The translations under genes and the position numbers were made by a program. DNA of 64,000 nt from positions 32,001 through 96,000 of the forward strand of contig CBFGKC010000006.1 of NCBI GenBank assembly GCA_965649265.1, given 5' to 3'. The DNA is from a candidate division WOR-3 bacterium. Its GTDB lineage: Bacteria; Hydrothermota; Tepidihabitantia; B3-TA06. A model generated the notes under the pieces. The model was not told where the DNA came from. It searched no databases and saw only the letters and a program-made list of their open reading frames with translations. Positions 1 through 64,000 of this stretch are shown here, piece by piece; position 1 is the stretch's first letter; every line of letters starts with the position of its first letter.

Positions 1-607
1 TAACCGCATGAACGACATCATTGCCGGAGCAAGGGTCACGGGCAGGGTTTTCATTCAAGGCGAGGACATCTATTCGAGGAACGCCGATGTCGTCGCGCTC
101 CGCAAGAAGGTCGGTATGGTATTCCAGAAGTCCAACCCCTTCCCTAAATCCATCTTTGAGAACGTCGCGTACGGGCCAAGGATTCACGGCGAAAGAAACA
201 AACGCAATCTCGGAGAAATCGTCGAACGAAGCCTCAAGCGCGCCGGTCTATGGGAAGAGGTCGAATCAAGACTCGACAAGAACGCACTCGATCTCTCGGG
301 CGGCCAGCAGCAGCGTCTTTGCATCGCCCGAGCGCTCGCAATTGACCCCGAGGTCCTTCTCATGGACGAGCCCACTTCCGCGCTCGACCCGAAAGCAACC
401 GCGCGCGTCGAGGATCTTATCGGCGAACTCGTAAAGGACTACACCATCATCATCGTCACCCACAATATACAGCAGGCCGCCCGCGTTTCCGCCTATACCG
501 CTTTCCTCTATGAAGGAAGGCTCATCGAGTTCGGGGTTACCACCAAGATGTTCACGAGACCGGCGGAAAAGCAGACGGAAGATTATATAACGGGCCGATT
601 CGGCTAA
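1..607 (+). CDS. pstB: Phosphate ABC transporter ATP-binding protein (5'-truncated by window edge)
   Basis: [54 protein letters not shown] and the C-terminal [10 protein letters not shown] typical of PstB; Walker A lies upstream of the window; followed by phoU. Confidence 0.96.
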
Positions 608-616
608 GGAGGAAGA

Positions 617-1312
617 ATGTCAAGACACCTTGAAAGAGAGATTGCAAGGCTCAAGAAAAAGATTTTGAAGCTCGGTAAAACCGTCGAAGAAAGCATCATG
701 AACGCCATTCTCTCCGTAAAAAAGCGGGATGCCGCGCTCGCCAAGAAAGTCATAGAGAACGACATTGAGATAGATAAAATGGAAGTGGAAACCGAGGAGG
801 AATGCCTCAAAATTCTCGCCCTTCACCAGCCGGTGGCCATCGACCTCCGGTTCATTATCGGCGTTCTCAAGATGAACAGCGACCTCGAGAGGATGGCCGA
901 TCTCGCGGCCAACATTGCCGAAAGGTCTCTCGACCTGGCCGGCCACAAGGGAAAGATAGACGTTCCTGATGACATCTTCGTTATGGCAGGAAAGGTCAAC
1001 AAGATGGTCGAGAAGGGGCTTAAGGCGATGATAAACATGGATGTCGCCGGGTCGCGCGAGGTCTGCAGCGATGACGACGAAGTCGACGATCTGCACAGGA
1101 AGATATTTGCAGACGCAAGGCGGCTCATGGAGAAAGACAAGACAAAGGTGGAGTCGACCATAACCATCCTCTCCATTTCCCGCTACCTTGAAAGGATTGC
1201 CGACCACGTGACCAACATCGCCGAGGATGTAGTATACATGGTAGAAGGCATCATTCACAGGCATACCTACAAACTGGATAAAACCCAGGAGAAATCTTGC
1301 AGGTCTGAATAG
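617..1312 (+). CDS. phoU: Phosphate signalling protein PhoU
   Basis: Two PhoU repeats (QPVAIDLR..., DLERMADLAANIAE, YLERIADHVTNIAEDVVY); AGGAGG RBS; follows pstB. Confidence 0.96.
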   Translation: MSRHLEREIARLKKKILKLGKTVEESIMNAILSVKKRDAALAKKVIENDIEIDKMEVETEEECLKILALHQPVAIDLRFIIGVLKMNSDLERMADLAANIAERSLDLAGHKGKIDVPDDIFVMAGKVNKMVEKGLKAMINMDVAGSREVCSDDDEVDDLHRKIFADARRLMEKDKTKVESTITILSISRYLERIADHVTNIAEDVVYMVEGIIHRHTYKLDKTQEKSCRSE

Positions 1313-1388
1313 GGACCTTATAAGAGCCATGTATCGAGTTCACTCGACTTAAGACTCACCCCCCCGCCCTTTTCGGAAGATATTTACC

Positions 1389-1416
1389 TTGACATGGCCT
1401 TAAATCCCTACATAAT
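1389..1416 (+). promoter_or_regulatory. sigma70-like promoter of secA (TTGACA-N16-CATAAT)
   Basis: Hexamers read directly; ATG 9 nt after the -10 box, no SD. Confidence 0.7.
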
Positions 1417-1425
1417 TAGAGTCTT

Positions 1426-4400
1426 ATGGCAAACTTCTTAGGAAAGATTTTCGGAACAAAACAGGAACGTGAGGTCAAGAGGATGACGCCTGTTGTCGAT
1501 GAGATCAATGAGATTCTCGTTGCCCTTCATGACTACAGGTCTAACCCGGTGCCGATAACACATCTTACAGGCATGAAGGAGGACGAGGTAAGGAGCCAGG
1601 CGCATGAGTTCGAGCGCCGCTGGAACGATTTTATCAAGAACATACCTCCCGAGGACCCGGAAAGACCGAAGAAAATTCGCGAGGCGGAGGAGAAAGCGGC
1701 CGAGTGGTTTTCTGAAAATGATAAAGGCGAAGCGCCGGAGTTTGACTGGCGGGCGATATACTGGGGCATAGAGCAGGAGGTGCGGTCCGTAAATTCGTGG
1801 GCCGCAGCGGGTGACGACTGGATTTGTGAGCATCTTGAGGATACGGTCGGGAAACCTTTATATAAAGTCCTGAAAGAGGAACTCGAAAAAAAGCAAAAGG
1901 GAGCTACGAAGTTATGGCTTGAGGCAAAGAAGCAGCTTCAGGCGAGAATCCGTCCCGCGATTGTCGCCCGGACACGAGCGTGGCAGAAGAAGTTCAAAGA
2001 CTTGACTCTTTCTATCCAGGAAGAAGCAAAAAAAGTGGATGAGACAGAGCGCAAAGAATTCTGGAAGAGGCGCGCCCTGGAAACGCTCGAGCCCATAATC
2101 GTGGAGGCCTTCACGATGGTTCGCGAGGCGTGTTACCTGCTTCTCGGAAACGTCTGGAACGTTCGCGGATTCGACACGGAGTGGGACATGTTCCCCTTCA
2201 ACGTGCAGGTAATCGGCGGACTTGCCCTTCACGAGGGCAAGATAGCCGAGATGAGAACGGGCGAGGGAAAAACACTCGTGGCGACGATGCCTCTTTATCT
2301 CAACGCCCTGATGGGACGCGGCGCTCACCTCATAACCGTAAACGACTACCTCGCTGCCCGTGACCGCGAGTGGATGGGCTCCATATACGAATATCTTGGG
2401 CTTACCGTGGGCGTCATCCAAACGGGCATGAATCCTGCGGAGCGCAAGCCCATGTACGAAGCCGATATCACCTACGGGACCAACAACGAGTGCGGTTTCG
2501 ATTACCTTCGCGACAACATGGTAATATCCCTTTCCCACAAGGTTCAACGCGCTCACGCCTATGCGATAGTCGACGAGGTTGACTCGGTTCTCATAGATGA
2601 GGCAAGAACGCCTCTCATCATCTCCGGTCCAACTGAATACGTGGACAGGGGGTACGCCCGTTTCAAGCCGGGGGTCGAAAAACTCTTCCGGCTGCAGCAG
2701 GGGCTTTCCAACGAACGGGTGAGCCAGGCAGAGAAGCTCATGGAGGAGGAGAAGGATATGGAGGCGGGGCGTGTGTTGCTCATGGTTCGCCGCGCGACAC
2801 CGAAGCATAAGCGGTTGCTTCGTATAGAAAAGGAAGGCCCCATGAAGCGTCTTATAGACGACATGGAACTTGCCCTGATGCGGGACAAGAAAATGCACGA
2901 GATCGACGAGGAGAACTATTTCACTTACGACGAGCACAATCGCGCGGTCGAGCTGAACGAGAAGGGACGCGAGATATTAAATCCGCAGGATCCAGAGGCG
3001 TTTACCTTGCCTGATCTTTCGACCGGCCTCGCGGAGATTGATAAGAGGGAGGATGTGCCCGTTCAGCAGAAGCTGAAATTAAAAGAGGCGCTTTACGAAG
3101 AGCATGCGCGCAAGAGCGAGATGCTCAACAACTATCATGCGCTGCTCAAGGCCTACGTGCTCTTTAACCGCGACGAGGATTATATCGTGGACGGCGGAAA
3201 AGTAGTCATCGTCGATCCTTTTACCGGCAGGCCTCAGCCCGGCAGGCGTTACTCCGACGGTCTGCACGAGGCACTTGAAGCGAAGGAGAGCGTTCAGGTT
3301 CAGGAAGAGACCCAGACTGTGGCATCAATCACCCACCAGAATTACTTCCGCATGTACGAAAAGCTCGCCGGCATGACAGGTACGGCTCTTACCGAGGCCT
3401 CTGAGTTCTGGAATATCTACAAGCTCGAGGTTCTCGAAATTCCCACAAACAAACCGGTGCGCAGACTCGATTATCCCGACATAGTCTACAAAACAAGGGC
3501 GGAGAAATACTCGGCGGTTATCGAAGAAATAGAAACGCTGCACAAATCGGGCAGGCCCGTGCTCGTCGGCACCACGTCCGTGGACGTTTCAGAAACACTT
3601 TCCCGAATGCTCAAACGTAAGGGAATTAACCACAACGTCCTCAACGCAAAGCAGCATCAGAGAGAGGCCGAGATTGTAAAAGACGCAGGCAGGCTCAACA
3701 GCGTGACCATCGCGACCAACATGGCAGGCCGCGGAACGGACATCAAACTGACACCCGAGGTCATGGACGTTGAAACCAGATGCAAGATACAGGATGCCGA
3801 GTTTGAAACCGACATCGATCGCATGAGGCGTTCGAAGGACTGCGACGAGGAGTATCCGACGGGGCTGATCATCATCGGTACCGAGCGCCACGAATCGCGG
3901 CGAATAGACAACCAGCTTCGCGGGCGTTCGGGTCGTCAGGGGGACCCGGGGGCGTCTCAATTCTTCCTGAGTCTGGAAGATGATCTTTTAAGAATCTTCG
4001 GCGCGGACAGGATGAACCAGGTCATTGAGCGTTTCGGCGGCAAGGAGATGGAACCTGTATCCTCGCCGTTCGTCACGACCGCTATCGAGAGCGCCCAGAA
4101 GAGGGTTGAGCAGAACAACTTCGAGATTCGCAAGAGGCTCTTGGAATACGACGACGTGATGAACAAGCAGCGCGAGGAGATATATGCCACTCGTGACGAG
4201 ATTCTTGCAGGCGAAGATCTTGACGGTCTGTGCCGTTTCATTTTCGGAGAGGTGATCGAGCAGCTCGTCGCCGAAAGGTGCCAGAGCCGCAACGGAGAGG
4301 AGTGGGAGTGGGAGGGTCTCGTGTCCGATTTCGTGAGCTATTTCATGCTCGATTTCCCGGTTCCCTCGCCCGATGAGCAAGCAAGAGTTAAGCGTGATGA

Positions 4401-4899
4401 GCTTATACAGGTTCTTATCCAAAAATCCGAGGAGGCTCTTTCGCTCAGGAGAGAGACGCTTGGCGAGCAACTCTTCGCGGAGCTTCGCAACCTCGTTCTG
4501 CTCACAGTTATAGACAGGCACTGGCGCGATCACCTTTCGGAGATGGAAGATTTGAGAAAAGGAATCTCTCTGCGTGGCTACGGTCAGAAGGACCCGATCA
4601 TCGAATACAAGCGCGAAGCCTACGGCAAGTACCAGGAGATGGTTCGTTCCTTCCAGAAAGAGGTAACCAAGCTCATCTTTCGCGCGCAGTTGAGGCAGGC
4701 ACCGGTTCGCAGGCAGGCTCCGGTACACGCCTACAAGGAGGAGGCTGCCGCATCCCAGGGAGGTGGAGAAGGTCAGCCTTCACAATCGCCGCCTAAAGCC
4801 GCTCCGGCCCAGGCGCAGGCAAAGGTCGGCCGCAACGATCCTTGTCCGTGCGGTTCAGGAAAGAAATACAAGAAATGCTGCTACCCGAAATACGGTTGA
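1426..4899 (+). CDS. secA: Preprotein translocase ATPase SecA with a large N-terminal insertion
   Basis: EMRTGEGKT, DEVDS, IATNMAGRGTDI, RRIDNQLRGRSGRQGDPG and C-terminal SEC-C motif GRNDPCPCGSGKKYKKCC. Confidence 0.98.
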   Translation: MANFLGKIFGTKQEREVKRMTPVVDEINEILVALHDYRSNPVPITHLTGMKEDEVRSQAHEFERRWNDFIKNIPPEDPERPKKIREAEEKAAEWFSENDKGEAPEFDWRAIYWGIEQEVRSVNSWAAAGDDWICEHLEDTVGKPLYKVLKEELEKKQKGATKLWLEAKKQLQARIRPAIVARTRAWQKKFKDLTLSIQEEAKKVDETERKEFWKRRALETLEPIIVEAFTMVREACYLLLGNVWNVRGFDTEWDMFPFNVQVIGGLALHEGKIAEMRTGEGKTLVATMPLYLNALMGRGAHLITVNDYLAARDREWMGSIYEYLGLTVGVIQTGMNPAERKPMYEADITYGTNNECGFDYLRDNMVISLSHKVQRAHAYAIVDEVDSVLIDEARTPLIISGPTEYVDRGYARFKPGVEKLFRLQQGLSNERVSQAEKLMEEEKDMEAGRVLLMVRRATPKHKRLLRIEKEGPMKRLIDDMELALMRDKKMHEIDEENYFTYDEHNRAVELNEKGREILNPQDPEAFTLPDLSTGLAEIDKREDVPVQQKLKLKEALYEEHARKSEMLNNYHALLKAYVLFNRDEDYIVDGGKVVIVDPFTGRPQPGRRYSDGLHEALEAKESVQVQEETQTVASITHQNYFRMYEKLAGMTGTALTEASEFWNIYKLEVLEIPTNKPVRRLDYPDIVYKTRAEKYSAVIEEIETLHKSGRPVLVGTTSVDVSETLSRMLKRKGINHNVLNAKQHQREAEIVKDAGRLNSVTIATNMAGRGTDIKLTPEVMDVETRCKIQDAEFETDIDRMRRSKDCDEEYPTGLIIIGTERHESRRIDNQLRGRSGRQGDPGASQFFLSLEDDLLRIFGADRMNQVIERFGGKEMEPVSSPFVTTAIESAQKRVEQNNFEIRKRLLEYDDVMNKQREEIYATRDEILAGEDLDGLCRFIFGEVIEQLVAERCQSRNGEEWEWEGLVSDFVSYFMLDFPVPSPDEQARVKRDELIQVLIQKSEEALSLRRETLGEQLFAELRNLVLLTVIDRHWRDHLSEMEDLRKGISLRGYGQKDPIIEYKREAYGKYQEMVRSFQKEVTKLIFRAQLRQAPVRRQAPVHAYKEEAAASQGGGEGQPSQSPPKAAPAQAQAKVGRNDPCPCGSGKKYKKCCYPKYG

Positions 4900-4971
4900 G
4901 GTCGGTTGTGTTAATAGCGCAGTCGCTTTCAGGGAAGTGTACACCGGAATTCACATACGAGAGGAGGTCTG

Positions 4972-5919
4972 ATGGATAAGAAGCTTTTGGAACCACTGAA
5001 ATCCAAACGCGTGCTCGTATGTTCGGGCGGGTGGTCTTCAGAACGGGAAATTTCCCTTCTTTCCGGGCGCAACGTGTTCGAGGCGCTACGCAGGCAAGGA
5101 ATTGAAGCCGTTAGCTTTGATTTAACGTCTCACGAGGATTTGCCTAAAATTCTCAAGGAGAAACCCGATCTCATCTTCATCGCACTGCACGGGAAGATGG
5201 GCGAGGACGGTTCTTTCCAGGGTTTCTGCGAGACGGCCGGCATTCCTTACACGGGCTCAGCCGTCGAGGCCTCGGCGGTAGGGCTCGACAAATGGGTTTC
5301 GAAGTGGGTGTTTGCACGCAACGACATTCCCACTCCGCGTTTCATTCCCCTTCACTCCGGAGAAGACTACGTTGCAAACGTCCACAAGGCCTCGTACGAA
5401 CTCGGCTTTCCTGTTGTCATAAAACCGCGCTACGAGGGTTCGAGCATTGGAGTGAAGATTGTTCACGAGGAACTCGCGCTTCTCGAGGAAACTCGTCGAA
5501 TACAGGCGGAGTTCGGAGATTTGCTTCTTGAAGAGTTTATTTCGGGAATGACATGCACCGCCGGAATTCTGGGTGAACAGGCCCTGCCTCTTCTCGAACT
5601 GGTGCCGAAGACCCAGGAGTTTTACGACTACCAGGCCAAGTACACTAAAGGTGCCACCGAGTTTCACTGCCCGGCGCGGATTAATCCGCAACAGACAAGA
5701 CTCGCTCAGGAGCTCGCTCTCAAGGCGTTTCGATCGATCGGAGCCAGGCATTTCGGCAGGGTAGATTTCATGCTTTCAGAGAACGGCCTGCCCTTCTTTC
5801 TCGAAGTAAACACCATTCCGGGATTGACCGATCTCAGTGATCTCCCTGCAGAGGCCAAGGTTGCCGGAATAGAGTACGATGAACTTATTATCCGCATCGC
5901 TCTTCTTGCATTGAAGTGA
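4972..5919 (+). CDS. ddl: D-alanine--D-alanine ligase
   Basis: GGWSSEREISLLSG, ALHGKMGEDG, EGSSIGV, FYDYQAKY, LEVNTIPG. Confidence 0.95.
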   Translation: MDKKLLEPLKSKRVLVCSGGWSSEREISLLSGRNVFEALRRQGIEAVSFDLTSHEDLPKILKEKPDLIFIALHGKMGEDGSFQGFCETAGIPYTGSAVEASAVGLDKWVSKWVFARNDIPTPRFIPLHSGEDYVANVHKASYELGFPVVIKPRYEGSSIGVKIVHEELALLEETRRIQAEFGDLLLEEFISGMTCTAGILGEQALPLLELVPKTQEFYDYQAKYTKGATEFHCPARINPQQTRLAQELALKAFRSIGARHFGRVDFMLSENGLPFFLEVNTIPGLTDLSDLPAEAKVAGIEYDELIIRIALLALK

Positions 5920-7328
5920 AAATACTCACAATTTTTCTGTTTACCATTACGCTTTGGGCAGCGAGTTACGGAGTGTCCGGCTCCAAGGCATATCTTCTCG
6001 ATGATTCAGATCTGAGAATCATTACGAGCCAGGGTTCCAGAAGACTTCCTCTCTTCGGTATCCCCGTAACAATATTGCTCGGTTCCAAACCGTACGTTCT
6101 GACCAGTCAGGCGCTCTTTGCTGTCGATCCCGCGAAAGAAGAAGTGACATCGGTTTCCAGGCTTGACCGTTCTTACATGGATGCCGTGGTTTCAAAGGAT
6201 GATCGAATCTATCTCATGGGCGGAAACGTCCTCACTGTTTTCCAGGGGTCGGCTTCCAAATTCACGCTCCTTTATTCTTACGAACTTCCTGGAGCACCTG
6301 ATCGCGTCTTCCTTCTACCTACAGGGGAATTGCTTTTTACGGGATCGAGGACCTTCACGTACAATCCGGCCACGAGTTCCACCGAAGATATTTCACCGGG
6401 GTGGAAACCAACGCATCCGTCTCTTGCAGGCAGCACGATGGTCGAGAACGAAGGCTCGGCACTTTTCCTGTTCAATACGGCATCAAAGACACGGGACACC
6501 GTCTATTTTTCATCCGAGATTAAACATGTGACCCCATGGCGGGATAAAATCCTTCTGGCAACATCGTCAGAAGTAATGCTGCTCGATCCCGTTTCCGCAT
6601 CAGTTGTTTCAAGCAGTCCGGTGCTCGGTATAGAAAAGCTTTCTTGCGTGAACCAGGATACCATTGCCGTCGCTCTTCAGAAGGATGTCATTTCGACGTT
6701 CAGTCTTCCCGGGCTTATGCCGCTCGAGACCTTCAACGCTTCGTGTGACGCGCAGGCTTCTGTGTATCCTTTCTTTCATCAGCCGATTTTTGAGTGTCGT
6801 GACAAGCTCGCTTTGCCTTCAGGAACGAAAGGGACTCAGACTTATCTGGTTCAATCCGTGAAACCCCAGGAAGGGGCCTATTTTGCTCTTCAGGTAGGCG
6901 CCTTCTCCAATCTCGCGAGTGTCGGGACCCTCATGGAAAGGCTTGCGGGACAGGGGCTTCCGTACTATACAATCCAGGATGGAAACCTGACCAAATTCAG
7001 GGTGGGATATTTTCGCACGAGAGCCGATGCGGAGCGAATCCGCTCGTTTCTCGGTGATCTCGATGCGTGGATTGTCACCGAAAAGACTCAGCAGCCGCTC
7101 ATTCATTCAATCCATGACCTCAATCACGACGTCCGGCCTGATGGTATAGTTTCAAAGGGTGACAGTGTGCTGGTTCTCACTTTGCGTGATCAAACCTGGA
7201 TTGATGTGATTAAGGCCTCAAGGCTTCCCGAACCGGCAACCGAGGTCTACCTTCAGGGAAACAAGGCGTACGCAAAGCTTGCGACTTCCGGCCTGCGCGA
7301 ACTCGTACTGCCTGATTCTTCCAAATAA
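5916..7328 (+). CDS. Exported SPOR-domain protein
   Basis: Signal peptide; C-terminal SPOR motif YFALQVGAFSN...KFRVGYFRTRADAE; overlaps the ddl stop. Confidence 0.7.
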   Translation: MKILTIFLFTITLWAASYGVSGSKAYLLDDSDLRIITSQGSRRLPLFGIPVTILLGSKPYVLTSQALFAVDPAKEEVTSVSRLDRSYMDAVVSKDDRIYLMGGNVLTVFQGSASKFTLLYSYELPGAPDRVFLLPTGELLFTGSRTFTYNPATSSTEDISPGWKPTHPSLAGSTMVENEGSALFLFNTASKTRDTVYFSSEIKHVTPWRDKILLATSSEVMLLDPVSASVVSSSPVLGIEKLSCVNQDTIAVALQKDVISTFSLPGLMPLETFNASCDAQASVYPFFHQPIFECRDKLALPSGTKGTQTYLVQSVKPQEGAYFALQVGAFSNLASVGTLMERLAGQGLPYYTIQDGNLTKFRVGYFRTRADAERIRSFLGDLDAWIVTEKTQQPLIHSIHDLNHDVRPDGIVSKGDSVLVLTLRDQTWIDVIKASRLPEPATEVYLQGNKAYAKLATSGLRELVLPDSSK

Positions 7329-7335
7329 AGATTCC

Positions 7336-10300
7336 TCAGAAATACATCCCCGCAGAAAGCTTGAATTCGTTGGTTAGTCCGCGCTCGTCGGGATAAAGGG
7401 TTCCGGTGTAGGAAAGACGAACCGAGAGACCTTTTGCAATTGAACGTTCGACACCTGCGTTCCACGAAGGGGTGAGTCCGAGGGGGTCTTCCTGCCCGAT
7501 GAGGTATGGAAGTTCTGTTTGCGAAATGTTCGAAAGCCGTTGGGTAAGCCTGAAGCCGGCGCTAGTGCGCCAGTCCTTGAATGTCTTTTCGGCATCTGCC
7601 GATATCCATATTCGCCTGATCTCTATTTGTCCAAGTTCCGGGTAGTAATACGGCTCCTCAGCGACGAGGTTGGCGAACCCGATCTGGGGTTCAAGCCTGA
7701 GCCACAAATCGATAACTGGTGCCAGCCACGAACTTGACTCGGTTTTGGTACGCAGCGCAAGCTCGTTGCGAGCTCTCGATTCGCTCGTGAAAGACCCAAG
7801 CAATCTCAAAAGGTACGATGGATGAACCCGTGAGCGCAGCTCCGCATCGGCCCTCCATGTTTCTTGCCGTTCGTCGGCACCTCCCCATGCCGGGAAGCGG
7901 CCGTTTCTGTACGAGGGGGAGAGTATTACGTTCAAAAGCTCATAGCCGGGCAGGAGGGTAACCCTTGAGCTTGCCGCAAACGAGTTCGAATAATATGAAT
8001 CGTTGTAATCGAGTGAAACCCATATCTTCGCCGGCGCAAGACTCATATCGGCGGCCAGGTTTGCTTTGCGCTGCGGGGCAAGGGCTGCCCCCTCCTCCTT
8101 TCTTATCTCCAGTTTGTAATCCCCTTTCTCGTCGGGTATGTATTCACCGGTCTCGGGGTCGCGTTTGTAGTCACCTGTCCCGGGGGTGACAGGAAGGTAA
8201 TATAAAACCTCTTTCTCAATACTTTGCGGATGCTGGGAAAGGTTTGCAGAGATATTTATCCTTGGCGATGGTGAATACTCAAGTCCCATATCCCCGAAGA
8301 GAAAAAACCAGCTGGTATCCGCAGGGAGATTTTTGATTGTGAACCTGTCCAGTCCTGCGGTGAGTCTTGTCTCAATTTTTTTGGCGCCGTAGTCGGCTGA
8401 AAAGAAAATGCGATCGTAATACAAGGTGTCTTGCCAGGTCTCCTGATCGTTGGCAAGGCTCTGGTCGATGCGCCTTGAACCGGTAAGCTTGATCTCGATC
8501 TCACTCAGGGGTCGCATCGCGAGACCGAGAAGCGGCTCGAAATTCTGTTTCATGTCAACCGTATCGTACCTTGCCCACGAGAAACCTGCGAGAGGAGTCC
8601 AGATTCCGAAACGAGGGTGAATACCGATCGAGGCGCGCTGCCTTGATTTAAGCCAGTCGCCCGAAAGGTCAAAAAAAGGTGCTCTTGATGACGCCCGGCC
8701 GCTGAATTCGTGCCCAGCGGTCCAAAGATGGCCTCCACCTATTCCTATGGTCAATGAGTCGAAGGGGTTTGCTTCCAGTTCGAGCAGCTGTTCATTGAAG
8801 TACGTGGGTAGCGAATCCATGTTCCACCTGTCGGCTGCCGCCGCATCCGACGTTCTCACCGGCAGGCTTACGTCTTGTGAACCGAAGCTGTGCGAGAGGT
8901 TGAGTCCGAGTTTTTCCCATTTTGCCTCCACGCCAATACGATGGGCGTGTCCGAAGACGTAGCTCGTGTCGTTGTATAAGTTCGATGTCAGTCTCGATCC
9001 GGCAGCCGACAAATCGATTCCTAACGGTCCAAAGACCTTTCTGAACGAAACACCCAGAGCCTCCTGTCTGCCGGGAAGAGTCGTAAGAATCTCGGCTTTG
9101 TAATTCCCCGCATCCGGTCCGGTGTAAATGAAGAAGCCTGAATCGGGATTAAGCACGTAGTCACCGGAAGTGGAATCGACCAGCCTGAAGCTCACGTCGT
9201 AGTCGCCCTGACCCTGGCCTGCCCATATGAAATGGTCGTCCGAAAGCAAGTAGCTGCCTGAGCCCGATCCAACGTAGACACCTCCCGGGACGACGGCCTC
9301 GGAGGAAGTCACGGTATCAAGTATCGCCTGCTGCGAATCGCTCCAGGTGTGAAAGAGATGGGTTCGGGAGTCGGCTTCCCTGTAAAAGTAAACGCCGAAA
9401 GGTCCTGCTGATACACCCAAAAGTTCGTTGTTGGCAGCGTAATCGGAGCCGGTGTAGGTATAGTCTACCTCAGCCCTCGAGCGTGAGCGAATATCTATCC
9501 TCGAATTGAAGGTGATTGCACCGGTCGAGTAATCGATCACATAATCGTTCTCCGAGCCGCGTACAAGAAGCCGCGTATCGAGCCAGATCTTTTCGGAACC
9601 CGGTACGAGCGGTTCTGCGGATTCTGCGGAACCGACAAGGTAGGGTCCGCGCTTGCCGTCAACGAGCGAAAGAATCGAATGGCCTCTTTTGGTGCCCTCT
9701 ATTCCGAATGCACCGGTGGTACTCACTGGTCCAAGAGACATTCCTGTGGATGCCCCTTTTATTCTTCTTTCCAGCAATCCGTATCCTGCGAACGGGTCCG
9801 ACAAATCAATATCTCCCAGGTTTACTTTCCAGTTTTTCTGCGAGAGCGAGACCGAGATCCGGTCAAAGTCCTCTATCCTTTCCGTGGTTCCTTCCGGAAC
9901 AAACGCACCCTGCTCGTCAGCGATATGTCCTGATACATCAACCCCGGCAAGGTTTCCGTTCATGTTTACCGAAAGCCCTTGGGAAAGATCGCTCGATCCC
10001 TTGTCGTTCAATGAGAGCGAGAGGGTTTTTGAGCCGTGAACCTCGAGCCGCTCTGCTGTCGACGCGGGCTCGAGGTTTCTTAGAGAATCCCCGGGTTCAA
10101 AGCTTGTAGTTTCTTTCGCCTCGTATAATGAATACGGCTCAATCGAATCAGCCGCAATCGTCTGATACTTCAGGATGACTTCCAGGGTTTCAGGGGGGGG
10201 AGGCGTCAGTATAAGCCTGTTAGAAACAATGCTTGCCTTTGAAGTCACGGGCGGGTCGAATATGATGCTGCCTTCCACTATCAAAGCATCGGATAAATAA

Positions 10301-10386
10301 TACTCAACCCTGCCGGGTTCAAGAACAAGGGTTTGTTCGTGAGGGACCAGAAAAGAGGAGATCAGAAACAGATACAGAGGGACCAT
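7336..10386 (-). CDS. Large putative outer-membrane beta-barrel protein
   Basis: 1016 aa ORF; hydrophobic N-terminus, alternating beta-strand pattern, terminal aromatic residue (GMYF); GSEKIWLD...DYVIDYSTG segment reminiscent of SprA-like proteins. Confidence 0.6.
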   Translation of the reverse strand: MVPLYLFLISSFLVPHEQTLVLEPGRVEYYLSDALIVEGSIIFDPPVTSKASIVSNRLILTPPPPETLEVILKYQTIAADSIEPYSLYEAKETTSFEPGDSLRNLEPASTAERLEVHGSKTLSLSLNDKGSSDLSQGLSVNMNGNLAGVDVSGHIADEQGAFVPEGTTERIEDFDRISVSLSQKNWKVNLGDIDLSDPFAGYGLLERRIKGASTGMSLGPVSTTGAFGIEGTKRGHSILSLVDGKRGPYLVGSAESAEPLVPGSEKIWLDTRLLVRGSENDYVIDYSTGAITFNSRIDIRSRSRAEVDYTYTGSDYAANNELLGVSAGPFGVYFYREADSRTHLFHTWSDSQQAILDTVTSSEAVVPGGVYVGSGSGSYLLSDDHFIWAGQGQGDYDVSFRLVDSTSGDYVLNPDSGFFIYTGPDAGNYKAEILTTLPGRQEALGVSFRKVFGPLGIDLSAAGSRLTSNLYNDTSYVFGHAHRIGVEAKWEKLGLNLSHSFGSQDVSLPVRTSDAAAADRWNMDSLPTYFNEQLLELEANPFDSLTIGIGGGHLWTAGHEFSGRASSRAPFFDLSGDWLKSRQRASIGIHPRFGIWTPLAGFSWARYDTVDMKQNFEPLLGLAMRPLSEIEIKLTGSRRIDQSLANDQETWQDTLYYDRIFFSADYGAKKIETRLTAGLDRFTIKNLPADTSWFFLFGDMGLEYSPSPRINISANLSQHPQSIEKEVLYYLPVTPGTGDYKRDPETGEYIPDEKGDYKLEIRKEEGAALAPQRKANLAADMSLAPAKIWVSLDYNDSYYSNSFAASSRVTLLPGYELLNVILSPSYRNGRFPAWGGADERQETWRADAELRSRVHPSYLLRLLGSFTSESRARNELALRTKTESSSWLAPVIDLWLRLEPQIGFANLVAEEPYYYPELGQIEIRRIWISADAEKTFKDWRTSAGFRLTQRLSNISQTELPYLIGQEDPLGLTPSWNAGVERSIAKGLSVRLSYTGTLYPDERGLTNEFKLSAGMYF

Positions 10387-10994
10387 TACCTTACTATCAG
10401 GATATGGGTAGGATCGGCAAGGTAGTAAACCAGCTTGTCCGTTATCGCCATCTGGTTTGTAAGATAAGCGATGGTTTCAGTTGTAAGGCCGAGACTTGAA
10501 AGCTCGTGATTCACCGTCGAATCCATCGGAAGCGGTTCGTTTTTTTGCAGGTAATAGATGCTGTCCGCGATGCACCATATAGAAAGCGGCGCTCTCGATA
10601 TGCTTCTTTCCTCAAGAATACTTCCCAGAGGGGAAAGCCGTCTTAATGTAAAGTCTGAAAGAACCCATAACTCACCGGAAGTCGTTAACGCAGCGTCGTC
10701 CGCATCATTGGCAACCGCTCCTCCTATCGCTTTCCTGAGATCGTAAAGCATCAGTTTTCTGCCTCTTAGCACGTAAAGCAGTTCGTCAAAATAAAGCAAG
10801 CGTTGAGCACCGCTTATTCTCTCCGGAAGCGAATAATTTGTCCACTCATCGTTGTCTTCAAGCACGAAAACTTCGTCTCCTGCTCGTGAAAGGAAAACCA
10901 GTCGCGAGTCTGGAGAGGCCGCCAGGGCTTTTGCAGGCTGTGGAAGTTGTAATGTGTCCACCCTTCCTATGAACAAGGCAAGAAAAAAGATCAC
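10386..10994 (-). CDS. Hypothetical exported protein (beta-propeller-like)
   Basis: 202 aa ORF, GTG start, hydrophobic N-terminus, 1-bp overlap with the downstream gene. Confidence 0.6.
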   Translation of the reverse strand: MIFFLALFIGRVDTLQLPQPAKALAASPDSRLVFLSRAGDEVFVLEDNDEWTNYSLPERISGAQRLLYFDELLYVLRGRKLMLYDLRKAIGGAVANDADDAALTTSGELWVLSDFTLRRLSPLGSILEERSISRAPLSIWCIADSIYYLQKNEPLPMDSTVNHELSSLGLTTETIAYLTNQMAITDKLVYYLADPTHILIVR

Positions 10995-11000
10995 AGCCTA

Positions 11001-11028
11001 AGGATAACCGTCACATCCCGGTAGTCAA
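11001..11028 (-). promoter_or_regulatory. sigma70-like promoter (TTGACT-N16-TATCCT), likely leaderless
   Basis: GTG start 6 nt after the -10 box. Confidence 0.6.
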
Positions 11029-11096
11029 GCCCAGGATTAAACTTTTTGTCCCCTTCGTTGTCAATAAATAGTGATGAACAAGAAAAGGAGTAATTC

Positions 11097-11564
11097 ATGC
11101 TAAAGTTAGCAACAATACCTTTGATTCTGGCCGCTTTCTTCGCCGCGCCGGGATCGCACGACGCCGCACGCTCCCGCGGGCCACATTCCGGCATGTTTCT
11201 TTCTCCACAAGCAATTCAAGAATTGGCACTTACCGACGAACAAATATCCAAGATCAAGGATCTCAAGGATACTCGCATGGATAAGACGCTCGAAATAAGA
11301 CAGAAGATGGAGAAGTCGCGGCTTGAGCTTGCCAAGCTTACCGATGACAATGAACCGAACCAGACAAAAATCGAAACAAAGATTCGCGAGATAGGCAACC
11401 TTAAAACCGAAATGGAACTAGAGCGGATCAATTTCTTCTTTCAGGTTCGTAAGCTGCTTACCCCTGAGCAGATAGAAAAACTCGGAACTATTCATGCGTT
11501 CGGCAGAAATCCCGGCGGCCGTTCGGAAAGACCATGCCGTGACGCAGGACCCGACCACGATTAA
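11097..11564 (+). CDS. Spy/CpxP-family periplasmic protein
   Basis: Signal peptide; LTDEQ and LTPEQ (LTxxQ) motifs; helical. Confidence 0.85.
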   Translation: MLKLATIPLILAAFFAAPGSHDAARSRGPHSGMFLSPQAIQELALTDEQISKIKDLKDTRMDKTLEIRQKMEKSRLELAKLTDDNEPNQTKIETKIREIGNLKTEMELERINFFFQVRKLLTPEQIEKLGTIHAFGRNPGGRSERPCRDAGPDHD

Positions 11565-11646
11565 CAAGATGAAATTCCCTGACAAATCCCCTGACGGAGA
11601 AAAAAACCTGCCTCCATTGGGGATATCAAAACCCCATGGTGTAACA

Positions 11647-11674
11647 AAGGTGGCCGGTTCGACTCGGCCACCTT
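11647..11674 (+). terminator. Hairpin between the two Spy/CpxP genes
   Basis: AAGGTGGCCG-gttcgact-CGGCCACCTT. Confidence 0.5.
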
Positions 11675-11700
11675 GCCATCACCTGAAAAAATACTATAAT
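11673..11700 (+). promoter_or_regulatory. sigma70-like promoter (TTGCCA-N16-TATAAT)
   Basis: Upstream of the RBS and ATG at 11748. Confidence 0.6.
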
Positions 11701-11747
11701 TTAGATATGAATTTTTTAGAAAACCAAACTGTGAAAAAGGAGTACGC

Positions 11748-12266
11748 ATGTTGAACATCGCGACGACGGCTTTACTTGCCCTTTCCCTTGTGGGAGCTCA
11801 GGGTGAAGGATGCCCTATGATGGGTGGAGGGATGATGGAAGGAACCATGATGGCGGGCGGGATGATGAGTCTGCCCATGATTCTCGATAATCCCGAGATG
11901 ACAAAAACCCTTAACCTTACCGAAGATCAGCAGAAGAAGCTCAAGGATCTGCGTTATTCACACCAGGATAAGGTTCTCGAAATCAAGCAGAAACTCGAGC
12001 GCGAGGAACTCGCTTTAAGAAAACTCATGGATGCCGACACCCCGGATAAGGCGCAAATAGAAGCCAAGATAAAGGTTATAGGTAGTCTTCGTACTGATAT
12101 GGAACTCGCTCGCATAGGGATGTTCTTCGATATCCAGAAGATACTTACCGCCGATCAGTTGAAGCAGCTCAAATCCATGCGCGGCGCCGGAAGCCATATG
12201 GGTATGGGTAATCCCAAGGCTCCCGGTCCATCAGATCAGGACATGCCCGGTATGCAGCACGAATAA
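11748..12266 (+). CDS. Spy/CpxP/ZraP-like periplasmic protein with Met-rich termini
   Basis: Signal peptide; LTEDQ and LTADQ motifs; CPMMGGGMMEGTMMAGGMM and HMGMG...MPGMQHE. Confidence 0.85.
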   Translation: MLNIATTALLALSLVGAQGEGCPMMGGGMMEGTMMAGGMMSLPMILDNPEMTKTLNLTEDQQKKLKDLRYSHQDKVLEIKQKLEREELALRKLMDADTPDKAQIEAKIKVIGSLRTDMELARIGMFFDIQKILTADQLKQLKSMRGAGSHMGMGNPKAPGPSDQDMPGMQHE

Positions 12267-12297
12267 AGGGCTTGACTAACTCCTCGAAAAGGATTAA

Positions 12298-12332
12298 TAT
12301 GGCCGGAAGAGATTCCGGCCATAACCTTTTTT
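12298..12332 (+). terminator. Rho-independent terminator
   Basis: TATGGCCGGAA-gaga-TTCCGGCCATA followed by a T run. Confidence 0.7.
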
Positions 12333-12418
12333 AATGTCCGGATTCTTACCTGCCTCATCGAGGCATGGGTTGCAATTCGTTGGAATGAAAAGTCGTTTTA
12401 GTCATTCAAGGAGGAGAA

Positions 12419-12952
12419 ATGAAACGCATGATATCCGTCTTTGTACTCTTGATAGCGCTCTCGTCATCAGCCCTGGCTGCTGCGGCTCCGAAAGCCCCTG
12501 GGAAGGTGTATCCGATGATGATGGGCCCAAAGATCTCGACCACCGTTCTTCCCATAAGCGGCCTGCTGAATCCCCTGAACGTTTCGGGTGAAATGCTAAT
12601 AAATCTCTACCGCAACGTATTATGGCTCAGAACCGACCTTCTTTCCCTTTCGATCCGTGACAGTGCCAACAATCTGGGTATCAATCTCGGTTCACCGTTC
12701 GATATCGTATTTATGGGCTACTACAAGGGCGTCCGGCCTTACGGCTTCGGCGGGTTCGGTATATACGTCAATTCGTTTGGAGAGAATACAAACTACTGGA
12801 CTGGTGTCGATCTCGGCGGCGGGGCTTCCTACGAGGTCTCGCGCGGGCTCCATCTCTTTGGCGAGCTTGGCGGAAGATTGGGATATAACGGTTCGAATCT
12901 CGATTACGGAATATTCCTCGGAGCGGGTGCTAGGTTCGCGTTCGTCTGGTAA
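12419..12952 (+). CDS. Small outer-membrane beta-barrel protein
   Basis: Signal peptide; RPYGFGGFG and GIFLGAGARFAF strands; GAGGAG RBS. Confidence 0.7.
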   Translation: MKRMISVFVLLIALSSSALAAAAPKAPGKVYPMMMGPKISTTVLPISGLLNPLNVSGEMLINLYRNVLWLRTDLLSLSIRDSANNLGINLGSPFDIVFMGYYKGVRPYGFGGFGIYVNSFGENTNYWTGVDLGGGASYEVSRGLHLFGELGGRLGYNGSNLDYGIFLGAGARFAFVW

Positions 12953-13222
12953 CCCGTAACACACCCGTAACACCCGTAACACGCCACATTTCCCACTAGT
13001 CCGTAAATTAAGAGAATAGTATTCAGATTCTCATAATTGAGTGAGGTGACGTCTGGGAATGTTTCTGAGGGGGGCCGTAACACACCCGTAACACCCGTAA
13101 CACGCCACTTTTCCCTCTAGTACGTAAAATAAGAGGATGGTTTTCAGACTCTTTTAATGAGTGAGTTGACGCCTGAGTATGTTTCTGAGGGGGGCCCCGT
13201 AACACTCCACCCCCCGTAACAC
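12953..13222. repeat. Tandem ~121-bp repeat (2 copies plus a partial third) containing 8 CCGTAACA motifs
   Basis: Units start near 12954, 13075 and 13197; they share CCGTAACACACCCGTAACACCCGTAACACGCCAC and GTTTCTGAGGGGGGCC. Confidence 0.9.
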
Positions 13223-13238
13223 TCGTCCCCTACGGGGA

Positions 13239-13316
13239 GGGTCTCGTACTTGAGATGAGTCTTCATCTCATAGGTCAGGGTCTGACCCTTGAGATGAGTC
13301 TTCATCTCATAGGTCA
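13239..13316. repeat. 39-bp tandem duplication with a palindromic core
   Basis: CTTGAGATGAGTCTTCATCTCATAGGTCA identical at 13249 and 13288; core TGAGATGA-N4-TCATCTCA. Confidence 0.9.
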
Positions 13317-13491
13317 AACCAATGCCGTCTTGAGCTGCTTCTCGAGCCGACCAAGGGGGGGAGGGGGGATCGCGATTACCGGTAATATCTGCAGGCATCT
13401 TGGCGCCTCTTAATCGTGGCATTGGGGCATACGGCAATCTAACTTTCAAAAAAGCGCTGCTTGCGGTAATAGCTATTGTAGTATAAACTAC

Positions 13492-13519
13492 TTGCACTTC
13501 CCTCAAAAGGGAGTATACT
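13492..13519 (+). promoter_or_regulatory. sigma70-like promoter of the hydrogenase operon (TTGCAC-N16-TATACT)
   Basis: Hexamers read directly, about 195 bp upstream of the probable start codon. Confidence 0.55.
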
Positions 13520-13714
13520 TAATTCCGTTTAGTGACCAAATCACCGAACAAATTATGGAGGGTAAGATTCGTTAGGGTAATCATATCCCTGCCCCAGCGA
13601 GTCCTGTTTCAATCGGGACGCCAGGAGATATTCCCCTCTTAACTTGCGGGGCGCAGCCCGAAGGCCGCTCCGGATAAAATGCATACGAGCTTTGAATCAA
13701 GGAGGCTCTTTAAT

Positions 13715-14236
13715 ATGTTAATGTCTCAACAGGACAGATTGAGGGCCGATCTGGAGTCGCTCGCCTCTCGGTACGGACGCGACCGGACCGCCCTTATCCC
13801 GATTCTACAAAAGGTACAGGAAAAGTATCATTACGTCTCCAATTTCGCCATGCAGAACATTGCCGACATCCTCAACATTCATCCTGTCGAGGTTTACGGC
13901 GTGGTTACGTTCTATGCGTTTCTGAATTCAAAGTATCACGGCAAGTTCGTAATTCGCCTGTGTCGTACTATAAGCTGCGACATGGCCAACACCTCGGGTG
14001 TTGCGCGCCAGCTCGAGAACGATCTCGGGATTAAATTCGGGGAAACCACTCCTGACGAGCTTTTTACCCTCGAATACGCCAACTGTCTTGGGATGTGCGA
14101 TCAGGGACCGGCGCTCTTGGTTAACGATCAGATATTCACGCGTGTTACCCCCGAAATGGCGTTCAAGGTTATCGAATCTTGCCGCCGCGCGATATCCGCT
14201 CACGCTGTTCAAAAGGATCACGGGGAGCTTATATGA
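13715..14236 (+). CDS. hydC: [FeFe]-hydrogenase gamma subunit (NuoE/HndA-like 2Fe-2S protein)
   Basis: VYGVVTFY, CRTISC...CLGMC; start placed at ATG 13715 after AAGGAGG. Confidence 0.88.
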   Translation: MLMSQQDRLRADLESLASRYGRDRTALIPILQKVQEKYHYVSNFAMQNIADILNIHPVEVYGVVTFYAFLNSKYHGKFVIRLCRTISCDMANTSGVARQLENDLGIKFGETTPDELFTLEYANCLGMCDQGPALLVNDQIFTRVTPEMAFKVIESCRRAISAHAVQKDHGELI

Positions 14237-15435
14237 ACACTGTACGTAATAACTGTAAGAAACTTACTTTCGGAGAGATTAAAGTCGATTCCGGTCTCAA
14301 GACCACCCTCGCAAAGAATCCCATGGAGGTCATTGACGAGGTGCTCGAGTCCAAGATAAAGGGAAGAGGCGGAGCAGGCTTCCCGACAGGTCTCAAATGG
14401 AAGCTCTGCCGCGAGGCTCCCGGTGATGAGAAGTTCGTGGTTTGCAACGCCGATGAGGGCGAACCCGGGACCTTCAAGGACAGGGTCATTCTCACCGAGC
14501 ATGCCGATCTGGTGTTCGAGGGAATGACCATCGGCGCTTACGCAATCGGCGCCATGACCGGTATCGTATACTTGCGAGGAGAGTTTACCTATCTCCGCAA
14601 ACACCTCGATGAGGTTCTTGAAAAGAGACGCGCCAACAATCTTCTGGGCAAGAACGTGATGGGTAAGAAGGGATTCGACTTCGACATAGAGGTCAGGCTC
14701 GGCGCAGGCGCCTACGTCTGCGGTGAAGAGACCGCTCTCATAGAGTCCCTGGAGGGGCAGAGGGGCGAACCCCGTAACCGTCCTCCTTTCCCGGTAGACA
14801 CCGGATTCATGGACAGGCCGACTTTCGTCAACAACGTCGAGACGTTTGCCTGGGTCAGTTCCATCATGTCCAAGGGTGCAGCGTGGTTCAAGAGCATAGG
14901 CACCGAGCAATCGACTGGCCACAAGCTCTTCAGCGTTTCCGGCGACGTGGACAGGCCCGGAGTTTATGAATACCCTCTTGGCATAACGATCAAACAAATC
15001 CTCGATGAAGCCGGGGCCCGCAACCCCAAGGCCGCGCAGATAGGCGGTGCGTCGGGGCAGTGCATTCCCGCGTCCCAGTTCGACCGTTCCATCTCGTTCG
15101 AGGATGTCTCGACCGGCGGTTCCGTAATCGTCTTCGGCCAGCACCGCGACATGCTGGATGCGGCCCAGAACTTCCTCGAGTTCTTCTGCGAGGAATCCTG
15201 CGGACAGTGCACGCCTTGCAGAATTGGTAACGAAAAACTGCTTGAGACCGTGCACATGCTCAAGGAAGGCCACTGTTCCATGAAATACCTCAGGGAAATT
15301 TCTAAGCTCGGTGAGACCATGAAAATAGCATCTAAATGCGGCCTGGGTCAGTCCAGTCCCAACGCGTTCCTCTCGATCGTGGAACATTTCAAACACGAAA
15401 TCATGGGTCGCATCCCGACGACTGCGAAGGAGTAG
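14233..15435 (+). CDS. hydB: [FeFe]-hydrogenase beta (diaphorase) subunit, NuoF-like, short form
   Basis: GRGGAGFPTG, CNADEGEPGTFKDR, GAGAYVCGEET, ESCGQCTPCR...CGLG; ATG 14233 overlaps the upstream stop. Confidence 0.9.
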   Translation: MNTVRNNCKKLTFGEIKVDSGLKTTLAKNPMEVIDEVLESKIKGRGGAGFPTGLKWKLCREAPGDEKFVVCNADEGEPGTFKDRVILTEHADLVFEGMTIGAYAIGAMTGIVYLRGEFTYLRKHLDEVLEKRRANNLLGKNVMGKKGFDFDIEVRLGAGAYVCGEETALIESLEGQRGEPRNRPPFPVDTGFMDRPTFVNNVETFAWVSSIMSKGAAWFKSIGTEQSTGHKLFSVSGDVDRPGVYEYPLGITIKQILDEAGARNPKAAQIGGASGQCIPASQFDRSISFEDVSTGGSVIVFGQHRDMLDAAQNFLEFFCEESCGQCTPCRIGNEKLLETVHMLKEGHCSMKYLREISKLGETMKIASKCGLGQSSPNAFLSIVEHFKHEIMGRIPTTAKE

Positions 15436-15437
15436 AA

Positions 15438-17360
15438 ATGAATAACGACCCTAAAATCAAGGAATCCGCAGGTCGCGCTCCAATTAGTCAAAGCGGACGT
15501 CCGGCCGAAATAAAAGAAGGTGCCCCGCAGATAACGGTGAAGATTGACGGTATAGACGTCACCATTCCCGAAAATACCACCATTCTTGAGGCCGCTCGCA
15601 AGATAGGCGTGCGCATTCCCACCCTGTGTCATCACGACGACTTGTGCGTGGCCGGCGTGTGCCGTATGTGTCTTGTTGAGGTCGAGGGGATGCGTACCCT
15701 TCAGGCGGCATGCGCGTTTCCGATCTCCAGACCCATGACAATCCATACATACTCCCCCAAGGTTCGCCAGGCGCGCAGACACATTCTTGACCTGCTTCTT
15801 TCCGAACACTGCGGCGAGTGCTATACCTGCTTCCGCAACAACAACTGCGAATTGCAGAAGCTGGCAAAGGAATACGGTGTAGATTTCTTCAGATTCGGTC
15901 ATATCACCGAGCCGCAGCACAAGGTTGACCAATCGAGCTACTCGGTCATGCGTGACATGAACAAGTGTATTCTCTGCAGGCGCTGCGTGCGTACGTGTAT
16001 TGACCTTCAGGAAGTGGGCACACTCGAGGTTATCAACCGCGGGAGCCATTCGAAGGTTTCGACATACATGGATAAACCTCTCGGAGAGGTCGTTTGCATC
16101 AACTGCGGTCAGTGCATAAACCGCTGTCCGACTGGAGCGCTTGGCGCGAGTGACCCGACCGACGAAGTCTGGGAAGCTCTAGAGGATCCCACAAAGCATG
16201 TCGTCATCCAAACGGCTCCGGCCCCGCGCGCGGCCATATGCGAGGAATTCGGAGTCGAACCGGGTACGCCTTTAACCTGGCAGATGAATACCGCCATTCG
16301 CCGCTGCGGGTTCAACAAGGTTTTTGACACCAACTTCACCGCCGATCTCACTATCATTGAGGAAGGAACCGAACTCATCACTCGCCTCTACAAAAATCTG
16401 GTCAAGGGCGATAACTCCCTGCCTGTACCCCAGTTCACGAGCTGTTCGCCCGGATGGATTAAGTTCATCGAGCACTTCTATCCCGAATACCTCAAGAATC
16501 TTTCCACATGCAAGAGCCCTCAGCAGATGTTCGGTTCCATCATCAAGACCTACTATGCAAAGCTGAATAACATCGATCCGGCCAACATCGTGGCCGTCGC
16601 GCTCATGCCTTGCTCTGCCAAGAAGTTCGAATGCAACAGGCCCGAGATGAACGACAGCGGATACAAGGATGTCGATTACGGACTTACCACACGCGAACTC
16701 GCCCAGATGTTCAAGGAAGCGGGCATCAATCTGCCCGATATGCCCAAGTCCGATTTCGACGATCCGTTCGGTTCGGCCACAGGCTCGGGTATAATCTTCG
16801 GTGCCACCGGTGGAGTAATGGAAGCGGCGTTGAGAACCGTTCTCGAACTCGTGACAGGCAAAAAGGTCGAAAGCTTCTACGATCATGCCGACATCATCCC
16901 CCTGCGCGGGTTCGATGGCGTGCGCTATGCGGAAATAAAGGTCCCGGACGAGGTAGGCCCGGTTCCCCAGATACTTGCGCACCTTGTACCCGACTGGAAC
17001 TGGCTCAAGGGCGCGACCATCAAGGTCGGCGTCGCTCACGGCACGGCAAATGCCAAGAAGGTTATGGAAGATATCAAGCAAGGTGGCAAGTTCAGCGAAT
17101 GCCACTTCATTGAATTCATGGCTTGTCCGGGCGGTTGTCTTGGCGGCGGCGGGATGCCCATCCCGACAACTCCCGAGATTCGCGCTGCGAGAGCAAGAGC
17201 GATCTATGCAGAAGATAAGGCCTACGACATACGCAAATCCCACGAGAATCCTGCCGTTCTCAAACTCTACTCCGAATTCCTCACTGACGGGCCTTGCGGT
17301 CACATGAGCCACAAGCTTCTTCATACCCATTACACCGCAAGAGGCAAGTATATAGGCTGA
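15438..17360 (+). CDS. hydA: Group A [FeFe]-hydrogenase catalytic subunit
   Basis: N-terminal 2Fe-2S, His-ligated 4Fe-4S and 2x4Fe-4S motifs; H-cluster motifs TSCSPGW, MPCSAKKFE, EFMACPGGCLGGGG; C-terminal LLHTHY. Confidence 0.96.
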   Translation: MNNDPKIKESAGRAPISQSGRPAEIKEGAPQITVKIDGIDVTIPENTTILEAARKIGVRIPTLCHHDDLCVAGVCRMCLVEVEGMRTLQAACAFPISRPMTIHTYSPKVRQARRHILDLLLSEHCGECYTCFRNNNCELQKLAKEYGVDFFRFGHITEPQHKVDQSSYSVMRDMNKCILCRRCVRTCIDLQEVGTLEVINRGSHSKVSTYMDKPLGEVVCINCGQCINRCPTGALGASDPTDEVWEALEDPTKHVVIQTAPAPRAAICEEFGVEPGTPLTWQMNTAIRRCGFNKVFDTNFTADLTIIEEGTELITRLYKNLVKGDNSLPVPQFTSCSPGWIKFIEHFYPEYLKNLSTCKSPQQMFGSIIKTYYAKLNNIDPANIVAVALMPCSAKKFECNRPEMNDSGYKDVDYGLTTRELAQMFKEAGINLPDMPKSDFDDPFGSATGSGIIFGATGGVMEAALRTVLELVTGKKVESFYDHADIIPLRGFDGVRYAEIKVPDEVGPVPQILAHLVPDWNWLKGATIKVGVAHGTANAKKVMEDIKQGGKFSECHFIEFMACPGGCLGGGGMPIPTTPEIRAARARAIYAEDKAYDIRKSHENPAVLKLYSEFLTDGPCGHMSHKLLHTHYTARGKYIG

Positions 17361-17375
17361 TTAAAACCTACCAAA

Positions 17376-17400
17376 GGGGGCCCTGAAACCAGGGCCCCCT
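17376..17400 (+). terminator. GC hairpin between hydA and hydG
   Basis: GGGGCCCTG-aaac-CAGGGCCCC, with no clear U tract. Confidence 0.45.
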
Positions 17401-17431
17401 CTATCCAGATAACCGACATTCAAAAGGAGTA

Positions 17432-18844
17432 ATGATGTTTGCCGCAAGGGACAAGGTGATGATAGATGAGGAGGAAATATACGGAGTCCTGGATAAGAAA
17501 ATCCACTCTGACGAGTCACTGATCAGGGAGATACTCGCAAAGGCAAGCGAACTCAAGGGGCTTGACCCGGAGGATGTAAGCGCTCTTGCCTTGATTCGTG
17601 ATCCGGAACTTATCACGGAACTCTTCGATACGGCAAGATTCGTGAAGGAATCCATCTACGGAAGGCGTCTCGTTATCTTTGCGCCCCTTTACGTGTCCAA
17701 TCTCTGCGCAAACGAGTGCCTCTACTGCGCGTTCAGGGCCAGCAACAAGTCTCTCAAGCGAAGCGTCTTGGATACATCCGAGATCGCGTCGGAAACCAGA
17801 ATCCTGATCGAGCATGGGCACAAACGAATCCTTCTCGTGGCAGGCGAGGCCTACCCGGATGATGGCTTCGATTATATACTCAAAGCAATCGATACGATTT
17901 ATAACACGAAAAGCGGCAACGGCGAGATTCGGAGAGTCAACGTGAATATCGCTCCCCTCGGAACCGAAGAGTTCAAGGAGCTTAAGCGAGCCCAAATAGG
18001 AACTTACCAGCTTTTTCAGGAAACTTACCACCACGAAACGTATAGCAAGGTTCACAAGGGTGGAAGGAAGACCGACTACGACTGGCGAATTTCGGCAATG
18101 GACAGAGCTGTAGAGGCCGGCATTGACGACGTCGGCATAGGCGTTCTTTTTGGCCTTGCCGACTGGCGTTTTGAGATACTTGCCCTGATGCAGCACGTGA
18201 GGCATCTCGAGGAGAGATACGGAATAGGTCCGCATACAATAAGCGTTCCCAGGCTTGAACCCGCCTCAGGATCCTCCATTGCGTCAAATCCGCCGAGTCC
18301 GGTGTCCGATATGGATTTCCGTAAGATAGTAGCCATACTCCGTCTGGCCGTGCCTTACACTGGAATAATAATGTCTACGAGGGAGACACCCGACACCAGA
18401 CGCGAAACCTTCGCCCTTGGCGTCTCCCAGATTTCCGCGGGTTCAAGGACCGACCCCGGGGGGTACTCGCATGAACCCGCCGCTAATCCCCAAATAGATG
18501 CAAGTCAGTTCTCCCTCGGCGACCACAGATCTCTGGACGAGGTAATCAGGGACGTGCTTGAACTCGGATACGTGCCGTCGTTTTGCACCGGCTGCTACAG
18601 GCTGGGAAGAACCGGTCAGGATTTCATGGATCTGGCTAAACCTGGTGAAATAAAACATCACTGCGATCCTAACGCAGCCTCGACCCTTATGGAGTATCTA
18701 ATCGACTACGCGTCAGATGAAACAAGAAAGGTGGGGGAGAGGGTTATCACGGAATTCGTAGACCAAATGGACACCGAGGCAAGAATGAAGGCTCTATCCA
18801 TGATTCGAAAGACCAAAGAGGGTTCAAGAGATGTTTACTGTTAA
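17432..18844 (+). CDS. hydG: [FeFe]-hydrogenase maturase HydG (radical SAM)
   Basis: FAPLYVSNLCANECLYC, GPHTISVPRLEPA, C-terminal SFCTGCYRLGRTG...C. Confidence 0.96.
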   Translation: MMFAARDKVMIDEEEIYGVLDKKIHSDESLIREILAKASELKGLDPEDVSALALIRDPELITELFDTARFVKESIYGRRLVIFAPLYVSNLCANECLYCAFRASNKSLKRSVLDTSEIASETRILIEHGHKRILLVAGEAYPDDGFDYILKAIDTIYNTKSGNGEIRRVNVNIAPLGTEEFKELKRAQIGTYQLFQETYHHETYSKVHKGGRKTDYDWRISAMDRAVEAGIDDVGIGVLFGLADWRFEILALMQHVRHLEERYGIGPHTISVPRLEPASGSSIASNPPSPVSDMDFRKIVAILRLAVPYTGIIMSTRETPDTRRETFALGVSQISAGSRTDPGGYSHEPAANPQIDASQFSLGDHRSLDEVIRDVLELGYVPSFCTGCYRLGRTGQDFMDLAKPGEIKHHCDPNAASTLMEYLIDYASDETRKVGERVITEFVDQMDTEARMKALSMIRKTKEGSRDVYC

Positions 18845-18862
18845 TCAAGGTTCAGCTACTCT

Positions 18863-20095
18863 ATGTTGAGTGAGAAGACGCCAAAGGGGTTCAGAATTCA
18901 CATCGGCATCTTTGGCCGCCGCAACACGGGCAAGTCGAGCCTGCTTAATGCCATCACGAGACAGCAGGTCTCGATCGTATCGGCGCAAGCCGGAACCACT
19001 ACCGACCCTGTCGAAAAGCCAATGGAACTCCTTCCCCTTGGTCCCGTGCTTTTCATAGACACCGCCGGTCTCGACGATACGGGGGCGGTCGGCATGCTAA
19101 GGGTTGAAAGGACGAGGCAGGTCTTTGACAGAACCGATCTGGGCGTAATCGTCACCGACGGCCAGTGGGGAGAGTATGAGGAGCGTATTCTCGCCGAGCT
19201 TCAATCGAGAAAAATACCCGTGATTGCGGTATTCAACAAATCCGACATCGTTTCGCCGTCAAATGATTCGTTAAAGCGTATCACCGAAGCCGGCATCCCC
19301 TTCGTCCAGATATCAACCCTGGAAAAGAAGGGAATACTCGAATTCAGGCAGGCGCTTCTGGACAACGCGCCGTCCGACTACATGTCCAATTTTCCGATAC
19401 TATCCGATCTGGTCGGCCCTTCCGAGATGGCGATACTTGTCACCCCTATCGACAAGGAGGCTCCAAAGGGAAGGCTCATTCTTCCGCAGGTTCAGGCAAT
19501 CAGGGACCTTCTCGATAACGACTCATTCTCTATCGTTGTAAGGGAAAACCAGCTGGCGAATGCCCTCGAAAGACTCAAAATTCCGCCTAAACTCGTAGTA
19601 ACCGACTCGCAGGCATTTGCCGAGGTATCCAAAATAGTCCCGAGAGGCATCCCGTTGACCGGTTTCTCAATACTCTTTGCCAGACTCAAGGGCAATCTTG
19701 CGATTCAAACCGAGGGTGCCATGATGGTAGATAACCTCAACCCCGGTGACGAGATTCTTATTGCGGAGGCCTGCTCGCATCATCCCATTGAAGGCGACAT
19801 TGGCCGGGAGAAGATCCCGCGCTGGCTCAACGGGTACGTGGGTGCGTCGCTCAAATACACCACTGTCCAGGGGCACGATTTGCCTGAGGATCTTTCCAGA
19901 TTCAAGCTCGTCATCCACTGCGGCGCATGCATGTGGAACAGGCGCGAGATGCAGTCGAGGATAATGCGCTGCGTAAGTACCGGTGTCCCGATCACCAACT
20001 ACGGTCTCGTCATCGCCAGGAGCCTCGGGATGTTCGAGCGGGCGCTCGAACCGTTTCCTGAGGCGTTACAAGTCTACCGCAGTCTCCAAAAATAA
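18863..20095 (+). CDS. hydF: [FeFe]-hydrogenase maturation GTPase HydF
   Basis: GRRNTGKSS, GTTTDPV, EAPKGRLILPQVQ, EACSHH, HCGACM. Confidence 0.96.
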   Translation: MLSEKTPKGFRIHIGIFGRRNTGKSSLLNAITRQQVSIVSAQAGTTTDPVEKPMELLPLGPVLFIDTAGLDDTGAVGMLRVERTRQVFDRTDLGVIVTDGQWGEYEERILAELQSRKIPVIAVFNKSDIVSPSNDSLKRITEAGIPFVQISTLEKKGILEFRQALLDNAPSDYMSNFPILSDLVGPSEMAILVTPIDKEAPKGRLILPQVQAIRDLLDNDSFSIVVRENQLANALERLKIPPKLVVTDSQAFAEVSKIVPRGIPLTGFSILFARLKGNLAIQTEGAMMVDNLNPGDEILIAEACSHHPIEGDIGREKIPRWLNGYVGASLKYTTVQGHDLPEDLSRFKLVIHCGACMWNRREMQSRIMRCVSTGVPITNYGLVIARSLGMFERALEPFPEALQVYRSLQK

Positions 20096-21174
20096 TGATC
20101 GACCGGAACATACCCGTCGTCGAAATCGAGAAATGGCTCAGGGAAGAGGACGAAATCAAGCTTGAGGAACTCTGGAAAACCGCTGATGGAATCCGAAAGC
20201 AAGAGGTTAGCGATCAAGTTCATCTGCGCGGGCTTTTGGAGATATCCAATCACTGCATTCGTTCGTGCGCTTATTGCGGACTCAGGAAGGAGAATCAAGA
20301 CCTCGCTCGTTACCGCATGACAGAACAAGAAATAATCGCCGGCGTGCAGGAGATAACGAGACTCGGATACGGCACCATCGTCATGCAGGCAGGAGAGGAT
20401 TGTGGGATCGATGCATTATGGCTTTCGGGAATCGTCCGTCGTATCAAACAAGAGACGCCGCTTGCAGTCGCGCTTTCCCTCGGCGAACGCTCAATCGAAG
20501 AACTCGGCTTGTGGAAACAGGCAGGAGCAGACCGCTATCTTTTGCGTTTTGAAACGTCTGATCCACTGCTTTATCAAAAGATACATCCTGCTCTGTCGGG
20601 CCGACACATAGACAGGTTCTCAATCCTGAAAGTTCTGAGGGAACTAGGTTATGAAACTGGCAGTGGGATAATGATAGGCATACCCGGACAAACATACTCG
20701 TCGGTCGCTGGTGATATCGGCATCTTCAGGCAGCTCGAACTCGACATGATTGGTGTCGGACCTTTCATCTCAAATCCTTCCACACCGCTCGGTTCGTCAG
20801 GCAGCATTCAGCAGTCGTGCAAAAACGACCAGGTTCCATCAACCAATCTTATGACTTATAAGGTGCTTGCCCTTTCAAGAATCGTTTGCCCCCAGGCAAA
20901 CATTCCGGCAACTACCGCTCTCGGAACACTCGATCCCGCAATGGGCCGAAGGCTTGCACTCTCAAGGGGTGCAAATGTGCTGATGCCGAATGTGACACCT
21001 GCCGGGTACCGCGAGAGATACCTCGTCTATCCGGGCAAGCCGGGCAAGCATGAAACATCAATGGTCGACATCCCCGGTTTCCTCTATTCTATCGGCCGCA
21101 GGCCGGGCAAAGGGCCAGGGGGAAGGCTTACCGATGCAGAGGGAAGTGGGCGAGGCTTTTTTCAGGACGAGTGA
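20095..21174 (+). CDS. hydE: [FeFe]-hydrogenase maturase HydE (radical SAM)
   Basis: RGLLEISNHCIRSCAYCGLR, GADRYLLRFET, PATTALG, GANVLMPN. Confidence 0.95.
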   Translation: MIDRNIPVVEIEKWLREEDEIKLEELWKTADGIRKQEVSDQVHLRGLLEISNHCIRSCAYCGLRKENQDLARYRMTEQEIIAGVQEITRLGYGTIVMQAGEDCGIDALWLSGIVRRIKQETPLAVALSLGERSIEELGLWKQAGADRYLLRFETSDPLLYQKIHPALSGRHIDRFSILKVLRELGYETGSGIMIGIPGQTYSSVAGDIGIFRQLELDMIGVGPFISNPSTPLGSSGSIQQSCKNDQVPSTNLMTYKVLALSRIVCPQANIPATTALGTLDPAMGRRLALSRGANVLMPNVTPAGYRERYLVYPGKPGKHETSMVDIPGFLYSIGRRPGKGPGGRLTDAEGSGRGFFQDE

Positions 21175-21314
21175 AATCTTAATCATATCATCATAGTCGA
21201 GAACCAGAAAAAATCCATATGAATCAGAACCATTCTGGGTTAAGTCTTTTGCGGTCCCTCTCTACAATTCTTGACGGATTTTTTGTGAAAGAATTATTCA
21301 AAACTTGACGGCAG

Positions 21315-21342
21315 TTGACATTTAGTTGTCCTTAGTTAAAAT
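21315..21342 (+). promoter_or_regulatory. tRNA promoter (TTGACA-N16-TAAAAT)
   Basis: Ends 10 nt upstream of tRNA-Arg. Confidence 0.7.
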
Positions 21343-21352
21343 ACCGTAATCT

Positions 21353-21426
21353 GCGCCCGTGGCTCAACTGGATAGAGCATCTGACTACGGATCAGAAGGT
21401 TGGGGGTTCAAGTCCCTCCGGGCGTA
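21353..21426 (+). tRNA. tRNA-Arg (anticodon ACG)
   Basis: Cloverleaf with acceptor GCGCCCG/CGGGCGT, anticodon arm TCTGA-CTACGGA-TCAGA and T-loop TTCAAGT; CCA not encoded. Confidence 0.97.
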
Positions 21427-21432
21427 CTTCAC

Positions 21433-21470
21433 TTAAGTAAAAAGCGGCTTTAAAGCCGCTTTTTACTTAA
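21433..21470 (+). terminator. Perfect 38-bp palindrome acting as terminator
   Basis: TTAAGTAAAAAGCGGCTTT|AAAGCCGCTTTTTACTTAA. Confidence 0.75.
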
Positions 21471-21479
21471 AGATTTAGC

Positions 21480-21507
21480 TTGACATTAATCGAGTTATAA
21501 CTATCCT
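21480..21507 (+). promoter_or_regulatory. tadA promoter (TTGACA-N16-TATCCT)
   Basis: Hexamers read directly upstream of the GGAGGTG RBS. Confidence 0.65.
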
Positions 21508-21550
21508 TAGAGTTAATGCTTAAGGGAATCTTTGTTCGAGGAGGTGTTTT

Positions 21551-22045
21551 GTGACAGACTCGGATGAGCGCTGGATGAGGGAGGCTTTAAGAGAGGCAGA
21601 GGCCGCTTACAGAGAGGGGGAGATTCCAGTAGGAGCCGTGGTCGTCCACGAGAATAAGGTGATAGGCAGGGGGCACAATCAGACCGAGCGCCTGCAGGAT
21701 CCTACCGCGCACGCCGAGATGATCGCGATAACGGCGGCAGCCTCGGCTCTCGGATCGTGGAGGCTTCTTGATACGGTGCTTTATGTAACTGCCGAGCCGT
21801 GTCTTATGTGTGCTGGAGCAGCAGTTCTTGCAAGGATTCCTCGGGTTGTTTACGGTGTGCGCGACCCGAAGTTCGGGGCGGTGAACTCCCTCTTTTCGGT
21901 GGGCAGTGACGAAAGGCTCAATCACAGGTTTGAAGTGAAAGAGGGGGTCTTTGCCGAAGAGGCTAAATCGCTCATGCAGTCTTTTTTTCGTGAAAGACGC
22001 AGGGCGGAGCCAAGTCGTACTTCAGAGATAGGGGAGGAGGTTTGA
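21551..22045 (+). CDS. tadA: tRNA adenosine(34) deaminase
   Basis: [52 protein letters not shown]. Confidence 0.96.
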
Positions 22046-22092
22046 TTGGCGAATATTTAAAAAGAGAGGCTCAAGTGGCCTCAAGGTTCAAA

Positions 22093-22177
22093 GGAGAGAT
22101 GGCCGAGTGGACGAAGGCGCACGACTCGAAATCGTGTAGGCCGAAAGGTCTCGGGGGTTCAAATCCCTCTCTCTCCG
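22093..22177 (+). tRNA. tRNA-Ser (anticodon CGA)
   Basis: Acceptor GGAGAGA/TCTCTCC, anticodon arm CACGA-CTCGAAA-TCGTG, long variable arm, T-loop TTCAAAT. Confidence 0.96.
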
Positions 22178-22276
22178 TTTATGAAAATGGATTACTGTCG
22201 AACGACGAAATTTAACCCAGGAGGCAATCGAGGTATTCCTTGCTTGTTTTTTTAAAAATCGACAGATAAGGAAGGA

Positions 22277-25200
22277 GTGAAGAATATGTTTAAACGAATA
22301 GCCCTTGCAGGGCTTCTTGCCTCGATTGTACTTGTTGCAGAGACGATAAAGATACCCGTAGAGCCTTTCAAGTCCAGGCTTGATGACCCCTACTACCGCA
22401 GCATCCTCGAACGCGCGGCAAAAACCCCAACATGGGTTAATACGGCCGCCCACGATTACTTACTTTCCCTGGCCGGCGCTGCTTTCCCGGAAACCTTGCG
22501 CGTTCTTGCCATTAGGGTCGAATTCGCGGAAGACGACGACTCTGCAACCTGGGGTAATGGAAAAATGGATCTTGAGGGCTTCGGCACTCCGTCGAACGGT
22601 CTTTCATACGACCCCCCCCATGACAGGGTGTATTTCGAAAACCAGATGCTCGGCCTCAGAAACTTCTATCTTTTGAACTCGCGGGGCAAGCTCAATATCG
22701 AGTACGATGTGTACCCTAAGGATCCTTTCAAATGCTACCAGGTTCCTCACAAAATGTCATATTATGGAGATACCAGCAATCCCGACAGGGGGCTTGTCCT
22801 TTTTATGCGGGACGCCCTGGAGGCGGCTTCGAAAGACCCTGATATAGACTTCTCAAAGTACCACTATAGCATCAACGAACAGAATTTCGACATGGTTGTC
22901 ATATTTCATGCCGGGAGTACCATTCAGACGTCATCGGCTTACGGTTACACCTCCGATCTTGCTTCTGCGACCGTAAGCTCCGCAGCCCTGGAATATTATA
23001 CCGGCAGTTCTTATTTTGACGCAAACGGTACACCTGTATCATCGGCTTCTATACTTCCGGAATCCCCAAGGGTAGAGGGTGCCATGAACGGTTTACCAGG
23101 CGTTCTTTACCACGAGTTCGCTCATCTCCTTGGTGCTTATGATCTGTATGACATTACGTACTACTCACAAGGTGTTGGTGCGTGGGCTCTTATGGGAGGG
23201 GGTGGATGGCTCAGCTATCCTCCCGGCCAGATTCCCTCAATGCACGATGCCTTTCACCGTTACTATTGGGGTTGGGACAGCGCAGTCGTTGTCACTCGTG
23301 ATACCACTATATCCCTTTACGCCGCAGAGATGGATACCCTTATGATTCCACAGAGGGGGGGGGCGGCTCATCCCACTCTCATAAAGATCCCGATCAGGGA
23401 GGGGGAGTACTTCCTTATTGAAAATCGCCAGGCGGATATCCTCGCGAAGGATACGGTTGAACTTGAACTTAAAGGCGGGGTGCCGATATGGGTCGTAAAC
23501 GGCGAGTACGACGCTTACCAGCCGGGCTCGGGTGTAATCATCTGGCACATTGACGAGGATGTGATATCGAGGTGGGGAACGTATAACAGGGTAAATGCAT
23601 GGTCACAATTCTCGGCCTACGGTGAGCATAATGCCGTGGATATGGAGGAGGCCGACGGCATCCAGGATTACGAGATCGCTTATCTTTCAACCGGAAGTTA
23701 TGCTTCTCAGGGTTCGATATATGACCCGTTCTTCAAGGGCGGCAATAACGAGTTCAACATAACCAGCAATCCGTCATCTTCCGGTTATTTCGGTGAGACC
23801 GGAATTAATGTTGAAGTACTCGACAGTTCAGATACAGTGATGCGTATTAAGATTTCCTTCGGCGAGAATCTTCGGGGTTTTCCTCAAATGGCCCCTTATC
23901 TTTCGGAGGTCGAGTCCATTAACGCCCTGGATCTCGACGGCGACGGTTCCAGGGAACTTGTCGCCTTTGGGGTCGGAAACACCTCACAAGAGTACAGGGT
24001 TGGTTTTGCCTGGAATCAGGATGGTTCTCCATATGCTGCCGAGCCCAATTTTATATCTTTCACTAACGATCGTCTGGTTTCTCCTCCAGCGTTCGGCGAT
24101 CTGGACGCAGACGCTCTTCCCGAAATAGTTCTTCTTGGAGGCGCAGGCAAGATTTCGGTATATGATCCCGATTCGCTTATCAATGGAGCAGTCGCGTTCC
24201 AGAAGTATACTTTTCTCGAGGGTAAGTTTTTTTCTGCCCCGATGCTTACGGATCTTGACGGTGACGATAAACTGGAAATACTTGCGGTGAACGAGACGGG
24301 AAAGATTTACGCGCTCGAGGTGGAATCTGATACGTTCAGCCTTTTCCCCGGGTACCCGATAGATATCGGTGAAGAAGCAAGACCGGGTTTTGCCCTGGTT
24401 GAAACTTCCCCGGTACGCATTGCGGTGCTGGCATCATCCGGAACCCTTTACCTCTTTGATGGGGCCGGAAAAATAGTCAAGGGTTTTCCCTTGGAGCTAG
24501 GACACGCATCTGCTCAATGCGAAGTACCTCCGGTGGTGGCCGATATTGACGGCGACGGAAACCGGGAAATCATAGTTTTTGCTTTTGAATATAACGTCTA
24601 CAGGTTTTTCGTCGTATCACAGGATGGCTCCGTAAAATACAAATCGACAAGAACCTTCACGCCGCCTATCACGGCGCCTGCCATTGCAGACGTCAATTCG
24701 GACAGCATTCCGGAGGTCGTTTTCGGGTCAGCCAACGGTCTGTGGGCTCTTGAAGCGGATGGTTCTTCCGCATCGGGTTTCCCGGTTATATTTCCTGACT
24801 CATACGACAGGCTTGTCTGGATAGAGCATGAAGGGTATATCTATCCCTTTGTCTTTCCATACACCTTCGCATTCCGAACCTCGCCCGTTGTTGCCGATTT
24901 TGACGCGGACGGCGCTATGGAGATTGCGATAGGCTCTCCCGATCACGGTGTGTATCTTGTCAAATCAGGAGCGAGCAGTCCCTATAAAACCCTGTACACA
25001 AGATGGGGAGTGGGAAAGGCTCTTTCCCTGGCCGACCTCGACAAGAAAAATGGACTTGAGATTTTAGTTGCATCCGACAGCGGTTATATTAACGTCTGGA
25101 AGTCAAGCGCGGTTGCAGCGCAGTGGTCTTCATGGATGCACGATCCGGCGAACACCGGCCTTTTCTCAGGGGATGTCAAAGCTTCCGCTCAACCTCCATT

Positions 25201-25480
25201 GCCTCTTTCATCGGTTTATGTTTATCCTAATCCCGCAGGCGATCATGCCTATCTTCGTGCTATTCTGGGTGATGTCGATGAATTAAAAGTGCAGGTTATA
25301 GACATCTCCGGTAAAATTCAAGGGACGCTTGAACCCGAATTCCAGCCTGGGATGACTAACGATATTCCTCTCGACAAAATCCTTCCCGATTTGGTTCCAG
25401 GGCTTTACATCGTCAGAGTCGAGGCAATTGCAGGTAGCGAAAAATCAGTCGAACTCTACAAACTTGGCGTAGTTCGCTAG
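22277..25480 (+). CDS. M6-family (immune inhibitor A-like) metalloprotease with FG-GAP repeats and a T9SS-type C-terminal domain
   Basis: HEFAHLLGAYDLY, GAWALMGGG, EYFLIENRQ, GVIIWHIDE; DLDGDG repeats; VYVYPNP...GLYIVRV tail; start may be ATG 22286. Confidence 0.88.
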   Translation: MKNMFKRIALAGLLASIVLVAETIKIPVEPFKSRLDDPYYRSILERAAKTPTWVNTAAHDYLLSLAGAAFPETLRVLAIRVEFAEDDDSATWGNGKMDLEGFGTPSNGLSYDPPHDRVYFENQMLGLRNFYLLNSRGKLNIEYDVYPKDPFKCYQVPHKMSYYGDTSNPDRGLVLFMRDALEAASKDPDIDFSKYHYSINEQNFDMVVIFHAGSTIQTSSAYGYTSDLASATVSSAALEYYTGSSYFDANGTPVSSASILPESPRVEGAMNGLPGVLYHEFAHLLGAYDLYDITYYSQGVGAWALMGGGGWLSYPPGQIPSMHDAFHRYYWGWDSAVVVTRDTTISLYAAEMDTLMIPQRGGAAHPTLIKIPIREGEYFLIENRQADILAKDTVELELKGGVPIWVVNGEYDAYQPGSGVIIWHIDEDVISRWGTYNRVNAWSQFSAYGEHNAVDMEEADGIQDYEIAYLSTGSYASQGSIYDPFFKGGNNEFNITSNPSSSGYFGETGINVEVLDSSDTVMRIKISFGENLRGFPQMAPYLSEVESINALDLDGDGSRELVAFGVGNTSQEYRVGFAWNQDGSPYAAEPNFISFTNDRLVSPPAFGDLDADALPEIVLLGGAGKISVYDPDSLINGAVAFQKYTFLEGKFFSAPMLTDLDGDDKLEILAVNETGKIYALEVESDTFSLFPGYPIDIGEEARPGFALVETSPVRIAVLASSGTLYLFDGAGKIVKGFPLELGHASAQCEVPPVVADIDGDGNREIIVFAFEYNVYRFFVVSQDGSVKYKSTRTFTPPITAPAIADVNSDSIPEVVFGSANGLWALEADGSSASGFPVIFPDSYDRLVWIEHEGYIYPFVFPYTFAFRTSPVVADFDADGAMEIAIGSPDHGVYLVKSGASSPYKTLYTRWGVGKALSLADLDKKNGLEILVASDSGYINVWKSSAVAAQWSSWMHDPANTGLFSGDVKASAQPPLPLSSVYVYPNPAGDHAYLRAILGDVDELKVQVIDISGKIQGTLEPEFQPGMTNDIPLDKILPDLVPGLYIVRVEAIAGSEKSVELYKLGVVR

Positions 25481-25490
25481 AGGAGCAGAG

Positions 25491-26141
25491 ATGGGATTTT
25501 TTATTTCACTTATTTTGTTGACGCAGGGAATATCTACCACGACAGATTCGCTGCAACTTTCAAGAAAAGAAAGACTCGCTCCGTGGGCTTCACTCGCTCT
25601 TCCCGGGACAGGCGAGCTTATGCGAGGTTATCGAGTCAAGGGAGAGCTTTTTCTCTGGTTGGATGGATTGACTATTGCAGGTGTTACCGGATTCGGCATC
25701 GATGCCCTTGAAAAGAACAATGCGGCTTGCGGCATGGCCGTGATGAATGCGGGGGCCAATCCGGCAAATCGTTCCCATACGTACCTCAGTGCAATGGAGA
25801 GCTACCTTTCCTCTGACGATTACAACATCGATCTCGCGATAGAAGCCCGCTATCTCTACCCGGACGATCTTACAAAGCAAAAAGAGTACATAGACGCTCG
25901 CAGCATCAAGGAAGAGGACGTATGGTTGTGGAACTCTGATTCGATAAGAATCGAATACTTCAAGGAAAGAACCGCGGTCAGGCGTTCACAGCAAACCGCT
26001 CAGATTCTTGCAGGCGTTATGGTCGTTACCCGGATAGTGAGCGTTTTTGATGTCTCCTTCTTCTCACCGCGAAAAGAGGCAAATCTCGGCATCATTCCGA
26101 GTTTGGATACCCCCGGAATTTCGCTTGTTTACCGCTTTTAA
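25491..26141 (+). CDS. Hypothetical membrane/exported protein
   Basis: SLALPGTGEL motif, hydrophobic segments, GAGGAG RBS, operonic spacing. Confidence 0.65.
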   Translation: MGFFISLILLTQGISTTTDSLQLSRKERLAPWASLALPGTGELMRGYRVKGELFLWLDGLTIAGVTGFGIDALEKNNAACGMAVMNAGANPANRSHTYLSAMESYLSSDDYNIDLAIEARYLYPDDLTKQKEYIDARSIKEEDVWLWNSDSIRIEYFKERTAVRRSQQTAQILAGVMVVTRIVSVFDVSFFSPRKEANLGIIPSLDTPGISLVYRF

Positions 26142-26144
26142 CAT

Positions 26145-27710
26145 ATGATCATTGAGACCGACTTTATTGTAGTCGGGTCCGGGATGGCCGGGTTGTGGTT
26201 CGCCCACAGGCTTTCCAAGCATAACAAGGTACTCGTTCTCACAAAAAAAGACGACACCGAGTCCAACACTAATTACGCACAGGGTGGTATAGCTGCAGCA
26301 CTCGGTAAGGATGATTCGCCCGAGGCGCATCTTGCGGATACCATTCGGGCGGGGGACGGCCTTTGTGACGCGGATGCGGTCAGGGTGATGGTTGAAGAGG
26401 GGCCGCGTCTCGTGAAAGAGTTAAACGAACTTCATATAGAGTTCTCAAAGGGAAATAGCGGTCTCGATCTGGGCATTGAAGGTGGTCACTCAAAGCGAAG
26501 AGTGGTACATGCAGCTGATATGACCGGCCAGGTGGTTGAAAATGGTCTATTGGAAGCGGTGCGTGTTTCTTCCAATACGAATGTCGTTGAACACCATTTT
26601 GTCATTGATCTTATTTTGGACAGAGGAGGTCGTTGTTGTGGGGTATTCAGCTTTGACAGGCAGAGCGGTGATTTTGCGGAAATCCGTTCAAAAGCTGTGT
26701 TACTCGCCGCCGGTGGACTTTGCCGGGTATACGAACACACAACCAATCCGCCCATCGCAACCGGTGACGGCGTGGCAATGGCATGGCGAGCGGGGGCGAC
26801 GGTAGCCGACCTCGAATTCATTCAGTTTCATCCCACTTCCTTATTCGGATACAAGGTCGACGGCAGGGCTTTCCTTATCTCCGAAGCCGTCAGGGGAGAG
26901 GGGGGGCTACTTAAAACGCCAGACGGTGAACGTTTCATGCCGCGTTATCATCCCGATGCCGAAATGGCACCGCGAGATGTCGTTGCCCGGGCAATATATA
27001 ATGAGCTGCGGACGCGGCGACTTGACTACGTAATTCTGGATTTGTCCTCAATCCCACCTGAAAGAATTCTTTCCCGGTTTCCTATGATAGCAGACACATG
27101 TGCCCGATTCGGCCTCGATATCACCAGGAAACCAATACCTGTCGTACCCGCGGCTCACTACTCGGTCGGCGGGATTCGGACTGACCTCTGGGGACGTACG
27201 TCCATTCCCGGTTTATATGCCGCCGGTGAATGCGCCAATACCGGCGTTCACGGTGCCAACCGTCTCGCATCGAACTCCTTGCTGGAAGCCCTTGTTTTTG
27301 CCGATCGCGCGGCAGCGGCACTCTCTTCGGATGAAATTCCTCTCTCTGATGCTCTACCGGAAGAAACTCTTGAACGACGCCTGCGCAGTGTAACTGATCC
27401 CTCGCTCGTGAATTACCTGGTTTCCTCGTTGAGACAAACCATGTGGCGTCAGGCAGGCATCGTACGTTCTGTCGCTGAAATGGAAAGAGGACGGGCAAGA
27501 CTTGCCGAACTCGCACGAGAACTAGACGCACTTTATCCCCAAAGGACCTTTAGTCCGGCGATCCAGGAGTTTCGCAACATGCTTCTTGTCGGCGACCTGA
27601 TATTTCGTTCGGCTCTTGAGCGTAAGGAATCCAGGGGATTAAACTATGTTGAAGAGTATCCCGATACCCTAGTAGAGTCTAAACATACGATTTTAGCGCC
27701 CAGTAATTAA
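26145..27710 (+). CDS. nadB: L-aspartate oxidase
   Basis: VVGSGMAGL, SNTNYAQGGIAA, EGGHSKRR, QFHPT, ISEAVRGEG, HGANRLASNSLLEA. Confidence 0.95.
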   Translation: MIIETDFIVVGSGMAGLWFAHRLSKHNKVLVLTKKDDTESNTNYAQGGIAAALGKDDSPEAHLADTIRAGDGLCDADAVRVMVEEGPRLVKELNELHIEFSKGNSGLDLGIEGGHSKRRVVHAADMTGQVVENGLLEAVRVSSNTNVVEHHFVIDLILDRGGRCCGVFSFDRQSGDFAEIRSKAVLLAAGGLCRVYEHTTNPPIATGDGVAMAWRAGATVADLEFIQFHPTSLFGYKVDGRAFLISEAVRGEGGLLKTPDGERFMPRYHPDAEMAPRDVVARAIYNELRTRRLDYVILDLSSIPPERILSRFPMIADTCARFGLDITRKPIPVVPAAHYSVGGIRTDLWGRTSIPGLYAAGECANTGVHGANRLASNSLLEALVFADRAAAALSSDEIPLSDALPEETLERRLRSVTDPSLVNYLVSSLRQTMWRQAGIVRSVAEMERGRARLAELARELDALYPQRTFSPAIQEFRNMLLVGDLIFRSALERKESRGLNYVEEYPDTLVESKHTILAPSN

Positions 27711-27825
27711 TCGGTTCCCTTTCAGTTAGAAGGCTTTTCCATCCCGGTCGCTTTTGTTTGAAGAGATGTTTATGAGTTAAACTTGATCCTCTATTGAATT
27801 TACAAACCAAAGCGCTATGAAAGTG

Positions 27826-27848
27826 GAAGGCCCGCATTGCGGGCCTTC
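27826..27848. terminator. Hairpin between convergent genes
   Basis: GAAGGCCCGC-att-GCGGGCCTTC. Confidence 0.7.
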
Positions 27849-27889
27849 AATATCTTTTTCAAGCTTTTCAGACTAACCTGAAAAGTTTT

Positions 27890-29479
27890 TTACCAGCGAA
27901 TCATGTGGAGGGCGTTGTTCCAGTCAGCTATAATAGCCTGGGTTATGGTTCCTTCGCTTCTAATGATTACATCTCTGAGATCATTGGCACCCACGATATC
28001 GGTGATGTCCTTGGTCCCGATGTGGTTGGGGTACAGTGGATCTGTAAGATTCAGAACCCGCAGTCCATATTCGCCGTCGGCAACATACACGATGTTTCCA
28101 GATGTTTGTATACCGTAGGAGTTGCTGGCCGGATCACCCGCCCAAAGGGCCGCCTGGTAAGGACTTGTCGGATTTCCGACGTCTACAACTACGAATCCCT
28201 GTGAACCTGCTGCTATGTAGGCATACTGGCCTGCCACGTATACTCGGTGAGCTGCATCGTACGTAGAGAAGAGACTTACGGGCTGCATGGGATCTGTAGC
28301 CGTAGGATTCCAACTCAGTATTTCCATGCCAGCATTGCCTTCGGCAACATATATGTAATTGTTTATGACGTGTATGTCTTCGGGGATGTCATAGAGGGTG
28401 TCTATATATAGCGCGCCGGCATTGTTATAGTCGAAGTAAACCAATGTATGAGTGTTCGTGGCAGGATCGGTGCAACCGACAAAAATCGAGCTGCCGACCG
28501 CGTAGACTGCGCGCGCCTCGCCGCCAAGAGTGGCCGCAGGTACGGGAGTTGAGTCGACCGGGTTAAATGGATTACCGATATTGTAGGAGCAGTATCCACC
28601 TTTTCCGAAGGCCACATGCAAGAGGGTGCCTGTAACGTACAAATCGTATGCCCATGCGCTGTTGTCGTTCAAGGGGTGGGGGATAGTCGGGCCGGCATCA
28701 AGACCAGCACTTCCAATCGTGAATATCTTCACGCTCTGTTCGCGAGCGGCGCAGAAGATATAAAGATCTTTGTTTGCAAGTCTTACACCATGGCCGCCGC
28801 CCAGGGGCTGTCTGTTGCCTACATATTCGAAGCTCATTGTTGTCACAGGAGCTTCGTCCGAAAAAGCCTCATTGCCGGAGGAGTCGACAACCTGAATTGC
28901 ATAATAGTATGTTTTTCCGGGATCCAACTTGTCATCAGTGTAGGTGGTATCGAAGCGATTGTAACCTTTCGTATAGTTGAACGTTTCTATCAGGTCGCCC
29001 CACGTTTGCACGTCGGGTGTAGTAGCACGGTAGATCTTGTAACCCATCCAGGATGATGCGGCACTTGTCCACATCACGGTAACTTTTCTTGTGCCGACAC
29101 CTGTGAAGGGAAGCATCTTTACCGCTTCTATACCCTGATAGGCGACCGTCACAATCAGGGAGGAGTCGTAGGCTACCCCGCCCTTACCGTCGCTTACAGT
29201 CACGTAAAAACGATATGGGCCGGTAGCGGTAGGTGCTGTCCAATCGAATGATGCGTTATTATAAGTTTTACCGCCTTCATCTACAGATGTCCACTCATAG
29301 TTGAGCATGTCACCATCTTGATCTGTTGCCGTACATGTAATTGTTGCTTTTTCTCCGGGTTGCACACTGCTTGGTGAAGCTGTAACTCCAGAGATTGTGG
29401 GCGGATAGTTCCCACATCCGGTTAATGATACTAAAACCAACGCAACCAAAACCATCGAAACGAATAAACGTTTCGTCAT
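27890..29479 (-). CDS. Lipoprotein with PKD/Ig-like, FN3-like and LVIVD-repeat domains
   Basis: Lipobox SLTGC; TATDQDGD, GKTYYYAIQVVD, repeated YxYVAxGxxGxxVxDV; start placed at ATG 29479 after AAGGAGG. Confidence 0.8.
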   Translation of the reverse strand: MTKRLFVSMVLVALVLVSLTGCGNYPPTISGVTASPSSVQPGEKATITCTATDQDGDMLNYEWTSVDEGGKTYNNASFDWTAPTATGPYRFYVTVSDGKGGVAYDSSLIVTVAYQGIEAVKMLPFTGVGTRKVTVMWTSAASSWMGYKIYRATTPDVQTWGDLIETFNYTKGYNRFDTTYTDDKLDPGKTYYYAIQVVDSSGNEAFSDEAPVTTMSFEYVGNRQPLGGGHGVRLANKDLYIFCAAREQSVKIFTIGSAGLDAGPTIPHPLNDNSAWAYDLYVTGTLLHVAFGKGGYCSYNIGNPFNPVDSTPVPAATLGGEARAVYAVGSSIFVGCTDPATNTHTLVYFDYNNAGALYIDTLYDIPEDIHVINNYIYVAEGNAGMEILSWNPTATDPMQPVSLFSTYDAAHRVYVAGQYAYIAAGSQGFVVVDVGNPTSPYQAALWAGDPASNSYGIQTSGNIVYVADGEYGLRVLNLTDPLYPNHIGTKDITDIVGANDLRDVIIRSEGTITQAIIADWNNALHMIRW

Positions 29480-29510
29480 GCGACCTCCTTGTGCATTATT
29501 CATGATTAAA

Positions 29511-29538
29511 ATTGTAAAGATTTTTCGCGAATTGTCAA
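29511..29538 (-). promoter_or_regulatory. sigma70-like promoter (TTGACA-N16-TACAAT)
   Basis: Divergent from the grpE promoter. Confidence 0.65.
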
Positions 29539-29568
29539 CCCCCATAGAGAGATTAACTTAGCAATTAG

Positions 29569-29577
29569 TTATCCACA
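29569..29577 (+). promoter_or_regulatory. Consensus DnaA box TTATCCACA
   Basis: Perfect 9-mer, 7 bp upstream of the grpE -35 box. Confidence 0.45.
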
Positions 29578-29584
29578 AGGTCAC

Positions 29585-29612
29585 TTGACGCAGCCCGCTT
29601 TCTTTTTATAAT
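29585..29612 (+). promoter_or_regulatory. grpE-dnaK operon promoter (TTGACG-N16-TATAAT)
   Basis: ATG 10 nt after the -10 box, no SD. Confidence 0.7.
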
Positions 29613-29622
29613 GTGACATCAG

Positions 29623-30168
29623 ATGTTGAATAAAGGTCCCGTAACAAAGCTGAAAGAAGAACTCCGCACAAAAGAAAAAGAACTTGCGGAGATGCGTTCG
29701 CTTGCGGTTCGAACGGCGGCGGAGTTCGACAATGCGCGCAAGCGCTGGATAAGAGAAACTGACGAGATAAGAAATTATGCCTCATCGAAGCTAATTCAAG
29801 ATTTCATAGAGATTTGGGATAACTTCGAACGAGCGCTCTCCCCCGGTAACCACGCTAAGAACGAGGTAACGTATGAATCGTATCGCCGGGGAGTCGAGTT
29901 GATTTTTGATCAGTTCAAAAATACACTTACGCGTCATGGTCTCGAGTCCTACAGCGTACTGGGTGAGGACTTCGATCCTTCCAAAGCCGAAGCTATAGGG
30001 TACGTGGAAACACCAGATGCCCGACCAGGGGAGGTTGTTGAGGAATTAAAAAAAGGATTTACGCTGGCCAAGCGTGTCCTGCGTCCGGCGCAGGTTATGG
30101 TGGCCAGAGAAGTTAAAAAGTCTCAGGAACCGGAGAGTGATACTTTCTCCGGTTCTCAAGGAGGATAA
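29623..30168 (+). CDS. grpE: Nucleotide exchange factor GrpE
   Basis: [44 protein letters not shown]. Confidence 0.93.
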
Positions 30169-30175
30169 AAGAATT

Positions 30176-32113
30176 ATGGCGAAAGTTATAGGTATCGATC
30201 TTGGTACTACCAATTCCTGCGTGGCTATCGTGGAGCAGGGGCAGGCTTCTGTAATTCCCAATCCCGAAGGCGGGCGAACGACGCCATCCGTTGTTTCCTT
30301 CGGCAAGGAGCGTCTTGTGGGCGTTTTGGCAAAACGCCAGGCGGTTCTCCATCCCGAGGATACTATCTATTCAATCAAACGCTTCATGGGCAGGCGCTAC
30401 TCCGAGGTTGCCGATGAACGCGCACGAGTTCCTTACAAGGTTGTTCCCGCCGACAATGGTGATGCATGGGTCGAAGTCGCAGGCAAGAAGATGGCTCCGC
30501 CCGAGGTCTCGGCCATGATACTTCAGTATCTCAAAAAGGCTGCAGAGGCATATCTGGGTGAACCCGTTCAGCAGGCCGTTATCACTGTTCCCGCTTACTT
30601 CAACGATTCCCAGCGCCAGGCGACAAAGGATGCGGGCAAGATTGCCGGTCTTGACGTACTGCGAATCATCAACGAGCCAACGGCGGCCGCGCTTGCATAC
30701 GGCCTCGACAAGCAGAAGTCGGCAAAGGTTGCCGTTTACGATCTTGGCGGCGGTACGTTCGATATCTCTATCATAGAGATAGACTCCGAGGCAAAGACGA
30801 TAGAGGTTCGTTCCACCAATGGAAATACCCATCTCGGCGGCGACGACTTCGACCAGCGCATCATGGAATACATAATAGAAGAGTTCAAGCGTGAACAGGG
30901 CATAGACCTTTCCCAGGACCGTTCGGCGCTCGCCCGTATCAAGGACGCGGCTGAGAAGGCCAAGATTGAACTCTCATCGAGCCTTGAGACGACGATAAGC
31001 CAGCCCTTCATCGCCTCGACACCTGACAAGGGTCCCTTGCATCTTGAGATGCGGCTCACGCGGACCAAGCTCGAATCACTCGTCGGCGATCTTGTCGAGA
31101 GCTCGTTCGGCCCCGTAAGGCAGGCGCTCGAGGATGCAAAACTCACGCCCGCGCAGATAGACGAGGTAATACTCGTCGGCGGTCAGATAAGGATGCCTAT
31201 GGTTCAGGAACGCGTCCGACAGTTCTTCTCTAAGGAGCCGCACAAGGGCATCAATCCCGATGAGGTAGTTGCCGTCGGCGCGGCACAGGCCGCATTCCAA
31301 GCTTCAGGTCAGGCAGAGAAGGATTCTGCGCTTCTTCTTCTCGACGTTACCCCCCTCTCCCTTGGCATCGAGACTCTCGGCGGTGTGATGACCGTTCTCA
31401 TTCCCCGCAACACCACAATACCCACAAAGAAAGCAGAAACCTTCACGACGGCTGAGGACAACCAGCCTGCGGTGACCGTGCACGTTCTGCAGGGGGAGCG
31501 CCCGATGGCTCAGGATAATCGCACTCTCGGCCGCTTCGAGCTCGACGGCATTCCTCCCGCCCGGCGCGGTGCTCCGCAAATCGAGGTTACGTTTGACATC
31601 GACGAGAACGGAATCCTTCATGTCTCGGCGAAGGACAAGGGAACGGGCAAAGAACAATCCATACGCATCACGGCCTCCTCCGGTCTTTCCGATACCGAGA
31701 AGGAGAAGATGGTCAAGGATGCCGAACTTCATGCCGCGGAGGACCGCAAGCGCCGCGAGATCATAGACGCCCGCAACAAGGCCGACGGCTTCATCTACTC
31801 CGTTGAGAAAACCATGCGAGAAGCCGGCGACAAAATCTCTGCGGAAGACAAGACCCTTATCGAACAGAAGATTACGGCTCTCAAGGATGCAATGAAAGGT
31901 GAGGATGCCGCCGCAATCAATCGTTCTCTCGAAGAACTGCAGCAGGCTTCCTATAAGCTCTCTGAGGCTCTATATAAGACCCAGCAGCAGGGTGCTGGCT
32001 CTCAGCCCGGTCCTGATGCCGCCGGTCCAGGTACGTCCGATGCCTCTCCGAATAAAGATAAAGAAGACGTGCAGGCCGACTACAAGGTCATCGACGAGGA
32101 AGAAGGCAAGTAG
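30176..32113 (+). CDS. dnaK: Chaperone DnaK
   Basis: [42 protein letters not shown]; start at ATG 30176. Confidence 0.98.
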
Positions 32114-32234
32114 GATGCAGTTTTCCCGGTCGCAGGGTAGAACCTCCAAGGGATCAAGAATTACTTTAAAGTTTCCACTGCTTTCGATTGTAAGAGGAGA
32201 CTTGTCATAATCAGTTTCTCAAAGGTCGCAGAAA

Positions 32235-33347
32235 ATGGCCGATAAGAAGGATTTCTATGAGGTTTTGGGTGTTCCCAGGAACGCCACGGAAGAGGAAATA
32301 AAGAAGGCCTACCGCAAGCTTGCCAGACAGCACCATCCGGATGCCAATCCTGACAATCGCGACGAATCCCGTGAGAAGTTCAAGGAAATAAGCGAGGCCT
32401 ACGACGTCCTCTCCGATTCTGAAAAGAAAAGACTTTACGACCAGTTCGGGCACGAGGGTGTAAATCGGCGATACGGTCCCCAGGGCTTCGACATGAATGA
32501 CTTCTTCCGCCAGCACCAGACGGATTTCGAGGGCGATTCCATCTTCGGTGACCTCTTTTCCAATCTCTTCGAGGGATTCTTCGGCTTCGGCGGTCAGACG
32601 GCGGTCAACCCGAGACGGCGTATGGGCGGAGACATTCGAATCAGAATATCTCTAACCCTTGAGGAGATCGCGTCCGGAACCAAGAAAACGGTCGAAGTAT
32701 CGCGCCACGAGGAGTGCGACGAGTGCAAGGGCAAGGGAGGTTTCAATGCCGAGACCTGTTCGACCTGCCAGGGCAGGGGCCAGGTTACTACCGTCTCACG
32801 TTCCTTTTTCGGAAGCATTCAGCAGCGTCAGACGTGCCCTTCGTGCGGCGGGACAGGGGAGACATTCAAGGAATCCTGTAAGGCGTGCAACTCAACAGGC
32901 AGAGTAAAAAAACAAAAGAAGATAGAATTGAACATACCATCCGGCGTTACGAGCGGAAACTACATGAGGCTTCGTAATGAAGGACATTGGGGACCCGGCG
33001 GGAGGGGTGATATGATCGTGGAGTTCGACGAAAAGCGGCACTCGCTTTTCTTAAGACAAGGCGACGATATAATCGTCGACGTACCCATCTCATTTACGAT
33101 TGCCGCCCTCGGCGGTTCAATCGAAGTTCCTACCCTTAACGGCAAGAAGAAGATTAAGGTTTCGGCAGGCACTCAGTCAGGGACCCTTCAGCGGATTAGA
33201 GGTCAGGGGATAGGCCACCTGAACGGCGGCAGGGGTGACGAACTTGTACGTCTCATCGTTCACACTCCTGAGAAGCTTTCGGCAAGCCAGCGCAAGCTTA
33301 TGGAGGAACTCGATTACAAAGTTCCTGCACCAGGAAGGCCCAAGTAA
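32235..33347 (+). CDS. dnaJ: Chaperone DnaJ
   Basis: J domain with HPD, G/F-rich region, four CxxCxGxG-type repeats. Confidence 0.97.
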
Positions 33348-33351
33348 TTTC

Positions 33352-34077
33352 ATGAAGGAACTCTTCTACACACCTTCCAGGACGGTCTCAGGCGGCAGGC
33401 TGGTAATACACGGCGAAGAGGCTCACCATATATTCAAGGTCAAGCGCCACAGACAGGGCGAGCGAATCCTTGTAACGGACGGCGAGGGCTCCGAGTACCA
33501 TGTTCTAATCACTTCCGCCACGGAGAGCACCATCGAAGGCCAGATTATCTCCACGAAACGCAAGCCTACAGAGGCGCTTCTAGAGGTTACCCTAGCGTTC
33601 GGCATCGTTAAAGCACCTCGCATCGAGATCATCTTCGAGAAATGTACGGAGATGGGCGTCACCGCTTTTCAGCCGCTTGTCACCGCTCACACGGTGCCTG
33701 AATGGGAGGAGGGGGAGAAGAAATTCGACCGATTCGAAAGAATAATTATATCCGCTATGAAACAGTCGCTTAGATCGGTCATTCCCCGCGTAATGCCTTT
33801 GCTTGACCTGAGGGAATTTATCACTACAATACCTAATTATGATCATGCCCTGGTGGCATGGGAAGAAGCCCGTCATCAACTTCGAGAAAGGTTGACCACA
33901 AAGCGCGTCAGGAGAATAGCCTTGGTTATCGGTCCTGAGGGTGGTTTTGCACCTGATGAGATAGAAAACCTCATAACAGCCGGTGCAAAGCCTTTTTCAT
34001 TGGGACTCAGAAGACTGCGCGCCGAAACGGCTTCCATAGCCGCGTTGGCTAACGTGTATAATCTATATGATGTTTGA
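33352..34077 (+). CDS. rsmE: 16S rRNA m3U1498 methyltransferase
   Basis: EKCTEMGV, SAMKQSLR, VIGPEGGF, SLGLRRLRAETA; start at ATG 33352. Confidence 0.93.
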   Translation: MKELFYTPSRTVSGGRLVIHGEEAHHIFKVKRHRQGERILVTDGEGSEYHVLITSATESTIEGQIISTKRKPTEALLEVTLAFGIVKAPRIEIIFEKCTEMGVTAFQPLVTAHTVPEWEEGEKKFDRFERIIISAMKQSLRSVIPRVMPLLDLREFITTIPNYDHALVAWEEARHQLRERLTTKRVRRIALVIGPEGGFAPDEIENLITAGAKPFSLGLRRLRAETASIAALANVYNLYDV

Positions 34078-34112
34078 AACTTGTAAAAGCCTCATGAAAG
34101 GAGGTGAATTGA

Positions 34113-34313
34113 TTGGCAACTATAAACGTTCGCGATGGTGAATCTTACGAAAGCTTCATGCGGCGTTTCCGCAGGGCCTGCGAGAAGGCAGGCATTTTGC
34201 GTGACTACAAGCGTCACGAGTTCTACGAGAAACCGAGCGAGAAACGTAAGCGCAAGCTCATAGAGGCGCGGCGCAAGACATGGCGCAGGCGCCACAAGGA
34301 TCAGCAGTACTGA
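34113..34313 (+). CDS. rpsU: 30S ribosomal protein S21
   Basis: ESFMRRFRR...HEFYEKPSEKRKRK; TTG start after AGGAGGT. Confidence 0.95.
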   Translation: MATINVRDGESYESFMRRFRRACEKAGILRDYKRHEFYEKPSEKRKRKLIEARRKTWRRRHKDQQY

Positions 34314-34314
34314 A

Positions 34315-36618
34315 GTGATTCTCGAAGAGACGTTTGAGCGTCTCGATTTTGCGCGTGTTCGTGGATTGTTGGCCGATGCCTGTGCGACGGCCGGAGCAAA
34401 AAAGCGAGCTTTGGCGCTTGTTCCGTGTGCAAATGCGGAACAAGCTAAAAGGCGTTTTGCGGAAACAGAAGAGGCCTTTTGTTTTAAACAAGGCCTGCCT
34501 TTTGGTATGTGTTCTGTGGCAGAGGAGTTGCTTGAATCGATCGAAAGAGAGCGTTACCTTGTACCAAAGGAATTTCTCAAGCTTGCCGAGGTTCTTGAAG
34601 GGTTCATGCTGATCGAAAAGAGGACCAGAGCGGTGCGGAGGGAGGAGTTCCCGCTCCTTAAAGAGGCTGCAGAAGGCGTTAAGCCGATAGAAGATCTTCG
34701 AATGCGTATAATCGAGGCCGTTGACGAAGAAGGAGTGAAGGAGTCCGCTTCCCCTCTCCTTGCCGAAATAAGGCGGTCAATGGCATCAGAGCGCCGTGCC
34801 GTGATGAAAGGACTTGAATCGATGATTGCCGCAAGGCCGGAGATATTCCAGGAATCTGCCATTCATTTCCGCGAGGGCAGGCTTGTGCTTGCCGTACGCA
34901 GGGAGCGCGAACAGGAGCTTTCAGGCATTATGCATGGAGTATCGGGTGCAGGTGCAACAAGTTTCATTGAACCTTTTGAGAGCGTCTCAGGCAATAATAA
35001 ACTCCGTGCTCTCCGCGACGAGGAGCGTGAGGAGTTGGAGAGAATCCTTCTGGAACTCGCCGGAGCCGTCCGCGAAAAAACCTCGGAGATTCGCTCTTCC
35101 CTCGATGCCGTAGAGGAACTGGATTTTATCTTCGCGCGCGCAGACTGGGCAGAGCGTTTGCGAGCTTCGGCAGTCGATCCCGATTCGAAATCCCTTGAGA
35201 TATTGAGCGCACGTCATCCTATTCTGGAGCTACGGCGCAAGGTAATCCCGCTCGATCTAAAGGTGTCGCCCGGTACAAAGGTTCTTCTCATCTCCGGTCC
35301 AAATGCGGGAGGCAAGTCGGTTGTCCTCAAGACGGTGGGTCTTTCGGCGCTTCTTGCAGTTTCCGGGATACACGTTCCAGCATCTGCCGATACAAGAATC
35401 CCTTTCTTCAAGAAGGTTTTCATCGATATCGGTGACGAACAATCCATTGACGATAATCTTTCGAGCTTTACCGCGCATCTTGCCAATCTGAAGACCATCC
35501 TCGAAGAGGCCGACGAGGAATCGCTCGTACTTCTCGATGAACTTGGTTCCTCCACGTCACCGGAGGAGGGGGGAGCGCTTGGAATGGCGGTGCTTTCCGC
35601 TCTAGCTGAAAAGGGGACGACCGTCATTGCAACTACTCATCTTGAGTCCCTTAAGTACTTCGTCGAGCAGCACGAGTCCATGGAGAACGCCGGAATGGAA
35701 TTTCTCGGCCACCCAACCTACAGGCTTATCATGGGTATTCCGGGTATGTCCAACGCCCTTGAGGTGGCGGATGAGGCGGGGTTCCCGAGCCGGATAACGG
35801 AAATGGCCAGGGGGTATTTGCGTCCCGAGCTTGTCGAGATGTCGGAGATGATCTCCCGGATTTCGGAAGAACGACGCAAAGCGCAGATGCTGCGCGTCGA
35901 ACTCGAAAAAGAGCTTGGCGAACTCAAGGAAAAAGAAGCGCGATACGAAGTGCTCGAAAGTGAGCTCGCGTTGCGCCGCAAAAGGTTTGATTCAGAGATG
36001 CTCTCCGAAAGAAAAAAGCTCATCACCGACGCGCGGCGCGAGGTTGAAAACCTCGTGAAATCAATAAAAGAAAGCAAGGCCACAAGGGAATCGGTCGTTG
36101 CCGCACAAAGATATCTAAAGGAAAAGGACAAGGAGTTGAGTTCAGCCTTGAGGGAAGAGACCCCCATTATCTCGACAGACCTGGATGAAGGTATGAGGGT
36201 CAGGTCTTCCAGATTAGGGAGAGAAGGAACGATCGTCGAAATTAATGAACGTTCCGGTGAGGCGCTTGTTGAGTTCGGAACCCTCAAAATGGCTTTGAGC
36301 CTTTCGGATCTTGAACCCTGCGCGGACGAGCGTCCCCGCAAGGCGGTCTCGCGCGTAGATGAAGAAGCCGTTTTCAATCCCAGGCTTCATCTGCGGGGGA
36401 TGTACGCTGAGGAGGCCTACGAGCGCCTTGTCGCTTACGTCTCCGAGGCTGTTGCCCTGGGTGTGTCCGAGCTGTTCATCGTGCACGGGAAGGGAACCGG
36501 TGTTTTAAAGAATCTTGTCATGGAATTCGCAAGAACGGACCGCAGGGTCGCCTCATACCGTGTAGGTGAGCCCTTCGAGGGCGGTGACGGCGTTACCGTT
36601 TTGAGGTTGGCGGTATGA
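34315..36618 (+). CDS. mutS2: MutS2 (ATPase plus Smr domain)
   Basis: ISGPNAGGKS, DIGDEQSI, LSSFTAH, LLDELGS, KOW region, Smr VHGKGTGVL...GGDGVTV. Confidence 0.94.
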   Translation: MILEETFERLDFARVRGLLADACATAGAKKRALALVPCANAEQAKRRFAETEEAFCFKQGLPFGMCSVAEELLESIERERYLVPKEFLKLAEVLEGFMLIEKRTRAVRREEFPLLKEAAEGVKPIEDLRMRIIEAVDEEGVKESASPLLAEIRRSMASERRAVMKGLESMIAARPEIFQESAIHFREGRLVLAVRREREQELSGIMHGVSGAGATSFIEPFESVSGNNKLRALRDEEREELERILLELAGAVREKTSEIRSSLDAVEELDFIFARADWAERLRASAVDPDSKSLEILSARHPILELRRKVIPLDLKVSPGTKVLLISGPNAGGKSVVLKTVGLSALLAVSGIHVPASADTRIPFFKKVFIDIGDEQSIDDNLSSFTAHLANLKTILEEADEESLVLLDELGSSTSPEEGGALGMAVLSALAEKGTTVIATTHLESLKYFVEQHESMENAGMEFLGHPTYRLIMGIPGMSNALEVADEAGFPSRITEMARGYLRPELVEMSEMISRISEERRKAQMLRVELEKELGELKEKEARYEVLESELALRRKRFDSEMLSERKKLITDARREVENLVKSIKESKATRESVVAAQRYLKEKDKELSSALREETPIISTDLDEGMRVRSSRLGREGTIVEINERSGEALVEFGTLKMALSLSDLEPCADERPRKAVSRVDEEAVFNPRLHLRGMYAEEAYERLVAYVSEAVALGVSELFIVHGKGTGVLKNLVMEFARTDRRVASYRVGEPFEGGDGVTVLRLAV

Positions 36619-38366
36619 TATCGCACGAAATCGTCGAGCGCGTCAGAACCGAAACCGACATAGTCGGGCTCATCGGCGAGTACGTCACTCTCAAGCGCTC
36701 GGGACGCAGTTTTACAGGGCTTTGCCCTTTTCACCAGGAGAAGACGCCTTCGTTTAACGTCAGCCCTGAAAGGCAGGCCTACCACTGCTTCGGCTGCGGG
36801 GCAGGCGGAAACGCCTTGACATTCATAATGAATTACGAAAACGTAACTTTCCCCGAAGCCGTAAAGAAACTCGCCGAAAGACTCGGGATAAAGATCGAAT
36901 ACACCGCCGAGGACGATCCTACAAAGCCTCTTTCCGACGCACTCGAGATCGTCCACAAGCTTTACCAGGATACCTTGTGGTCGCAGGACGGGTTAGAGGC
37001 CCAGCGCTATCTTGCCTCACGCGGTCTAAAAAAAGAAACAATTAAGAACTTCGGGCTGGGACTTGTTCCCCAGGACGTATCATTGCTCATCCACCGAGCG
37101 CGCGAGGCCAAACTCAGCACGAATACACTTGCGGAAGCCGGGGTTCTGGGAACCCGCTCCGGCAGTCACTATCCGTTTCTTGGGGGCAGGATTGTTTTTC
37201 CTATCCGTACTTCATCCGGCAAACTCGTAGGCTTTTCCGGTCGCATCTATGGCGAGGACTCCAATCCTGCCAAGTACGTCAACACCCCCGAGACCAGGCT
37301 CTTCAAGAAGGGGCAGCTTCTTTACGGGCTTTCCGAGGCAAGGCCTTATCTGAGGCGTGACGGTGCATTGATCGTCGAGGGTCAGATGGACGTCTTAAGG
37401 CTCAGTCAGGATGGTTTTCACAACGCAGTAGCTCCTCTGGGAACGGCATTCACCAACGACCATGCGAAGCTGCTCACACGCTACGCCGATTCCTGTATCC
37501 TTCTTTTTGACGGCGACGAGGCGGGACGCAAGGCGGCGCTGCGAACCCTGGGTGAGGTACTTGCTTCGGATCTTGATACAAGGCTTGTTCTACTTCCTGA
37601 GGGGGAGGACCCGGCGAGCTTTCTTTCAGGACACCAGGCAGGCGAGCTTGCAGAAATCATAAAGAACGCGGAAGAGCCCGTAGGCTTTCTTTACAAGCTT
37701 CTGGCTCCTGAGGGTACAGGCGCGACCAGACGGACGGCAGAGCTGATGATATCTATAATTCGTCGGGTTCCTGACAGGTTAAGGCGTGAGCTGTACATAG
37801 ACGAGGCGGCCAAATTCATTGGTGTGGACAGGAAGATCATAGCGGAAAGGATTTCTGCATCGAGCCCGGACGCACACAGGGTTTCGGGTACTAGATCTAC
37901 AAGAAACGTTACGGGTATGGGTGTTACGGGTGTTACGGGTGGGTTAAGATTCTCGGAATCTGAGGATGTGCTTTTCCGAATGATGGTAGCGAGTTCGGAG
38001 TTCGTTCGCATGGCTTCTGAACATCTTCCTTCTTCTCTTTTTGAAGAAGCGGAGAAGAGGGAGCTTTTGGAGAAGCTTTACGAGACGGCCAGGGAGCGCG
38101 AGCAATTCACCCCGGGGGACATACTTGATTCTTTGTCTCCCGAAATGCAGCGCAGGGTTTCAGCCTGGAGTCTTTCGGAATTACGTTATTCGAGAGAAGA
38201 GTTCGCGAGGGCTCTTGCTCACTATATATTTCAGCGCACGCGTGACAGGCTGCGCAGCGACCTCAAGGAGGCCGAACGCGCGGGTGATGCGGAGCGTGCA
38301 AAGAGTCTGCTCGGTCAGTTGAATTCATTGGTTAAAGAAAGCAACAAAATCTATCAGGGCATATGA
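36615..38366 (+). CDS. dnaG: DNA primase
   Basis: [11 protein letters not shown]...HCFGCG zinc finger, [20 protein letters not shown] and FDGDEAG. Confidence 0.97.
37908..37940 (-). repeat. Three CCCGTAAC(A) motifs in frame inside dnaG
   Basis: GTTACGGGTATGGGTGTTACGGGTGTTACGGGT encodes [11 protein letters not shown] in the primase linker. Confidence 0.8.
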
Positions 38367-40006
38367 AGAAGAATAAAAACAATTCACCCGCTGCCGCGCC
38401 TTTGCGCGGCAAGGAGATCGCTGAGGAGATTCTCAAGCAACTCAACGATCGGCAAACGATAACTTACAAGGAACTTGAGACCCATCTTCCGGAGACATAC
38501 GTTTCATCGGACGAGGTAGACGAGATAATCGTCAGGCTTCGCGATGGGGGGGTAATGCTCGTTTCCGACGGCGAGGAACGTCCGGAGGAGTCAAAAGAAA
38601 AAACGGGCAAACTGCCCAAAGTAAAGGGTCGCAAGGATTCGACTCGTTCGTATTTCAAAGAACTCAACAAATTCGGACTTCTCACGAAGGATGATGAAGT
38701 CAAGTACTCTAAGCAGATGGAGGAGGGATATTCGACACTTCAGCGAGAGATATTTTCTGCAACAGGAGTAGTCGATCAGCTTATCCTGCATTGCAGAGAG
38801 ATTGAAACCGGTGAGAGACCGGTTGACCAGATAGCCAAACCCGACATAGATTCAGTACTTGACAAAAAACTCTATTTACGCTGGAAGCAGCAATTTTTAA
38901 GGACAACAGCCAAGGTCGCGGAATACAACGAGATGATTCGCGAGGTAACCAAGCGCAGAAACCGGACAAAGGAGGAGGAGGAGGCTCTGGGCAAGTTTCG
39001 CGACAAACTATATCAAAAGATACTTGGGCTTTCTTTGCAAATGGAAGTCGTGAAAGACTACTCCGAAAGGTATAGAAGAGAGGTAGAAGAGCTTATAAAG
39101 ATAGATTCACAGGCTTTAAAAATAAAAGCAAAGGCCGAAACCGACTCCAAGGTGCGTGAAGAATACCAGGAGCTTCGCAACGAGCTCCGTCGTGCCGAGC
39201 GTAACTTCGGCAGACCCCTTGACGAAGCACGTGCAAGTCTTGCACACGTTCTGGAAATTGAGAAGGTGATTCTTGGAGCCCGTGATCATATGATCGAGGG
39301 TAACGTACGCCTCGTTATCTCCATTGCGAAGCGCTATACAAACCGCGGGCTCGAATTCATCGATTTGATTGCCGAAGGAAACTGCGGTCTTATAAAAGCC
39401 GTCGAGAAGTTCGACTACAAAAAAGGGTACAAGTTTTCTACATACGCGACATGGTGGATCAAGCAGGCCATCACGAGAGCGATTGCCGACCAGTCGCGTA
39501 CGGTTCGCGTTCCCGCGCACATCATTGATGCCATCAACAAGATAACTCGCGTGTCAAGGCGTTTTATTCAAAAACACGGGCGTCTTCCCGGCCCGAACGA
39601 GATTGCACACTATCTTCCCTCGTTCAGCGAGGACAAGGTGAAGTTCCTCACGAACATTGCCCAGTACCATGTCTCTCTGGATAAATCCATAGACGACGAC
39701 AACTCTTCCTTCGTCGGTGATTTCATCTCCGACGACAAGACACCTGTTCCTACCTACCATGCGGCCCGGTCGGTTCTGGAAACCAAGATCGATGACGCAC
39801 TAGGAACGCTCTCGAAGCGCGAGGAGACCGTCCTCAGGCTTCGCTTCGGCGTGGACGACGGTGTGCAGCGCACTCTCGAAGAAGTCGGTCAGATATTCAA
39901 CGTCACCCGCGAACGAATCCGTCAGATTGAGGCAAAGGCGATCAAGAAGCTGCGTGACCCGTCGCGTCGAAAGATATTCGACCCCCTCAAGGAATTGCTC
40001 AGATAA
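38363..40006 (+). CDS. rpoD: Primary sigma factor RpoD (sigma70)
   Basis: [65 protein letters not shown]; follows dnaG. Confidence 0.96.
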
Positions 40007-40262
40007 CGCACGTATCCTTTCGTCTCTCTTTCGGTTCTTCTATTCTGAAGATTTTGATAACGGTCATTCGATAAGCCTTTCTTAGTTGATTATTAAATTG
40101 AACAGGATGTTTAATTATGATGAAGCTTTCCAGGGGGACATGATTCAAGTTTTTTTCGCAATCGCAGACGCTTAGATCTATTGAACTTGATGCGCTGTAA
40201 CCATGTGAAAGATACGGGATTTGCGTTTCTCTTTGCATCAGAGGAAAGGGACATTTCACATG

Positions 40263-40290
40263 TTGACAGGCTCGCTTTGCGCCTTATAAT
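40263..40290 (+). promoter_or_regulatory. sigma70-like promoter (TTGACA-N16-TATAAT)
   Basis: Perfect consensus hexamers. Confidence 0.75.
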
Positions 40291-40327
40291 TTGTTAGAAT
40301 GTATACTTGTTCTTCAAGGAGGAAAAA

Positions 40328-41449
40328 TTGGCACATGCATATACGCCCGGTTTAAAGGTTACTGCCAAGACAAAAATAATAAAGGAACGCAGATTACCCC
40401 TTCAGGGAGAAGTGCTGGTTTCGAAGGGTGAGGTTCTGGACGGCGATACAATTGTCGCTAAAACGCTGCTTCCCGGAAACGTTACAACCGTCAATGTTGC
40501 CGGACTTCTAGGTGTGCTGCCTCAGGATGCGCCCGAACACATGCTTAAAAAGCCTGGTGACGAGGTTCGTTCAGGTGAATCCCTGGCCGAGAGCAAAGGT
40601 CTTTTCGGGATGTTCAAGTCCAAGGTGGAATCTCCAATCAGTGGAATAATAGAGAGTGTATCTCCAATAACAGGTCAGGTTATACTACGTGAACCGCCCG
40701 AACCGGTCCAGGTCGATGCGTACGTGGACGGCAAGGTTGTGGAAGTCTACGATAAGGAAGGCGTCTCGGTGGAAACCACCGGAAGCTTCATACAAGGTAT
40801 TTTCGGATTCGGCGGTGAGCGCCGGGGCATCATAAAGATGATTGCCAAAAGTTCTGACGAGGTCATTGACGAACAGAAGCTTGACGAAAGCATGAAAGGT
40901 GCCGTAGTTGTGGGTGGTGCCCTGGTAACGGCGGGAGCTATCAAAAAAGGCATCGAGTATGGTATTAAGGGCATAGTAGTCGGCGGAATCGAGGACTCGA
41001 CCATAAAAGAGGTCCTGGGTTATGATATAGGCGTGGCCATTACCGGTTCCGAACCTATTCCTCTGACCGTCATTGTTACCGAAGGCTTCGGCAAGATGCG
41101 GATGGCAGGTCGCACTTTTGATCTCCTAAAGGAGCTTGACGGAATGAAGGCCTCGATCAACGGCGCGACTCAGATTCGTGCCGGAGTCATAAGGCCTGAG
41201 ATAATCGTGACGCGCGAGACCAAGGAAATGCGTCGTTCACAGGATTCCTTGGAAGAAGGACTCAAGGTCGGAACGCAGGTCCGAATCATCCGGGAGCCGC
41301 ATTTCGGCGGTATCGGAAAGGTAGTAGACCTGCCTGTCGACCTTGAGAATATAGAAACCGAATCAAAGGTGAGGGTTCTTGTTGTTGAACTTGAAGACAA
41401 AGAACACGTTCGTTTGCCGCGAGCAAACGTTGAAATCATCGAGGCTTAA
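40328..41449 (+). CDS. Conserved hypothetical protein (barrel-sandwich-like N-terminus, KOW-like C-terminus)
   Basis: Long ORF; probable TTG start at 40328 after AGGAGG (AHAYTPGLKV...). Confidence 0.7.
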   Translation: MAHAYTPGLKVTAKTKIIKERRLPLQGEVLVSKGEVLDGDTIVAKTLLPGNVTTVNVAGLLGVLPQDAPEHMLKKPGDEVRSGESLAESKGLFGMFKSKVESPISGIIESVSPITGQVILREPPEPVQVDAYVDGKVVEVYDKEGVSVETTGSFIQGIFGFGGERRGIIKMIAKSSDEVIDEQKLDESMKGAVVVGGALVTAGAIKKGIEYGIKGIVVGGIEDSTIKEVLGYDIGVAITGSEPIPLTVIVTEGFGKMRMAGRTFDLLKELDGMKASINGATQIRAGVIRPEIIVTRETKEMRRSQDSLEEGLKVGTQVRIIREPHFGGIGKVVDLPVDLENIETESKVRVLVVELEDKEHVRLPRANVEIIEA

Positions 41450-41456
41450 GAAGATT

Positions 41457-42401
41457 TTGGGCATCTTTGAGAGTATAAAGCGCACCGCGCTGCTATTACT
41501 GGTGAGTGCGGTGGCTACTTCTGCATGGGCTTCTCAGGGATATGCTTCCTTAAAAATAACTTCTGGAGCTCGCGAATCGGCGATGGGTGAGAGCGGCGTT
41601 GCCGGGGCTGTATCGGCGACGTCAATCAGATGGAATCCCGCTCTTCTTGCCGGAGGCAGCACATTAGAGGCGGCAGCCCATTACACAAGCTGGCTTGTCG
41701 GAACTTCGCAAGGCGGGCTCTTCGTTAAGCGCAGGCTTGGGCCCGCGGCCATCGGCGTGGGAGTCTTGTACTTCTCAGGAGGGGAGATAGAGCTGCGTGA
41801 CAGCGTCCCTTCCGAGAATCCCCTTTCCACCTACTCCTTTTCCGATCTCTCCCTCGCATTCGGCGGAGCGGTTGAACTCGTCAAAGGTACAAAAGTAGGG
41901 CTGGTCGCCAGATATTTTTCCGAGCGCCTTTGGAATTACTCGGGTTCAAGCTGGGGGCTGGATGCGGGGTTGAGTTTTGAACCCCTTAAAGGGCTGAACT
42001 TCGGATTTTCGATTGTAGATCTCGGATTCGACACACGCCTCAAAGGACAGGTTTTCAAGCCGCCGATGACGATGCGCGTAGGTGGTTCTTTTACGCATGG
42101 CTGGAACAAGAATTTCGCGACAAGTCTTAATCTCGATGTTCTTTACAGGCCTTATGACCAGGAGCCTGGAATACGAACCGGTCTTGAGGTAAAGCTTTTT
42201 GATCTCCTGGCTCTCCGGGCGGGCGTCAAGATGTTGTACCTTGACGGTGATAAACTTGAGATTCTTCCTCCGACCGAATTTCTGACTTTCGGCATAGGCG
42301 TTGTTCATAAGGGTATTTCTGTGGATTACGCTCTTGTGCCTTACGAGCGGATGGATTTGGGTCTCACTCACCGTATAAGTCTTAACTTTGCTTTCGATTG
42401 A
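41457..42401 (+). CDS. PorV/PorQ-family outer-membrane protein
   Basis: LKITSGARESAMGE, WNPALLA, DAGL, ALRAG, VDYALVP, THRISLNFAF pattern; start uncertain (ORF track starts at 41379). Confidence 0.8.
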   Translation: MGIFESIKRTALLLLVSAVATSAWASQGYASLKITSGARESAMGESGVAGAVSATSIRWNPALLAGGSTLEAAAHYTSWLVGTSQGGLFVKRRLGPAAIGVGVLYFSGGEIELRDSVPSENPLSTYSFSDLSLAFGGAVELVKGTKVGLVARYFSERLWNYSGSSWGLDAGLSFEPLKGLNFGFSIVDLGFDTRLKGQVFKPPMTMRVGGSFTHGWNKNFATSLNLDVLYRPYDQEPGIRTGLEVKLFDLLALRAGVKMLYLDGDKLEILPPTEFLTFGIGVVHKGISVDYALVPYERMDLGLTHRISLNFAFD

Positions 42402-43348
42402 TGGCTGAAATTCTTCTGGATTTCGAGAAACCTATCGCCGAACTCGAAAAGAGAATAGAAGCCCTAAGCGGGCTTTCAGGTGTCGATGAAGAGATATCCA
42501 GGCTTCAGAAGCAGGTTGAAAGACTCAGGGAAAAGGTGTATTCAAAGCTGTCCCGATGGCAAATAGTCCAGCTTGCACGCCATCCCCGCAGGCCTTATAC
42601 ACTTGATCTTGCCCCGTACATGTTCTCGGATTTCGTTGAACTCCACGGGGACAGGTTCTTTGCAGACGATGAGGCCATTGTGGCAGGTCTTGCCCGATTC
42701 AGGGGCCGCTCTGTAGTCGTGGTCGGCCATCAGAAAGGCCACGAGACTAAAGAAAAAATCAAGCGCAATTTCGGCATGGTCCACCCGGAGGGGTGTCGCA
42801 AGGCGTTGCGTGTGTATAAGCTTGCCGAAAGGTTCGGCATGCCTGTGATAAACTTCGTCGACATCATGGGAGCCTATCCGGGTGTAGGTGCCGAGGAGCG
42901 CGGTATCTCCGAGGCTATCGCCCGGAATCTTGAGGAACTTGCAGTACTGAGAGTTCCGATAATAGTTGTTATTACGGGCGAGGGCGGGTCGGGCGGTGCT
43001 TTAGCAATTGCTGTCGGCGACCGGTTATACATGATGGAATATTCGTACTATTCGGTAATAACACCGGAGGGCTGTGCCTCGATTCTCTGGCGCGACAGTT
43101 CCAAGGCACCACAGGCTGCGGAGGCCCTTCAGTTCACGAGTCGTGACAATCTCGCTCATGGTATCATTGACGGTGTCATTGAGGAACCACCGGGCGGCGC
43201 GCACAGAGACTGGGCAAAAGCGGCAAGACTTATCAGCGATCAGATAGAAAAGGGTTTGAAGGAGCTCGAGTCGCTTTCAGCAGAAGAGCTTATTGCGAAG
43301 CGCATCGGCAAGCTCCGTTCGATTGGCAAGTATAAGGTCTCCTCTTGA
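42401..43348 (+). CDS. accA: Acetyl-CoA carboxylase carboxyltransferase alpha subunit
   Basis: LDFEKPIAEL, LARHPRRPY, ELHGDR, GAYPGVGAEERG, GEGGSGGALA, YSVITPEGCASILW. Confidence 0.97.
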   Translation: MAEILLDFEKPIAELEKRIEALSGLSGVDEEISRLQKQVERLREKVYSKLSRWQIVQLARHPRRPYTLDLAPYMFSDFVELHGDRFFADDEAIVAGLARFRGRSVVVVGHQKGHETKEKIKRNFGMVHPEGCRKALRVYKLAERFGMPVINFVDIMGAYPGVGAEERGISEAIARNLEELAVLRVPIIVVITGEGGSGGALAIAVGDRLYMMEYSYYSVITPEGCASILWRDSSKAPQAAEALQFTSRDNLAHGIIDGVIEEPPGGAHRDWAKAARLISDQIEKGLKELESLSAEELIAKRIGKLRSIGKYKVSS

Positions 43349-43381
43349 TTCTTAGGCAGAGAGGTATTCTAAGGAGATATC

Positions 43382-43924
43382 ATGAGGCTAGATGGAACAC
43401 TGAATGATTATCCGCTGTCCGATATCTTTCAGCTGATTTTTCTGGGAAAGAGGTCCGGAACGCTGCACATATACTCGGGTGGAGATGAGGGGAAAATAGT
43501 AATCGCAGACAACCTGCTGAGATTTGCAAACACCAAGAAAATAAAGGGTCTGCAGGCGGTAAGGGATATCCTCGGCTGGTCGACGGGCAAGTTCGTTTTT
43601 GATACCGAAGAAATGAACGATCTCGAGGAGGGAACGAGGATTGACCTTCCGATTCAACAATTCATACTGGCGCTTTCAACCGAGAAGGACGAATGCGAGG
43701 ATCTCAGGACCAAGGTGGGGGGCCCCTCCAAGAGGCTTTTTCTTGTTTCGGTCGCACCCGGCAACAAGCCCATAACCCTTTCGGCGATGGAATGGCAAGT
43801 CGTCACCCATCTGGGTGATTCGCCAACAGTCAAGGATCTTGAAGCGAGGCTGGCGCTTCCGGAGCGCGATCTTTTGCGTGTAGTGGTCGAACTCTGCGGC
43901 CGCGGACTTCTGACCATAGAGTAG
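43382..43924 (+). CDS. DUF4388 (PATAN-like) domain protein
   Basis: MRLDGTLNDYPLSDIFQLI..GKRSGTL, WSTGKFVF. Confidence 0.75.
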   Translation: MRLDGTLNDYPLSDIFQLIFLGKRSGTLHIYSGGDEGKIVIADNLLRFANTKKIKGLQAVRDILGWSTGKFVFDTEEMNDLEEGTRIDLPIQQFILALSTEKDECEDLRTKVGGPSKRLFLVSVAPGNKPITLSAMEWQVVTHLGDSPTVKDLEARLALPERDLLRVVVELCGRGLLTIE

Positions 43925-43930
43925 TCCGAA

Positions 43931-43964
43931 CAAAAAAAGAGGCCAACCGTCGCGGTTGACCTCT
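43931..43964. terminator. Terminator between convergent genes
   Basis: A-run then AGAGGCCAACCG-tcg-CGGTTGACCTCT. Confidence 0.65.
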
Positions 43965-44000
43965 AGAGGTTCATGCGTAAATGCAATAATGTCCGGTTTG

Positions 44001-44747
44001 TTACTTCCTCTCCAGATACTTGACAGTGAACACTTCAGCAGGGAATGAGGAGCCTATTTCCACGTCACTCAGCACGAACTCTGTCCAGGTGTCCTTTCTC
44101 AGCTTGTTTTCCATTTTTACGTGTGTCGGGTAGTACTGGGTACCGATTTTTCTGGATTCCAGGACATCGATTGTCTTCAGAAGAGTAACGCTCTTGGAGT
44201 AGTACTCGGCCTTGAGGTAGCTGTAATCATTTTTCGAGACCCATATCCTGCGCATGAAGTAACTGCCTTCCTTGTCAGGCTTCAGGGTGAGCTTGAGGAT
44301 GTAGCACTTTACTCCCCTTATGGCTTCTTCGCCGTCCAGGGTAACGTAGTAGTCTTCCGCAAGCTTCTCGTTCTCCACCGCGTCGCCGTAAGAAAAGTCC
44401 GAACCCATGAATGAGCCTTTTGCGGCCGTTCCCGAAAACCTGGTTGCTTTTCCCACCGACGGCAGGTACATCCACAGGGTATCCTTTATCTTCAAGAACC
44501 GTTTGCCGGAATCCTCCTTGGGTGAGATGAACTCCATGTATGCCTTGTCCCGGCCCTGCACATAGCCTTTGAATTCCTTCTTGATGAGTTTTCCGGAGAT
44601 GCTTATCTGGAGTTGTGCCGTGTACCTTATCGAGGAAGTAAAGGTGTTGCGGTCGAGCTTTGAGAGTATCTCTTCAGGTGTTGCGGCTTCGAGTGTACCT
44701 ATCGCCAAAAACATCAGTGCAAAAATTGGATAAAGAATCCTTTTCAT
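44001..44747 (-). CDS. Outer-membrane lipoprotein-sorting protein (LolA-like)
   Basis: Signal peptide; LWMYLPS, SFMGSDFSYGD; start placed at ATG 44747. Confidence 0.85.
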   Translation of the reverse strand: MKRILYPIFALMFLAIGTLEAATPEEILSKLDRNTFTSSIRYTAQLQISISGKLIKKEFKGYVQGRDKAYMEFISPKEDSGKRFLKIKDTLWMYLPSVGKATRFSGTAAKGSFMGSDFSYGDAVENEKLAEDYYVTLDGEEAIRGVKCYILKLTLKPDKEGSYFMRRIWVSKNDYSYLKAEYYSKSVTLLKTIDVLESRKIGTQYYPTHVKMENKLRKDTWTEFVLSDVEIGSSFPAEVFTVKYLERK

Positions 44748-44757
44748 GTTTCTCCTT

Positions 44758-45984
44758 TCATATCCTGCGCAGCGCGGAGGCAGGCTCAACCTTGGTCCCC
44801 TGGCGGGCGGGATAAAGCGCAGTCAAAGTGGCGACGAACCAGCCGAACAGGAAACAGCCGACAACGGCCGCGGCAGATAGATCGAGCCGGATTATCGGGT
44901 CGAAGTATATTGTTCCAAGGTCCTGTCCTGCCAGCGATGAAAAGTTCACCACCGGCGCGGCAAGGGCGAGGAGTAATCCGAACACGGTGCCGACTACGGC
45001 GCCGAAAAATCCTATCATCGACGCCTCGACGGTCAGGAGCCAGAGAATGCTCGAAGAGCGCATGCCCATTGCCTTGAGGATCCCTATCTCCTTGATGCGT
45101 TCGAATACCGCCATGAGCATCGTGTTAATTATCGTAGCCGATGCGATAAGGAGGATGACGAAGTAGATTACCCAGAAGACCTTGAAGACCATGCTCATCA
45201 TTCCCAGAAAGTCGTCGTTTTTCCACGGTATGAAATCGAGCCCGAGCGTTTCGCCCGCATCTTTCTGCCATTTGGCGGCCACCCTGTCGGCGTTTTCCCT
45301 GGAATCGAGAAGGACCAGCGCCTCGGCGGCCCTGCCCTGAAGACCCAGGAGCTCCTGTGCGGCGGCAAGCGGAACGTAGAAGACCTTTTCGTCGAGATTG
45401 GGTTGACCGAGTTCTATTATTCCCTTGACGGTGAGGTTTATTCCTGAAGGCGAGCCGTAAGCGTCGGACGTAATCACGACAAGGGAATCGCCGACCTTGA
45501 ATCCCAGATCCTCGGCAAGGCCCTTGCCTATGAGTATCCCCTTATCGTTTGGCGCGAGATAGGAGCCTTCCTTCAGATATTTCCCGGTTGATAAATCAAG
45601 AAATCCCTTCTCGCGCTCGACGTCGATGGCGTTACCGAACGCGGGTTTGGAGATATTGCCGTTAGAAAGCAGAACCCCGAACGGGATGCGATATGTAAAG
45701 GCCCTGACCTGGGGGGTATTTTCGATCATCCGCTCAAGCTCCGGCGTTATGTAGAGGGCCTCCCCCAGGGGGTAGAGGCTTTTACGACGCTCGAACTCGT
45801 GGGTTACGATCCGTATGTGACCGGTTTTTATGCGGGCGGTGTTTTCTATCATGTTCCCTATCATTCCAGAGATGAAACCCTGGGAGTAGATAAGGAGCGC
45901 CACTGCTATGATTATTCCGAGCGCGGTCAGGATGGAGCGGCGCTTGTTGCGCATTACGTTGCGAAGAGCCAAGTTGAAAAGCAT
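44758..45984 (-). CDS. ABC transporter permease (LolC/E, FtsX/MacB family)
   Basis: LALRNVMRNKRRSILT, ERIKEIGILKAMG, YPARQ. Confidence 0.9.
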   Translation of the reverse strand: MLFNLALRNVMRNKRRSILTALGIIIAVALLIYSQGFISGMIGNMIENTARIKTGHIRIVTHEFERRKSLYPLGEALYITPELERMIENTPQVRAFTYRIPFGVLLSNGNISKPAFGNAIDVEREKGFLDLSTGKYLKEGSYLAPNDKGILIGKGLAEDLGFKVGDSLVVITSDAYGSPSGINLTVKGIIELGQPNLDEKVFYVPLAAAQELLGLQGRAAEALVLLDSRENADRVAAKWQKDAGETLGLDFIPWKNDDFLGMMSMVFKVFWVIYFVILLIASATIINTMLMAVFERIKEIGILKAMGMRSSSILWLLTVEASMIGFFGAVVGTVFGLLLALAAPVVNFSSLAGQDLGTIYFDPIIRLDLSAAAVVGCFLFGWFVATLTALYPARQGTKVEPASALRRI

Positions 45985-45993
45985 TCTTTCCTC

Positions 45994-47232
45994 CTAGACG
46001 TGGCGTAGCGCTTCTGAAGGTTCTATCTTCGTCGCCTTGCGCGTAGGTATCAGGGTTATGAGAGTCGAGATCGCCCAGCCCAGAAAGAACGTGAAAGCCA
46101 TGTAGTCGAAGTTGTACTCGCCTCTGAAACGCAAATCCATGGGCATGGGCATCTTGAAGTCACCCATCATGGAGGTCAGGTCTATGCCTACCTCGGTCAT
46201 GTATGTGACCACTGCCAGACCCATCAATACGCCGAACAGCCCGCCGAGAAAGCCTATAAAAGAGCCTTCCATGAGCATCATCCATCTTATATTACCTTTA
46301 GTGAAACCCATCGCTCTCATCGTTCCAAGCTCCGGTATGCGTTCGTATATCGACAAAAGCATGGTGTTCACGATTCCCACGAGCGCGATGACGATTACGA
46401 TGAGCGCGATCAGATATCCTATCGATTGCTTCTGGCCTGCAATCTCGAATAGCCCGGAGTTAAGATCGTACCAGGTATAGGTCTCGAAAGAATCGCCGTA
46501 GTCCTTGCGAATCTTTGCACCCAGGCCGTTGAGCCTGTCTGTGTCCCTTGGTTTTCCTTTCACGTGCAGGTCTATTTCCGATGCCGCACCGGGCGCTTCG
46601 AGAATCTCCTGGGCTTCCGCGAGCGAGATGAAGAGGGCATTTGAATTGATCATGGGGTTGGATGTGTTGAGAATCCCTGAAATTTCATACTCCCGGACGT
46701 CGGTGACGCCCCGCCTGGACCTCGTTTGAACGAGAAGCAAGTCGCCGACCTTCACGTTCAGTTCCTTGGCGAGTCCTGAGCCGACGATAAGGTCGCCCTT
46801 TTCTTTCAGGAACCGGCCCGCGGATATGTACTTTTTTAGTTTGAACACTTGCTGGTCCTTTACAGGATCAATCCCGACGCCGAAGGCGAAAAGCTCGGCC
46901 TGGGGACCGATGACCATCGAGCTGAAGCGAAGCCTGGGTGTCGCCGAGGATACATCGGGATTTTCCTTGACGAGCTTCTGGCTTAACGCCGACGCACCCT
47001 CAATCAGAGAGTCGAGAGGGAAAAGGAAGCGGTTCTCGAAGAACCCCCGGGGGTATACGACGAGTTCGGAGTTGTCGGTTTCGAGTATATTGCGTATGCT
47101 CTGATTCTCTATTCCTGCGAACATGGAGTCGATAAGTATCATGAACGTGAGCCCGATGGATATCGCAAAAGCCGTGATCAGCGTCCGGCGAGTATGGCGG
47201 AAGACATTTCTTACAGCCAACTTGAACAACAT
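45994..47232 (-). CDS. ABC transporter permease (LolC/E, FtsX/MacB family)
   Basis: LAVRNVFRHTRRTLIT, ERIPELGTMRAMG, IEPSEALR. Confidence 0.9.
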   Translation of the reverse strand: MLFKLAVRNVFRHTRRTLITAFAISIGLTFMILIDSMFAGIENQSIRNILETDNSELVVYPRGFFENRFLFPLDSLIEGASALSQKLVKENPDVSSATPRLRFSSMVIGPQAELFAFGVGIDPVKDQQVFKLKKYISAGRFLKEKGDLIVGSGLAKELNVKVGDLLLVQTRSRRGVTDVREYEISGILNTSNPMINSNALFISLAEAQEILEAPGAASEIDLHVKGKPRDTDRLNGLGAKIRKDYGDSFETYTWYDLNSGLFEIAGQKQSIGYLIALIVIVIALVGIVNTMLLSIYERIPELGTMRAMGFTKGNIRWMMLMEGSFIGFLGGLFGVLMGLAVVTYMTEVGIDLTSMMGDFKMPMPMDLRFRGEYNFDYMAFTFFLGWAISTLITLIPTRKATKIEPSEALRHV

Positions 47233-47291
47233 GATTTACGCCCTCCTCTTGAAATCCGAGGCCGTTCTATATTGCGTTTTCAACTGCATGA

Positions 47292-47981
47292 TTACTTCCT
47301 TTTTCTCGTGTCTGAAGTCACGAGACCGTCCTTGAGGAGAACGAGCCTGTCCGCGAAATCCATAACCATCCTGTCGTGGGTGGAGAATATGAACGTCGAG
47401 TGCTTTTCCCTGTTCAGTTTTTTCATGAGGTCGAGTATCTCCTGGCCGGTGGTGGAATCGAGATTCGCGGTCGGTTCATCGGCAAGCACGAGCTTCGGTT
47501 CTTTTACGAGAGCCCTGGCAATGGCCACACGCTGCTGCTGGCCGCCCGACATCTCGGTGGGTCGTCGGTGTATGTAGTCCCTTAATCCGACTTCTATGAG
47601 GATACCTTCCACTACTTCCTTGCGCTTTGCCTTTTCCCAGTGAAGAAGAATCAAGGGTATCTCGACGTTCTCGAACGCCGTCAGCACAGGTATCAGGTTG
47701 AAGGACTGGAAGATGAAGCCTATGGAGTCCTTGCGCAGGATCGCCCGGCTTTTCTTGTTCAATGAAAGCAGGTCGGAGCCGTTCAATGAAACGTTACCCG
47801 ATGTGGGTACGTCAAGGCATCCGATGATGTTCAAAAGGGTGGTTTTGCCGGAGCCCGACGGGCCGGCAATGGACATGAACTCACCCTCGGTTATCTCAAG
47901 ATCGATACCGCGCAGGGCGTGAGTGACCACCCTTCCTGTCTTGTAGTCTTTCACGAGATTTTTGACGCTCAAAAGAGCCAT
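47292..47981 (-). CDS. ABC transporter ATP-binding protein (LolD-like)
   Basis: GPSGSGKTT, MSGGQQQRVAIARAL, LADEPTANLD. Confidence 0.93.
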   Translation of the reverse strand: MALLSVKNLVKDYKTGRVVTHALRGIDLEITEGEFMSIAGPSGSGKTTLLNIIGCLDVPTSGNVSLNGSDLLSLNKKSRAILRKDSIGFIFQSFNLIPVLTAFENVEIPLILLHWEKAKRKEVVEGILIEVGLRDYIHRRPTEMSGGQQQRVAIARALVKEPKLVLADEPTANLDSTTGQEILDLMKKLNREKHSTFIFSTHDRMVMDFADRLVLLKDGLVTSDTRKRK

Positions 47982-48012
47982 GTGTTCTCCTTTTTTCTCA
48001 TGTCGAATCGGG

Positions 48013-49002
48013 TTACTTTCTTTCGAGCCCTTTCATAATAAGATCTACGAACTCCTCGATTTCTTCGTCGGACATGGGCTCGCGGTTCTTGATGAATTGC
48101 GTGATGAACTTCGATCCGTGAACGAACGAGAGGCTTATGAGATATAATACACCTATCTTCGGATTGATGGGTTTTATCTCGCCCTTTTTGGCCGCCACGG
48201 AGATCATGTCCTCCAGGTACTTCAGGCCGGTTTGCATTGCGTTTGCCAGCGATGGAGTCAATCCCGGGGAAGTTATCCCGCTCGAGATCATTTCCTTGAT
48301 GAATAGCTCTATGGAGGCGTTTTTCTGTCCGGCCATGCGCATTTTGGCTTTCCCTAGCGCAATGAACCGGTCGCGGAAGGAAGCCTCTGGATCGTCGAGC
48401 TTCGTAAGAATCTCCATCAAATCGGAAACCGTATCGTTCAGTACTGCCTGGTAAAGTCCCTCCTTGTCCTTGAAGTAATAGTAAATGTTGGGCAGCGTCA
48501 CGCCGGCCTTGTCGGCGATATCCCTTATCGACGCACCTTCGTAGCCCTTTGCAGAGAAGCACTCAAGCGCGGCATTCAATATCTTTTTCCTCACCTCGCC
48601 CTTCACTCGCCTCGTTTTTTCAAGTTCCTCCCTGGCGTTTGTGATAGTGGCAATAACGTCAACCGAATCCACATCCTCCTCGAATAAGTTCTCTCTCGGA
48701 TCGGTGACCCAGTAGCGCGAACCGTCGCGGGGTCTTGAGATGAAACCTTCGTCTACCAGTTCCCTCCTTAGTGTAACGTGGTCGAGCCTTTTTGACGCGT
48801 TTGCTTTTTCAAGCCATTCCCTGATCAGATCGTTGATCTCCGCTTCCTTGTATTCCCTCGATGAATTCAAAGAGAGCGAGAGTGCCTTAAGCAGCACCGC
48901 CTTGTCTCTGCGCCTCTTGGGTAGGCCTTCAAGACGTTTCCCGGCGAAAAGCTCGATTATCCTTTTTTCAAAATCATTCCTGGTTATTAACTTGTTCTGC
49001 AT
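48013..49002 (-). CDS. DUF2087-TetR fusion transcriptional regulator
   Basis: N-terminal LPKRRRDK...DHVTLRRELVDEGF...DGSRYW; C-terminal TetR HTH ILNAALECFSAKGYEGASIRDIADKAGV...IYYYFKDKEGL. Confidence 0.85.
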   Translation of the reverse strand: MQNKLITRNDFEKRIIELFAGKRLEGLPKRRRDKAVLLKALSLSLNSSREYKEAEINDLIREWLEKANASKRLDHVTLRRELVDEGFISRPRDGSRYWVTDPRENLFEEDVDSVDVIATITNAREELEKTRRVKGEVRKKILNAALECFSAKGYEGASIRDIADKAGVTLPNIYYYFKDKEGLYQAVLNDTVSDLMEILTKLDDPEASFRDRFIALGKAKMRMAGQKNASIELFIKEMISSGITSPGLTPSLANAMQTGLKYLEDMISVAAKKGEIKPINPKIGVLYLISLSFVHGSKFITQFIKNREPMSDEEIEEFVDLIMKGLERK

Positions 49003-49023
49003 TGATTCTCCAAATTCAACATC

Positions 49024-49089
49024 TTAACTAACGTTAAAATAATTATAGGAAAACAGAGTGCTTTGTCAAGTATTTTTAACTATCGATAA
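49024..49089 (-). promoter_or_regulatory. Promoter TTGACA-N16-TATAAT (49042-49069) flanked by two putative TetR operators
   Basis: TTAACTAACGTTAA at 49024 and TTAACTATCGATAA at 49076. Confidence 0.65.
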
Positions 49090-49226
49090 ATAAAATTGAC
49101 TATTTTGGGGTGTGTGATGCTTTCTTATCCTGCGTTAAGTAATCAGGAGTTCTGCGTTTGTTTTGTGTTTCTACTATGACTGATTTCTCACAATACCCCA
49201 GGTCTATGCGCCTCGCTCTTGAGGGA

Positions 49227-50288
49227 TTACGGGGAACGCCTTTCCCACAGCACGGTTCCCTTTGAATCCTCCTCGCGCGTTAACTTGCCCTCCGAATCGA
49301 ATACTTTCCTTGAATTCCAGGATTTTCCCGATACGTTCTCAGTGCCCGGCTCGTTGAACCTGTAAGTGTAATGGGGAGTATCTGTGCCGGGCCAGTACTC
49401 AATCTCGTCCACCGCCCAGATGGGTGAGGCCGCCTGCGGGCGGTCGGGCGAGGAGGGCGAGGAGGGCGAGGTTCGATAGAATACCTGCTTTCTTAACAGA
49501 CCAATCTCGTATATGTAGCGCCATTTGACAACGCCGACCTGGGTCATGAAAAGATATCCCCGCGAATTGACCGGGTAGAGGACGTCCACCATGTCATTGC
49601 CGAAAGCGTAGAACTCGCCTCCGTCAGGATAAGGTGCCGTGATCCATATATATTCGATTTTACCTTCTTTTCTCCATATTTTCACGAATCCTTTGACAGA
49701 ATCTCCGTCCGCAACCACTTTCAATCCCTTTGACCATTCCTCGGGGGCAGGTTTAGAGTAAAGGAGCGGCGGAAATGAATCGTAAGCGTAAGTGCCGATC
49801 GTGGAATTGAAGCCTGCCAGGTCGGGGAAATACTGGTAAAGCGTGTTCGCAATGAGATCGACGAAAGGAGCCTTTGACCGCGAAACGGAAATGAGTTCCC
49901 AGTAGTTGCCGTGAGAATCCCTGAATCCGGGAGGGGGGCCGTACCTTCTTTCAGGATTGAGTGTAAAGGTCATTTTCAGGTCGTGGTACTTTTTGAAGGA
50001 AAGCAGGAGGTCGTCGTAGAGCTGGACCGTTGCGTATACCGAAAGGCCGAATACGCTGTCCTCCAGCTCTCCGTGAATCACATCCTTGACCTTGCAGCTG
50101 AATACGTGACCCCAGCCGTGCGACATCTTGTAGTCGGCGTCGACCAGCACGACCAGTGTGGAATCGGTAACCGCTTCGCCGTCGTCATTGATATCTGTTG
50201 TCTTGCCTGCGGCCTTCATCGTGCGGCACCCTAATATCACAATAACGCTCAAAAACACCAAGAAACCACTCTTTGTTTTATTCATCAT
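49227..50288 (-). CDS. Hypothetical lipoprotein
   Basis: Lipobox VILGC after a hydrophobic stretch; GGAGG RBS. Confidence 0.7.
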   Translation of the reverse strand: MMNKTKSGFLVFLSVIVILGCRTMKAAGKTTDINDDGEAVTDSTLVVLVDADYKMSHGWGHVFSCKVKDVIHGELEDSVFGLSVYATVQLYDDLLLSFKKYHDLKMTFTLNPERRYGPPPGFRDSHGNYWELISVSRSKAPFVDLIANTLYQYFPDLAGFNSTIGTYAYDSFPPLLYSKPAPEEWSKGLKVVADGDSVKGFVKIWRKEGKIEYIWITAPYPDGGEFYAFGNDMVDVLYPVNSRGYLFMTQVGVVKWRYIYEIGLLRKQVFYRTSPSSPSSPDRPQAASPIWAVDEIEYWPGTDTPHYTYRFNEPGTENVSGKSWNSRKVFDSEGKLTREEDSKGTVLWERRSP

Positions 50289-50979
50289 TTCCTCCAGTTT
50301 GAAAACCGACCAGCTTCACGTTTACCTCAGACACCGTTCCGTGATGGATGTAGGAGTATCCGGTGATGCCGACGCCGGGAACGAAGTCGACTATCGTATG
50401 ATCGGGCAAGGTTACCAGGGCCAGACGATAACGAGTGAAGTGGGGCAGAGGCAACTCCCTTATCAACCAGGGATCGAGGCTGTCAACCTCGATAACCTGC
50501 CAGTGATAGCTGCCGTCCAATCCTCCAAAGGTCTTGTTAATGGAAAGCGGAAGATCAAGAAAAAGCTCGGATTTATCGAACAGCCCGTCAAGTGAATCAT
50601 TCTCATCCAGCAGTCTCTTCAGAATGTTGTCCACCCGCGAAGCGTTTACCAGATAGTACTTGTTTTCACCGGTCCTTGCAATCAGGTAATCCCCGGGCTG
50701 CCGGTTTTCGTCATACCAGGCCAGATCCCCGGGGTACCCCTTAACTCGCGCGGCCTTTATCCCGTCCCTTTCGAACGTTTTGACTATTTCCATCCTCCAA
50801 GTTATCGTATCTTCCGCTACATCCGGTGAGCCGGGGACGCTCCATTTTACCGGACCTTCGTAAACCCAGTACGTTCCCACGCTCATGGGAAAACCATCTT
50901 CCCTGCTTGAGCCTTTGGCTGAAGGAGCACAAAGAAAAACCAGAACCGGAACGATTACGGTCAAATGTGTTTTTTTCAA
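50278..50979 (-). CDS. Hypothetical exported protein
   Basis: TTG start at 50979 after GGAGG; FPMSVGTYWVY...FVPGVGI pattern. Confidence 0.65.
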   Translation of the reverse strand: MKKTHLTVIVPVLVFLCAPSAKGSSREDGFPMSVGTYWVYEGPVKWSVPGSPDVAEDTITWRMEIVKTFERDGIKAARVKGYPGDLAWYDENRQPGDYLIARTGENKYYLVNASRVDNILKRLLDENDSLDGLFDKSELFLDLPLSINKTFGGLDGSYHWQVIEVDSLDPWLIRELPLPHFTRYRLALVTLPDHTIVDFVPGVGITGYSYIHHGTVSEVNVKLVGFQTGGNDE

Positions 50980-51004
50980 CGCATTCCTCCAACAAAAATG
51001 TACG

Positions 51005-51325
51005 CTACCGTTTCCAGCCGTAAATCCTTCGTTCGGCAGTCTCGAGGAGCCTCTCTGGGGAGCCGTCTTCGGGCACGAACCAGAGTTCGAATCTCGCCGG
51101 ATACTCGTGCTTGCAATCATTGTCTTTCCACTGACTGAAAATGATCCGATTTTGTATGTCTGCCTGGTCGAAAGACCAGGTCGAACTGAGAGTCACGTCC
51201 GGTGCAGTGATTGACTTCTTTACTTTTCTAAAAAAACGGAGTTCCAACTGACAGTTCCGATCTCGCACGTCTGTGGGCAGGTAGATGTGTCCGGCTGGAT
51301 CGCAGGATTCCCATCGAGTTCTGGA
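51005..51325 (-). pseudogene. 3' remnant of a paralog of the 52002-53105 gene
   Basis: Ends EYPARFELWFVPEDGSPERLLETAERRIYGW, identical to the 52002 gene C-terminus; no signal peptide or clear RBS. Confidence 0.6.
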
Positions 51326-51335
51326 TCACGGTGCT

Positions 51336-51830
51336 CTATTTCTTTTGTTTCCACAGTTCCTCGTTCAATGTGAGTTCACCTGGATTATCAGGATTCTTAT
51401 TTGTGAACCCCAAGCATTTTAGAGGGGCAACTTGAGCTTCGTGCCCCGGTGCGTTGTGGGTGATGATCGACAGTGCACCCCTGACGTTGAAACAGTGCTG
51501 AACTATCGCTTGAAGGGCTTCTCTGTCATGGTCGTTGTCCTGGTATTTTGAAAGGATCACGTGCCCCAAATCCGCCTGTTTTGCCTTGTCTATTCCGTTG
51601 ATCGCCAGGAGGCCAATGAGCTTTCCCGATTTCTTCAGACACGCCGCGAAGTAGTTATCCATGCCTGACATGTACTGAACGGATTTCTGGCAGGTTTCAA
51701 TAGAGGTTTCCCATTTATCAAACGCGGGACCAGGAGCCATTCTCCAGTCAACGGCAAGTTCATGGAAATCTCGCCAGTCATCAGCAGTAAATGATCGCAG
51801 AACTAGTCGCTTCGTCTCAATTCGTTGCAT
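51336..51830 (-). CDS. GNAT (RimJ/RimL-type) N-acetyltransferase
   Basis: IETKRLVLRSF..DD, GKLIG, DLGHVI..KYQ, LKCLGF. Confidence 0.75.
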   Translation of the reverse strand: MQRIETKRLVLRSFTADDWRDFHELAVDWRMAPGPAFDKWETSIETCQKSVQYMSGMDNYFAACLKKSGKLIGLLAINGIDKAKQADLGHVILSKYQDNDHDREALQAIVQHCFNVRGALSIITHNAPGHEAQVAPLKCLGFTNKNPDNPGELTLNEELWKQKK

Positions 51831-52001
51831 AAGGTTTTTCCTTTTTAGCTGTTACTTCTTGGTTACGAAACCCGGCAATATACCTCATGAATGCACGTAA
51901 AGCTAGCCGGATTCTCAATCGTTCCTTCAAGTCATCCCCAACGTGTTGTTTTTGTAAAGTCTTCGTAAAAAACTCTCGTCGATTTCCAGCATAAGCGTTG
52001 T

Positions 52002-53105
52002 TTAGCGCTCCCAGCCGTAGATCCTTCTCTCGGCAGTCTCAAGGAGCCTCTCTGGGGAGCCGTCCTCGGGCACGAACCACAGCTCGAAACGCGCCGGATA
52101 CTCTTGCTCCCAGTCTCCCTCCTTGCACCAGACCTCGCAGTTAAAGAAAAATTTCTCCTTCAGGTCGCTAGACCAGCCCACGTACTCTATCGTTCTTTTC
52201 TGCTCCATTTCGTACATTACTTCCGCTCCCGTCTCCGTGTTATAGACCTTGAAGTATGTCCACCCCGGTTTGCCTGGGTTCACGTATCCCGAGGCCATGT
52301 ATATGCCGGGCTGCATGCCGTCACCTACAAAGATCAGGGATTTGTCAGAAATCTTTGTTGAACCCTTGGGCAACAGAGCCGGTGAGAAGCCCTTTTCCAA
52401 CAGCCATCTCAGCTCCGCATCGATCTCGTCTATAGTCTTTTGTGTGAATTTTCTCCATTTACTTTTGGACTGCTCAAAGATTTCTACCCACACTCCTTCG
52501 CCCTTCTCACCCTCCGCTCCCTCGAGAACGAGATATGACTCAAAGCCGGGTTGTTCGTAATCGGGTTTGTAGACGTTGAGTTCGACCGCTGCATCTCCGA
52601 TGACGCCCTTGTCGTACCAGTTGTTGCGTATCCAGCCGTCTTCGCTGCGCGGTTTGTAGTGCTCGAGTCTTATCATCACCCTCGACTGCAGAAGCGTGTC
52701 CGCGTTGAAGTCGGCAACGTATCCGTGCAAGGTCGTATACCAACAGCCCTCTTCAGTCTTTCCGTCTTCCCCGGCCTCATCGCCCGACATTGGGCTGAAG
52801 TTTTCCGGGTTGCCCCTTGCCCTTTTTATCGCAACCAAGGTGCCTTTGATAGCGGGCGTTTCGCCGAAACGAGTCACTCTCCATTCCGCGCTCGAACAGA
52901 GATAGCGCAAGAGAAGCTCCCTCTTATCCCCGACAAAAAGATCGAGGGTCGTATCGTTTGCATCAATCCTGCATGTGCCGATTTTCTCGCGCCACTCTTT
53001 CTTTTCCGTGAGTTCGTTTATGATTGTGCCGCAGCAGCTTCCAGTGATGACTGCGGTAAGGACTGCGCCGAGAAGGAAAATAAGTTTTGAAAGGGACTTA
53101 CTCAT
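52002..53105 (-). CDS. Hypothetical lipoprotein
   Basis: Hydrophobic leader ending ITGSCC; 367 aa ORF. Confidence 0.7.
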   Translation of the reverse strand: MSKSLSKLIFLLGAVLTAVITGSCCGTIINELTEKKEWREKIGTCRIDANDTTLDLFVGDKRELLLRYLCSSAEWRVTRFGETPAIKGTLVAIKRARGNPENFSPMSGDEAGEDGKTEEGCWYTTLHGYVADFNADTLLQSRVMIRLEHYKPRSEDGWIRNNWYDKGVIGDAAVELNVYKPDYEQPGFESYLVLEGAEGEKGEGVWVEIFEQSKSKWRKFTQKTIDEIDAELRWLLEKGFSPALLPKGSTKISDKSLIFVGDGMQPGIYMASGYVNPGKPGWTYFKVYNTETGAEVMYEMEQKRTIEYVGWSSDLKEKFFFNCEVWCKEGDWEQEYPARFELWFVPEDGSPERLLETAERRIYGWER

Positions 53106-53149
53106 ACACTAACTATGACGAACGAGAGCGGCGATTGGTTGCTCCGGGT

Positions 53150-53995
53150 TCATTTTATCGAGAGCTCAAGGCCGAGGTTGTCGATGTCGAAAAGTATGCT
53201 TTCACTGAAATATTCCGGATCTCGCACATAAGCAATATACTCATCAAACACGCCCCTTTTTATAAATCCCGGATCGCCCACGTCGTGCGCGAGAACGAAA
53301 GCGCCCGGCGAAAGCTTGGAGTAGAGCGCTTTCAAAAGATCCAGATAAATTTCCTTGCCTTTTTCCTTTCCGTCCGCGTCGAGATGGAGGAAGTCGATTT
53401 GACCTTCAAAACGCTCTGCGAATACGAGTCCGTCCTCGGCAATCAATTCGACGTGTCCGGAGTCCTCTACTGTCGTGAAATTCTTGCGAGCGCCCTCGAT
53501 CGCTTCCGGGTTGATGTCTATCCCGTACACCTTTTCCGCCTTGTATGACCTGTCTTTGCCGCAGCCGGGTGCGGCGCTCCAGAGAAGCGTGTAACCGTAG
53601 AAGATGCCGATGCCGGCGGCAACCCTTGGTTTTCTGACCGATGAGAGCATGAAAAAAAGCCTGCGCATCACCCTCGTGAACGTCGTAAATGGAAAGAACC
53701 ATTTATTCCTGGTGAGCGTCACGAACCTTTCGTACGCGTCCTTGCGATACGAGGCCTCTGCAGGGACAAGACCTTTCTCCTTGAGCATCAATAAAATCGA
53801 ATCCACCACCCGCTCGTCCTGGGTCGATGAAAGGTGGTTGAGGAAATCCTCGTCCCGGAAGCAGACCTCCCTGCGAAGACCGTCAGGGGCGTCGTGGTTG
53901 AATCGGGCGTCCGGCGCTACGTGACTGCCTCGCTCCTTCAGAGTCTCGAGCGTTCTTTCGATAATCTCTTTATCAGGCCTGAAAACGAAAGCCAT
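53150..53995 (-). CDS. Class I SAM-dependent (O-)methyltransferase
   Basis: GIGIFYGYT motif I, GIDINPEAIEGARKNF, IDFLHLDAD, LSPGAFVLAHD. Confidence 0.8.
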   Translation of the reverse strand: MAFVFRPDKEIIERTLETLKERGSHVAPDARFNHDAPDGLRREVCFRDEDFLNHLSSTQDERVVDSILLMLKEKGLVPAEASYRKDAYERFVTLTRNKWFFPFTTFTRVMRRLFFMLSSVRKPRVAAGIGIFYGYTLLWSAAPGCGKDRSYKAEKVYGIDINPEAIEGARKNFTTVEDSGHVELIAEDGLVFAERFEGQIDFLHLDADGKEKGKEIYLDLLKALYSKLSPGAFVLAHDVGDPGFIKRGVFDEYIAYVRDPEYFSESILFDIDNLGLELSIK

Positions 53996-53997
53996 TG

Positions 53998-54990
53998 TTA
54001 AATCCTTGTAAAATCGATATCGACGAGCGGCACGTCGTTCTCAATGTTCGATCTGTAACGGGCCAGAACCGCCCTGCCGCGTTCGTCCAGGTGATGAACG
54101 TCGAACTTCTTGTAGATGAAGACGTAGGTGACCATTTCCCTGAGCTTCAGGAAATCGTGATAGGTTTCCTTCCACCAGTCGTCCAGCCGGTTCTCCCTTT
54201 CATAGCCTTTCCAGAAATTCCTTAAGAAGAAGCGCACGAAATCAGCCATGTCCGCTTCGGTCCCACCCAGCCAGCGCGAGTAGAAGAGCAGCGTTGCGAT
54301 GTCGCCGGCGAACCAGATGTGGTAGGCGTCGTCGAAATCGATAACAGTTAATCTCTTACCATCCACCAGCAGATTGCTCTGGTGCATATCGGTGTGGACG
54401 AGCCCGTAGGTCTCCCGGCCGAGGGGCAGTCTTTTTAGTCTCTCGACAAGCGCCTTGCATTTCTCCAGCACCTTGATCTGATCGGCCGGGATGTAGTGAT
54501 CCCATCGGAGATAATCGAACTCGTGCCAGTGCTCGCGTCTTTTCTCATCACCCGGGTCAGGGTAATCCTTGGTCAGCCGGTGCGTCATCCCGACAATTCT
54601 GCCCCATTCCTCGATAAGATCGGACGTCCACTCACCCGGTCCTAAAAGCTTTCCAGGAGCCTTCTCGAAGGACACGACTAAAAAGTATGAGCCATCCTCC
54701 GCGTCCACCCTTTCAACCAGATTCCCCCGAGGCGAATCGTACGCCCTTGCGGCAGGCACGTCGTTATCGGCAAGATAGTTGAGCCAGTCAATCTCTCCGC
54801 GAATCTCTCCTTCGGTTCTGTGCGAGGAATGGGTCACGCGGAGAATCCTCTCCTCCCCGTCATAAGGGTAGGAGTAGACAAAGTTCTCTATGTCGCCCAG
54901 GAGTTTCAACCCCTCTGCTTTTATTCCGTAGAGCTTTGAGGCCTGAGCCCTTATATTGTCCGTGAAGAGTTCTAAAACTTTCTTTTCCAT
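53998..54990 (-). CDS. APH / homoserine kinase type II-like phosphotransferase
   Basis: ILRVTH, EIDWLNYL, YGLVHTDMHQSN, VIDFDD. Confidence 0.88.
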   Translation of the reverse strand: MEKKVLELFTDNIRAQASKLYGIKAEGLKLLGDIENFVYSYPYDGEERILRVTHSSHRTEGEIRGEIDWLNYLADNDVPAARAYDSPRGNLVERVDAEDGSYFLVVSFEKAPGKLLGPGEWTSDLIEEWGRIVGMTHRLTKDYPDPGDEKRREHWHEFDYLRWDHYIPADQIKVLEKCKALVERLKRLPLGRETYGLVHTDMHQSNLLVDGKRLTVIDFDDAYHIWFAGDIATLLFYSRWLGGTEADMADFVRFFLRNFWKGYERENRLDDWWKETYHDFLKLREMVTYVFIYKKFDVHHLDERGRAVLARYRSNIENDVPLVDIDFTRI

Positions 54991-55010
54991 CCCGACTCCA
55001 GGTTGATTGT

Positions 55011-56087
55011 TTACGTCTGCAGTGCCTGCCGAGTGCGGTCAAAATCACTCAGGTAGCTTTCCTTCTCGGCAGCGGGCAGGAACGAATGCCTGAATCCGTT
55101 TCTCATTATCCCTAGAATAGACTGCAAATCAAGTCCTCGCTCGAGAACGTGCACGTACTCGTCCACGAGCGAGGTGGAAAAGAAAGTAGGGTCATCCGAA
55201 TTCAGCGTAACCGGAACGCCGGCGTCTACGAACCTTTTCAAGGGGTGACTTTCGTATGAGTCGTAAAGACCCGTCATAAGGTTGCTCGTGGGGCATATAT
55301 CGAGAGGTATTTGGTGTTCGGCCAGATAGCCAACGAGCGACGCGTCCTCTATGGCTCGGACCCCGTGGCCGATTCTCTCCACGCCCAGGATTCTTAAGGC
55401 GTCCCATACACTCTCTGGACCAAGCCCTTCGCCTGCATGTACCGAGAGACGGAAGCCTTCCTCCCTCGCCAGTTCATAAACATCCTTGAACAGGGAGGGG
55501 GGATACAGATGCTCGCTTCCACCTATCGTGATGCCCACTATCTCCTCGCATCCCAAATCCATGATCTGTCTCAACAACTCCATCGCTCGGCCGGGGCCGA
55601 TATCCCTTACAAGATCGACAATCCAGTTTACCTTGATTCCGGGAAGTTTCGCCTTCCTGATGCAGGCAGCAATTTCCTCAAGGCTGATACCGTTCCATGT
55701 GTGTTCGATCGCGGAGATGCTTATCTCTGCATAAACCACGCTCTGTACTCGCAGCGCCTCGATAACACCGGTCATGACTTGCGATAGATCGTCTTTGTCC
55801 CTTATGAAGTAGCTGGAGAAGCAGTACGTGGCAAGGAAGTCGTCGAAGTCTTTGTAACGAAACAATTCCTTGACCTCGTCCTCGCTCCATCTTGCCGGTT
55901 CGAGAAAGGGCTTGATGTTCTCGTGCGACTCGAACATTCGTACGTGTCTTTGGGGGGCATGTTTCATGAGTTCTGACGCGGGATATTTGTTCATAAGGTT
56001 CGCAAACACTTCTACCGGCATCGCACCGTTGAGGTGAATGTGAAGCTCGGCCTTGGGAAGCCTTGATATCAGCGCTGCCGGGTTCAC
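55011..56087 (-). CDS. add: Adenosine/adenine deaminase family
   Basis: LPKAELHIHLNG, HAGE, RIGHG, CPTSN, NSDDP. Confidence 0.9.
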   Translation of the reverse strand: MNPAALISRLPKAELHIHLNGAMPVEVFANLMNKYPASELMKHAPQRHVRMFESHENIKPFLEPARWSEDEVKELFRYKDFDDFLATYCFSSYFIRDKDDLSQVMTGVIEALRVQSVVYAEISISAIEHTWNGISLEEIAACIRKAKLPGIKVNWIVDLVRDIGPGRAMELLRQIMDLGCEEIVGITIGGSEHLYPPSLFKDVYELAREEGFRLSVHAGEGLGPESVWDALRILGVERIGHGVRAIEDASLVGYLAEHQIPLDICPTSNLMTGLYDSYESHPLKRFVDAGVPVTLNSDDPTFFSTSLVDEYVHVLERGLDLQSILGIMRNGFRHSFLPAAEKESYLSDFDRTRQALQT

Positions 56088-56106
56088 CCTGGACCGAACC
56101 TGACTG

Positions 56107-56406
56107 TCATCCGCAGCACGATGACGAATCGTCCGGGCCGCAAGTCGCTTCCTTTTTACCCGTTAGCGCCGCCCTTATCATGGCCGCTGCGCAGCCCACT
56201 CCCGAGTCGACGCGTATAGCCTTCGACGGGCAGTTACGCTCGCATGCCCCGCACTCCATGCAAGCGTTGGGTCGAACCAATTTTGCTTTAGGGCTACCGA
56301 CAGGAGGTGTGTTACGGGAGAATACTCTATGCGGACAGACGATAGAACACATGCCGCAGCCCGAACACTTCTCCGGAAAGTATTCGAGTGTGTTGGTCGC
56401 CTTCAT
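56107..56406 (-). CDS. hgcB: Mercury methylation ferredoxin HgcB
   Basis: MKATNTL...CSGCGMCSIVCPH, CMECGACERNCP, GVGCAAA and C-terminal CCG; ATG at 56406 overlaps the hgcA stop. Confidence 0.95.
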   Translation of the reverse strand: MKATNTLEYFPEKCSGCGMCSIVCPHRVFSRNTPPVGSPKAKLVRPNACMECGACERNCPSKAIRVDSGVGCAAAMIRAALTGKKEATCGPDDSSSCCG

Positions 56407-57416
56407 TTCCAAATCCCCGCTATCTTGACCACCACGTCGAATACGGTCACGATGAGACCTGCACCGAATAACCATGCCATTACCGGTATGTAGGTGAACA
56501 TCTCTCTGCGAACACCTGTTTTGGATGTGAACGTAGTCGAGCCTGTGAAGTTGAGCGCAAGAAACGCCGTTACCGGCGGCATCAGCATCAGGTAAATCAA
56601 CGAGTTTGCGATACGCATCCACCACGCGGCGTCCGTCCGCGTAAAGAAAACGGCAATCGTGAATCCCAGCGCGACGAGTCCGCCGAGTATGAAACCCTTT
56701 GAGCTGAAATCCCTTGTGGGTATCCACGGAAGGAGGAGGGGGAAGAGCACAGTGCCCGCAAGAAAAGCACTGGCAACGGCGATCGAAGCGAGCCATCCTC
56801 CGATAAAGAAGAATGCGACTGCGGCCCCTAGCATGTAAAGGGAAGAGGCGACCAATTCCACCGGAATCAGAACCGCTCTGTCACCGAGGTTGAAACGAAC
56901 CGACCGCATCCTCTCGTCGGCCTTGCCCAGCCTCATGTATTCAGGTATGTCCTCGGACCTTATGGGTCCGTACTCGACCGAGAAACCGGTCCTGCGCTTG
57001 ACCTCGTGGGCGGATACGCCTGTAGCGCCGAGCTGCGGAAGTATCAGCTTGCGGTGATTCACCACCTCATCCAGTTCGGTCTCCCTGATGTAGTAGCAGA
57101 GCATCGCCGTACCGAACGTCCCCTTGCCGGCCGCGCACCAGACGTTAATCCCCCTGGTGTTCAGAACTAAAATCCATGCGTCCATTCCGGCGATATCTTT
57201 TCTGAGCGCGTCGAAACTCAGGGTATAGTTTGCCGTGACGAAAACGGGGGAGGAGGGGGAGGGGGTTCCGAGCGCGTAAAGTCCGGGTTCAACCCTGTGT
57301 CCCATGCGGTTGACGCCCCAGCGCGCCAGAAAGTGATCCCGGCGATTGGCGGAGGTGATTGAGGAATCCGTCTTTTTGACCTGCGACTTCTCCGCGTCAT
57401 TTAATTGTAAACCCAT
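56403..57416 (-). CDS. hgcA: Mercury methylation corrinoid protein HgcA
   Basis: Cap helix GINVWCAAGKG, VTANYTLSFDALR, ILPQLGATG, C-terminal TM helices and LNFTGSTTFTS..GVRRE. Confidence 0.97.
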   Translation of the reverse strand: MGLQLNDAEKSQVKKTDSSITSANRRDHFLARWGVNRMGHRVEPGLYALGTPSPSSPVFVTANYTLSFDALRKDIAGMDAWILVLNTRGINVWCAAGKGTFGTAMLCYYIRETELDEVVNHRKLILPQLGATGVSAHEVKRRTGFSVEYGPIRSEDIPEYMRLGKADERMRSVRFNLGDRAVLIPVELVASSLYMLGAAVAFFFIGGWLASIAVASAFLAGTVLFPLLLPWIPTRDFSSKGFILGGLVALGFTIAVFFTRTDAAWWMRIANSLIYLMLMPPVTAFLALNFTGSTTFTSKTGVRREMFTYIPVMAWLFGAGLIVTVFDVVVKIAGIWK

Positions 57417-57421
57417 ATTTC

Positions 57422-57449
57422 AGTCTACGCAGTCCATTCGATTAGTCAA
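57422..57449 (-). promoter_or_regulatory. hgcA promoter (TTGACT-N16-TAGACT), likely leaderless
   Basis: ATG 5 nt after the -10 box, no SD. Confidence 0.65.
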
Positions 57450-57481
57450 CGCGCGTAAACAGGAGACCTGGGTAATTCCTC

Positions 57482-57509
57482 TTGACTCCGCGCCCGGTCT
57501 GCATATAGT
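57482..57509 (+). promoter_or_regulatory. Divergent promoter (TTGACT-N16-TATAGT), likely leaderless
   Basis: ATG 57517 lies 7 nt after the -10 box. Confidence 0.65.
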
Positions 57510-57516
57510 CCAATCC

Positions 57517-57993
57517 ATGCTTGAACTCATAGGACTTTTCTTTTTCGCACGCTATATGGGCCGCAGAACCTTTTCCAAGGGATTCTCGAAAGGCAGGGGC
57601 ATAGGCATCTCTGTCGGCTTCTGGCTCGGTCTCGAGCTTCTGGCCGGTTTCATCGGCAGCTCAATCGTGCTGGCATCCGGATACAACGAAAACTCCCTCA
57701 TAATCGTCACATTGCCTTTCGCGGTCGCAGGCATAGGAATCTCCATTCTTATCTCCCTCCTTCTTATCAGGGCGCTGCCTGTACGTAAAGACGAGATAAT
57801 CGAACGTCTCAACTCCCGTGTCGGAACCGACGACGACTGGTGCCTTTACGTCAAGGGGCTTGCCACGCTCGGCCTGCAGGCTTTGCCCGTACTTGAGGAG
57901 TTCCACGAACGCGAGCTCAACTGGCCGCGCTCCGATCGCTTTCGTCAGGCGCTCTCGGACGCTATAGTCAAACTCAGAGCGTCCCCAAAATGA
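57517..57993 (+). CDS. Hypothetical membrane protein
   Basis: Hydrophobic helices; start placed at ATG 57517 from the promoter position. Confidence 0.65.
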   Translation: MLELIGLFFFARYMGRRTFSKGFSKGRGIGISVGFWLGLELLAGFIGSSIVLASGYNENSLIIVTLPFAVAGIGISILISLLLIRALPVRKDEIIERLNSRVGTDDDWCLYVKGLATLGLQALPVLEEFHERELNWPRSDRFRQALSDAIVKLRASPK

Positions 57994-57997
57994 ATCT

Positions 57998-58936
57998 TTA
58001 GTGCCGCAAGTAATCCTCGTATGACATGTTGACCGGGTGTATTTCAGGTTTTTGAGCTGCACGCTCTTTTGAGGTGTGGGTCAGCTTCTCGCTTATCTCC
58101 CAGAGCCTCCACCAGTCAGCTATCCTGTAGGAAGCCTTGTTAGAAGTCTTTGGTCTGCACTTGTCGAAGTATTTGCCGGTCACTCCGTCAACCTCCTGTG
58201 AGGATGCGAGGTAGATGCTTGTCCGTGCCCCTTGCTTCGCAGGAATCCCGAAAAAGGTCTTCATAACGAATGCATTTACCTTCATGAAACCAGTACAACC
58301 GTTTCCCAGATTGGTATTCACGAGTCCGGGATTCAGGGCGTTCACGGTAACGCCTGTTCCCTCGAGTCGTTTTGCAAGTTCGTATGTGAACATGAGCATT
58401 GCGAGTTTCGATTCCCCGTAGACCTGCATTGTCGGGAAACGACCTTTACGCCTATCGAGATTTTCGAAATCGATTGAATTGATCATCCGGTGAACGAAGG
58501 AGGAGACGTTGACTATCCGTGAAGGTGCGGATTTCTTCAAGAGACCCAGCAGGAGATCCGTCAAAAGAAATGGTCCGAGGTAGTTGGTGGCAAAGACCAG
58601 TTCGTACCCGTCAACACTCTCTTGACGTCTGTCAATGGAGATACCGGCATTGTTGATGAGAACGTCCAGCCGCGGAAAGCGCTTCTTGTACCTCTGGGTA
58701 AGCTCCCTCACGTCACGCTGCGATGAAAGGTCCGCTATCTCCAGATATACATGTGGGTTCCCGCTCGCGGCCACTATCTCGCGTCTTGCCCCTTCGCCCC
58801 TGTCGTGGTTCCTTGCGACCATGACGACGACCGAGCCCATTTGCGCAAGACCCCTGGCGGTCTCGTATCCTATTCCCGAGTTCGCTCCTGTTACTATCGA
58901 GAATTTGCCCTCCATAAGGCATGAAGTTTCCATCAT
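57998..58936 (-). CDS. SDR oxidoreductase (retinol dehydrogenase-like), copy 2
   Basis: TGANSGIG, DVLINNAG, YGESK, NPGLVNT. Confidence 0.92.
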   Translation of the reverse strand: MMETSCLMEGKFSIVTGANSGIGYETARGLAQMGSVVVMVARNHDRGEGARREIVAASGNPHVYLEIADLSSQRDVRELTQRYKKRFPRLDVLINNAGISIDRRQESVDGYELVFATNYLGPFLLTDLLLGLLKKSAPSRIVNVSSFVHRMINSIDFENLDRRKGRFPTMQVYGESKLAMLMFTYELAKRLEGTGVTVNALNPGLVNTNLGNGCTGFMKVNAFVMKTFFGIPAKQGARTSIYLASSQEVDGVTGKYFDKCRPKTSNKASYRIADWWRLWEISEKLTHTSKERAAQKPEIHPVNMSYEDYLRH

Positions 58937-59883
58937 GAGAGTTCTCCTTCATTGTAGGAATCCAGGGAAGTATCGGTCAATGGGTGTATCTTCCGGTTTT
59001 GAGCCACGCGTTCGTTTGCTCTTCCCGTAATGCCTTCACTTATCATCCAAAGCCTTTGCCAGTCACGAGTATTACGTGAAGCCTTGTTTGAAGTCTTTGG
59101 TCTGCACTTGTCGAAGTATTTGCCTGTTACTCCGGCGACCTCGGGAGAACTTGCAAGGTAGATGCTTGTCCGTGCTCCTCGCTCAGAAGAAATAGCGAAT
59201 AGTTTCATCAAAACGACTGCGTTAAGCTTCAGGAAGCCTGTAGTATTCTTTCCAAGATTTGTCTTTACGAGGCCGGGATTCAGGGCGTTTACCGTGACGC
59301 CTGTTCCCCCGAGTCGTTTCGCGAGTTCGTAGGAGAACATAAGGACCGCAAGTTTTGATTCACAGTAGGTTTTGACTGCCGAAAACCTGCCTTTCTTTCT
59401 CTCGAGATCATCGAAATCGATCCCGTGCGTCGTCTTGTGAGCGAATGATGAAACGTTTATGATCCTTGAGGGCGCAGAAGCCTTGAGCATATCGAGCAAA
59501 AGATCCGTCAAAAGAAACGGCGCGAGGTAGTTGGTGGCAAAGGTAAGCTCGAAACCGTCCACACTCTCTTGACGCTTGCCAATCATTATTCCCGCATTGT
59601 TTATAAGAACGTCGAGCCGCGGAAAACGCTGCCTGTACCTCTCCGCGAGATACCTTGCCTCCCCCTGCGAGGAAAGATCAGCAAACATCATGTAAACGTG
59701 CGGATTCCCGCTCGCGGCGACTATCTCTTTTCTTGCGCGCTCACCTCGGTCAGGGTCCTTCGCGACTCCAACCACAACCGAGCCCATCCGCGCCAGTCCG
59801 AGCGCGGTCTGGTATCCTATTCCCGAGTTCGCTCCTGTAACGATCGAGAACTTGCCCTCCATTCGGCACGAGCTCTCTCTCAT
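58933..59883 (-). CDS. SDR oxidoreductase (retinol dehydrogenase-like), copy 1
   Basis: TGANSGIG, DVLINNAG, YCESK; clear paralog of the adjacent gene. Confidence 0.92.
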   Translation of the reverse strand: MRESSCRMEGKFSIVTGANSGIGYQTALGLARMGSVVVGVAKDPDRGERARKEIVAASGNPHVYMMFADLSSQGEARYLAERYRQRFPRLDVLINNAGIMIGKRQESVDGFELTFATNYLAPFLLTDLLLDMLKASAPSRIINVSSFAHKTTHGIDFDDLERKKGRFSAVKTYCESKLAVLMFSYELAKRLGGTGVTVNALNPGLVKTNLGKNTTGFLKLNAVVLMKLFAISSERGARTSIYLASSPEVAGVTGKYFDKCRPKTSNKASRNTRDWQRLWMISEGITGRANERVAQNRKIHPLTDTSLDSYNEGELS

Positions 59884-59928
59884 ATGAAGCCTCCTTGGTC
59901 CATACTTTGATTTAAAAAACCTGTATTT

Positions 59929-59956
59929 ATTATAGAAAGGTAAACGTATGCGTCAA
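59929..59956 (-). promoter_or_regulatory. SDR promoter (TTGACG-N16-TATAAT)
   Basis: Hexamers read directly. Confidence 0.7.
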
Positions 59957-59965
59957 GGATTAATT

Positions 59966-59996
59966 CCCCATAAAGGTTCAAAGAACCTTTATGGGG
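59966..59996. repeat. Long intergenic hairpin
   Basis: CCCCATAAAGGTTC-aaa-GAACCTTTATGGGG. Confidence 0.7.
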
Positions 59997-60171
59997 ACCT
60001 CAGCGTTACAGAAATTGTCTCTGATTTGTCTGAGTTGTGCCGAGCGGAAACGAGGTTTTGCATTCAAACGCGGAATTCCATTCCGCGCATGCGCCTCCGG
60101 CGCTCGCTTCCATTAGCTCTCCTTGATTCAGGCTGGCCAGGGGGATACTCTGTGTCCCTTTGGGGCGTCAC

Positions 60172-60199
60172 TTGACCTTTTCGTTTTTCCGACTAATCT
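60172..60199 (+). promoter_or_regulatory. nfeD promoter (TTGACC-N16-TAATCT), likely leaderless
   Basis: ATG 8 nt after the -10 box. Confidence 0.6.
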
Positions 60200-60207
60200 A
60201 TATCTAA

Positions 60208-61512
60208 ATGAAAGCTTGTCTCAGAACAATCATCCTTGCCGGTTTTCTTGCTCTGCCGTTGCTTGCGAGAGCTGCAGCTTCCACCTATGCCGTGCTCGAA
60301 TTCGACGGCGCAATCGGCCCTGTTGCCGAGCGCTATATATCCAACGGAATAGACCGCGCGGTAGGGGAGGGGGTCTCGTTCATCCTCCTCGAACTCGATA
60401 CGCCCGGCGGACTCGACGAGTCCATGCGCGCCATAGTCAAAAAGATCCTCGCCTCGCCCGTGCCCGTCGTCGGCTACGTCTATCCCCAGGGTGCACGCGC
60501 GGCTTCGGCGGGCGTCTTCATCATGCTTGCTTGCAACGTGACGGCGATGGCACCCGGAACCAACATGGGCGCCGCACACCCGGTTAACCTGGGCGGGCAG
60601 CAGCCCGACTCGGTCATGATGGGCAAAATCGAGAACGATGCGGTGGCGTTCATTCGTTCGATAGCCGAGAGACGCGGCCGCGACGCGGACTGGGCGGAAA
60701 AATCCGTCCGCAAATCGGTATCCGTCTCAGCAGAGGAGGCCAAAAGGCTCGGCCTCGCCGATTATATCGCCTCGTCGCCCGAAGAACTCGTAAGGGCGCT
60801 CGACGGCCGCGTCGTCGAAACGTCCTCAGGCAAAGTAAAGCTAGAGACCGCCTACGCCCGCGAGGTAAAGGTCGGCATGCGCTGGTTCGAAAAACTCCTC
60901 GGAGTTCTCTCCAATCCCAACCTCGTCTACATCCTCATGATGATAGGCATCTACGGACTCATCGCGTGGGTGCAGAACCCCGGCTCGATATTCCCGGGTG
61001 TCATAGGCTTCATCGCGCTCGTGTTCGCGCTTTACGGGCTCCAGGTCCTGCCCGTCAATTACGCGGGACTGGCCCTCATAGGTCTTGCAATATTGCTCTT
61101 TATCCTGGAGGTGAAGGTCACCTCGCATGGAATGCTCGCAGTAGGAGGCATTGTGTCGTTGATTCTTGGAACCGTTATCATGTTTCAATCTGTCCCGGCA
61201 GCGTTCGGGATCTCGTGGCCGGTCATCATCATCGTCATCGCGATAGTAGCCGCGCTTCTGGCGCTCATCGTCTACCTTGCCGCGCGCGCGCACGTCCGCA
61301 GACCCACGACGGGAGAGCAGGGAATGATAGGCTGGACCGGCGAGGCTCGTTCCGACCTTTCCTTATCCGTCGAAGGCTCCGTCTACGTTCACGGCGAGTA
61401 CTGGACTGCGGTGCCCGCCGACTCGTCCACCAAAATCAAAAAGGGCGAGCGCGTCAAGGTCGTCGCCATGGACGGCATGGTGCTAAAAGTCGAGCCCGTA
61501 ACACACCCTTAG
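60208..61512 (+). CDS. nfeD: NfeD family membrane-bound ClpP-class serine protease (long form)
   Basis: LDTPGG, ARAASAG, MAPGTNMGAAHPV, TM region, C-terminal OB fold GSVYVHGEYWTA. Confidence 0.92.
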   Translation: MKACLRTIILAGFLALPLLARAAASTYAVLEFDGAIGPVAERYISNGIDRAVGEGVSFILLELDTPGGLDESMRAIVKKILASPVPVVGYVYPQGARAASAGVFIMLACNVTAMAPGTNMGAAHPVNLGGQQPDSVMMGKIENDAVAFIRSIAERRGRDADWAEKSVRKSVSVSAEEAKRLGLADYIASSPEELVRALDGRVVETSSGKVKLETAYAREVKVGMRWFEKLLGVLSNPNLVYILMMIGIYGLIAWVQNPGSIFPGVIGFIALVFALYGLQVLPVNYAGLALIGLAILLFILEVKVTSHGMLAVGGIVSLILGTVIMFQSVPAAFGISWPVIIIVIAIVAALLALIVYLAARAHVRRPTTGEQGMIGWTGEARSDLSLSVEGSVYVHGEYWTAVPADSSTKIKKGERVKVVAMDGMVLKVEPVTHP

Positions 61513-61597
61513 GGCAAACACAACGGCGCTTTTCTGTTTTGAGGATGAGGGGACGTCAATAAATTTTTGTCTCAAGAAGCTTCAATAGCGGAAAACA

Positions 61598-61827
61598 CCC
61601 TCTCCTTTCGGGAGAGGTGCGCTCCAAAGGAGCGCTGGGTGAGGGAAGCCCCCCTTTATTAAGGGGGGGAGGGGGTTAGCACACCTTGTCATTGCGAGGC
61701 TTCCCTGGGAAGACAAAGCAATCTATTCCCGGAGGGAATGTACATTATAAGGAGCATTCACTTCGTACCCCAGGGGTACTCGTGAATAGATTGCTTCGGT
61801 CGCTCACAGCGACACTCGCAACGACAA
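61598..61827. repeat. Cluster of REP-like palindromes
   Basis: CCTCTCC-tttcg-GGAGAGG, GCGCTCC-aaa-GGAGCGC, C6-TTTATTAA-G6, and nested TTGTCATTGCGAG...AAGCAATCTATTC...GAATAGATTGCTT...CTCGCAACGACAA (61686-61827). Confidence 0.75.
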
Positions 61828-61846
61828 ACGAGGGAGTTGTCAAGGT

Positions 61847-63613
61847 TCAGGAACGATAAACATGCTCAGACAGTTTGTCTAGGGTAGGAATAATGTCATA
61901 CCACTCTTTCGTATTAGCAAGATGATAAAGAATCGAAATAACCGTATTTAGCCTTTTATGGAATCTGTCAGATGTTCTGTAATCCTTATTTTCAAATTCT
62001 CTGAGACTTTTCTCGAAAGCACTGACTATTGCAATAACAAGTTTTCTGTCGAAGAGACCTTCGTCTTTTTGGAGGAGTATCCTTGCCAGATAGGCTAAAT
62101 AGAAAGATAATTCTTTAAGTGCTTTTAAAGGTATTGGACATTGGTTATAAACAATGGCGTTTGAGAATTCTTGCACAGCATTTTTAACGGCATTAAATTT
62201 TTCGTGTTTGATAAGAAGAAATGCGAAGATGTATGACTGAAGATACAATTTCCTAGCATCTTCATCCCAAACATCTCCAAAAAGTTGTGGATCAACAAAG
62301 CTAAGGCAACGGTTTCCGAATCTTATTAGACTCTCCAAAAACCACCCTTGGTTCCTAGGAAGATTATCTGTATCTTTCAGGAACTTCATAAGGTATTTTA
62401 ATGTATTGATTGCGTTAAAGGTTTTAGTCAAATGCACTTTTTTGGGTCCATCGTCTTTCTTTATGCAGGCTGATAATAATTCAATAAAAGTGGAAGTAAT
62501 ATTACCTTCATAGCTCTCTCTAATGAAGCCTAGCAGAAGAAGCTCTGTTCGATCCAGAAACGCGTTTAAGTGTTCGTGCCACCCTCTTTCTATGTGATTG
62601 TTATAAATCCTCAACTCGGTAGACAAGAACATATATCTTGCCGTTTTAGCATTCTTATCATCTTCCGTCTCGTTTTCTAATTTATAATCAGTTAAATTAA
62701 CACAAGCACGAGCACAGTGCATAGAAAGGTCTTCTAATTTGTCACTAGTGCAGAATATTTCAATTTCTGAGATTAAAAATGCGACATCTTCACAAGTCTG
62801 ATAAAAATGCCTATCAAATGCTTCCTTGGCGATTCTTTCGCTTTGATCAACGATAATACGAGGTGCGCGGCGATTCTGCAAGACTTCTTCGCATACTTCT
62901 ATGAATCTTTCTCTCATCTTAGATTTATATTTATTCCATAAAGGAAGTGAAATTTTTCCAGCAGTACCGTACTCTTCAAGCGATAATGTAAAATCCATAA
63001 GTGCTTTTTGAACTATCTCGAAAGCCTCAAAGTTGAGGTCATTGAACGCGCCCATGCCAATATTTTCTAATACGTTTATAAGTTCATCAGTTTTTCCTTC
63101 CCGTTCTTTTTCTCTGTGCTTGACGTTGGATATTTCCTTAAGTGCCTTATCCTTGAGTTTAACAATAACCTGCCCAATGTTCATGCGCTTCTTCAAATCA
63201 AGGAAGAAGGGAATTAATAAAACAACCATCACTGAACCATAGGCGAATGAAATAAATGACCCCAAACCATTTGGTTTACTAAGGAATGCCAAAGGGATAA
63301 TGATAGAAGCAGCAAAGAGGATCATGTAGCCGATTACCCATTTGTTAAAGATGATCTGCATTGTTCTATGGGTGTACTTAGTTACGAATTGAGTGGCAAT
63401 CAGGGTAATTGAAAAAACAAGGGCAAACAACGCCGCAAGCACCTGAGCGGTTGCGCTAAGAAGGTATTTGTGAGTATCAGGAAATTCAGCTTTCGTATTT
63501 AGCCAAGCCCACAAGCTGTGACGAGTCAGGAAGACGACGACTGCAATCATAAGGATTGCAATAACCCCTATCCCGATCAAAAACGCTTTGTTGAACCTCC
63601 TGCCGTTACTCAT
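61847..63613 (-). CDS. AT-rich membrane protein (DUF2254-like N-terminal TM domain)
   Basis: YLLSATAQVLAALFALVFSITLIATQ..KYT and further TM helices, long helical C-terminus; start placed at ATG 63613. Confidence 0.7.
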   Translation of the reverse strand: MSNGRRFNKAFLIGIGVIAILMIAVVVFLTRHSLWAWLNTKAEFPDTHKYLLSATAQVLAALFALVFSITLIATQFVTKYTHRTMQIIFNKWVIGYMILFAASIIIPLAFLSKPNGLGSFISFAYGSVMVVLLIPFFLDLKKRMNIGQVIVKLKDKALKEISNVKHREKEREGKTDELINVLENIGMGAFNDLNFEAFEIVQKALMDFTLSLEEYGTAGKISLPLWNKYKSKMRERFIEVCEEVLQNRRAPRIIVDQSERIAKEAFDRHFYQTCEDVAFLISEIEIFCTSDKLEDLSMHCARACVNLTDYKLENETEDDKNAKTARYMFLSTELRIYNNHIERGWHEHLNAFLDRTELLLLGFIRESYEGNITSTFIELLSACIKKDDGPKKVHLTKTFNAINTLKYLMKFLKDTDNLPRNQGWFLESLIRFGNRCLSFVDPQLFGDVWDEDARKLYLQSYIFAFLLIKHEKFNAVKNAVQEFSNAIVYNQCPIPLKALKELSFYLAYLARILLQKDEGLFDRKLVIAIVSAFEKSLREFENKDYRTSDRFHKRLNTVISILYHLANTKEWYDIIPTLDKLSEHVYRS

Positions 63614-63618
63614 GGTTG

Positions 63619-63646
63619 ATGATAGGCTGGGGGAGTGGGATGTCAA
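63619..63646 (-). promoter_or_regulatory. Promoter (TTGACA-N16-TATCAT), likely leaderless
   Basis: ATG 5 nt after the -10 box. Confidence 0.65.
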
Positions 63647-63707
63647 GAAACTCCACCCCGCAAATCTGCTCCGCATACGTTCGGGGACCTCAACACCCCC
63701 ACCCTAC

Positions 63708-63860
63708 CCTCCCCCGTCAAAGGGGAGGTAATTAAGGAGCATTTTCGTCTTGACGAAAATAGATGGCTCCCTTCGTTCGCCCCTCGGACTCATGTCGCTT
63801 CGCTCCTCAGAATGACATTTTTCCCCTCGGCGGCGTCCGATCCCCCCTTATTAAGGGGGG
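63708..63860. repeat. Second cluster of REP-like palindromes
   Basis: CCTCCCC-N7-GGGGAGG, CTTCGCTCCTCAGAATGACA, C6-TTATTAA-G6 (matches 61649). Confidence 0.6.
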
Positions 63861-63867
63861 CGTAATA

Positions 63868-64000
63868 CACCCCAAAAACACCCGAAAAAGCCCAAAAATG
63901 ACCCAAAATCTGCGGAATTGGTTTTTGGCTCCTAATCCTCGAACCCGCTCAGTTTATCTCAATTTGTCCCACTTTTTTGGGGATTTTTTTGTCCCACTTT
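63868..64000. repeat. Phased CCC-A-tract repeats and a TTTGTCCCACTTT direct repeat
   Basis: CCC(A/G)AAA at 63871, 63881, 63891 and 63902; 13-mer at 63963 and 63988. Confidence 0.7.

Follow-up and report, generated by a model that had tools for sequence, protein, structure and literature searches.

The preferred spacing between the −35 and −10 boxes of housekeeping promoters in this lineage, Candidatus Stahlbacteria of the phylum WOR-3, is 16 bp, and not the 17 bp of model sigma70/sigma A promoters. Which spacer is preferred appears to depend on the clade and to evolve, most probably as a property of the RNA polymerase holoenzyme. The first indication came from a stretch of 64,000 nucleotides, referred to here as the window, in which the first-pass annotation had listed 15 promoter-like pairs with a strict 16-bp spacer and had proposed that the holoenzyme of the lineage has a shifted spacer preference. 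An unbiased genome-wide scan, in which a 17-bp mode had been named beforehand as speaking against this proposal, gave a mode of 16 bp.

Genome-wide distribution of spacer lengths

The consensus pattern TTGACA-Nx-TATAAT occurs in the 2.74-Mb genome 3, 91, 22 and 1 times with spacers of 15, 16, 17 and 18 bp, respectively. The slightly relaxed pattern TTGACN-Nx-TA[TAC]A[AT]T, referred to below as the strict pattern, gave 9, 293, 55 and 6 matches at the same spacers in the genome of the window (G000). Irrelevant spacers gave a background of about 10 matches, and a reversed-pattern control gave 2 to 4. Genome-wide, 16-bp spacers are far more frequent than chance would give, and the raw count at 15 bp is at background level. 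After background subtraction, a 16-bp spacer accounted for 84% of the counts, 17 bp for 15% and 18 bp for 1%, a narrow and lopsided distribution obtained with a pattern that captures near-consensus promoters only. The description of the 16-bp spacer as strict was slightly overstated, as about 15% of the near-consensus promoters of the genome have 17 bp.

The same result was obtained when no spacing was assumed. In a scan anchored on 1754 intergenic −10-like sites, TTGAC was located 16 bp away in 248 cases and 17 bp away in 46. Spacers of 15 and 18 bp accounted for 8 and 3 cases, and other offsets had mostly 1 to 10 occurrences and at most 15; the T-T-G-A-C signal emerged unaided. According to our own crude gene calls, 250 of the 293 strict 16-bp matches are intergenic, and 188 face a co-oriented gene start located no more than 300 nt away, at a median distance of 49 nt. 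All 293 are unique sequences.

Promoter-like sites in the window

All 15 pairs listed in the first-pass annotation were recovered where it had placed them, each with the structure TTGxxx-N16-(T/C)AxxxT and exactly 16 bp between hexamers; for the minus-strand sites the coordinate given is the low end, where the −10 box ends. Two of them match the consensus TTGACA-16-TATAAT at 12 of 12 positions. The one at 40263..40290 (plus strand) is kept in the relative G001, and has another spacer sequence of equal length in G006 and G003. The ortholog in G004 of the one at 49042..49069 (minus strand) reads TTGACG-16-TATAAT and also has another spacer sequence. Two divergent pairs are found: TTGACA-16-TACAAT at 29511..29538 (minus) with TTGACG-16-TATAAT at 29585..29612 (plus), the latter with its 16 bp kept in three relatives (G006, G003 and G002), and TTGACT-16-TAGACT at 57422..57449 (minus) with TTGACT-16-TATAGT at 57482..57509 (plus). 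The promoters at 29585, 40263 and 49042 keep both boxes and the 16-bp spacer in family relatives while the spacer sequences differ in G006, G003 and G004; in these orthologous promoters the boxes and the length are constant and the sequence between them drifts.

Among the remaining plus-strand sites, TTGACA-16-CATAAT (1389..1416) precedes the ATG, at 1426, of an ORF of 1157 amino acids; TTGCCA-16-TATAAT (11673..11700) an ORF that starts at 11748; TTGACA-16-TATCCT (21480..21507) an ORF that starts at 21551; and TTGACC-16-TAATCT (60172..60199) an ORF whose ATG is at 60208. TTGACA-16-TAAAAT (21315..21342) is followed by a tRNA gene from position 21353, 10 nt past the −10 box, and TTGCAC-16-TATACT (13492..13519) has a weaker −35 box. 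The other minus-strand sites are TTGACT-16-TATCCT (11001..11028), for which the next gene is at 10386-10994 on the same strand, TTGACG-16-TATAAT (59929..59956), with an AAGGAGG Shine-Dalgarno sequence and a start codon downstream, and TTGACA-16-TATCAT (63619..63646). The only 17-bp candidate that had been noticed, TTGACT-17-TAATAT (12272..12300, plus strand), does have a 17-bp spacer, but it is doubtful as a promoter because its −10 box overlaps a terminator hairpin at 12298-12323.

An independent scan of the window, in which TTG, at least 4 of 6 matches per hexamer and at least 9 of 12 in total were required, found 3, 2, 11, 1, 1, 1 and 2 intergenic matches at spacers of 14 to 20 bp, and 3, 4, 14, 4, 4, 4 and 6 in coding regions as defined by our crude gene calls. 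Five of the listed sites (13492, 57422, 57482, 60172 and 63619) are absent from its intergenic list, being either under ORF starts over-extended by the crude caller or below the scan threshold. With the stricter pair TTGACN/TANNNT, the window has 13 matches with a 16-bp spacer, against 2 with 17 bp and 5 with 18 bp. When the loose pattern TTG[AC]NN/[TC]ANNNT is applied to the whole window without context it is noisy, with 50 matches at 16 bp versus 17 to 48 at other spacers. The 16-bp signal therefore rests on restricting the matches to intergenic, correctly oriented ones or on using stricter hexamers.

This noise is what speaks for considering the 16-bp mode an artefact of chance, of a dispersed repeat bearing the boxes, or of a shifted hexamer register. 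We regard such an origin as highly improbable. The uniqueness of all 293 matches leads us to reject a repeat, the reversed-pattern controls gave 2 to 4 matches against 293, and the −10-anchored scan made no assumption on spacing. Moreover, the matches listed for G006, G003, G265 and G081 vary in sequence, and the identical fixed patterns yield 17-bp modes in WOR-3 family f43 and in two Bacillota genomes.

Spacer preference across the class and the phylum

Counts at 16, 17 and 18 bp were compared among 272 genomes using identical fixed patterns. Spacers of 16 bp outnumber those of 17 bp in all 132 genomes of the window's class; examples are G000 (293/55/6), G019 (506/56/16) and G011 (254/14/5). 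Families f10 and f13 are mixed, about 60:35, with f10 having more 17-bp promoters than most of its sister families. In other WOR-3 clades identical boxes are separated by 17 bp, or by both 17 and 18 bp: family f43 is strictly 17 bp (27/409/16 in G265 and 15/326/8 in G268) and family f24 peaks at 18 bp (20/58/88 in G081). The 15-bp spacer is at background in the five genomes tested for it. Background-subtracted mean spacers follow the clades on the sigma A tree and are almost continuous from 16.0 to 17.55 bp.

As method controls, the two Bacillota genomes peaked at 17 bp (30/83/54 and 49/108/47). Escherichia coli K-12 had no signal with the strict pattern (8, 3 and 4 matches versus 7, 11 and 30 in controls) and was unusable for this purpose, as was an Eiseniibacteriota genome with 3, 5 and 3 matches. 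A metagenome-assembled genome titled 'Cloacimonadota' (G275, 57/154/18) was considered as a 17-bp outgroup and rejected, since it belongs to the same phylum as the window and has counts identical to those for G064 (family f20).

The 16-bp mode of the genome, its presence in 132 of 132 genomes of the class and the 17- and 18-bp modes of sister clades together make a lineage-specific shift in promoter geometry well supported. This part of the initial proposal stands; that the holoenzyme is the cause is something we infer.

Nature of the promoters

Judged from their sequences, the sites are ordinary housekeeping (sigma A, sigma70-type) promoters of the form cTTGACA plus TATAAT. Public sequencing runs looked up for positions 20501-30500 of the window included no RNA run. 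Position 6 of the −35 box is A in 69% of the 293 matches, and C directly precedes this hexamer in 60% of the sites. The −10 box is near TATAAT, its third position being T in 66% and its fifth A in 76% of matches within the pattern. The spacer is not centred on 17 bp, yet its values lie within the accepted range of 16 to 18 bp. In G000 the extended −10 motif TGn was found at about chance level, in 13 of the 293 matches (4%) at 16 bp and in 3 of 55 at 17 bp. In the 17-bp family f43, TGn is present by hand count in about 29 of the 49 matches listed at 17 bp. Over the 7 nt past the −10 box, A and T predominate (G 0.12-0.18, C 0.14-0.29), and a G/C-rich discriminator was not found there.

Canonical promoters of E. 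coli and Bacillus subtilis (TTGACA-17±1-TATAAT) are like those of this genome in their hexamers, their placement upstream of genes and the sigma regions 2.3/2.4 and 4.2 that would read them. They differ in that their 17-bp mode is flanked by 16 and 18 bp, whereas here the mode is 16 bp, 17 bp is minor and 15 and 18 bp are unused; the lack of TGn and the C before the −35 hexamer are further differences.

The rRNA promoters of E. coli have 16-bp spacers, and this precedent raises an alternative in which the optimum of the enzyme is still 17 bp and the lineage deliberately combines sub-optimal 16-bp spacing with near-consensus boxes for short-lived, tunable open complexes. Boxes that are unusually near consensus, with 91 perfect TTGACA-16-TATAAT sequences in 2.7 Mb, would agree with it, and a 16-bp spacer with a good −35 box is common to both systems. 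In E. coli, however, these promoters are a regulatory subclass with a G/C-rich discriminator, whereas in the window's genome 16 bp is a genome-wide default, with an A/T-rich discriminator, that accounts for 84% of all near-consensus promoters (92 to 100% in families f2, f6 and f9) and not for one gene class. In addition, family f43 has even more near-consensus promoters and places them at 17 bp, and an 18-bp spacer should be equally sub-optimal, yet it is unused. On these grounds we consider deliberate sub-optimal spacing improbable.

Sigma factor and RNA polymerase subunits

The primary sigma factor is encoded in the window by rpoD (38363..40006, plus strand). The predicted protein of 547 amino acids scores 337 bits against TIGR02393, just under the 354-bit cut-off, and shares 55% identity with E. 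coli RpoD across regions 2 to 4. Regions 2.3/2.4 and the recognition helix of region 4.2 are canonical, and the same −35 box should therefore be read alike. Two class-wide changes were found. In sigma region 3.0 the motif V-H-M-I-E is replaced by A-H-I-(I/L)-D (A-H-I-I-D in this RpoD, where E. coli has V454-H-M-I-E458), and directly after the zinc-binding domain of beta-prime AHIW(F/Y)YK...PSRIG is replaced by H(P/I/V/T)(L/F)(F/Y)Y...PSKIG. Both segments presumably face the spacer, and the substitutions may be regarded as candidate determinants only. The region 3.0 change fits the absence of extended −10 TGn motifs in the window's genome; region 3.0 is canonical in f43. As class markers, however, the candidates are confounded with phylogeny. 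Families f15 and f34, which lean to 16 bp, keep the canonical motifs, and f10 and f13 are mixed despite having the substitutions.

The distance between sigma A regions 2.3 and 4.2 is 153 ± 1 residues in all 31 representatives and does not separate the groups. The only sigma A columns that do separate 16-bp from 17/18-bp genomes are three in the variable N-terminal half and one in the conserved C-terminal part, where it is a variable position that we place in region 3.2. Group-specific indels are absent from the beta flap tip helix and from the N-terminus of beta-prime, and comparison of the predicted proteins revealed no determinant in these two segments or in sigma A.

Holoenzyme geometry and DNA topology as possible causes

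Taken together, the comparisons suggest that the preferred box spacing of housekeeping promoters moved from 17 to 16 bp class-wide, with RNA polymerase holoenzyme geometry setting the optimum, a reading that we consider probable. The −10 box would be read by sigma region 2, positioned on the beta-prime clamp, and the −35 box by region 4, positioned on the beta flap. The separation of these two regions, or their relative rotational phase, would vary slightly from clade to clade, and the promoters of each genome would have co-evolved with it. Since the mean preferred spacer is almost continuous from 16.0 to 17.55 bp, the underlying quantity is probably continuous, such as an angle or a distance, and not a one-residue insertion.

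A quantitative trait is also what a physical variable would produce, and the polymerase itself could have stayed the same, preferring 17 bp on E. coli-like DNA, if the in vivo twist differed by clade through the supercoiling set-point, temperature or ions. Shorter spacers would then be best on relaxed or overwound DNA and longer ones on underwound DNA. One base pair corresponds to about 34 degrees of twist, which we would place far above plausible differences in unconstrained supercoiling over 17 bp. The gene content gives an incomplete association. Reverse gyrase is above the family cut-off in 51 of the 272 genomes, concentrated in 17-bp and 17/18-bp clades (f21-f25 and f27-f32), and within the window's class it is found in f10, the family richer in 17-bp promoters than most of its sisters. 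On the other hand, it is absent from the window's family, f9, f6 and f12, with 16-bp modes, and equally from f43 and f20, with 17-bp modes; G013 has reverse gyrase and still a 16-bp mode (211 versus 54), and f13 is as mixed as f10 yet lacks it. The gene gyrA is over the cut-off in all five genomes tested, which cover 16-, 17- and 18-bp modes. In the parts consulted of Forquet et al. 2022 (PMC9303308), the thermodynamic model agrees with the expectation, short spacers being favoured when DNA is relaxed and long ones at strongly negative supercoiling, although 16-nt spacers deviate from that model. Spacer preference is described there as a torsional alignment that can be shifted continuously, comparable to the WOR-3 trait; it concerns promoter-to-promoter regulation in one species, whereas in WOR-3 the shift is one of the lineage-wide mode and topoisomerase gene content does not track it. 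The explanation by DNA topology is weakened, and we judge it unlikely.

A precedent for sigma-core architecture setting spacer length is given by alternative sigma factors with short spacers, namely ECF sigmas and Staphylococcus aureus sigma B (compare PMC11156646 and PMC6372665). Those factors have other boxes and a missing region 3 or short linkers, in contrast to the full-length group 1 sigma, unchanged linker length and canonical boxes found here.

Implications

Spacer length is generally taken to be a near-universal 17 bp, and promoter predictors and cross-phylum surveys are built around this value, which two recent surveys present as valid domain-wide. According to the sections consulted of the ProFinder preprint (10.64898/2026.09.23.753901), the median was 17 bp in all genomes tested and none of the phyla fell below the equal-use baseline, and those of PMC12641261 give predominantly 17 bp in 49 species. 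A literature search of limited coverage on spacer length, sigma and WOR-3/Stahlbacteria returned, in the portions of the sources consulted, no 16-bp mode for the primary sigma of any lineage and no study of WOR-3 promoters; the seven phyla that ProFinder terms 'indistinguishable from baseline' may include WOR-3. Where predictors apply E. coli spacer penalties, the promoters of such lineages will receive wrong scores. The finding is also relevant to the choice of promoters for WOR-3 genetic tools, the phylum now having a cultured member according to the portion consulted of PMC12285271.

A 16-bp class whose sister clades use identical boxes at 17 or 18 bp is a natural comparison set for what sets spacer preference, holoenzyme or DNA topology. 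More tentatively than the class-wide shift itself, we propose that the spacing optimum may be a heritable, gradually evolving trait and not a bacterial constant, running within WOR-3 from 16.0 bp in the window's class through strict 17 bp in f43 to an 18-bp mode in f24. It could be set by small changes in holoenzyme geometry that hundreds of promoters per genome would follow, with the region 3.0 and beta-prime substitutions as first candidate determinants.

Spacer length in the window and in the genome

The first-pass annotation had claimed that the sigma70-like promoters of the window keep a strict 16-bp spacer between the -35 and -10 hexamers, and had attributed it to a shifted preference of the RNA polymerase holoenzyme. 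All 15 TTGxxx/(T/C)AxxxT box pairs that it listed are present where it placed them, separated in each case by exactly 16 bp. An independent scan of the window, which required TTG, four or more matching positions out of six in each hexamer and 9 or more out of 12 in the two together, and which divided coding from intergenic sequence with a crude gene caller, yielded 3, 2, 11, 1, 1, 1 and 2 intergenic matches for spacers of 14 to 20 bp, respectively, and 3, 4, 14, 4, 4, 4 and 6 in the stretches called as coding; five of the 15 listed sites were missing from its intergenic list. The loose pattern used originally, applied to the whole window without a filter, was noisy (50 matches at 16 bp versus 17 to 48 at other spacers). 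In the sole 17-bp candidate (12272) the -10 box lies within a terminator hairpin, and a tRNA gene begins 10 nt past the end of promoter 21315.

The window also includes three divergent back-to-back promoter pairs, all with 16-bp spacers (29511-29612, 57422-57509 and 59929-60199), in which the -35 hexamers lie 46, 32 and 215 bp apart, respectively. Only 5 to 10 nt separate the end of the -10 box from the first possible start codon at 1389-1426, 11001-10994, 29585-29623, 57422-57416 and 60172-60208; such short distances suggest that the mRNAs have little or no leader, or that the starts were mis-called.

The genome-wide scan that the first-pass annotation had named as decisive covered 2.74 Mb in 27 contigs with 51% G+C (the window is C6:32001-96000), and a 16-bp mode came out under all three patterns. 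For spacers of 15, 16, 17 and 18 bp, TTGACA-Nx-TATAAT had 3, 91, 22 and 1 matches in the whole genome, and TTGACN-Nx-TA[TAC]A[AT]T had 9, 293, 55 and 6, with about 10 at irrelevant spacers. The third scan was anchored on 1754 intergenic -10-like sites and left the spacing free, none being presupposed; TTGAC was found 5' of these sites 8, 248, 46 and 3 times, respectively, other offsets having mostly 1 to 10 occurrences and at most 15. By crude gene calls, 250 of the 293 16-bp matches to the second pattern are intergenic and 43 lie in called coding sequence, 188 have a co-oriented start no more than 300 nt downstream (median 49 nt), and 41 are wrongly oriented or inside a gene. A repeat family was ruled out as their source because all 293 differ in sequence. 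Their discriminator is A/T-rich, and the base 5' of the -35 hexamer is C (cTTGACA) in 60%, T being avoided (5%). The extended -10 motif TGn occurs in 13 of the 293 and was counted as absent.

Distribution of the 16-bp spacer

Three fixed patterns, identical for all, were applied to 272 genomes of the phylum. In the resulting count tables, 16 bp exceeded 17 bp in each of the 132 genomes of the window's class; besides the window's genome, examples of 16/17/18-bp counts are 254/14/5 (G011), 506/56/16 (G019) and 369/44/18 (G016), the least skewed families being f13 and f10 (152/101/41 in G177 of f13). A 15-bp spacer stayed at background level in all five genomes tested. Outside this class the picture is mixed. 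In families f15, f34 and f35 the counts lean towards 16 bp; in f33, f38 and f39 they are roughly even. A 17-bp mode is found in f20 (47/167/20 in G063), f29 to f31 (0/60/6 in G114 of f29; 21/112/15 in G116 of f30) and f43 (27/409/16 in G265; 15/326/8 in G268). Spacers of 17 and 18 bp are both used in f21 to f24 and f26 (12/63/33 in G075 of f23), with an 18-bp peak in f24 (20/58/88 in G081). The matches listed for G265 and for G081 are of varied sequence. Families f26 to f28 and f42 have hardly any matching promoters at 16, 17 or 18 bp, TTGACN-N(16-18)-TAHAWT occurring often fewer than 10 times per genome (e.g. G107-G113), and most carry reverse gyrase; they may have a different promoter architecture or G+C-rich genomes.

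As controls, two Bacillota genomes peaked at 17 bp, with 16/17/18-bp matches of 30/83/54 (control counts 19/22/33) and 49/108/47 (44/44/32), and the strict pattern gave no signal in E. coli K-12 or in an Eiseniibacteriota genome. A MAG titled Cloacimonadota (G275, L044) was discarded as an outgroup; it belongs to the window's own phylum and its counts are the same as those of G064.

Three of the window's promoters have orthologs in family relatives in which both boxes and the 16-bp length are conserved. In the promoters at 40263 (G006 and G003) and 49042 (G004) the spacer sequence has changed and its length has not; no ortholog of the promoter at 21480 was found within the relatives' stretches compared. 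The nearest titled records to RpoD (75% and 74% identity) are MAGs of 'Candidatus Stahlbacteria bacterium', a name equated with candidate phylum WOR-3 in PMC12285271. The 16-bp spacing is real and class-wide.

Possible determinants of the spacer preference

The primary sigma gene, rpoD, lies inside the window (38363-40006). Across 31 representatives the background-subtracted mean spacer ranges from 16.00 to 17.55 and tracks the clades of the sigma A tree, a quick tree supported by SH-aLRT only. Region 4.2 of sigma A is canonical and lies 153 +/- 1 residues from region 2.3 in the 31 sequences, and no conserved column cleanly dividing the spacer groups was found among them. The position of E. 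coli V454-H455-M456-I457-E458 reads A-H-I-(I/L)-D throughout the window's class and V-H-M-L-E in f43. H455 and E458 of E. coli sigma recognise the extended -10 TG. TGn is frequent in the strictly 17-bp f43 (about 29 of the 49 17-bp matches listed for G265, by hand count), unlike in the window's genome, and the substitution fits this difference. Neither the beta flap tip helix nor the beta-prime N-terminus has group-specific indels; in beta-prime, AHIW(F/Y)YK...PSRIG is replaced by H(P/I/V/T)(L/F)(F/Y)Y...PSKIG in the window's class. Both sets of substitutions are class markers and candidate determinants, and are taken as leads only because they leave the 16-leaning f15 and f34 unexplained. The genome also has a second sigma70-family gene (G000:C1:82741-86430, L002), a 511-aa open frame scoring 141 bits against the RpoD C-terminal model, and its rpoB frame (C9:117744-121421, L136) has a short N run, read XXXX, directly past the flap tip.

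DNA topology could also set the preference, since relaxed DNA is predicted to favour short spacers in the model of Forquet et al. 2022 (PMC9303308), and reverse gyrase scored above the cut-off in 51 of the 272 genomes, chiefly in f10 and in clades with 17-bp or 17/18-bp spacing. However, the families without it include both 16-bp (f1, f6, f9, f12) and 17-bp ones (f20, f43), G013 keeps a 16-bp mode despite having it, and gyrA was found in all five genomes tested. Topology may have a modulating influence but does not explain the trait; the RNA polymerase holoenzyme is the most likely candidate cause.

The ProFinder preprint (10.64898/2026.09.23.753901) reports that the median was 17 bp in each genome it tested and that none of the phyla fell below the equal-use baseline. 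A model trained on E. coli gave predominantly 17-bp spacers in 49 species (PMC12641261), and our literature search found no primary sigma factor for which a 16-bp mode had been reported, and no promoter work on WOR-3. The class-wide 16-bp spacing is a new variation on the canonical promoter architecture.

Follow-up and report, generated by a model that had tools for sequence, protein, structure and literature searches.

A short motif scattered through genes of a WOR-3 bacterium probably derives from a modular, family-specific repeat system

The window analysed here is the whole 64,000-nucleotide stretch at positions 32,001 to 96,000 of contig CBFGKC010000006.1, from a candidate division WOR-3 bacterium. 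Within it the 9-mer CCCGTAACA has 13 matches, against 0.21 expected (standard deviation 0.48; 13 or more in none of 100 shuffles). Seven lie within an array at 12953-13221, and six are dispersed outside it as exact matches at 6063(+), 29638(+), 37922(-), 37931(-), 56310(-) and 61495(+). The initial annotation had listed these six positions, all of which proved correct on recount, and had judged six copies to be an excess over roughly 0.5, a judgment that the shuffles bear out. It had further noted that two dispersed copies extend to a 13-mer; the exact sequence CCCGTAACACACC is indeed found at 56306-56318(-) and 61495-61507(+), with a further copy at 12953. The features of the window are as follows.

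6063..6071, plus strand: chance match in the gene for a SPOR-domain protein, encoding PVT within the conserved PLFG(I/T)PVTIL
12950..13225, plus strand: repeat island with motif runs on either side of two 121-nt modules, followed by more units
13226..13330, plus strand: after the last motif unit, a small tetraloop hairpin and a tandem pair of 40-nt hairpins (z = -3.3)
29638..29646, plus strand: chance match at the GrpE N-terminus, encoding GPVTK
37905..37943, minus strand: three motif units in dnaG, two exact and one degenerate (37907-37916)
56301..56320, minus strand: motif unit with ACC extension, within hgcB (56107-56406, minus)
61495..61512, plus strand: motif unit plus ACC extension that makes up the final five codons (PVTHP) of nfeD (60208-61512) and runs into the stop

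Pfam supports the names GrpE, bacterial DnaG and NfeD. HgcB is a 99-residue ferredoxin of the 2x[4Fe-4S] type that ends in CCG, and HgcA has a CdhD-family match and contains NVWCAAGK, which we take to be the HgcA cap-helix signature.

Comparison with orthologs shows that only three of the five gene sites (dnaG, hgcB and the end of nfeD) are true members of a repeat family. The copies at 6063 and 29638 are solitary and lack C as the tenth base, and they are indistinguishable from the approximately 16 chance copies expected per genome. At 6063, seven of nine orthologs keep PVT through other codons (G002 and G004 differ in sequence, and G009 has PVI; G-numbers denote genomes of the same family, G000 being this one). 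At the grpE site, the G001 sequence has a single synonymous difference, GTT for GTA. Neither the ortholog alignment at 6063 nor the comparison of grpE with G001 contains an indel, and the tenth base is A at both sites; we therefore excluded these two conserved coding sequences from the family. The initial annotation had placed most copies in termini, linkers or loops, which is true of dnaG, hgcB and nfeD and fails for these two chance matches.

At each of the three remaining sites, orthologs reveal extra residues or a rewritten C-terminus. The dnaG units, read on the plus strand, supply 13 residues (DnaG 431-443) of the variable linker that comes behind the DnaB-binding region, where the protein has 11-15 extra residues relative to 10 family orthologs. 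One unit is present at this site in G003 and G006, which belong to another genus, and none in G001 of the same genus, giving copy numbers of 3, 1 or 0 across genomes. In hgcB the unit is translated as R31-N32-T33-P34, between the two CX2CX2CX3CP cluster motifs, and the gene has 15 extra nucleotides (5 residues) exactly at the motif compared with G001, the sole other family genome with hgcAB; the same 20-mer recurs at the TatD site of this genome. At nfeD the motif lies at or over the stop codon in five of nine genomes from three genera. It is read through in this genome, provides the TAA stop in G002, G006 and G007, and is absent from G003, G008, G009 and G010.

Across the genome (2.74 Mb in 27 contigs), CCCGTAACA occurs 380 times and the 10-mer CCCGTAACAC 361 times. 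The latter is the commonest 10-mer of the genome (approximately 5 copies expected) and has a density of 1 per 7.6 kb. Its copies comprise 247 in non-coding sequence, 15 at gene edges and 99 in genes as predicted by a crude home-made caller; thus 68% fall in non-coding DNA, which makes up 16% of the genome. Collapsing the arrays leaves 210 clusters, of which 120 are single units and 90 are tandem, with 2-7 units. The initial annotation had staked its claim against counts falling within expectation once arrays were masked; because 210 clusters survive the collapse, that refutation fails. Within predicted coding sequence, the codon-aware comparison that it had proposed gave 108 copies of the 9-mer against 15.8+-3.8 in 60 synonymous-codon shuffles, and 99 of the 10-mer against 6.7+-2.7. 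Unit spacing centres on 9-11 nt and ranges from 7 to 24 nt without fixed phase, and 40 of the 210 clusters match the pattern C3+N1-7 x4, indicating G-quadruplex or i-motif potential.

The enrichment is at the level of DNA rather than of protein. Pro-Val-Thr tripeptides are encoded exactly by CCCGTAACA in 57 of 231 cases, against 2.8 expected from codon usage; a similar codon excess is found for RNT, VTG and CYG, and the word occurs in two sense and three antisense frames within genes. Selection on proteins for flexible linkers rich in Pro, Val and Thr, or plain chance, is accordingly an extremely improbable account of the motif. Many copies do lie in Pro/Ser/Thr-rich linkers that precede a type IX sorting domain, and an identical 19-mer encodes part of P-V-T repeat proteins in Nostoc and phage contigs. 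Yet a single codon combination makes up those 57 PVT tripeptides, multiple frames are used, two thirds of the copies are non-coding, shuffles never come near the counts, and the Nostoc and phage repeats have mixed codons in neighbouring units, unlike this genome. For the repeat family in general we regard the explanation as refuted, and only the sites at 6063 and 29638 fit it.

Copies within genes have the character of insertions and are filtered by reading frame and by position. The ortholog alignments suggested by the initial annotation, which asked whether motifs coincide with indels, revealed extra residues at the motif in 10 of the 12 genes compared (dnaG, hgcB, Alr, L19, E2, MazG, PPDK, GltD-like, NadE and LipA). 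The two exceptions are TatD, equal in length to its G001 counterpart, and nfeD with its rewritten C-terminus. The TatD loop varies among genomes: G001 and G002 have nothing there, G000 and G003 have a lone motif and G004 a decayed one, and G006 has the motif together with two modules, an in-frame composite of 117 nt. In G000 the E2 linker (+45 residues) is likewise made of a module plus runs. Neither target-site duplications nor terminal inverted repeats were seen at the sites compared with orthologs, and five empty orthologous in-gene sites have no common target word. A rule of insertion 3' of TAAC found no support, as there is no TAAC at these five sites. Hints of such a rule are 11 stop codons abutting runs and a change of TGG TAG to TGG TAA at 12950.

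Of 43 unit spacings within genes, 41 are divisible by three, compared with 62 of 163 outside genes (p = 2e-12), a test that is partly circular because a frame-shifting run would end a gene predicted by our caller. The frame-shifting unit length of phase-variable contingency loci is thus not found. Among proteins with Pfam hits, 29 of 40 in-gene clusters fall beyond Pfam domains, where 19.3 would be expected (p = 0.002); another 21 in-gene clusters lie in host proteins without Pfam hits. Altogether 56 genes carry clusters, of which at least 9 by Pfam, and approximately 7 more by eye, encode type IX secretion cargo with homologous linkers before the sorting domain, so that the copies there are not independent events. 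The motif's TAA serves as stop codon in 19 of 2368 genes, and a run abuts the gene's own TAA in 11 more. Together these alignments suggest that the in-gene copies are small in-frame insertions tolerated in linkers, loops and tails.

The insertion origin bears directly on whether the motif might be a DNA-uptake sequence, which the initial annotation had proposed among its readings and which transformation with biased uptake, together with recombination, would enrich. DNA uptake sequences of Neisseriaceae and Pasteurellaceae are exact 9-12-mers, family-wide, evenly spread at approximately one per kb, mostly single, alike on both strands and produced by base substitution. Like them, the 10-mer is over-represented and exactly conserved throughout a family, is found in genes in tolerated frames as well as at gene ends and near terminators, and has positions in common with relatives; ComEC is present too, which does not discriminate, since 10 of 14 control genomes also have it. 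The density, clustering, tandem form and origin all differ, however. The motif occurs once per 7.6 kb, with 68% of copies in 16% of the genome rather than evenly spread; 90 of 210 clusters are tandem; strand bias follows transcription; the motif is tied to hairpin modules; and the in-gene copies arose as insertions and not substitutions in 10 of 12 genes, the TatD of G000 being the one same-length case. We consider an uptake sequence very unlikely.

The hairpin modules are best seen in the island at 12950..13225, which begins on the stop codon of the gene at 12419-12952, reading TGG TAA with units directly after it. All nine informative orthologs of this gene end in TGG TAG and have no array there. 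Islands have a junction-module-junction order, in which the modules adjoining the motif start with CCCGTAC followed by a hairpin, and small hairpins beside the motif have UUCG or UACG loops. The hairpins at 13226..13330 belong to a 93-nt module family that has 77 nhmmer hits in the genome and adjoins 55 of the 210 motif clusters. The central helix of this module has compensatory pairs, and on the sense strand G-U pairs outnumber A-C pairs by 13 to 4. The motif starts with the same six letters as the commonest module (its head) and ends with the same six (its tail); a lone motif therefore resembles a module without its interior, or a module entry site. Searches against known RNA elements gave little: Rfam at gathering thresholds found two tRNAs and nothing else across the window, a permissive Rfam scan of 12800-13700 returned chance miRNA-model hits only, and a terminator and promoter scan of 12300-13800 found nothing above shuffles.

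Clusters are in excess near gene 3' ends and tend to be oriented with transcription. Sense and antisense clusters number 47 and 29 in tandem intergenic regions, 23 and 7 between convergent genes, and 14 and 0 at gene edges, for an overall gene-sense bias of 2:1 that leaves approximately a third of copies antisense. Density peaks where genes converge, with 30 clusters in 76 kb, whereas the 102 kb separating divergent genes has 20, and 14 sense runs begin within 11 nt of a stop. A bias relative to replichores, which the initial annotation had proposed as a check, proved weak: the odds ratio against the sign of the local GC skew is 0.52 (p = 0.02, on unordered contigs). The association with gene strand is at least as strong (odds ratio 2.1), and the strong skew of Chi- or KOPS-type sequences is absent.

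This placement raises the prospect that the motif and its C-rich neighbours might act in RNA at 3' ends, in Rho loading, in association with terminators or in mRNA stability, in the manner of REP sequences, with the in-gene copies as by-products. Such a role would fit the dominance of sense orientation, the peak between convergent genes and the sense runs close to stops, as well as the C-rich, G-poor unit, the adjoining UUCG and UACG hairpins and the preference for G-U over A-C pairs. Rho is encoded in the genome, which says little, as Rho is near-universal. Among public sequencing runs listed for the genome none was of RNA, and eight DNA runs contained only 0.10-0.13 of the sampled sequence words. 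With a third of the copies antisense, no Rfam match, and a Rho-loading function that requires no fixed word, we think this role quite unlikely as the explanation for the motif.

The repeat system is confined to one bacterial family. Doubled CCCGTAACAC is found in 11 of 11 genomes of this family and in none of 261 other genomes of the phylum; isolated single loci of the motif occur in unrelated bacteria and phages. The family is uncultured and has the public name Candidatus Stahlbacteria. Within it, the exact motif sequence is actively maintained. Identity between genera at four-fold degenerate sites is only 36-40%, indicating that neutral sites are saturated, and exact CCCGTAACAC is kept across four genera. 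Exact units are found at shared positions in other genera at 3 of 12 sites (dnaG, nfeD and TatD), and one shared site in genus g3 has 3, 2 and 3 units in G008, G003 and G006, respectively.

Maintenance of this kind could come from selection on the recognition site of a family-specific DNA-binding protein, whether nucleoid-associated, regulatory or iteron-type, in which case runs spaced by about one helical turn would permit cooperative binding and the in-gene copies would be spill-over. The conservation of the exact 10-mer across four genera despite saturated neutral sites, the orthologous sites common to relatives, the spacing centred on 9-11 nt, and the local iteron-like runs with inverted copies in unrelated bacteria and phages all speak for such a site. 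However, the spacing varies (7 to 24 nt) and keeps no fixed phase, the copies in dnaG, hgcB and the E2 linker make no obvious regulatory sense, new sites are word insertions that often bring whole hairpin modules, and no candidate protein was identified. We hold a binding site to be a rather doubtful explanation, if one deserving consideration.

We compared the system with known classes of bacterial repeats. Among full-text literature matches to CCCGTAACAC on either strand, there was no bacterial repeat paper among the matches listed. The STRR heptamers of heterocystous cyanobacteria are dispersed short tandem repeats, and by its 210 clusters, 90 of them with 2-7 units, its 68% non-coding placement and its presence in 11 of 11 family genomes, the motif belongs with this class. 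One account describes TAACTGA heptamer repeats in marine Beggiatoaceae, some Cyanobacteria and Bacteroidetes, in sets mostly just upstream of start codons and with a word common to distant phyla (PMC4679880). The likenesses to TAACTGA and STRR are a single short word in direct tandem runs of few copies at 100 or more mostly intergenic loci, related words without such runs, and a lineage-restricted distribution. In contrast to the TAACTGA sets so described, the runs here favour 3' ends in gene sense, have an irregular unit length (7-15 nt) and use a word that is confined to one family, forms the junction of larger hairpin modules and is frequent within genes.

The mosaic intergenic repeats of other bacteria include enterobacterial BIME/REP and pneumococcal BOX (boxA-boxB(n)-boxC). 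According to two reports, REPIN-RAYT systems are long-lived and persist vertically (10.1101/2021.07.10.451892, PMC8049555). The islands resemble BIME and BOX in having few module types in variable number, compensated hairpins, 3'-end location and long vertical persistence, and depart from them in the tandem runs of the junction alone. The junction word is non-palindromic, unlike REP with its imperfect palindrome and conserved GTAG-type head, and no co-distributed RAYT flanked by the motif was found. Rickettsia palindromic elements, as summarized in another report, are approximately 100-150 bp long and each encode a conserved peptide (PMC10969869). On that summary, they too place repeat DNA in frame within unrelated housekeeping genes, where it is translated as a fold-compatible extra peptide, and insertion here is similarly in frame and outside the folded core. 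The usual insert here, however, is a 9-60-nt run of the 10-mer in any stop-free frame, rather than a palindromic peptide-encoding element of 100-150 bp; whole-module inserts are rarer (TatD of G006 and E2 of G000).

We believe that the in-gene motifs are probably passenger copies of a modular, family-specific, non-coding repeat system in which the motif is the junction module. Of the three readings offered by the initial annotation (an uptake-like signal, a nucleoid-protein site or the footprints of a tiny element), the footprints are favoured by the insertions in 10 of 12 genes, the frame conservation, the position outside domains and the TatD alleles, and the uptake-like signal is disfavoured. 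The 10-mer CCCGTAACAC, often ending in ACC, separates hairpin modules of approximately 55-120 nt in intergenic islands; junctions that have no module between them form short runs of tandem 7-15-nt units. We infer the mode of spread as follows. New copies would arise by insertion or patch-like copying, through an enzyme or a repair route, and the runs would then expand and contract locally. Copies within genes would be passengers that survive only if the frame is kept and they land in linkers, loops or termini, being translated as PVT or RNT in sense and VTG or CYG in antisense; only the frame that contains TAA would end the protein.

We found no spreading enzyme. A RAYT/HUH transposase was rejected as an unsupported partner: the two Y1_Tnp genes of the genome are flanked by other REPs, and a search for homologues of one of these, the C2 copy, found none in G001 and G004, both of which have arrays, whereas 11 of 20 non-family genomes have them. 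The 3 of 12 sites shared between neutrally saturated genera would not be predicted by purely selfish random insertion; accounting for them takes insertion hot spots, repeated use of junctions already present, or selection acting on the spot. Any advantage for the cell would be conjectural. The sense bias and 3' excess could reflect an RNA-level or termination role and not mere tolerance.

A bolder and, in our estimation, unlikely alternative is that the 10-mer serves an undescribed DNA rearrangement system of cassette type, vertically inherited in one family, as its attachment or junction site. A sequence-specific enzyme would then keep writing the exact word and adjacent hairpin cassettes at the same permissive sites, and would continue to do so over genus-level time, even in frame within essential genes. 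This proposal is compatible with the data because the word equals cassette head plus tail, the TatD position may be empty, lone or double, and exact copies occur at shared sites.

Under the passenger explanation that we prefer, a lineage-specific repeat reshapes proteins, from a longer primase linker and a 5-residue loop in the mercury-methylation ferredoxin HgcB to rewritten C-termini, and elsewhere in the genome it forms entire interdomain linkers. For annotation, the repeat explains low-complexity PVT, RNT and VTG stretches, donated stop codons and contig breaks at repeats, and the motif is a specific metagenome marker for the family. An exact 10-mer persists at approximately 200 loci, of which some are orthologous, in genera that have fully randomised neutral sites. 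If the cassette proposal were true, the family would possess a standing source of variation in linkers, loops and C-termini.

The 9-mer CCCGTAACA has 13 matches in the window against 0.21 expected, a number that none of 100 shuffles reached; seven of these lie in an array at 12953-13221 and six are dispersed, each at the coordinate reported in the initial annotation. Across the assembly (2.74 Mb in 27 contigs; G000), of which the window is C6:32001-96000, the 9-mer occurs 380 times, and the 10-mer CCCGTAACAC, hereafter the motif, 361 times, which makes it the top 10-mer of the genome against a uniform expectation of about 5. By our own gene calls (a crude home-made hexamer-score caller yielding 2378 genes and 84% coding), 247 copies, or units, of the motif are intergenic, 15 lie across a gene end and 99 lie within genes. 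The excess withstood the codon-aware null that had been proposed: coding sequence holds 108 copies of the 9-mer and 99 of the 10-mer, compared with 15.8+-3.8 and 6.7+-2.7, respectively, in 60 synonymous-codon shuffles within genes. Collapsing runs of adjacent units left 210 clusters, including 120 single units. Because of these clusters and the excess over the codon shuffles, the counts do not fall to expectation once arrays are masked. ACC directly follows the last unit of the run in 67 of the 210 clusters, which accounts for the 13-mer noted previously (100 copies; exact in the window at 56306-56318(-) and 61495-61507(+)). Several contig ends in G000 are themselves motif runs or modules (for example C2:293, C3:161-582, C3:214949-215188, C23:57-166 and C24:231), and these repeats are probably what breaks the assembly there.

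From the flanks of all clusters and four dense loci, we found that intergenic islands follow a junction-module-junction-module pattern with the motif as junction. The commonest module is 93 nt long (77 nhmmer hits, 26 of them full length) and adjoins 55 of the 210 clusters. It opens with CCCGTAC and a small hairpin (UUCG or UACG loop), continues with a long central hairpin in which five or more pairs show GC-to-AT compensatory changes, and closes with ...GGAAATAACAC. Further module types share the junction: the 121-nt unit of the window array, a module starting ACCAACGTCAT, and a pyrimidine tract. The motif's initial six letters match the head of the 93-nt module and its final six match the module's tail; a lone motif therefore resembles a module minus its interior, or a site of module placement. 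We think it reasonably probable that this is a modular, non-autonomous repeat system, and its copies in genes would then be tolerated passengers.

Orthologs of genes beyond the window were compared in five genomes spanning all four genera of the family; with three window genes this made 12 genes, in 10 of which the motif coincides with extra residues.

Extra residues at the motif, with cluster positions outside Pfam-matched stretches in parentheses
NadE: +3
Ribosomal protein L19: +3 (C-terminal tail)
HgcB: +5
Alr: +5
LipA: +6, an ambiguous case in which a native near-match has been duplicated locally (18 nt)
PPDK: +7 (tail)
DnaG: +11 to 15
GltD-like protein: +20
MazG: about +29 or more (interdomain region)
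E2 acyltransferase: +45 (lipoyl-to-E3-binding linker)

The 45-residue lipoyl/E3-binding linker of the E2 (G000:C5:139378-140805) is almost all hairpin module, motif runs and CCCTCCTC repeats, and the ortholog in G002, another family member, has a short ordinary linker. The most telling of the compared sites is TatD, in the loop that follows HPHDS. G001 (the genus-mate) and G002 have an empty loop, G000 and G003 have one solitary unit there, and the unit of G004 is decayed. The loop of G006 (contig G006:C7) contains a unit followed by two tandem modules of ~60 nt with hairpins, a composite of 117 nt in total that is in frame, has no stop and adds 39 residues.

Within the window, Pfam matches to GrpE, a bacterial-type DnaG and NfeD bear out the gene names given initially; a 2x[4Fe-4S] ferredoxin and an adjoining CdhD-family protein were also matched, the latter containing NVWCAAGK, which we take to be the HgcA signature. 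An HgcA query recovered the hgcAB mercury-methylation pair (56107-57416) from just two of the 11 family genomes, G000 and G001. The ortholog alignments that had been suggested place the DnaG and HgcB motifs on extra residues. In DnaG the segment comprises residues 431-443 (37905-37943), in a variable linker after the DnaB-binding region; the insert is not present in G001 and five other family genomes, a single unit occupies this position in G003 and G006, of another genus, and three more genomes have a decayed version. HgcB differs from that of G001 by 15 extra bases (five residues) precisely at the motif, between the two cluster-binding motifs. NfeD ends in ...KVE-PVTHP in G000. Five of nine genomes, representing three genera, have the motif on the end of nfeD: G000 reads through it, in G001 it comes after the stop, and it supplies the TAA stop in G002, G006 and G007. 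The tenth base, C, is missing from just 19 of the 380 9-mer copies, nine of them solitary, including those at 6063 and 29638. The GPVTK of GrpE at 29638 also stands in G001, where a single base differs synonymously and nothing is inserted or deleted. Most of the ten genomes compared conserve PLFG(I/T)PVTIL, the peptide at 6063; those orthologs that keep PVT encode it by other codons, again with no indel. About 16 chance matches of the 9-mer are expected per genome. Judged by these alignments, the dispersed gene copies first treated as one set divide, with DnaG, HgcB and NfeD assigned to the repeat family and 6063 and 29638 to ordinary coding sequence matched by chance.

The in-gene excess originates at the DNA level and is then filtered by selection. 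Exactly the codons CCC-GTA-ACA encode 57 of the 231 Pro-Val-Thr tripeptides in predicted proteins, against 2.8 predicted from codon usage, and the matching words for RNT, VTG and CYG are likewise over-represented. In-gene copies in sense orientation occur in two frames (53 and 13 copies), never in the one containing TAA, and the 33 antisense copies cover all three frames. In genes, 41 of 43 spacings between successive units are divisible by three, against 62 of 163 outside (p = 2e-12); this test is in part circular, since any run that shifted the frame would terminate a predicted gene. A Pfam scan covered 56 cluster-bearing genes with 61 clusters, 21 of them in proteins without a match; 29 of 40 clusters fell outside Pfam-matched stretches, compared with 19.3 expected (p = 0.002; best stretches only). 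Such sites include the linker preceding the type IX secretion sorting domain in at least nine genes by Pfam and ~7 more by eye, linkers that are homologous and thus not independent events. Among the options raised initially we favour the tiny element tolerated in proteins, given the extra residues in 10 of 12 genes and the frame-keeping, mostly extra-domain copies.

Other short repeats occur in genes as well. Three tandem 9-nt copies of GCCCTCCTC type (window 49446-49471, minus strand) lie in frame in gene 49227-50219; GCCCTCCTCA has 156 copies genome-wide and is among the top 10-mers; and CCCTCCTC[C/A/G], a repeat type often adjoining CCCGTAACAC runs, encodes 109 of 273 Pro-Ser-Ser tripeptides. 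A 27-nt tandem repeat (8131-8185; two copies, 82% match) lies within the large gene 7336-10386.

Motif runs are found preferentially at the 3' ends of genes, in sense orientation.

Orientation of clusters
Tandem intergenic: 47 sense, 29 antisense
Convergent intergenic, relative to the nearer gene: 23 sense, 7 antisense
Overlapping a gene edge: 14 sense, 0 antisense

Fourteen sense runs begin within 11 nt of a stop; the motif's own TAA is the stop of 19 of 2368 genes, and a run directly follows TAA in 11 more. One such gene is 12419-12952: in G000 alone it ends TGG TAA and leads at once into the island, the nine informative orthologs all closing with TGG TAG and lacking a run. In G001, and in those genomes of another genus with enough flank (G003, G006, G007 and G008), a promoter-like stretch and a tRNA gene follow this ortholog; in G000 the site is occupied by the repeat island (12953-13700) with no tRNA after it, which suggests a rearrangement there. 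A role of the motif in RNA at gene 3' ends would accord with the strand bias, the UUCG loops and the C-richness, and we consider it quite unlikely. The proposed comparison with replichores gave little: bias against the local GC-skew sign was weak (odds ratio 0.52, p = 0.02), and no stronger than the link to gene strand.

All 11 genomes of one family, spanning four genera, contain the doubled motif (a 19-mer), at 5 to 62 copies each, and none of 261 genomes from 42 other families of the phylum does; a reversed control pattern scored 0 in every genome of both sets. A scan of all prokaryotes, one genome per species, gave at least 74 matches, and among those listed 41 came from Candidatus Stahlbacteria (three assemblies), 3 from one further assembly and 30 from other taxa, each at one locus only. 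Eighteen viral contigs also matched. The outside matches are of two kinds, proteins such as those of Nostoc and phage fibres whose P-V-T repeats use mixed codons, and local arrays of direct then inverted copies in other phyla and a viral contig, which look like iterons or another protein-binding array. None of those read in context showed genome-wide spread of the motif.

Family members of different genera agree at only 36-40% of four-fold degenerate sites, so that neutral sequence is randomised, and the exact units shared in dnaG, nfeD and TatD cannot be passive inheritance; re-insertion, homogenisation or selection is required. Copy number changes quickly: dnaG holds 3, 1 or 0 units in different genomes, one shared site in another genus has 3, 2 and 3 units in G008, G003 and G006, and 38.7 kb of G001 syntenic with the window has one site against three in G000. 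Motif conservation and shared sites would also suit a binding site for a family-specific protein, which we retain as a tentative alternative from the uptake-sequence or nucleoid-site options raised initially. A DNA uptake sequence is very improbable, given the clustering, tandem form and insertion origin. These alternatives and a modular repeat system are not wholly exclusive, REP elements being both mobile and used by the cell.

Neither target-sequence duplication nor inverted ends were seen at motif sites. RAYT-type genes were considered as the mobiliser and rejected, as both are flanked by their own REPs and their distribution does not follow that of the motif. The two RAYT-like Y1 transposase genes (C2:116499-117047, 183 aa; C5:115165-115560, 184 aa) each have their own REP-type palindromes, one of which begins GTAGGGGCCGACC and is present 13 times in the genome; their closest homologues in three related genomes contain internal stops.

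The nearest systems in kind include cyanobacterial STRR heptamers and the mosaic BIME and BOX repeats. Others are dispersed repeats of the heptamer TAACTGA (PMC4679880), the palindromic elements that lie in frame in Rickettsia genes (PMC10969869) and long-lived REPIN-RAYT systems. The present repeat is confined to one family, with no mobilising gene identified, and it brings together traits of all these systems: short units in tandem, hairpin cassettes arranged as modules, many in-frame copies inside genes and the donation of stop codons.
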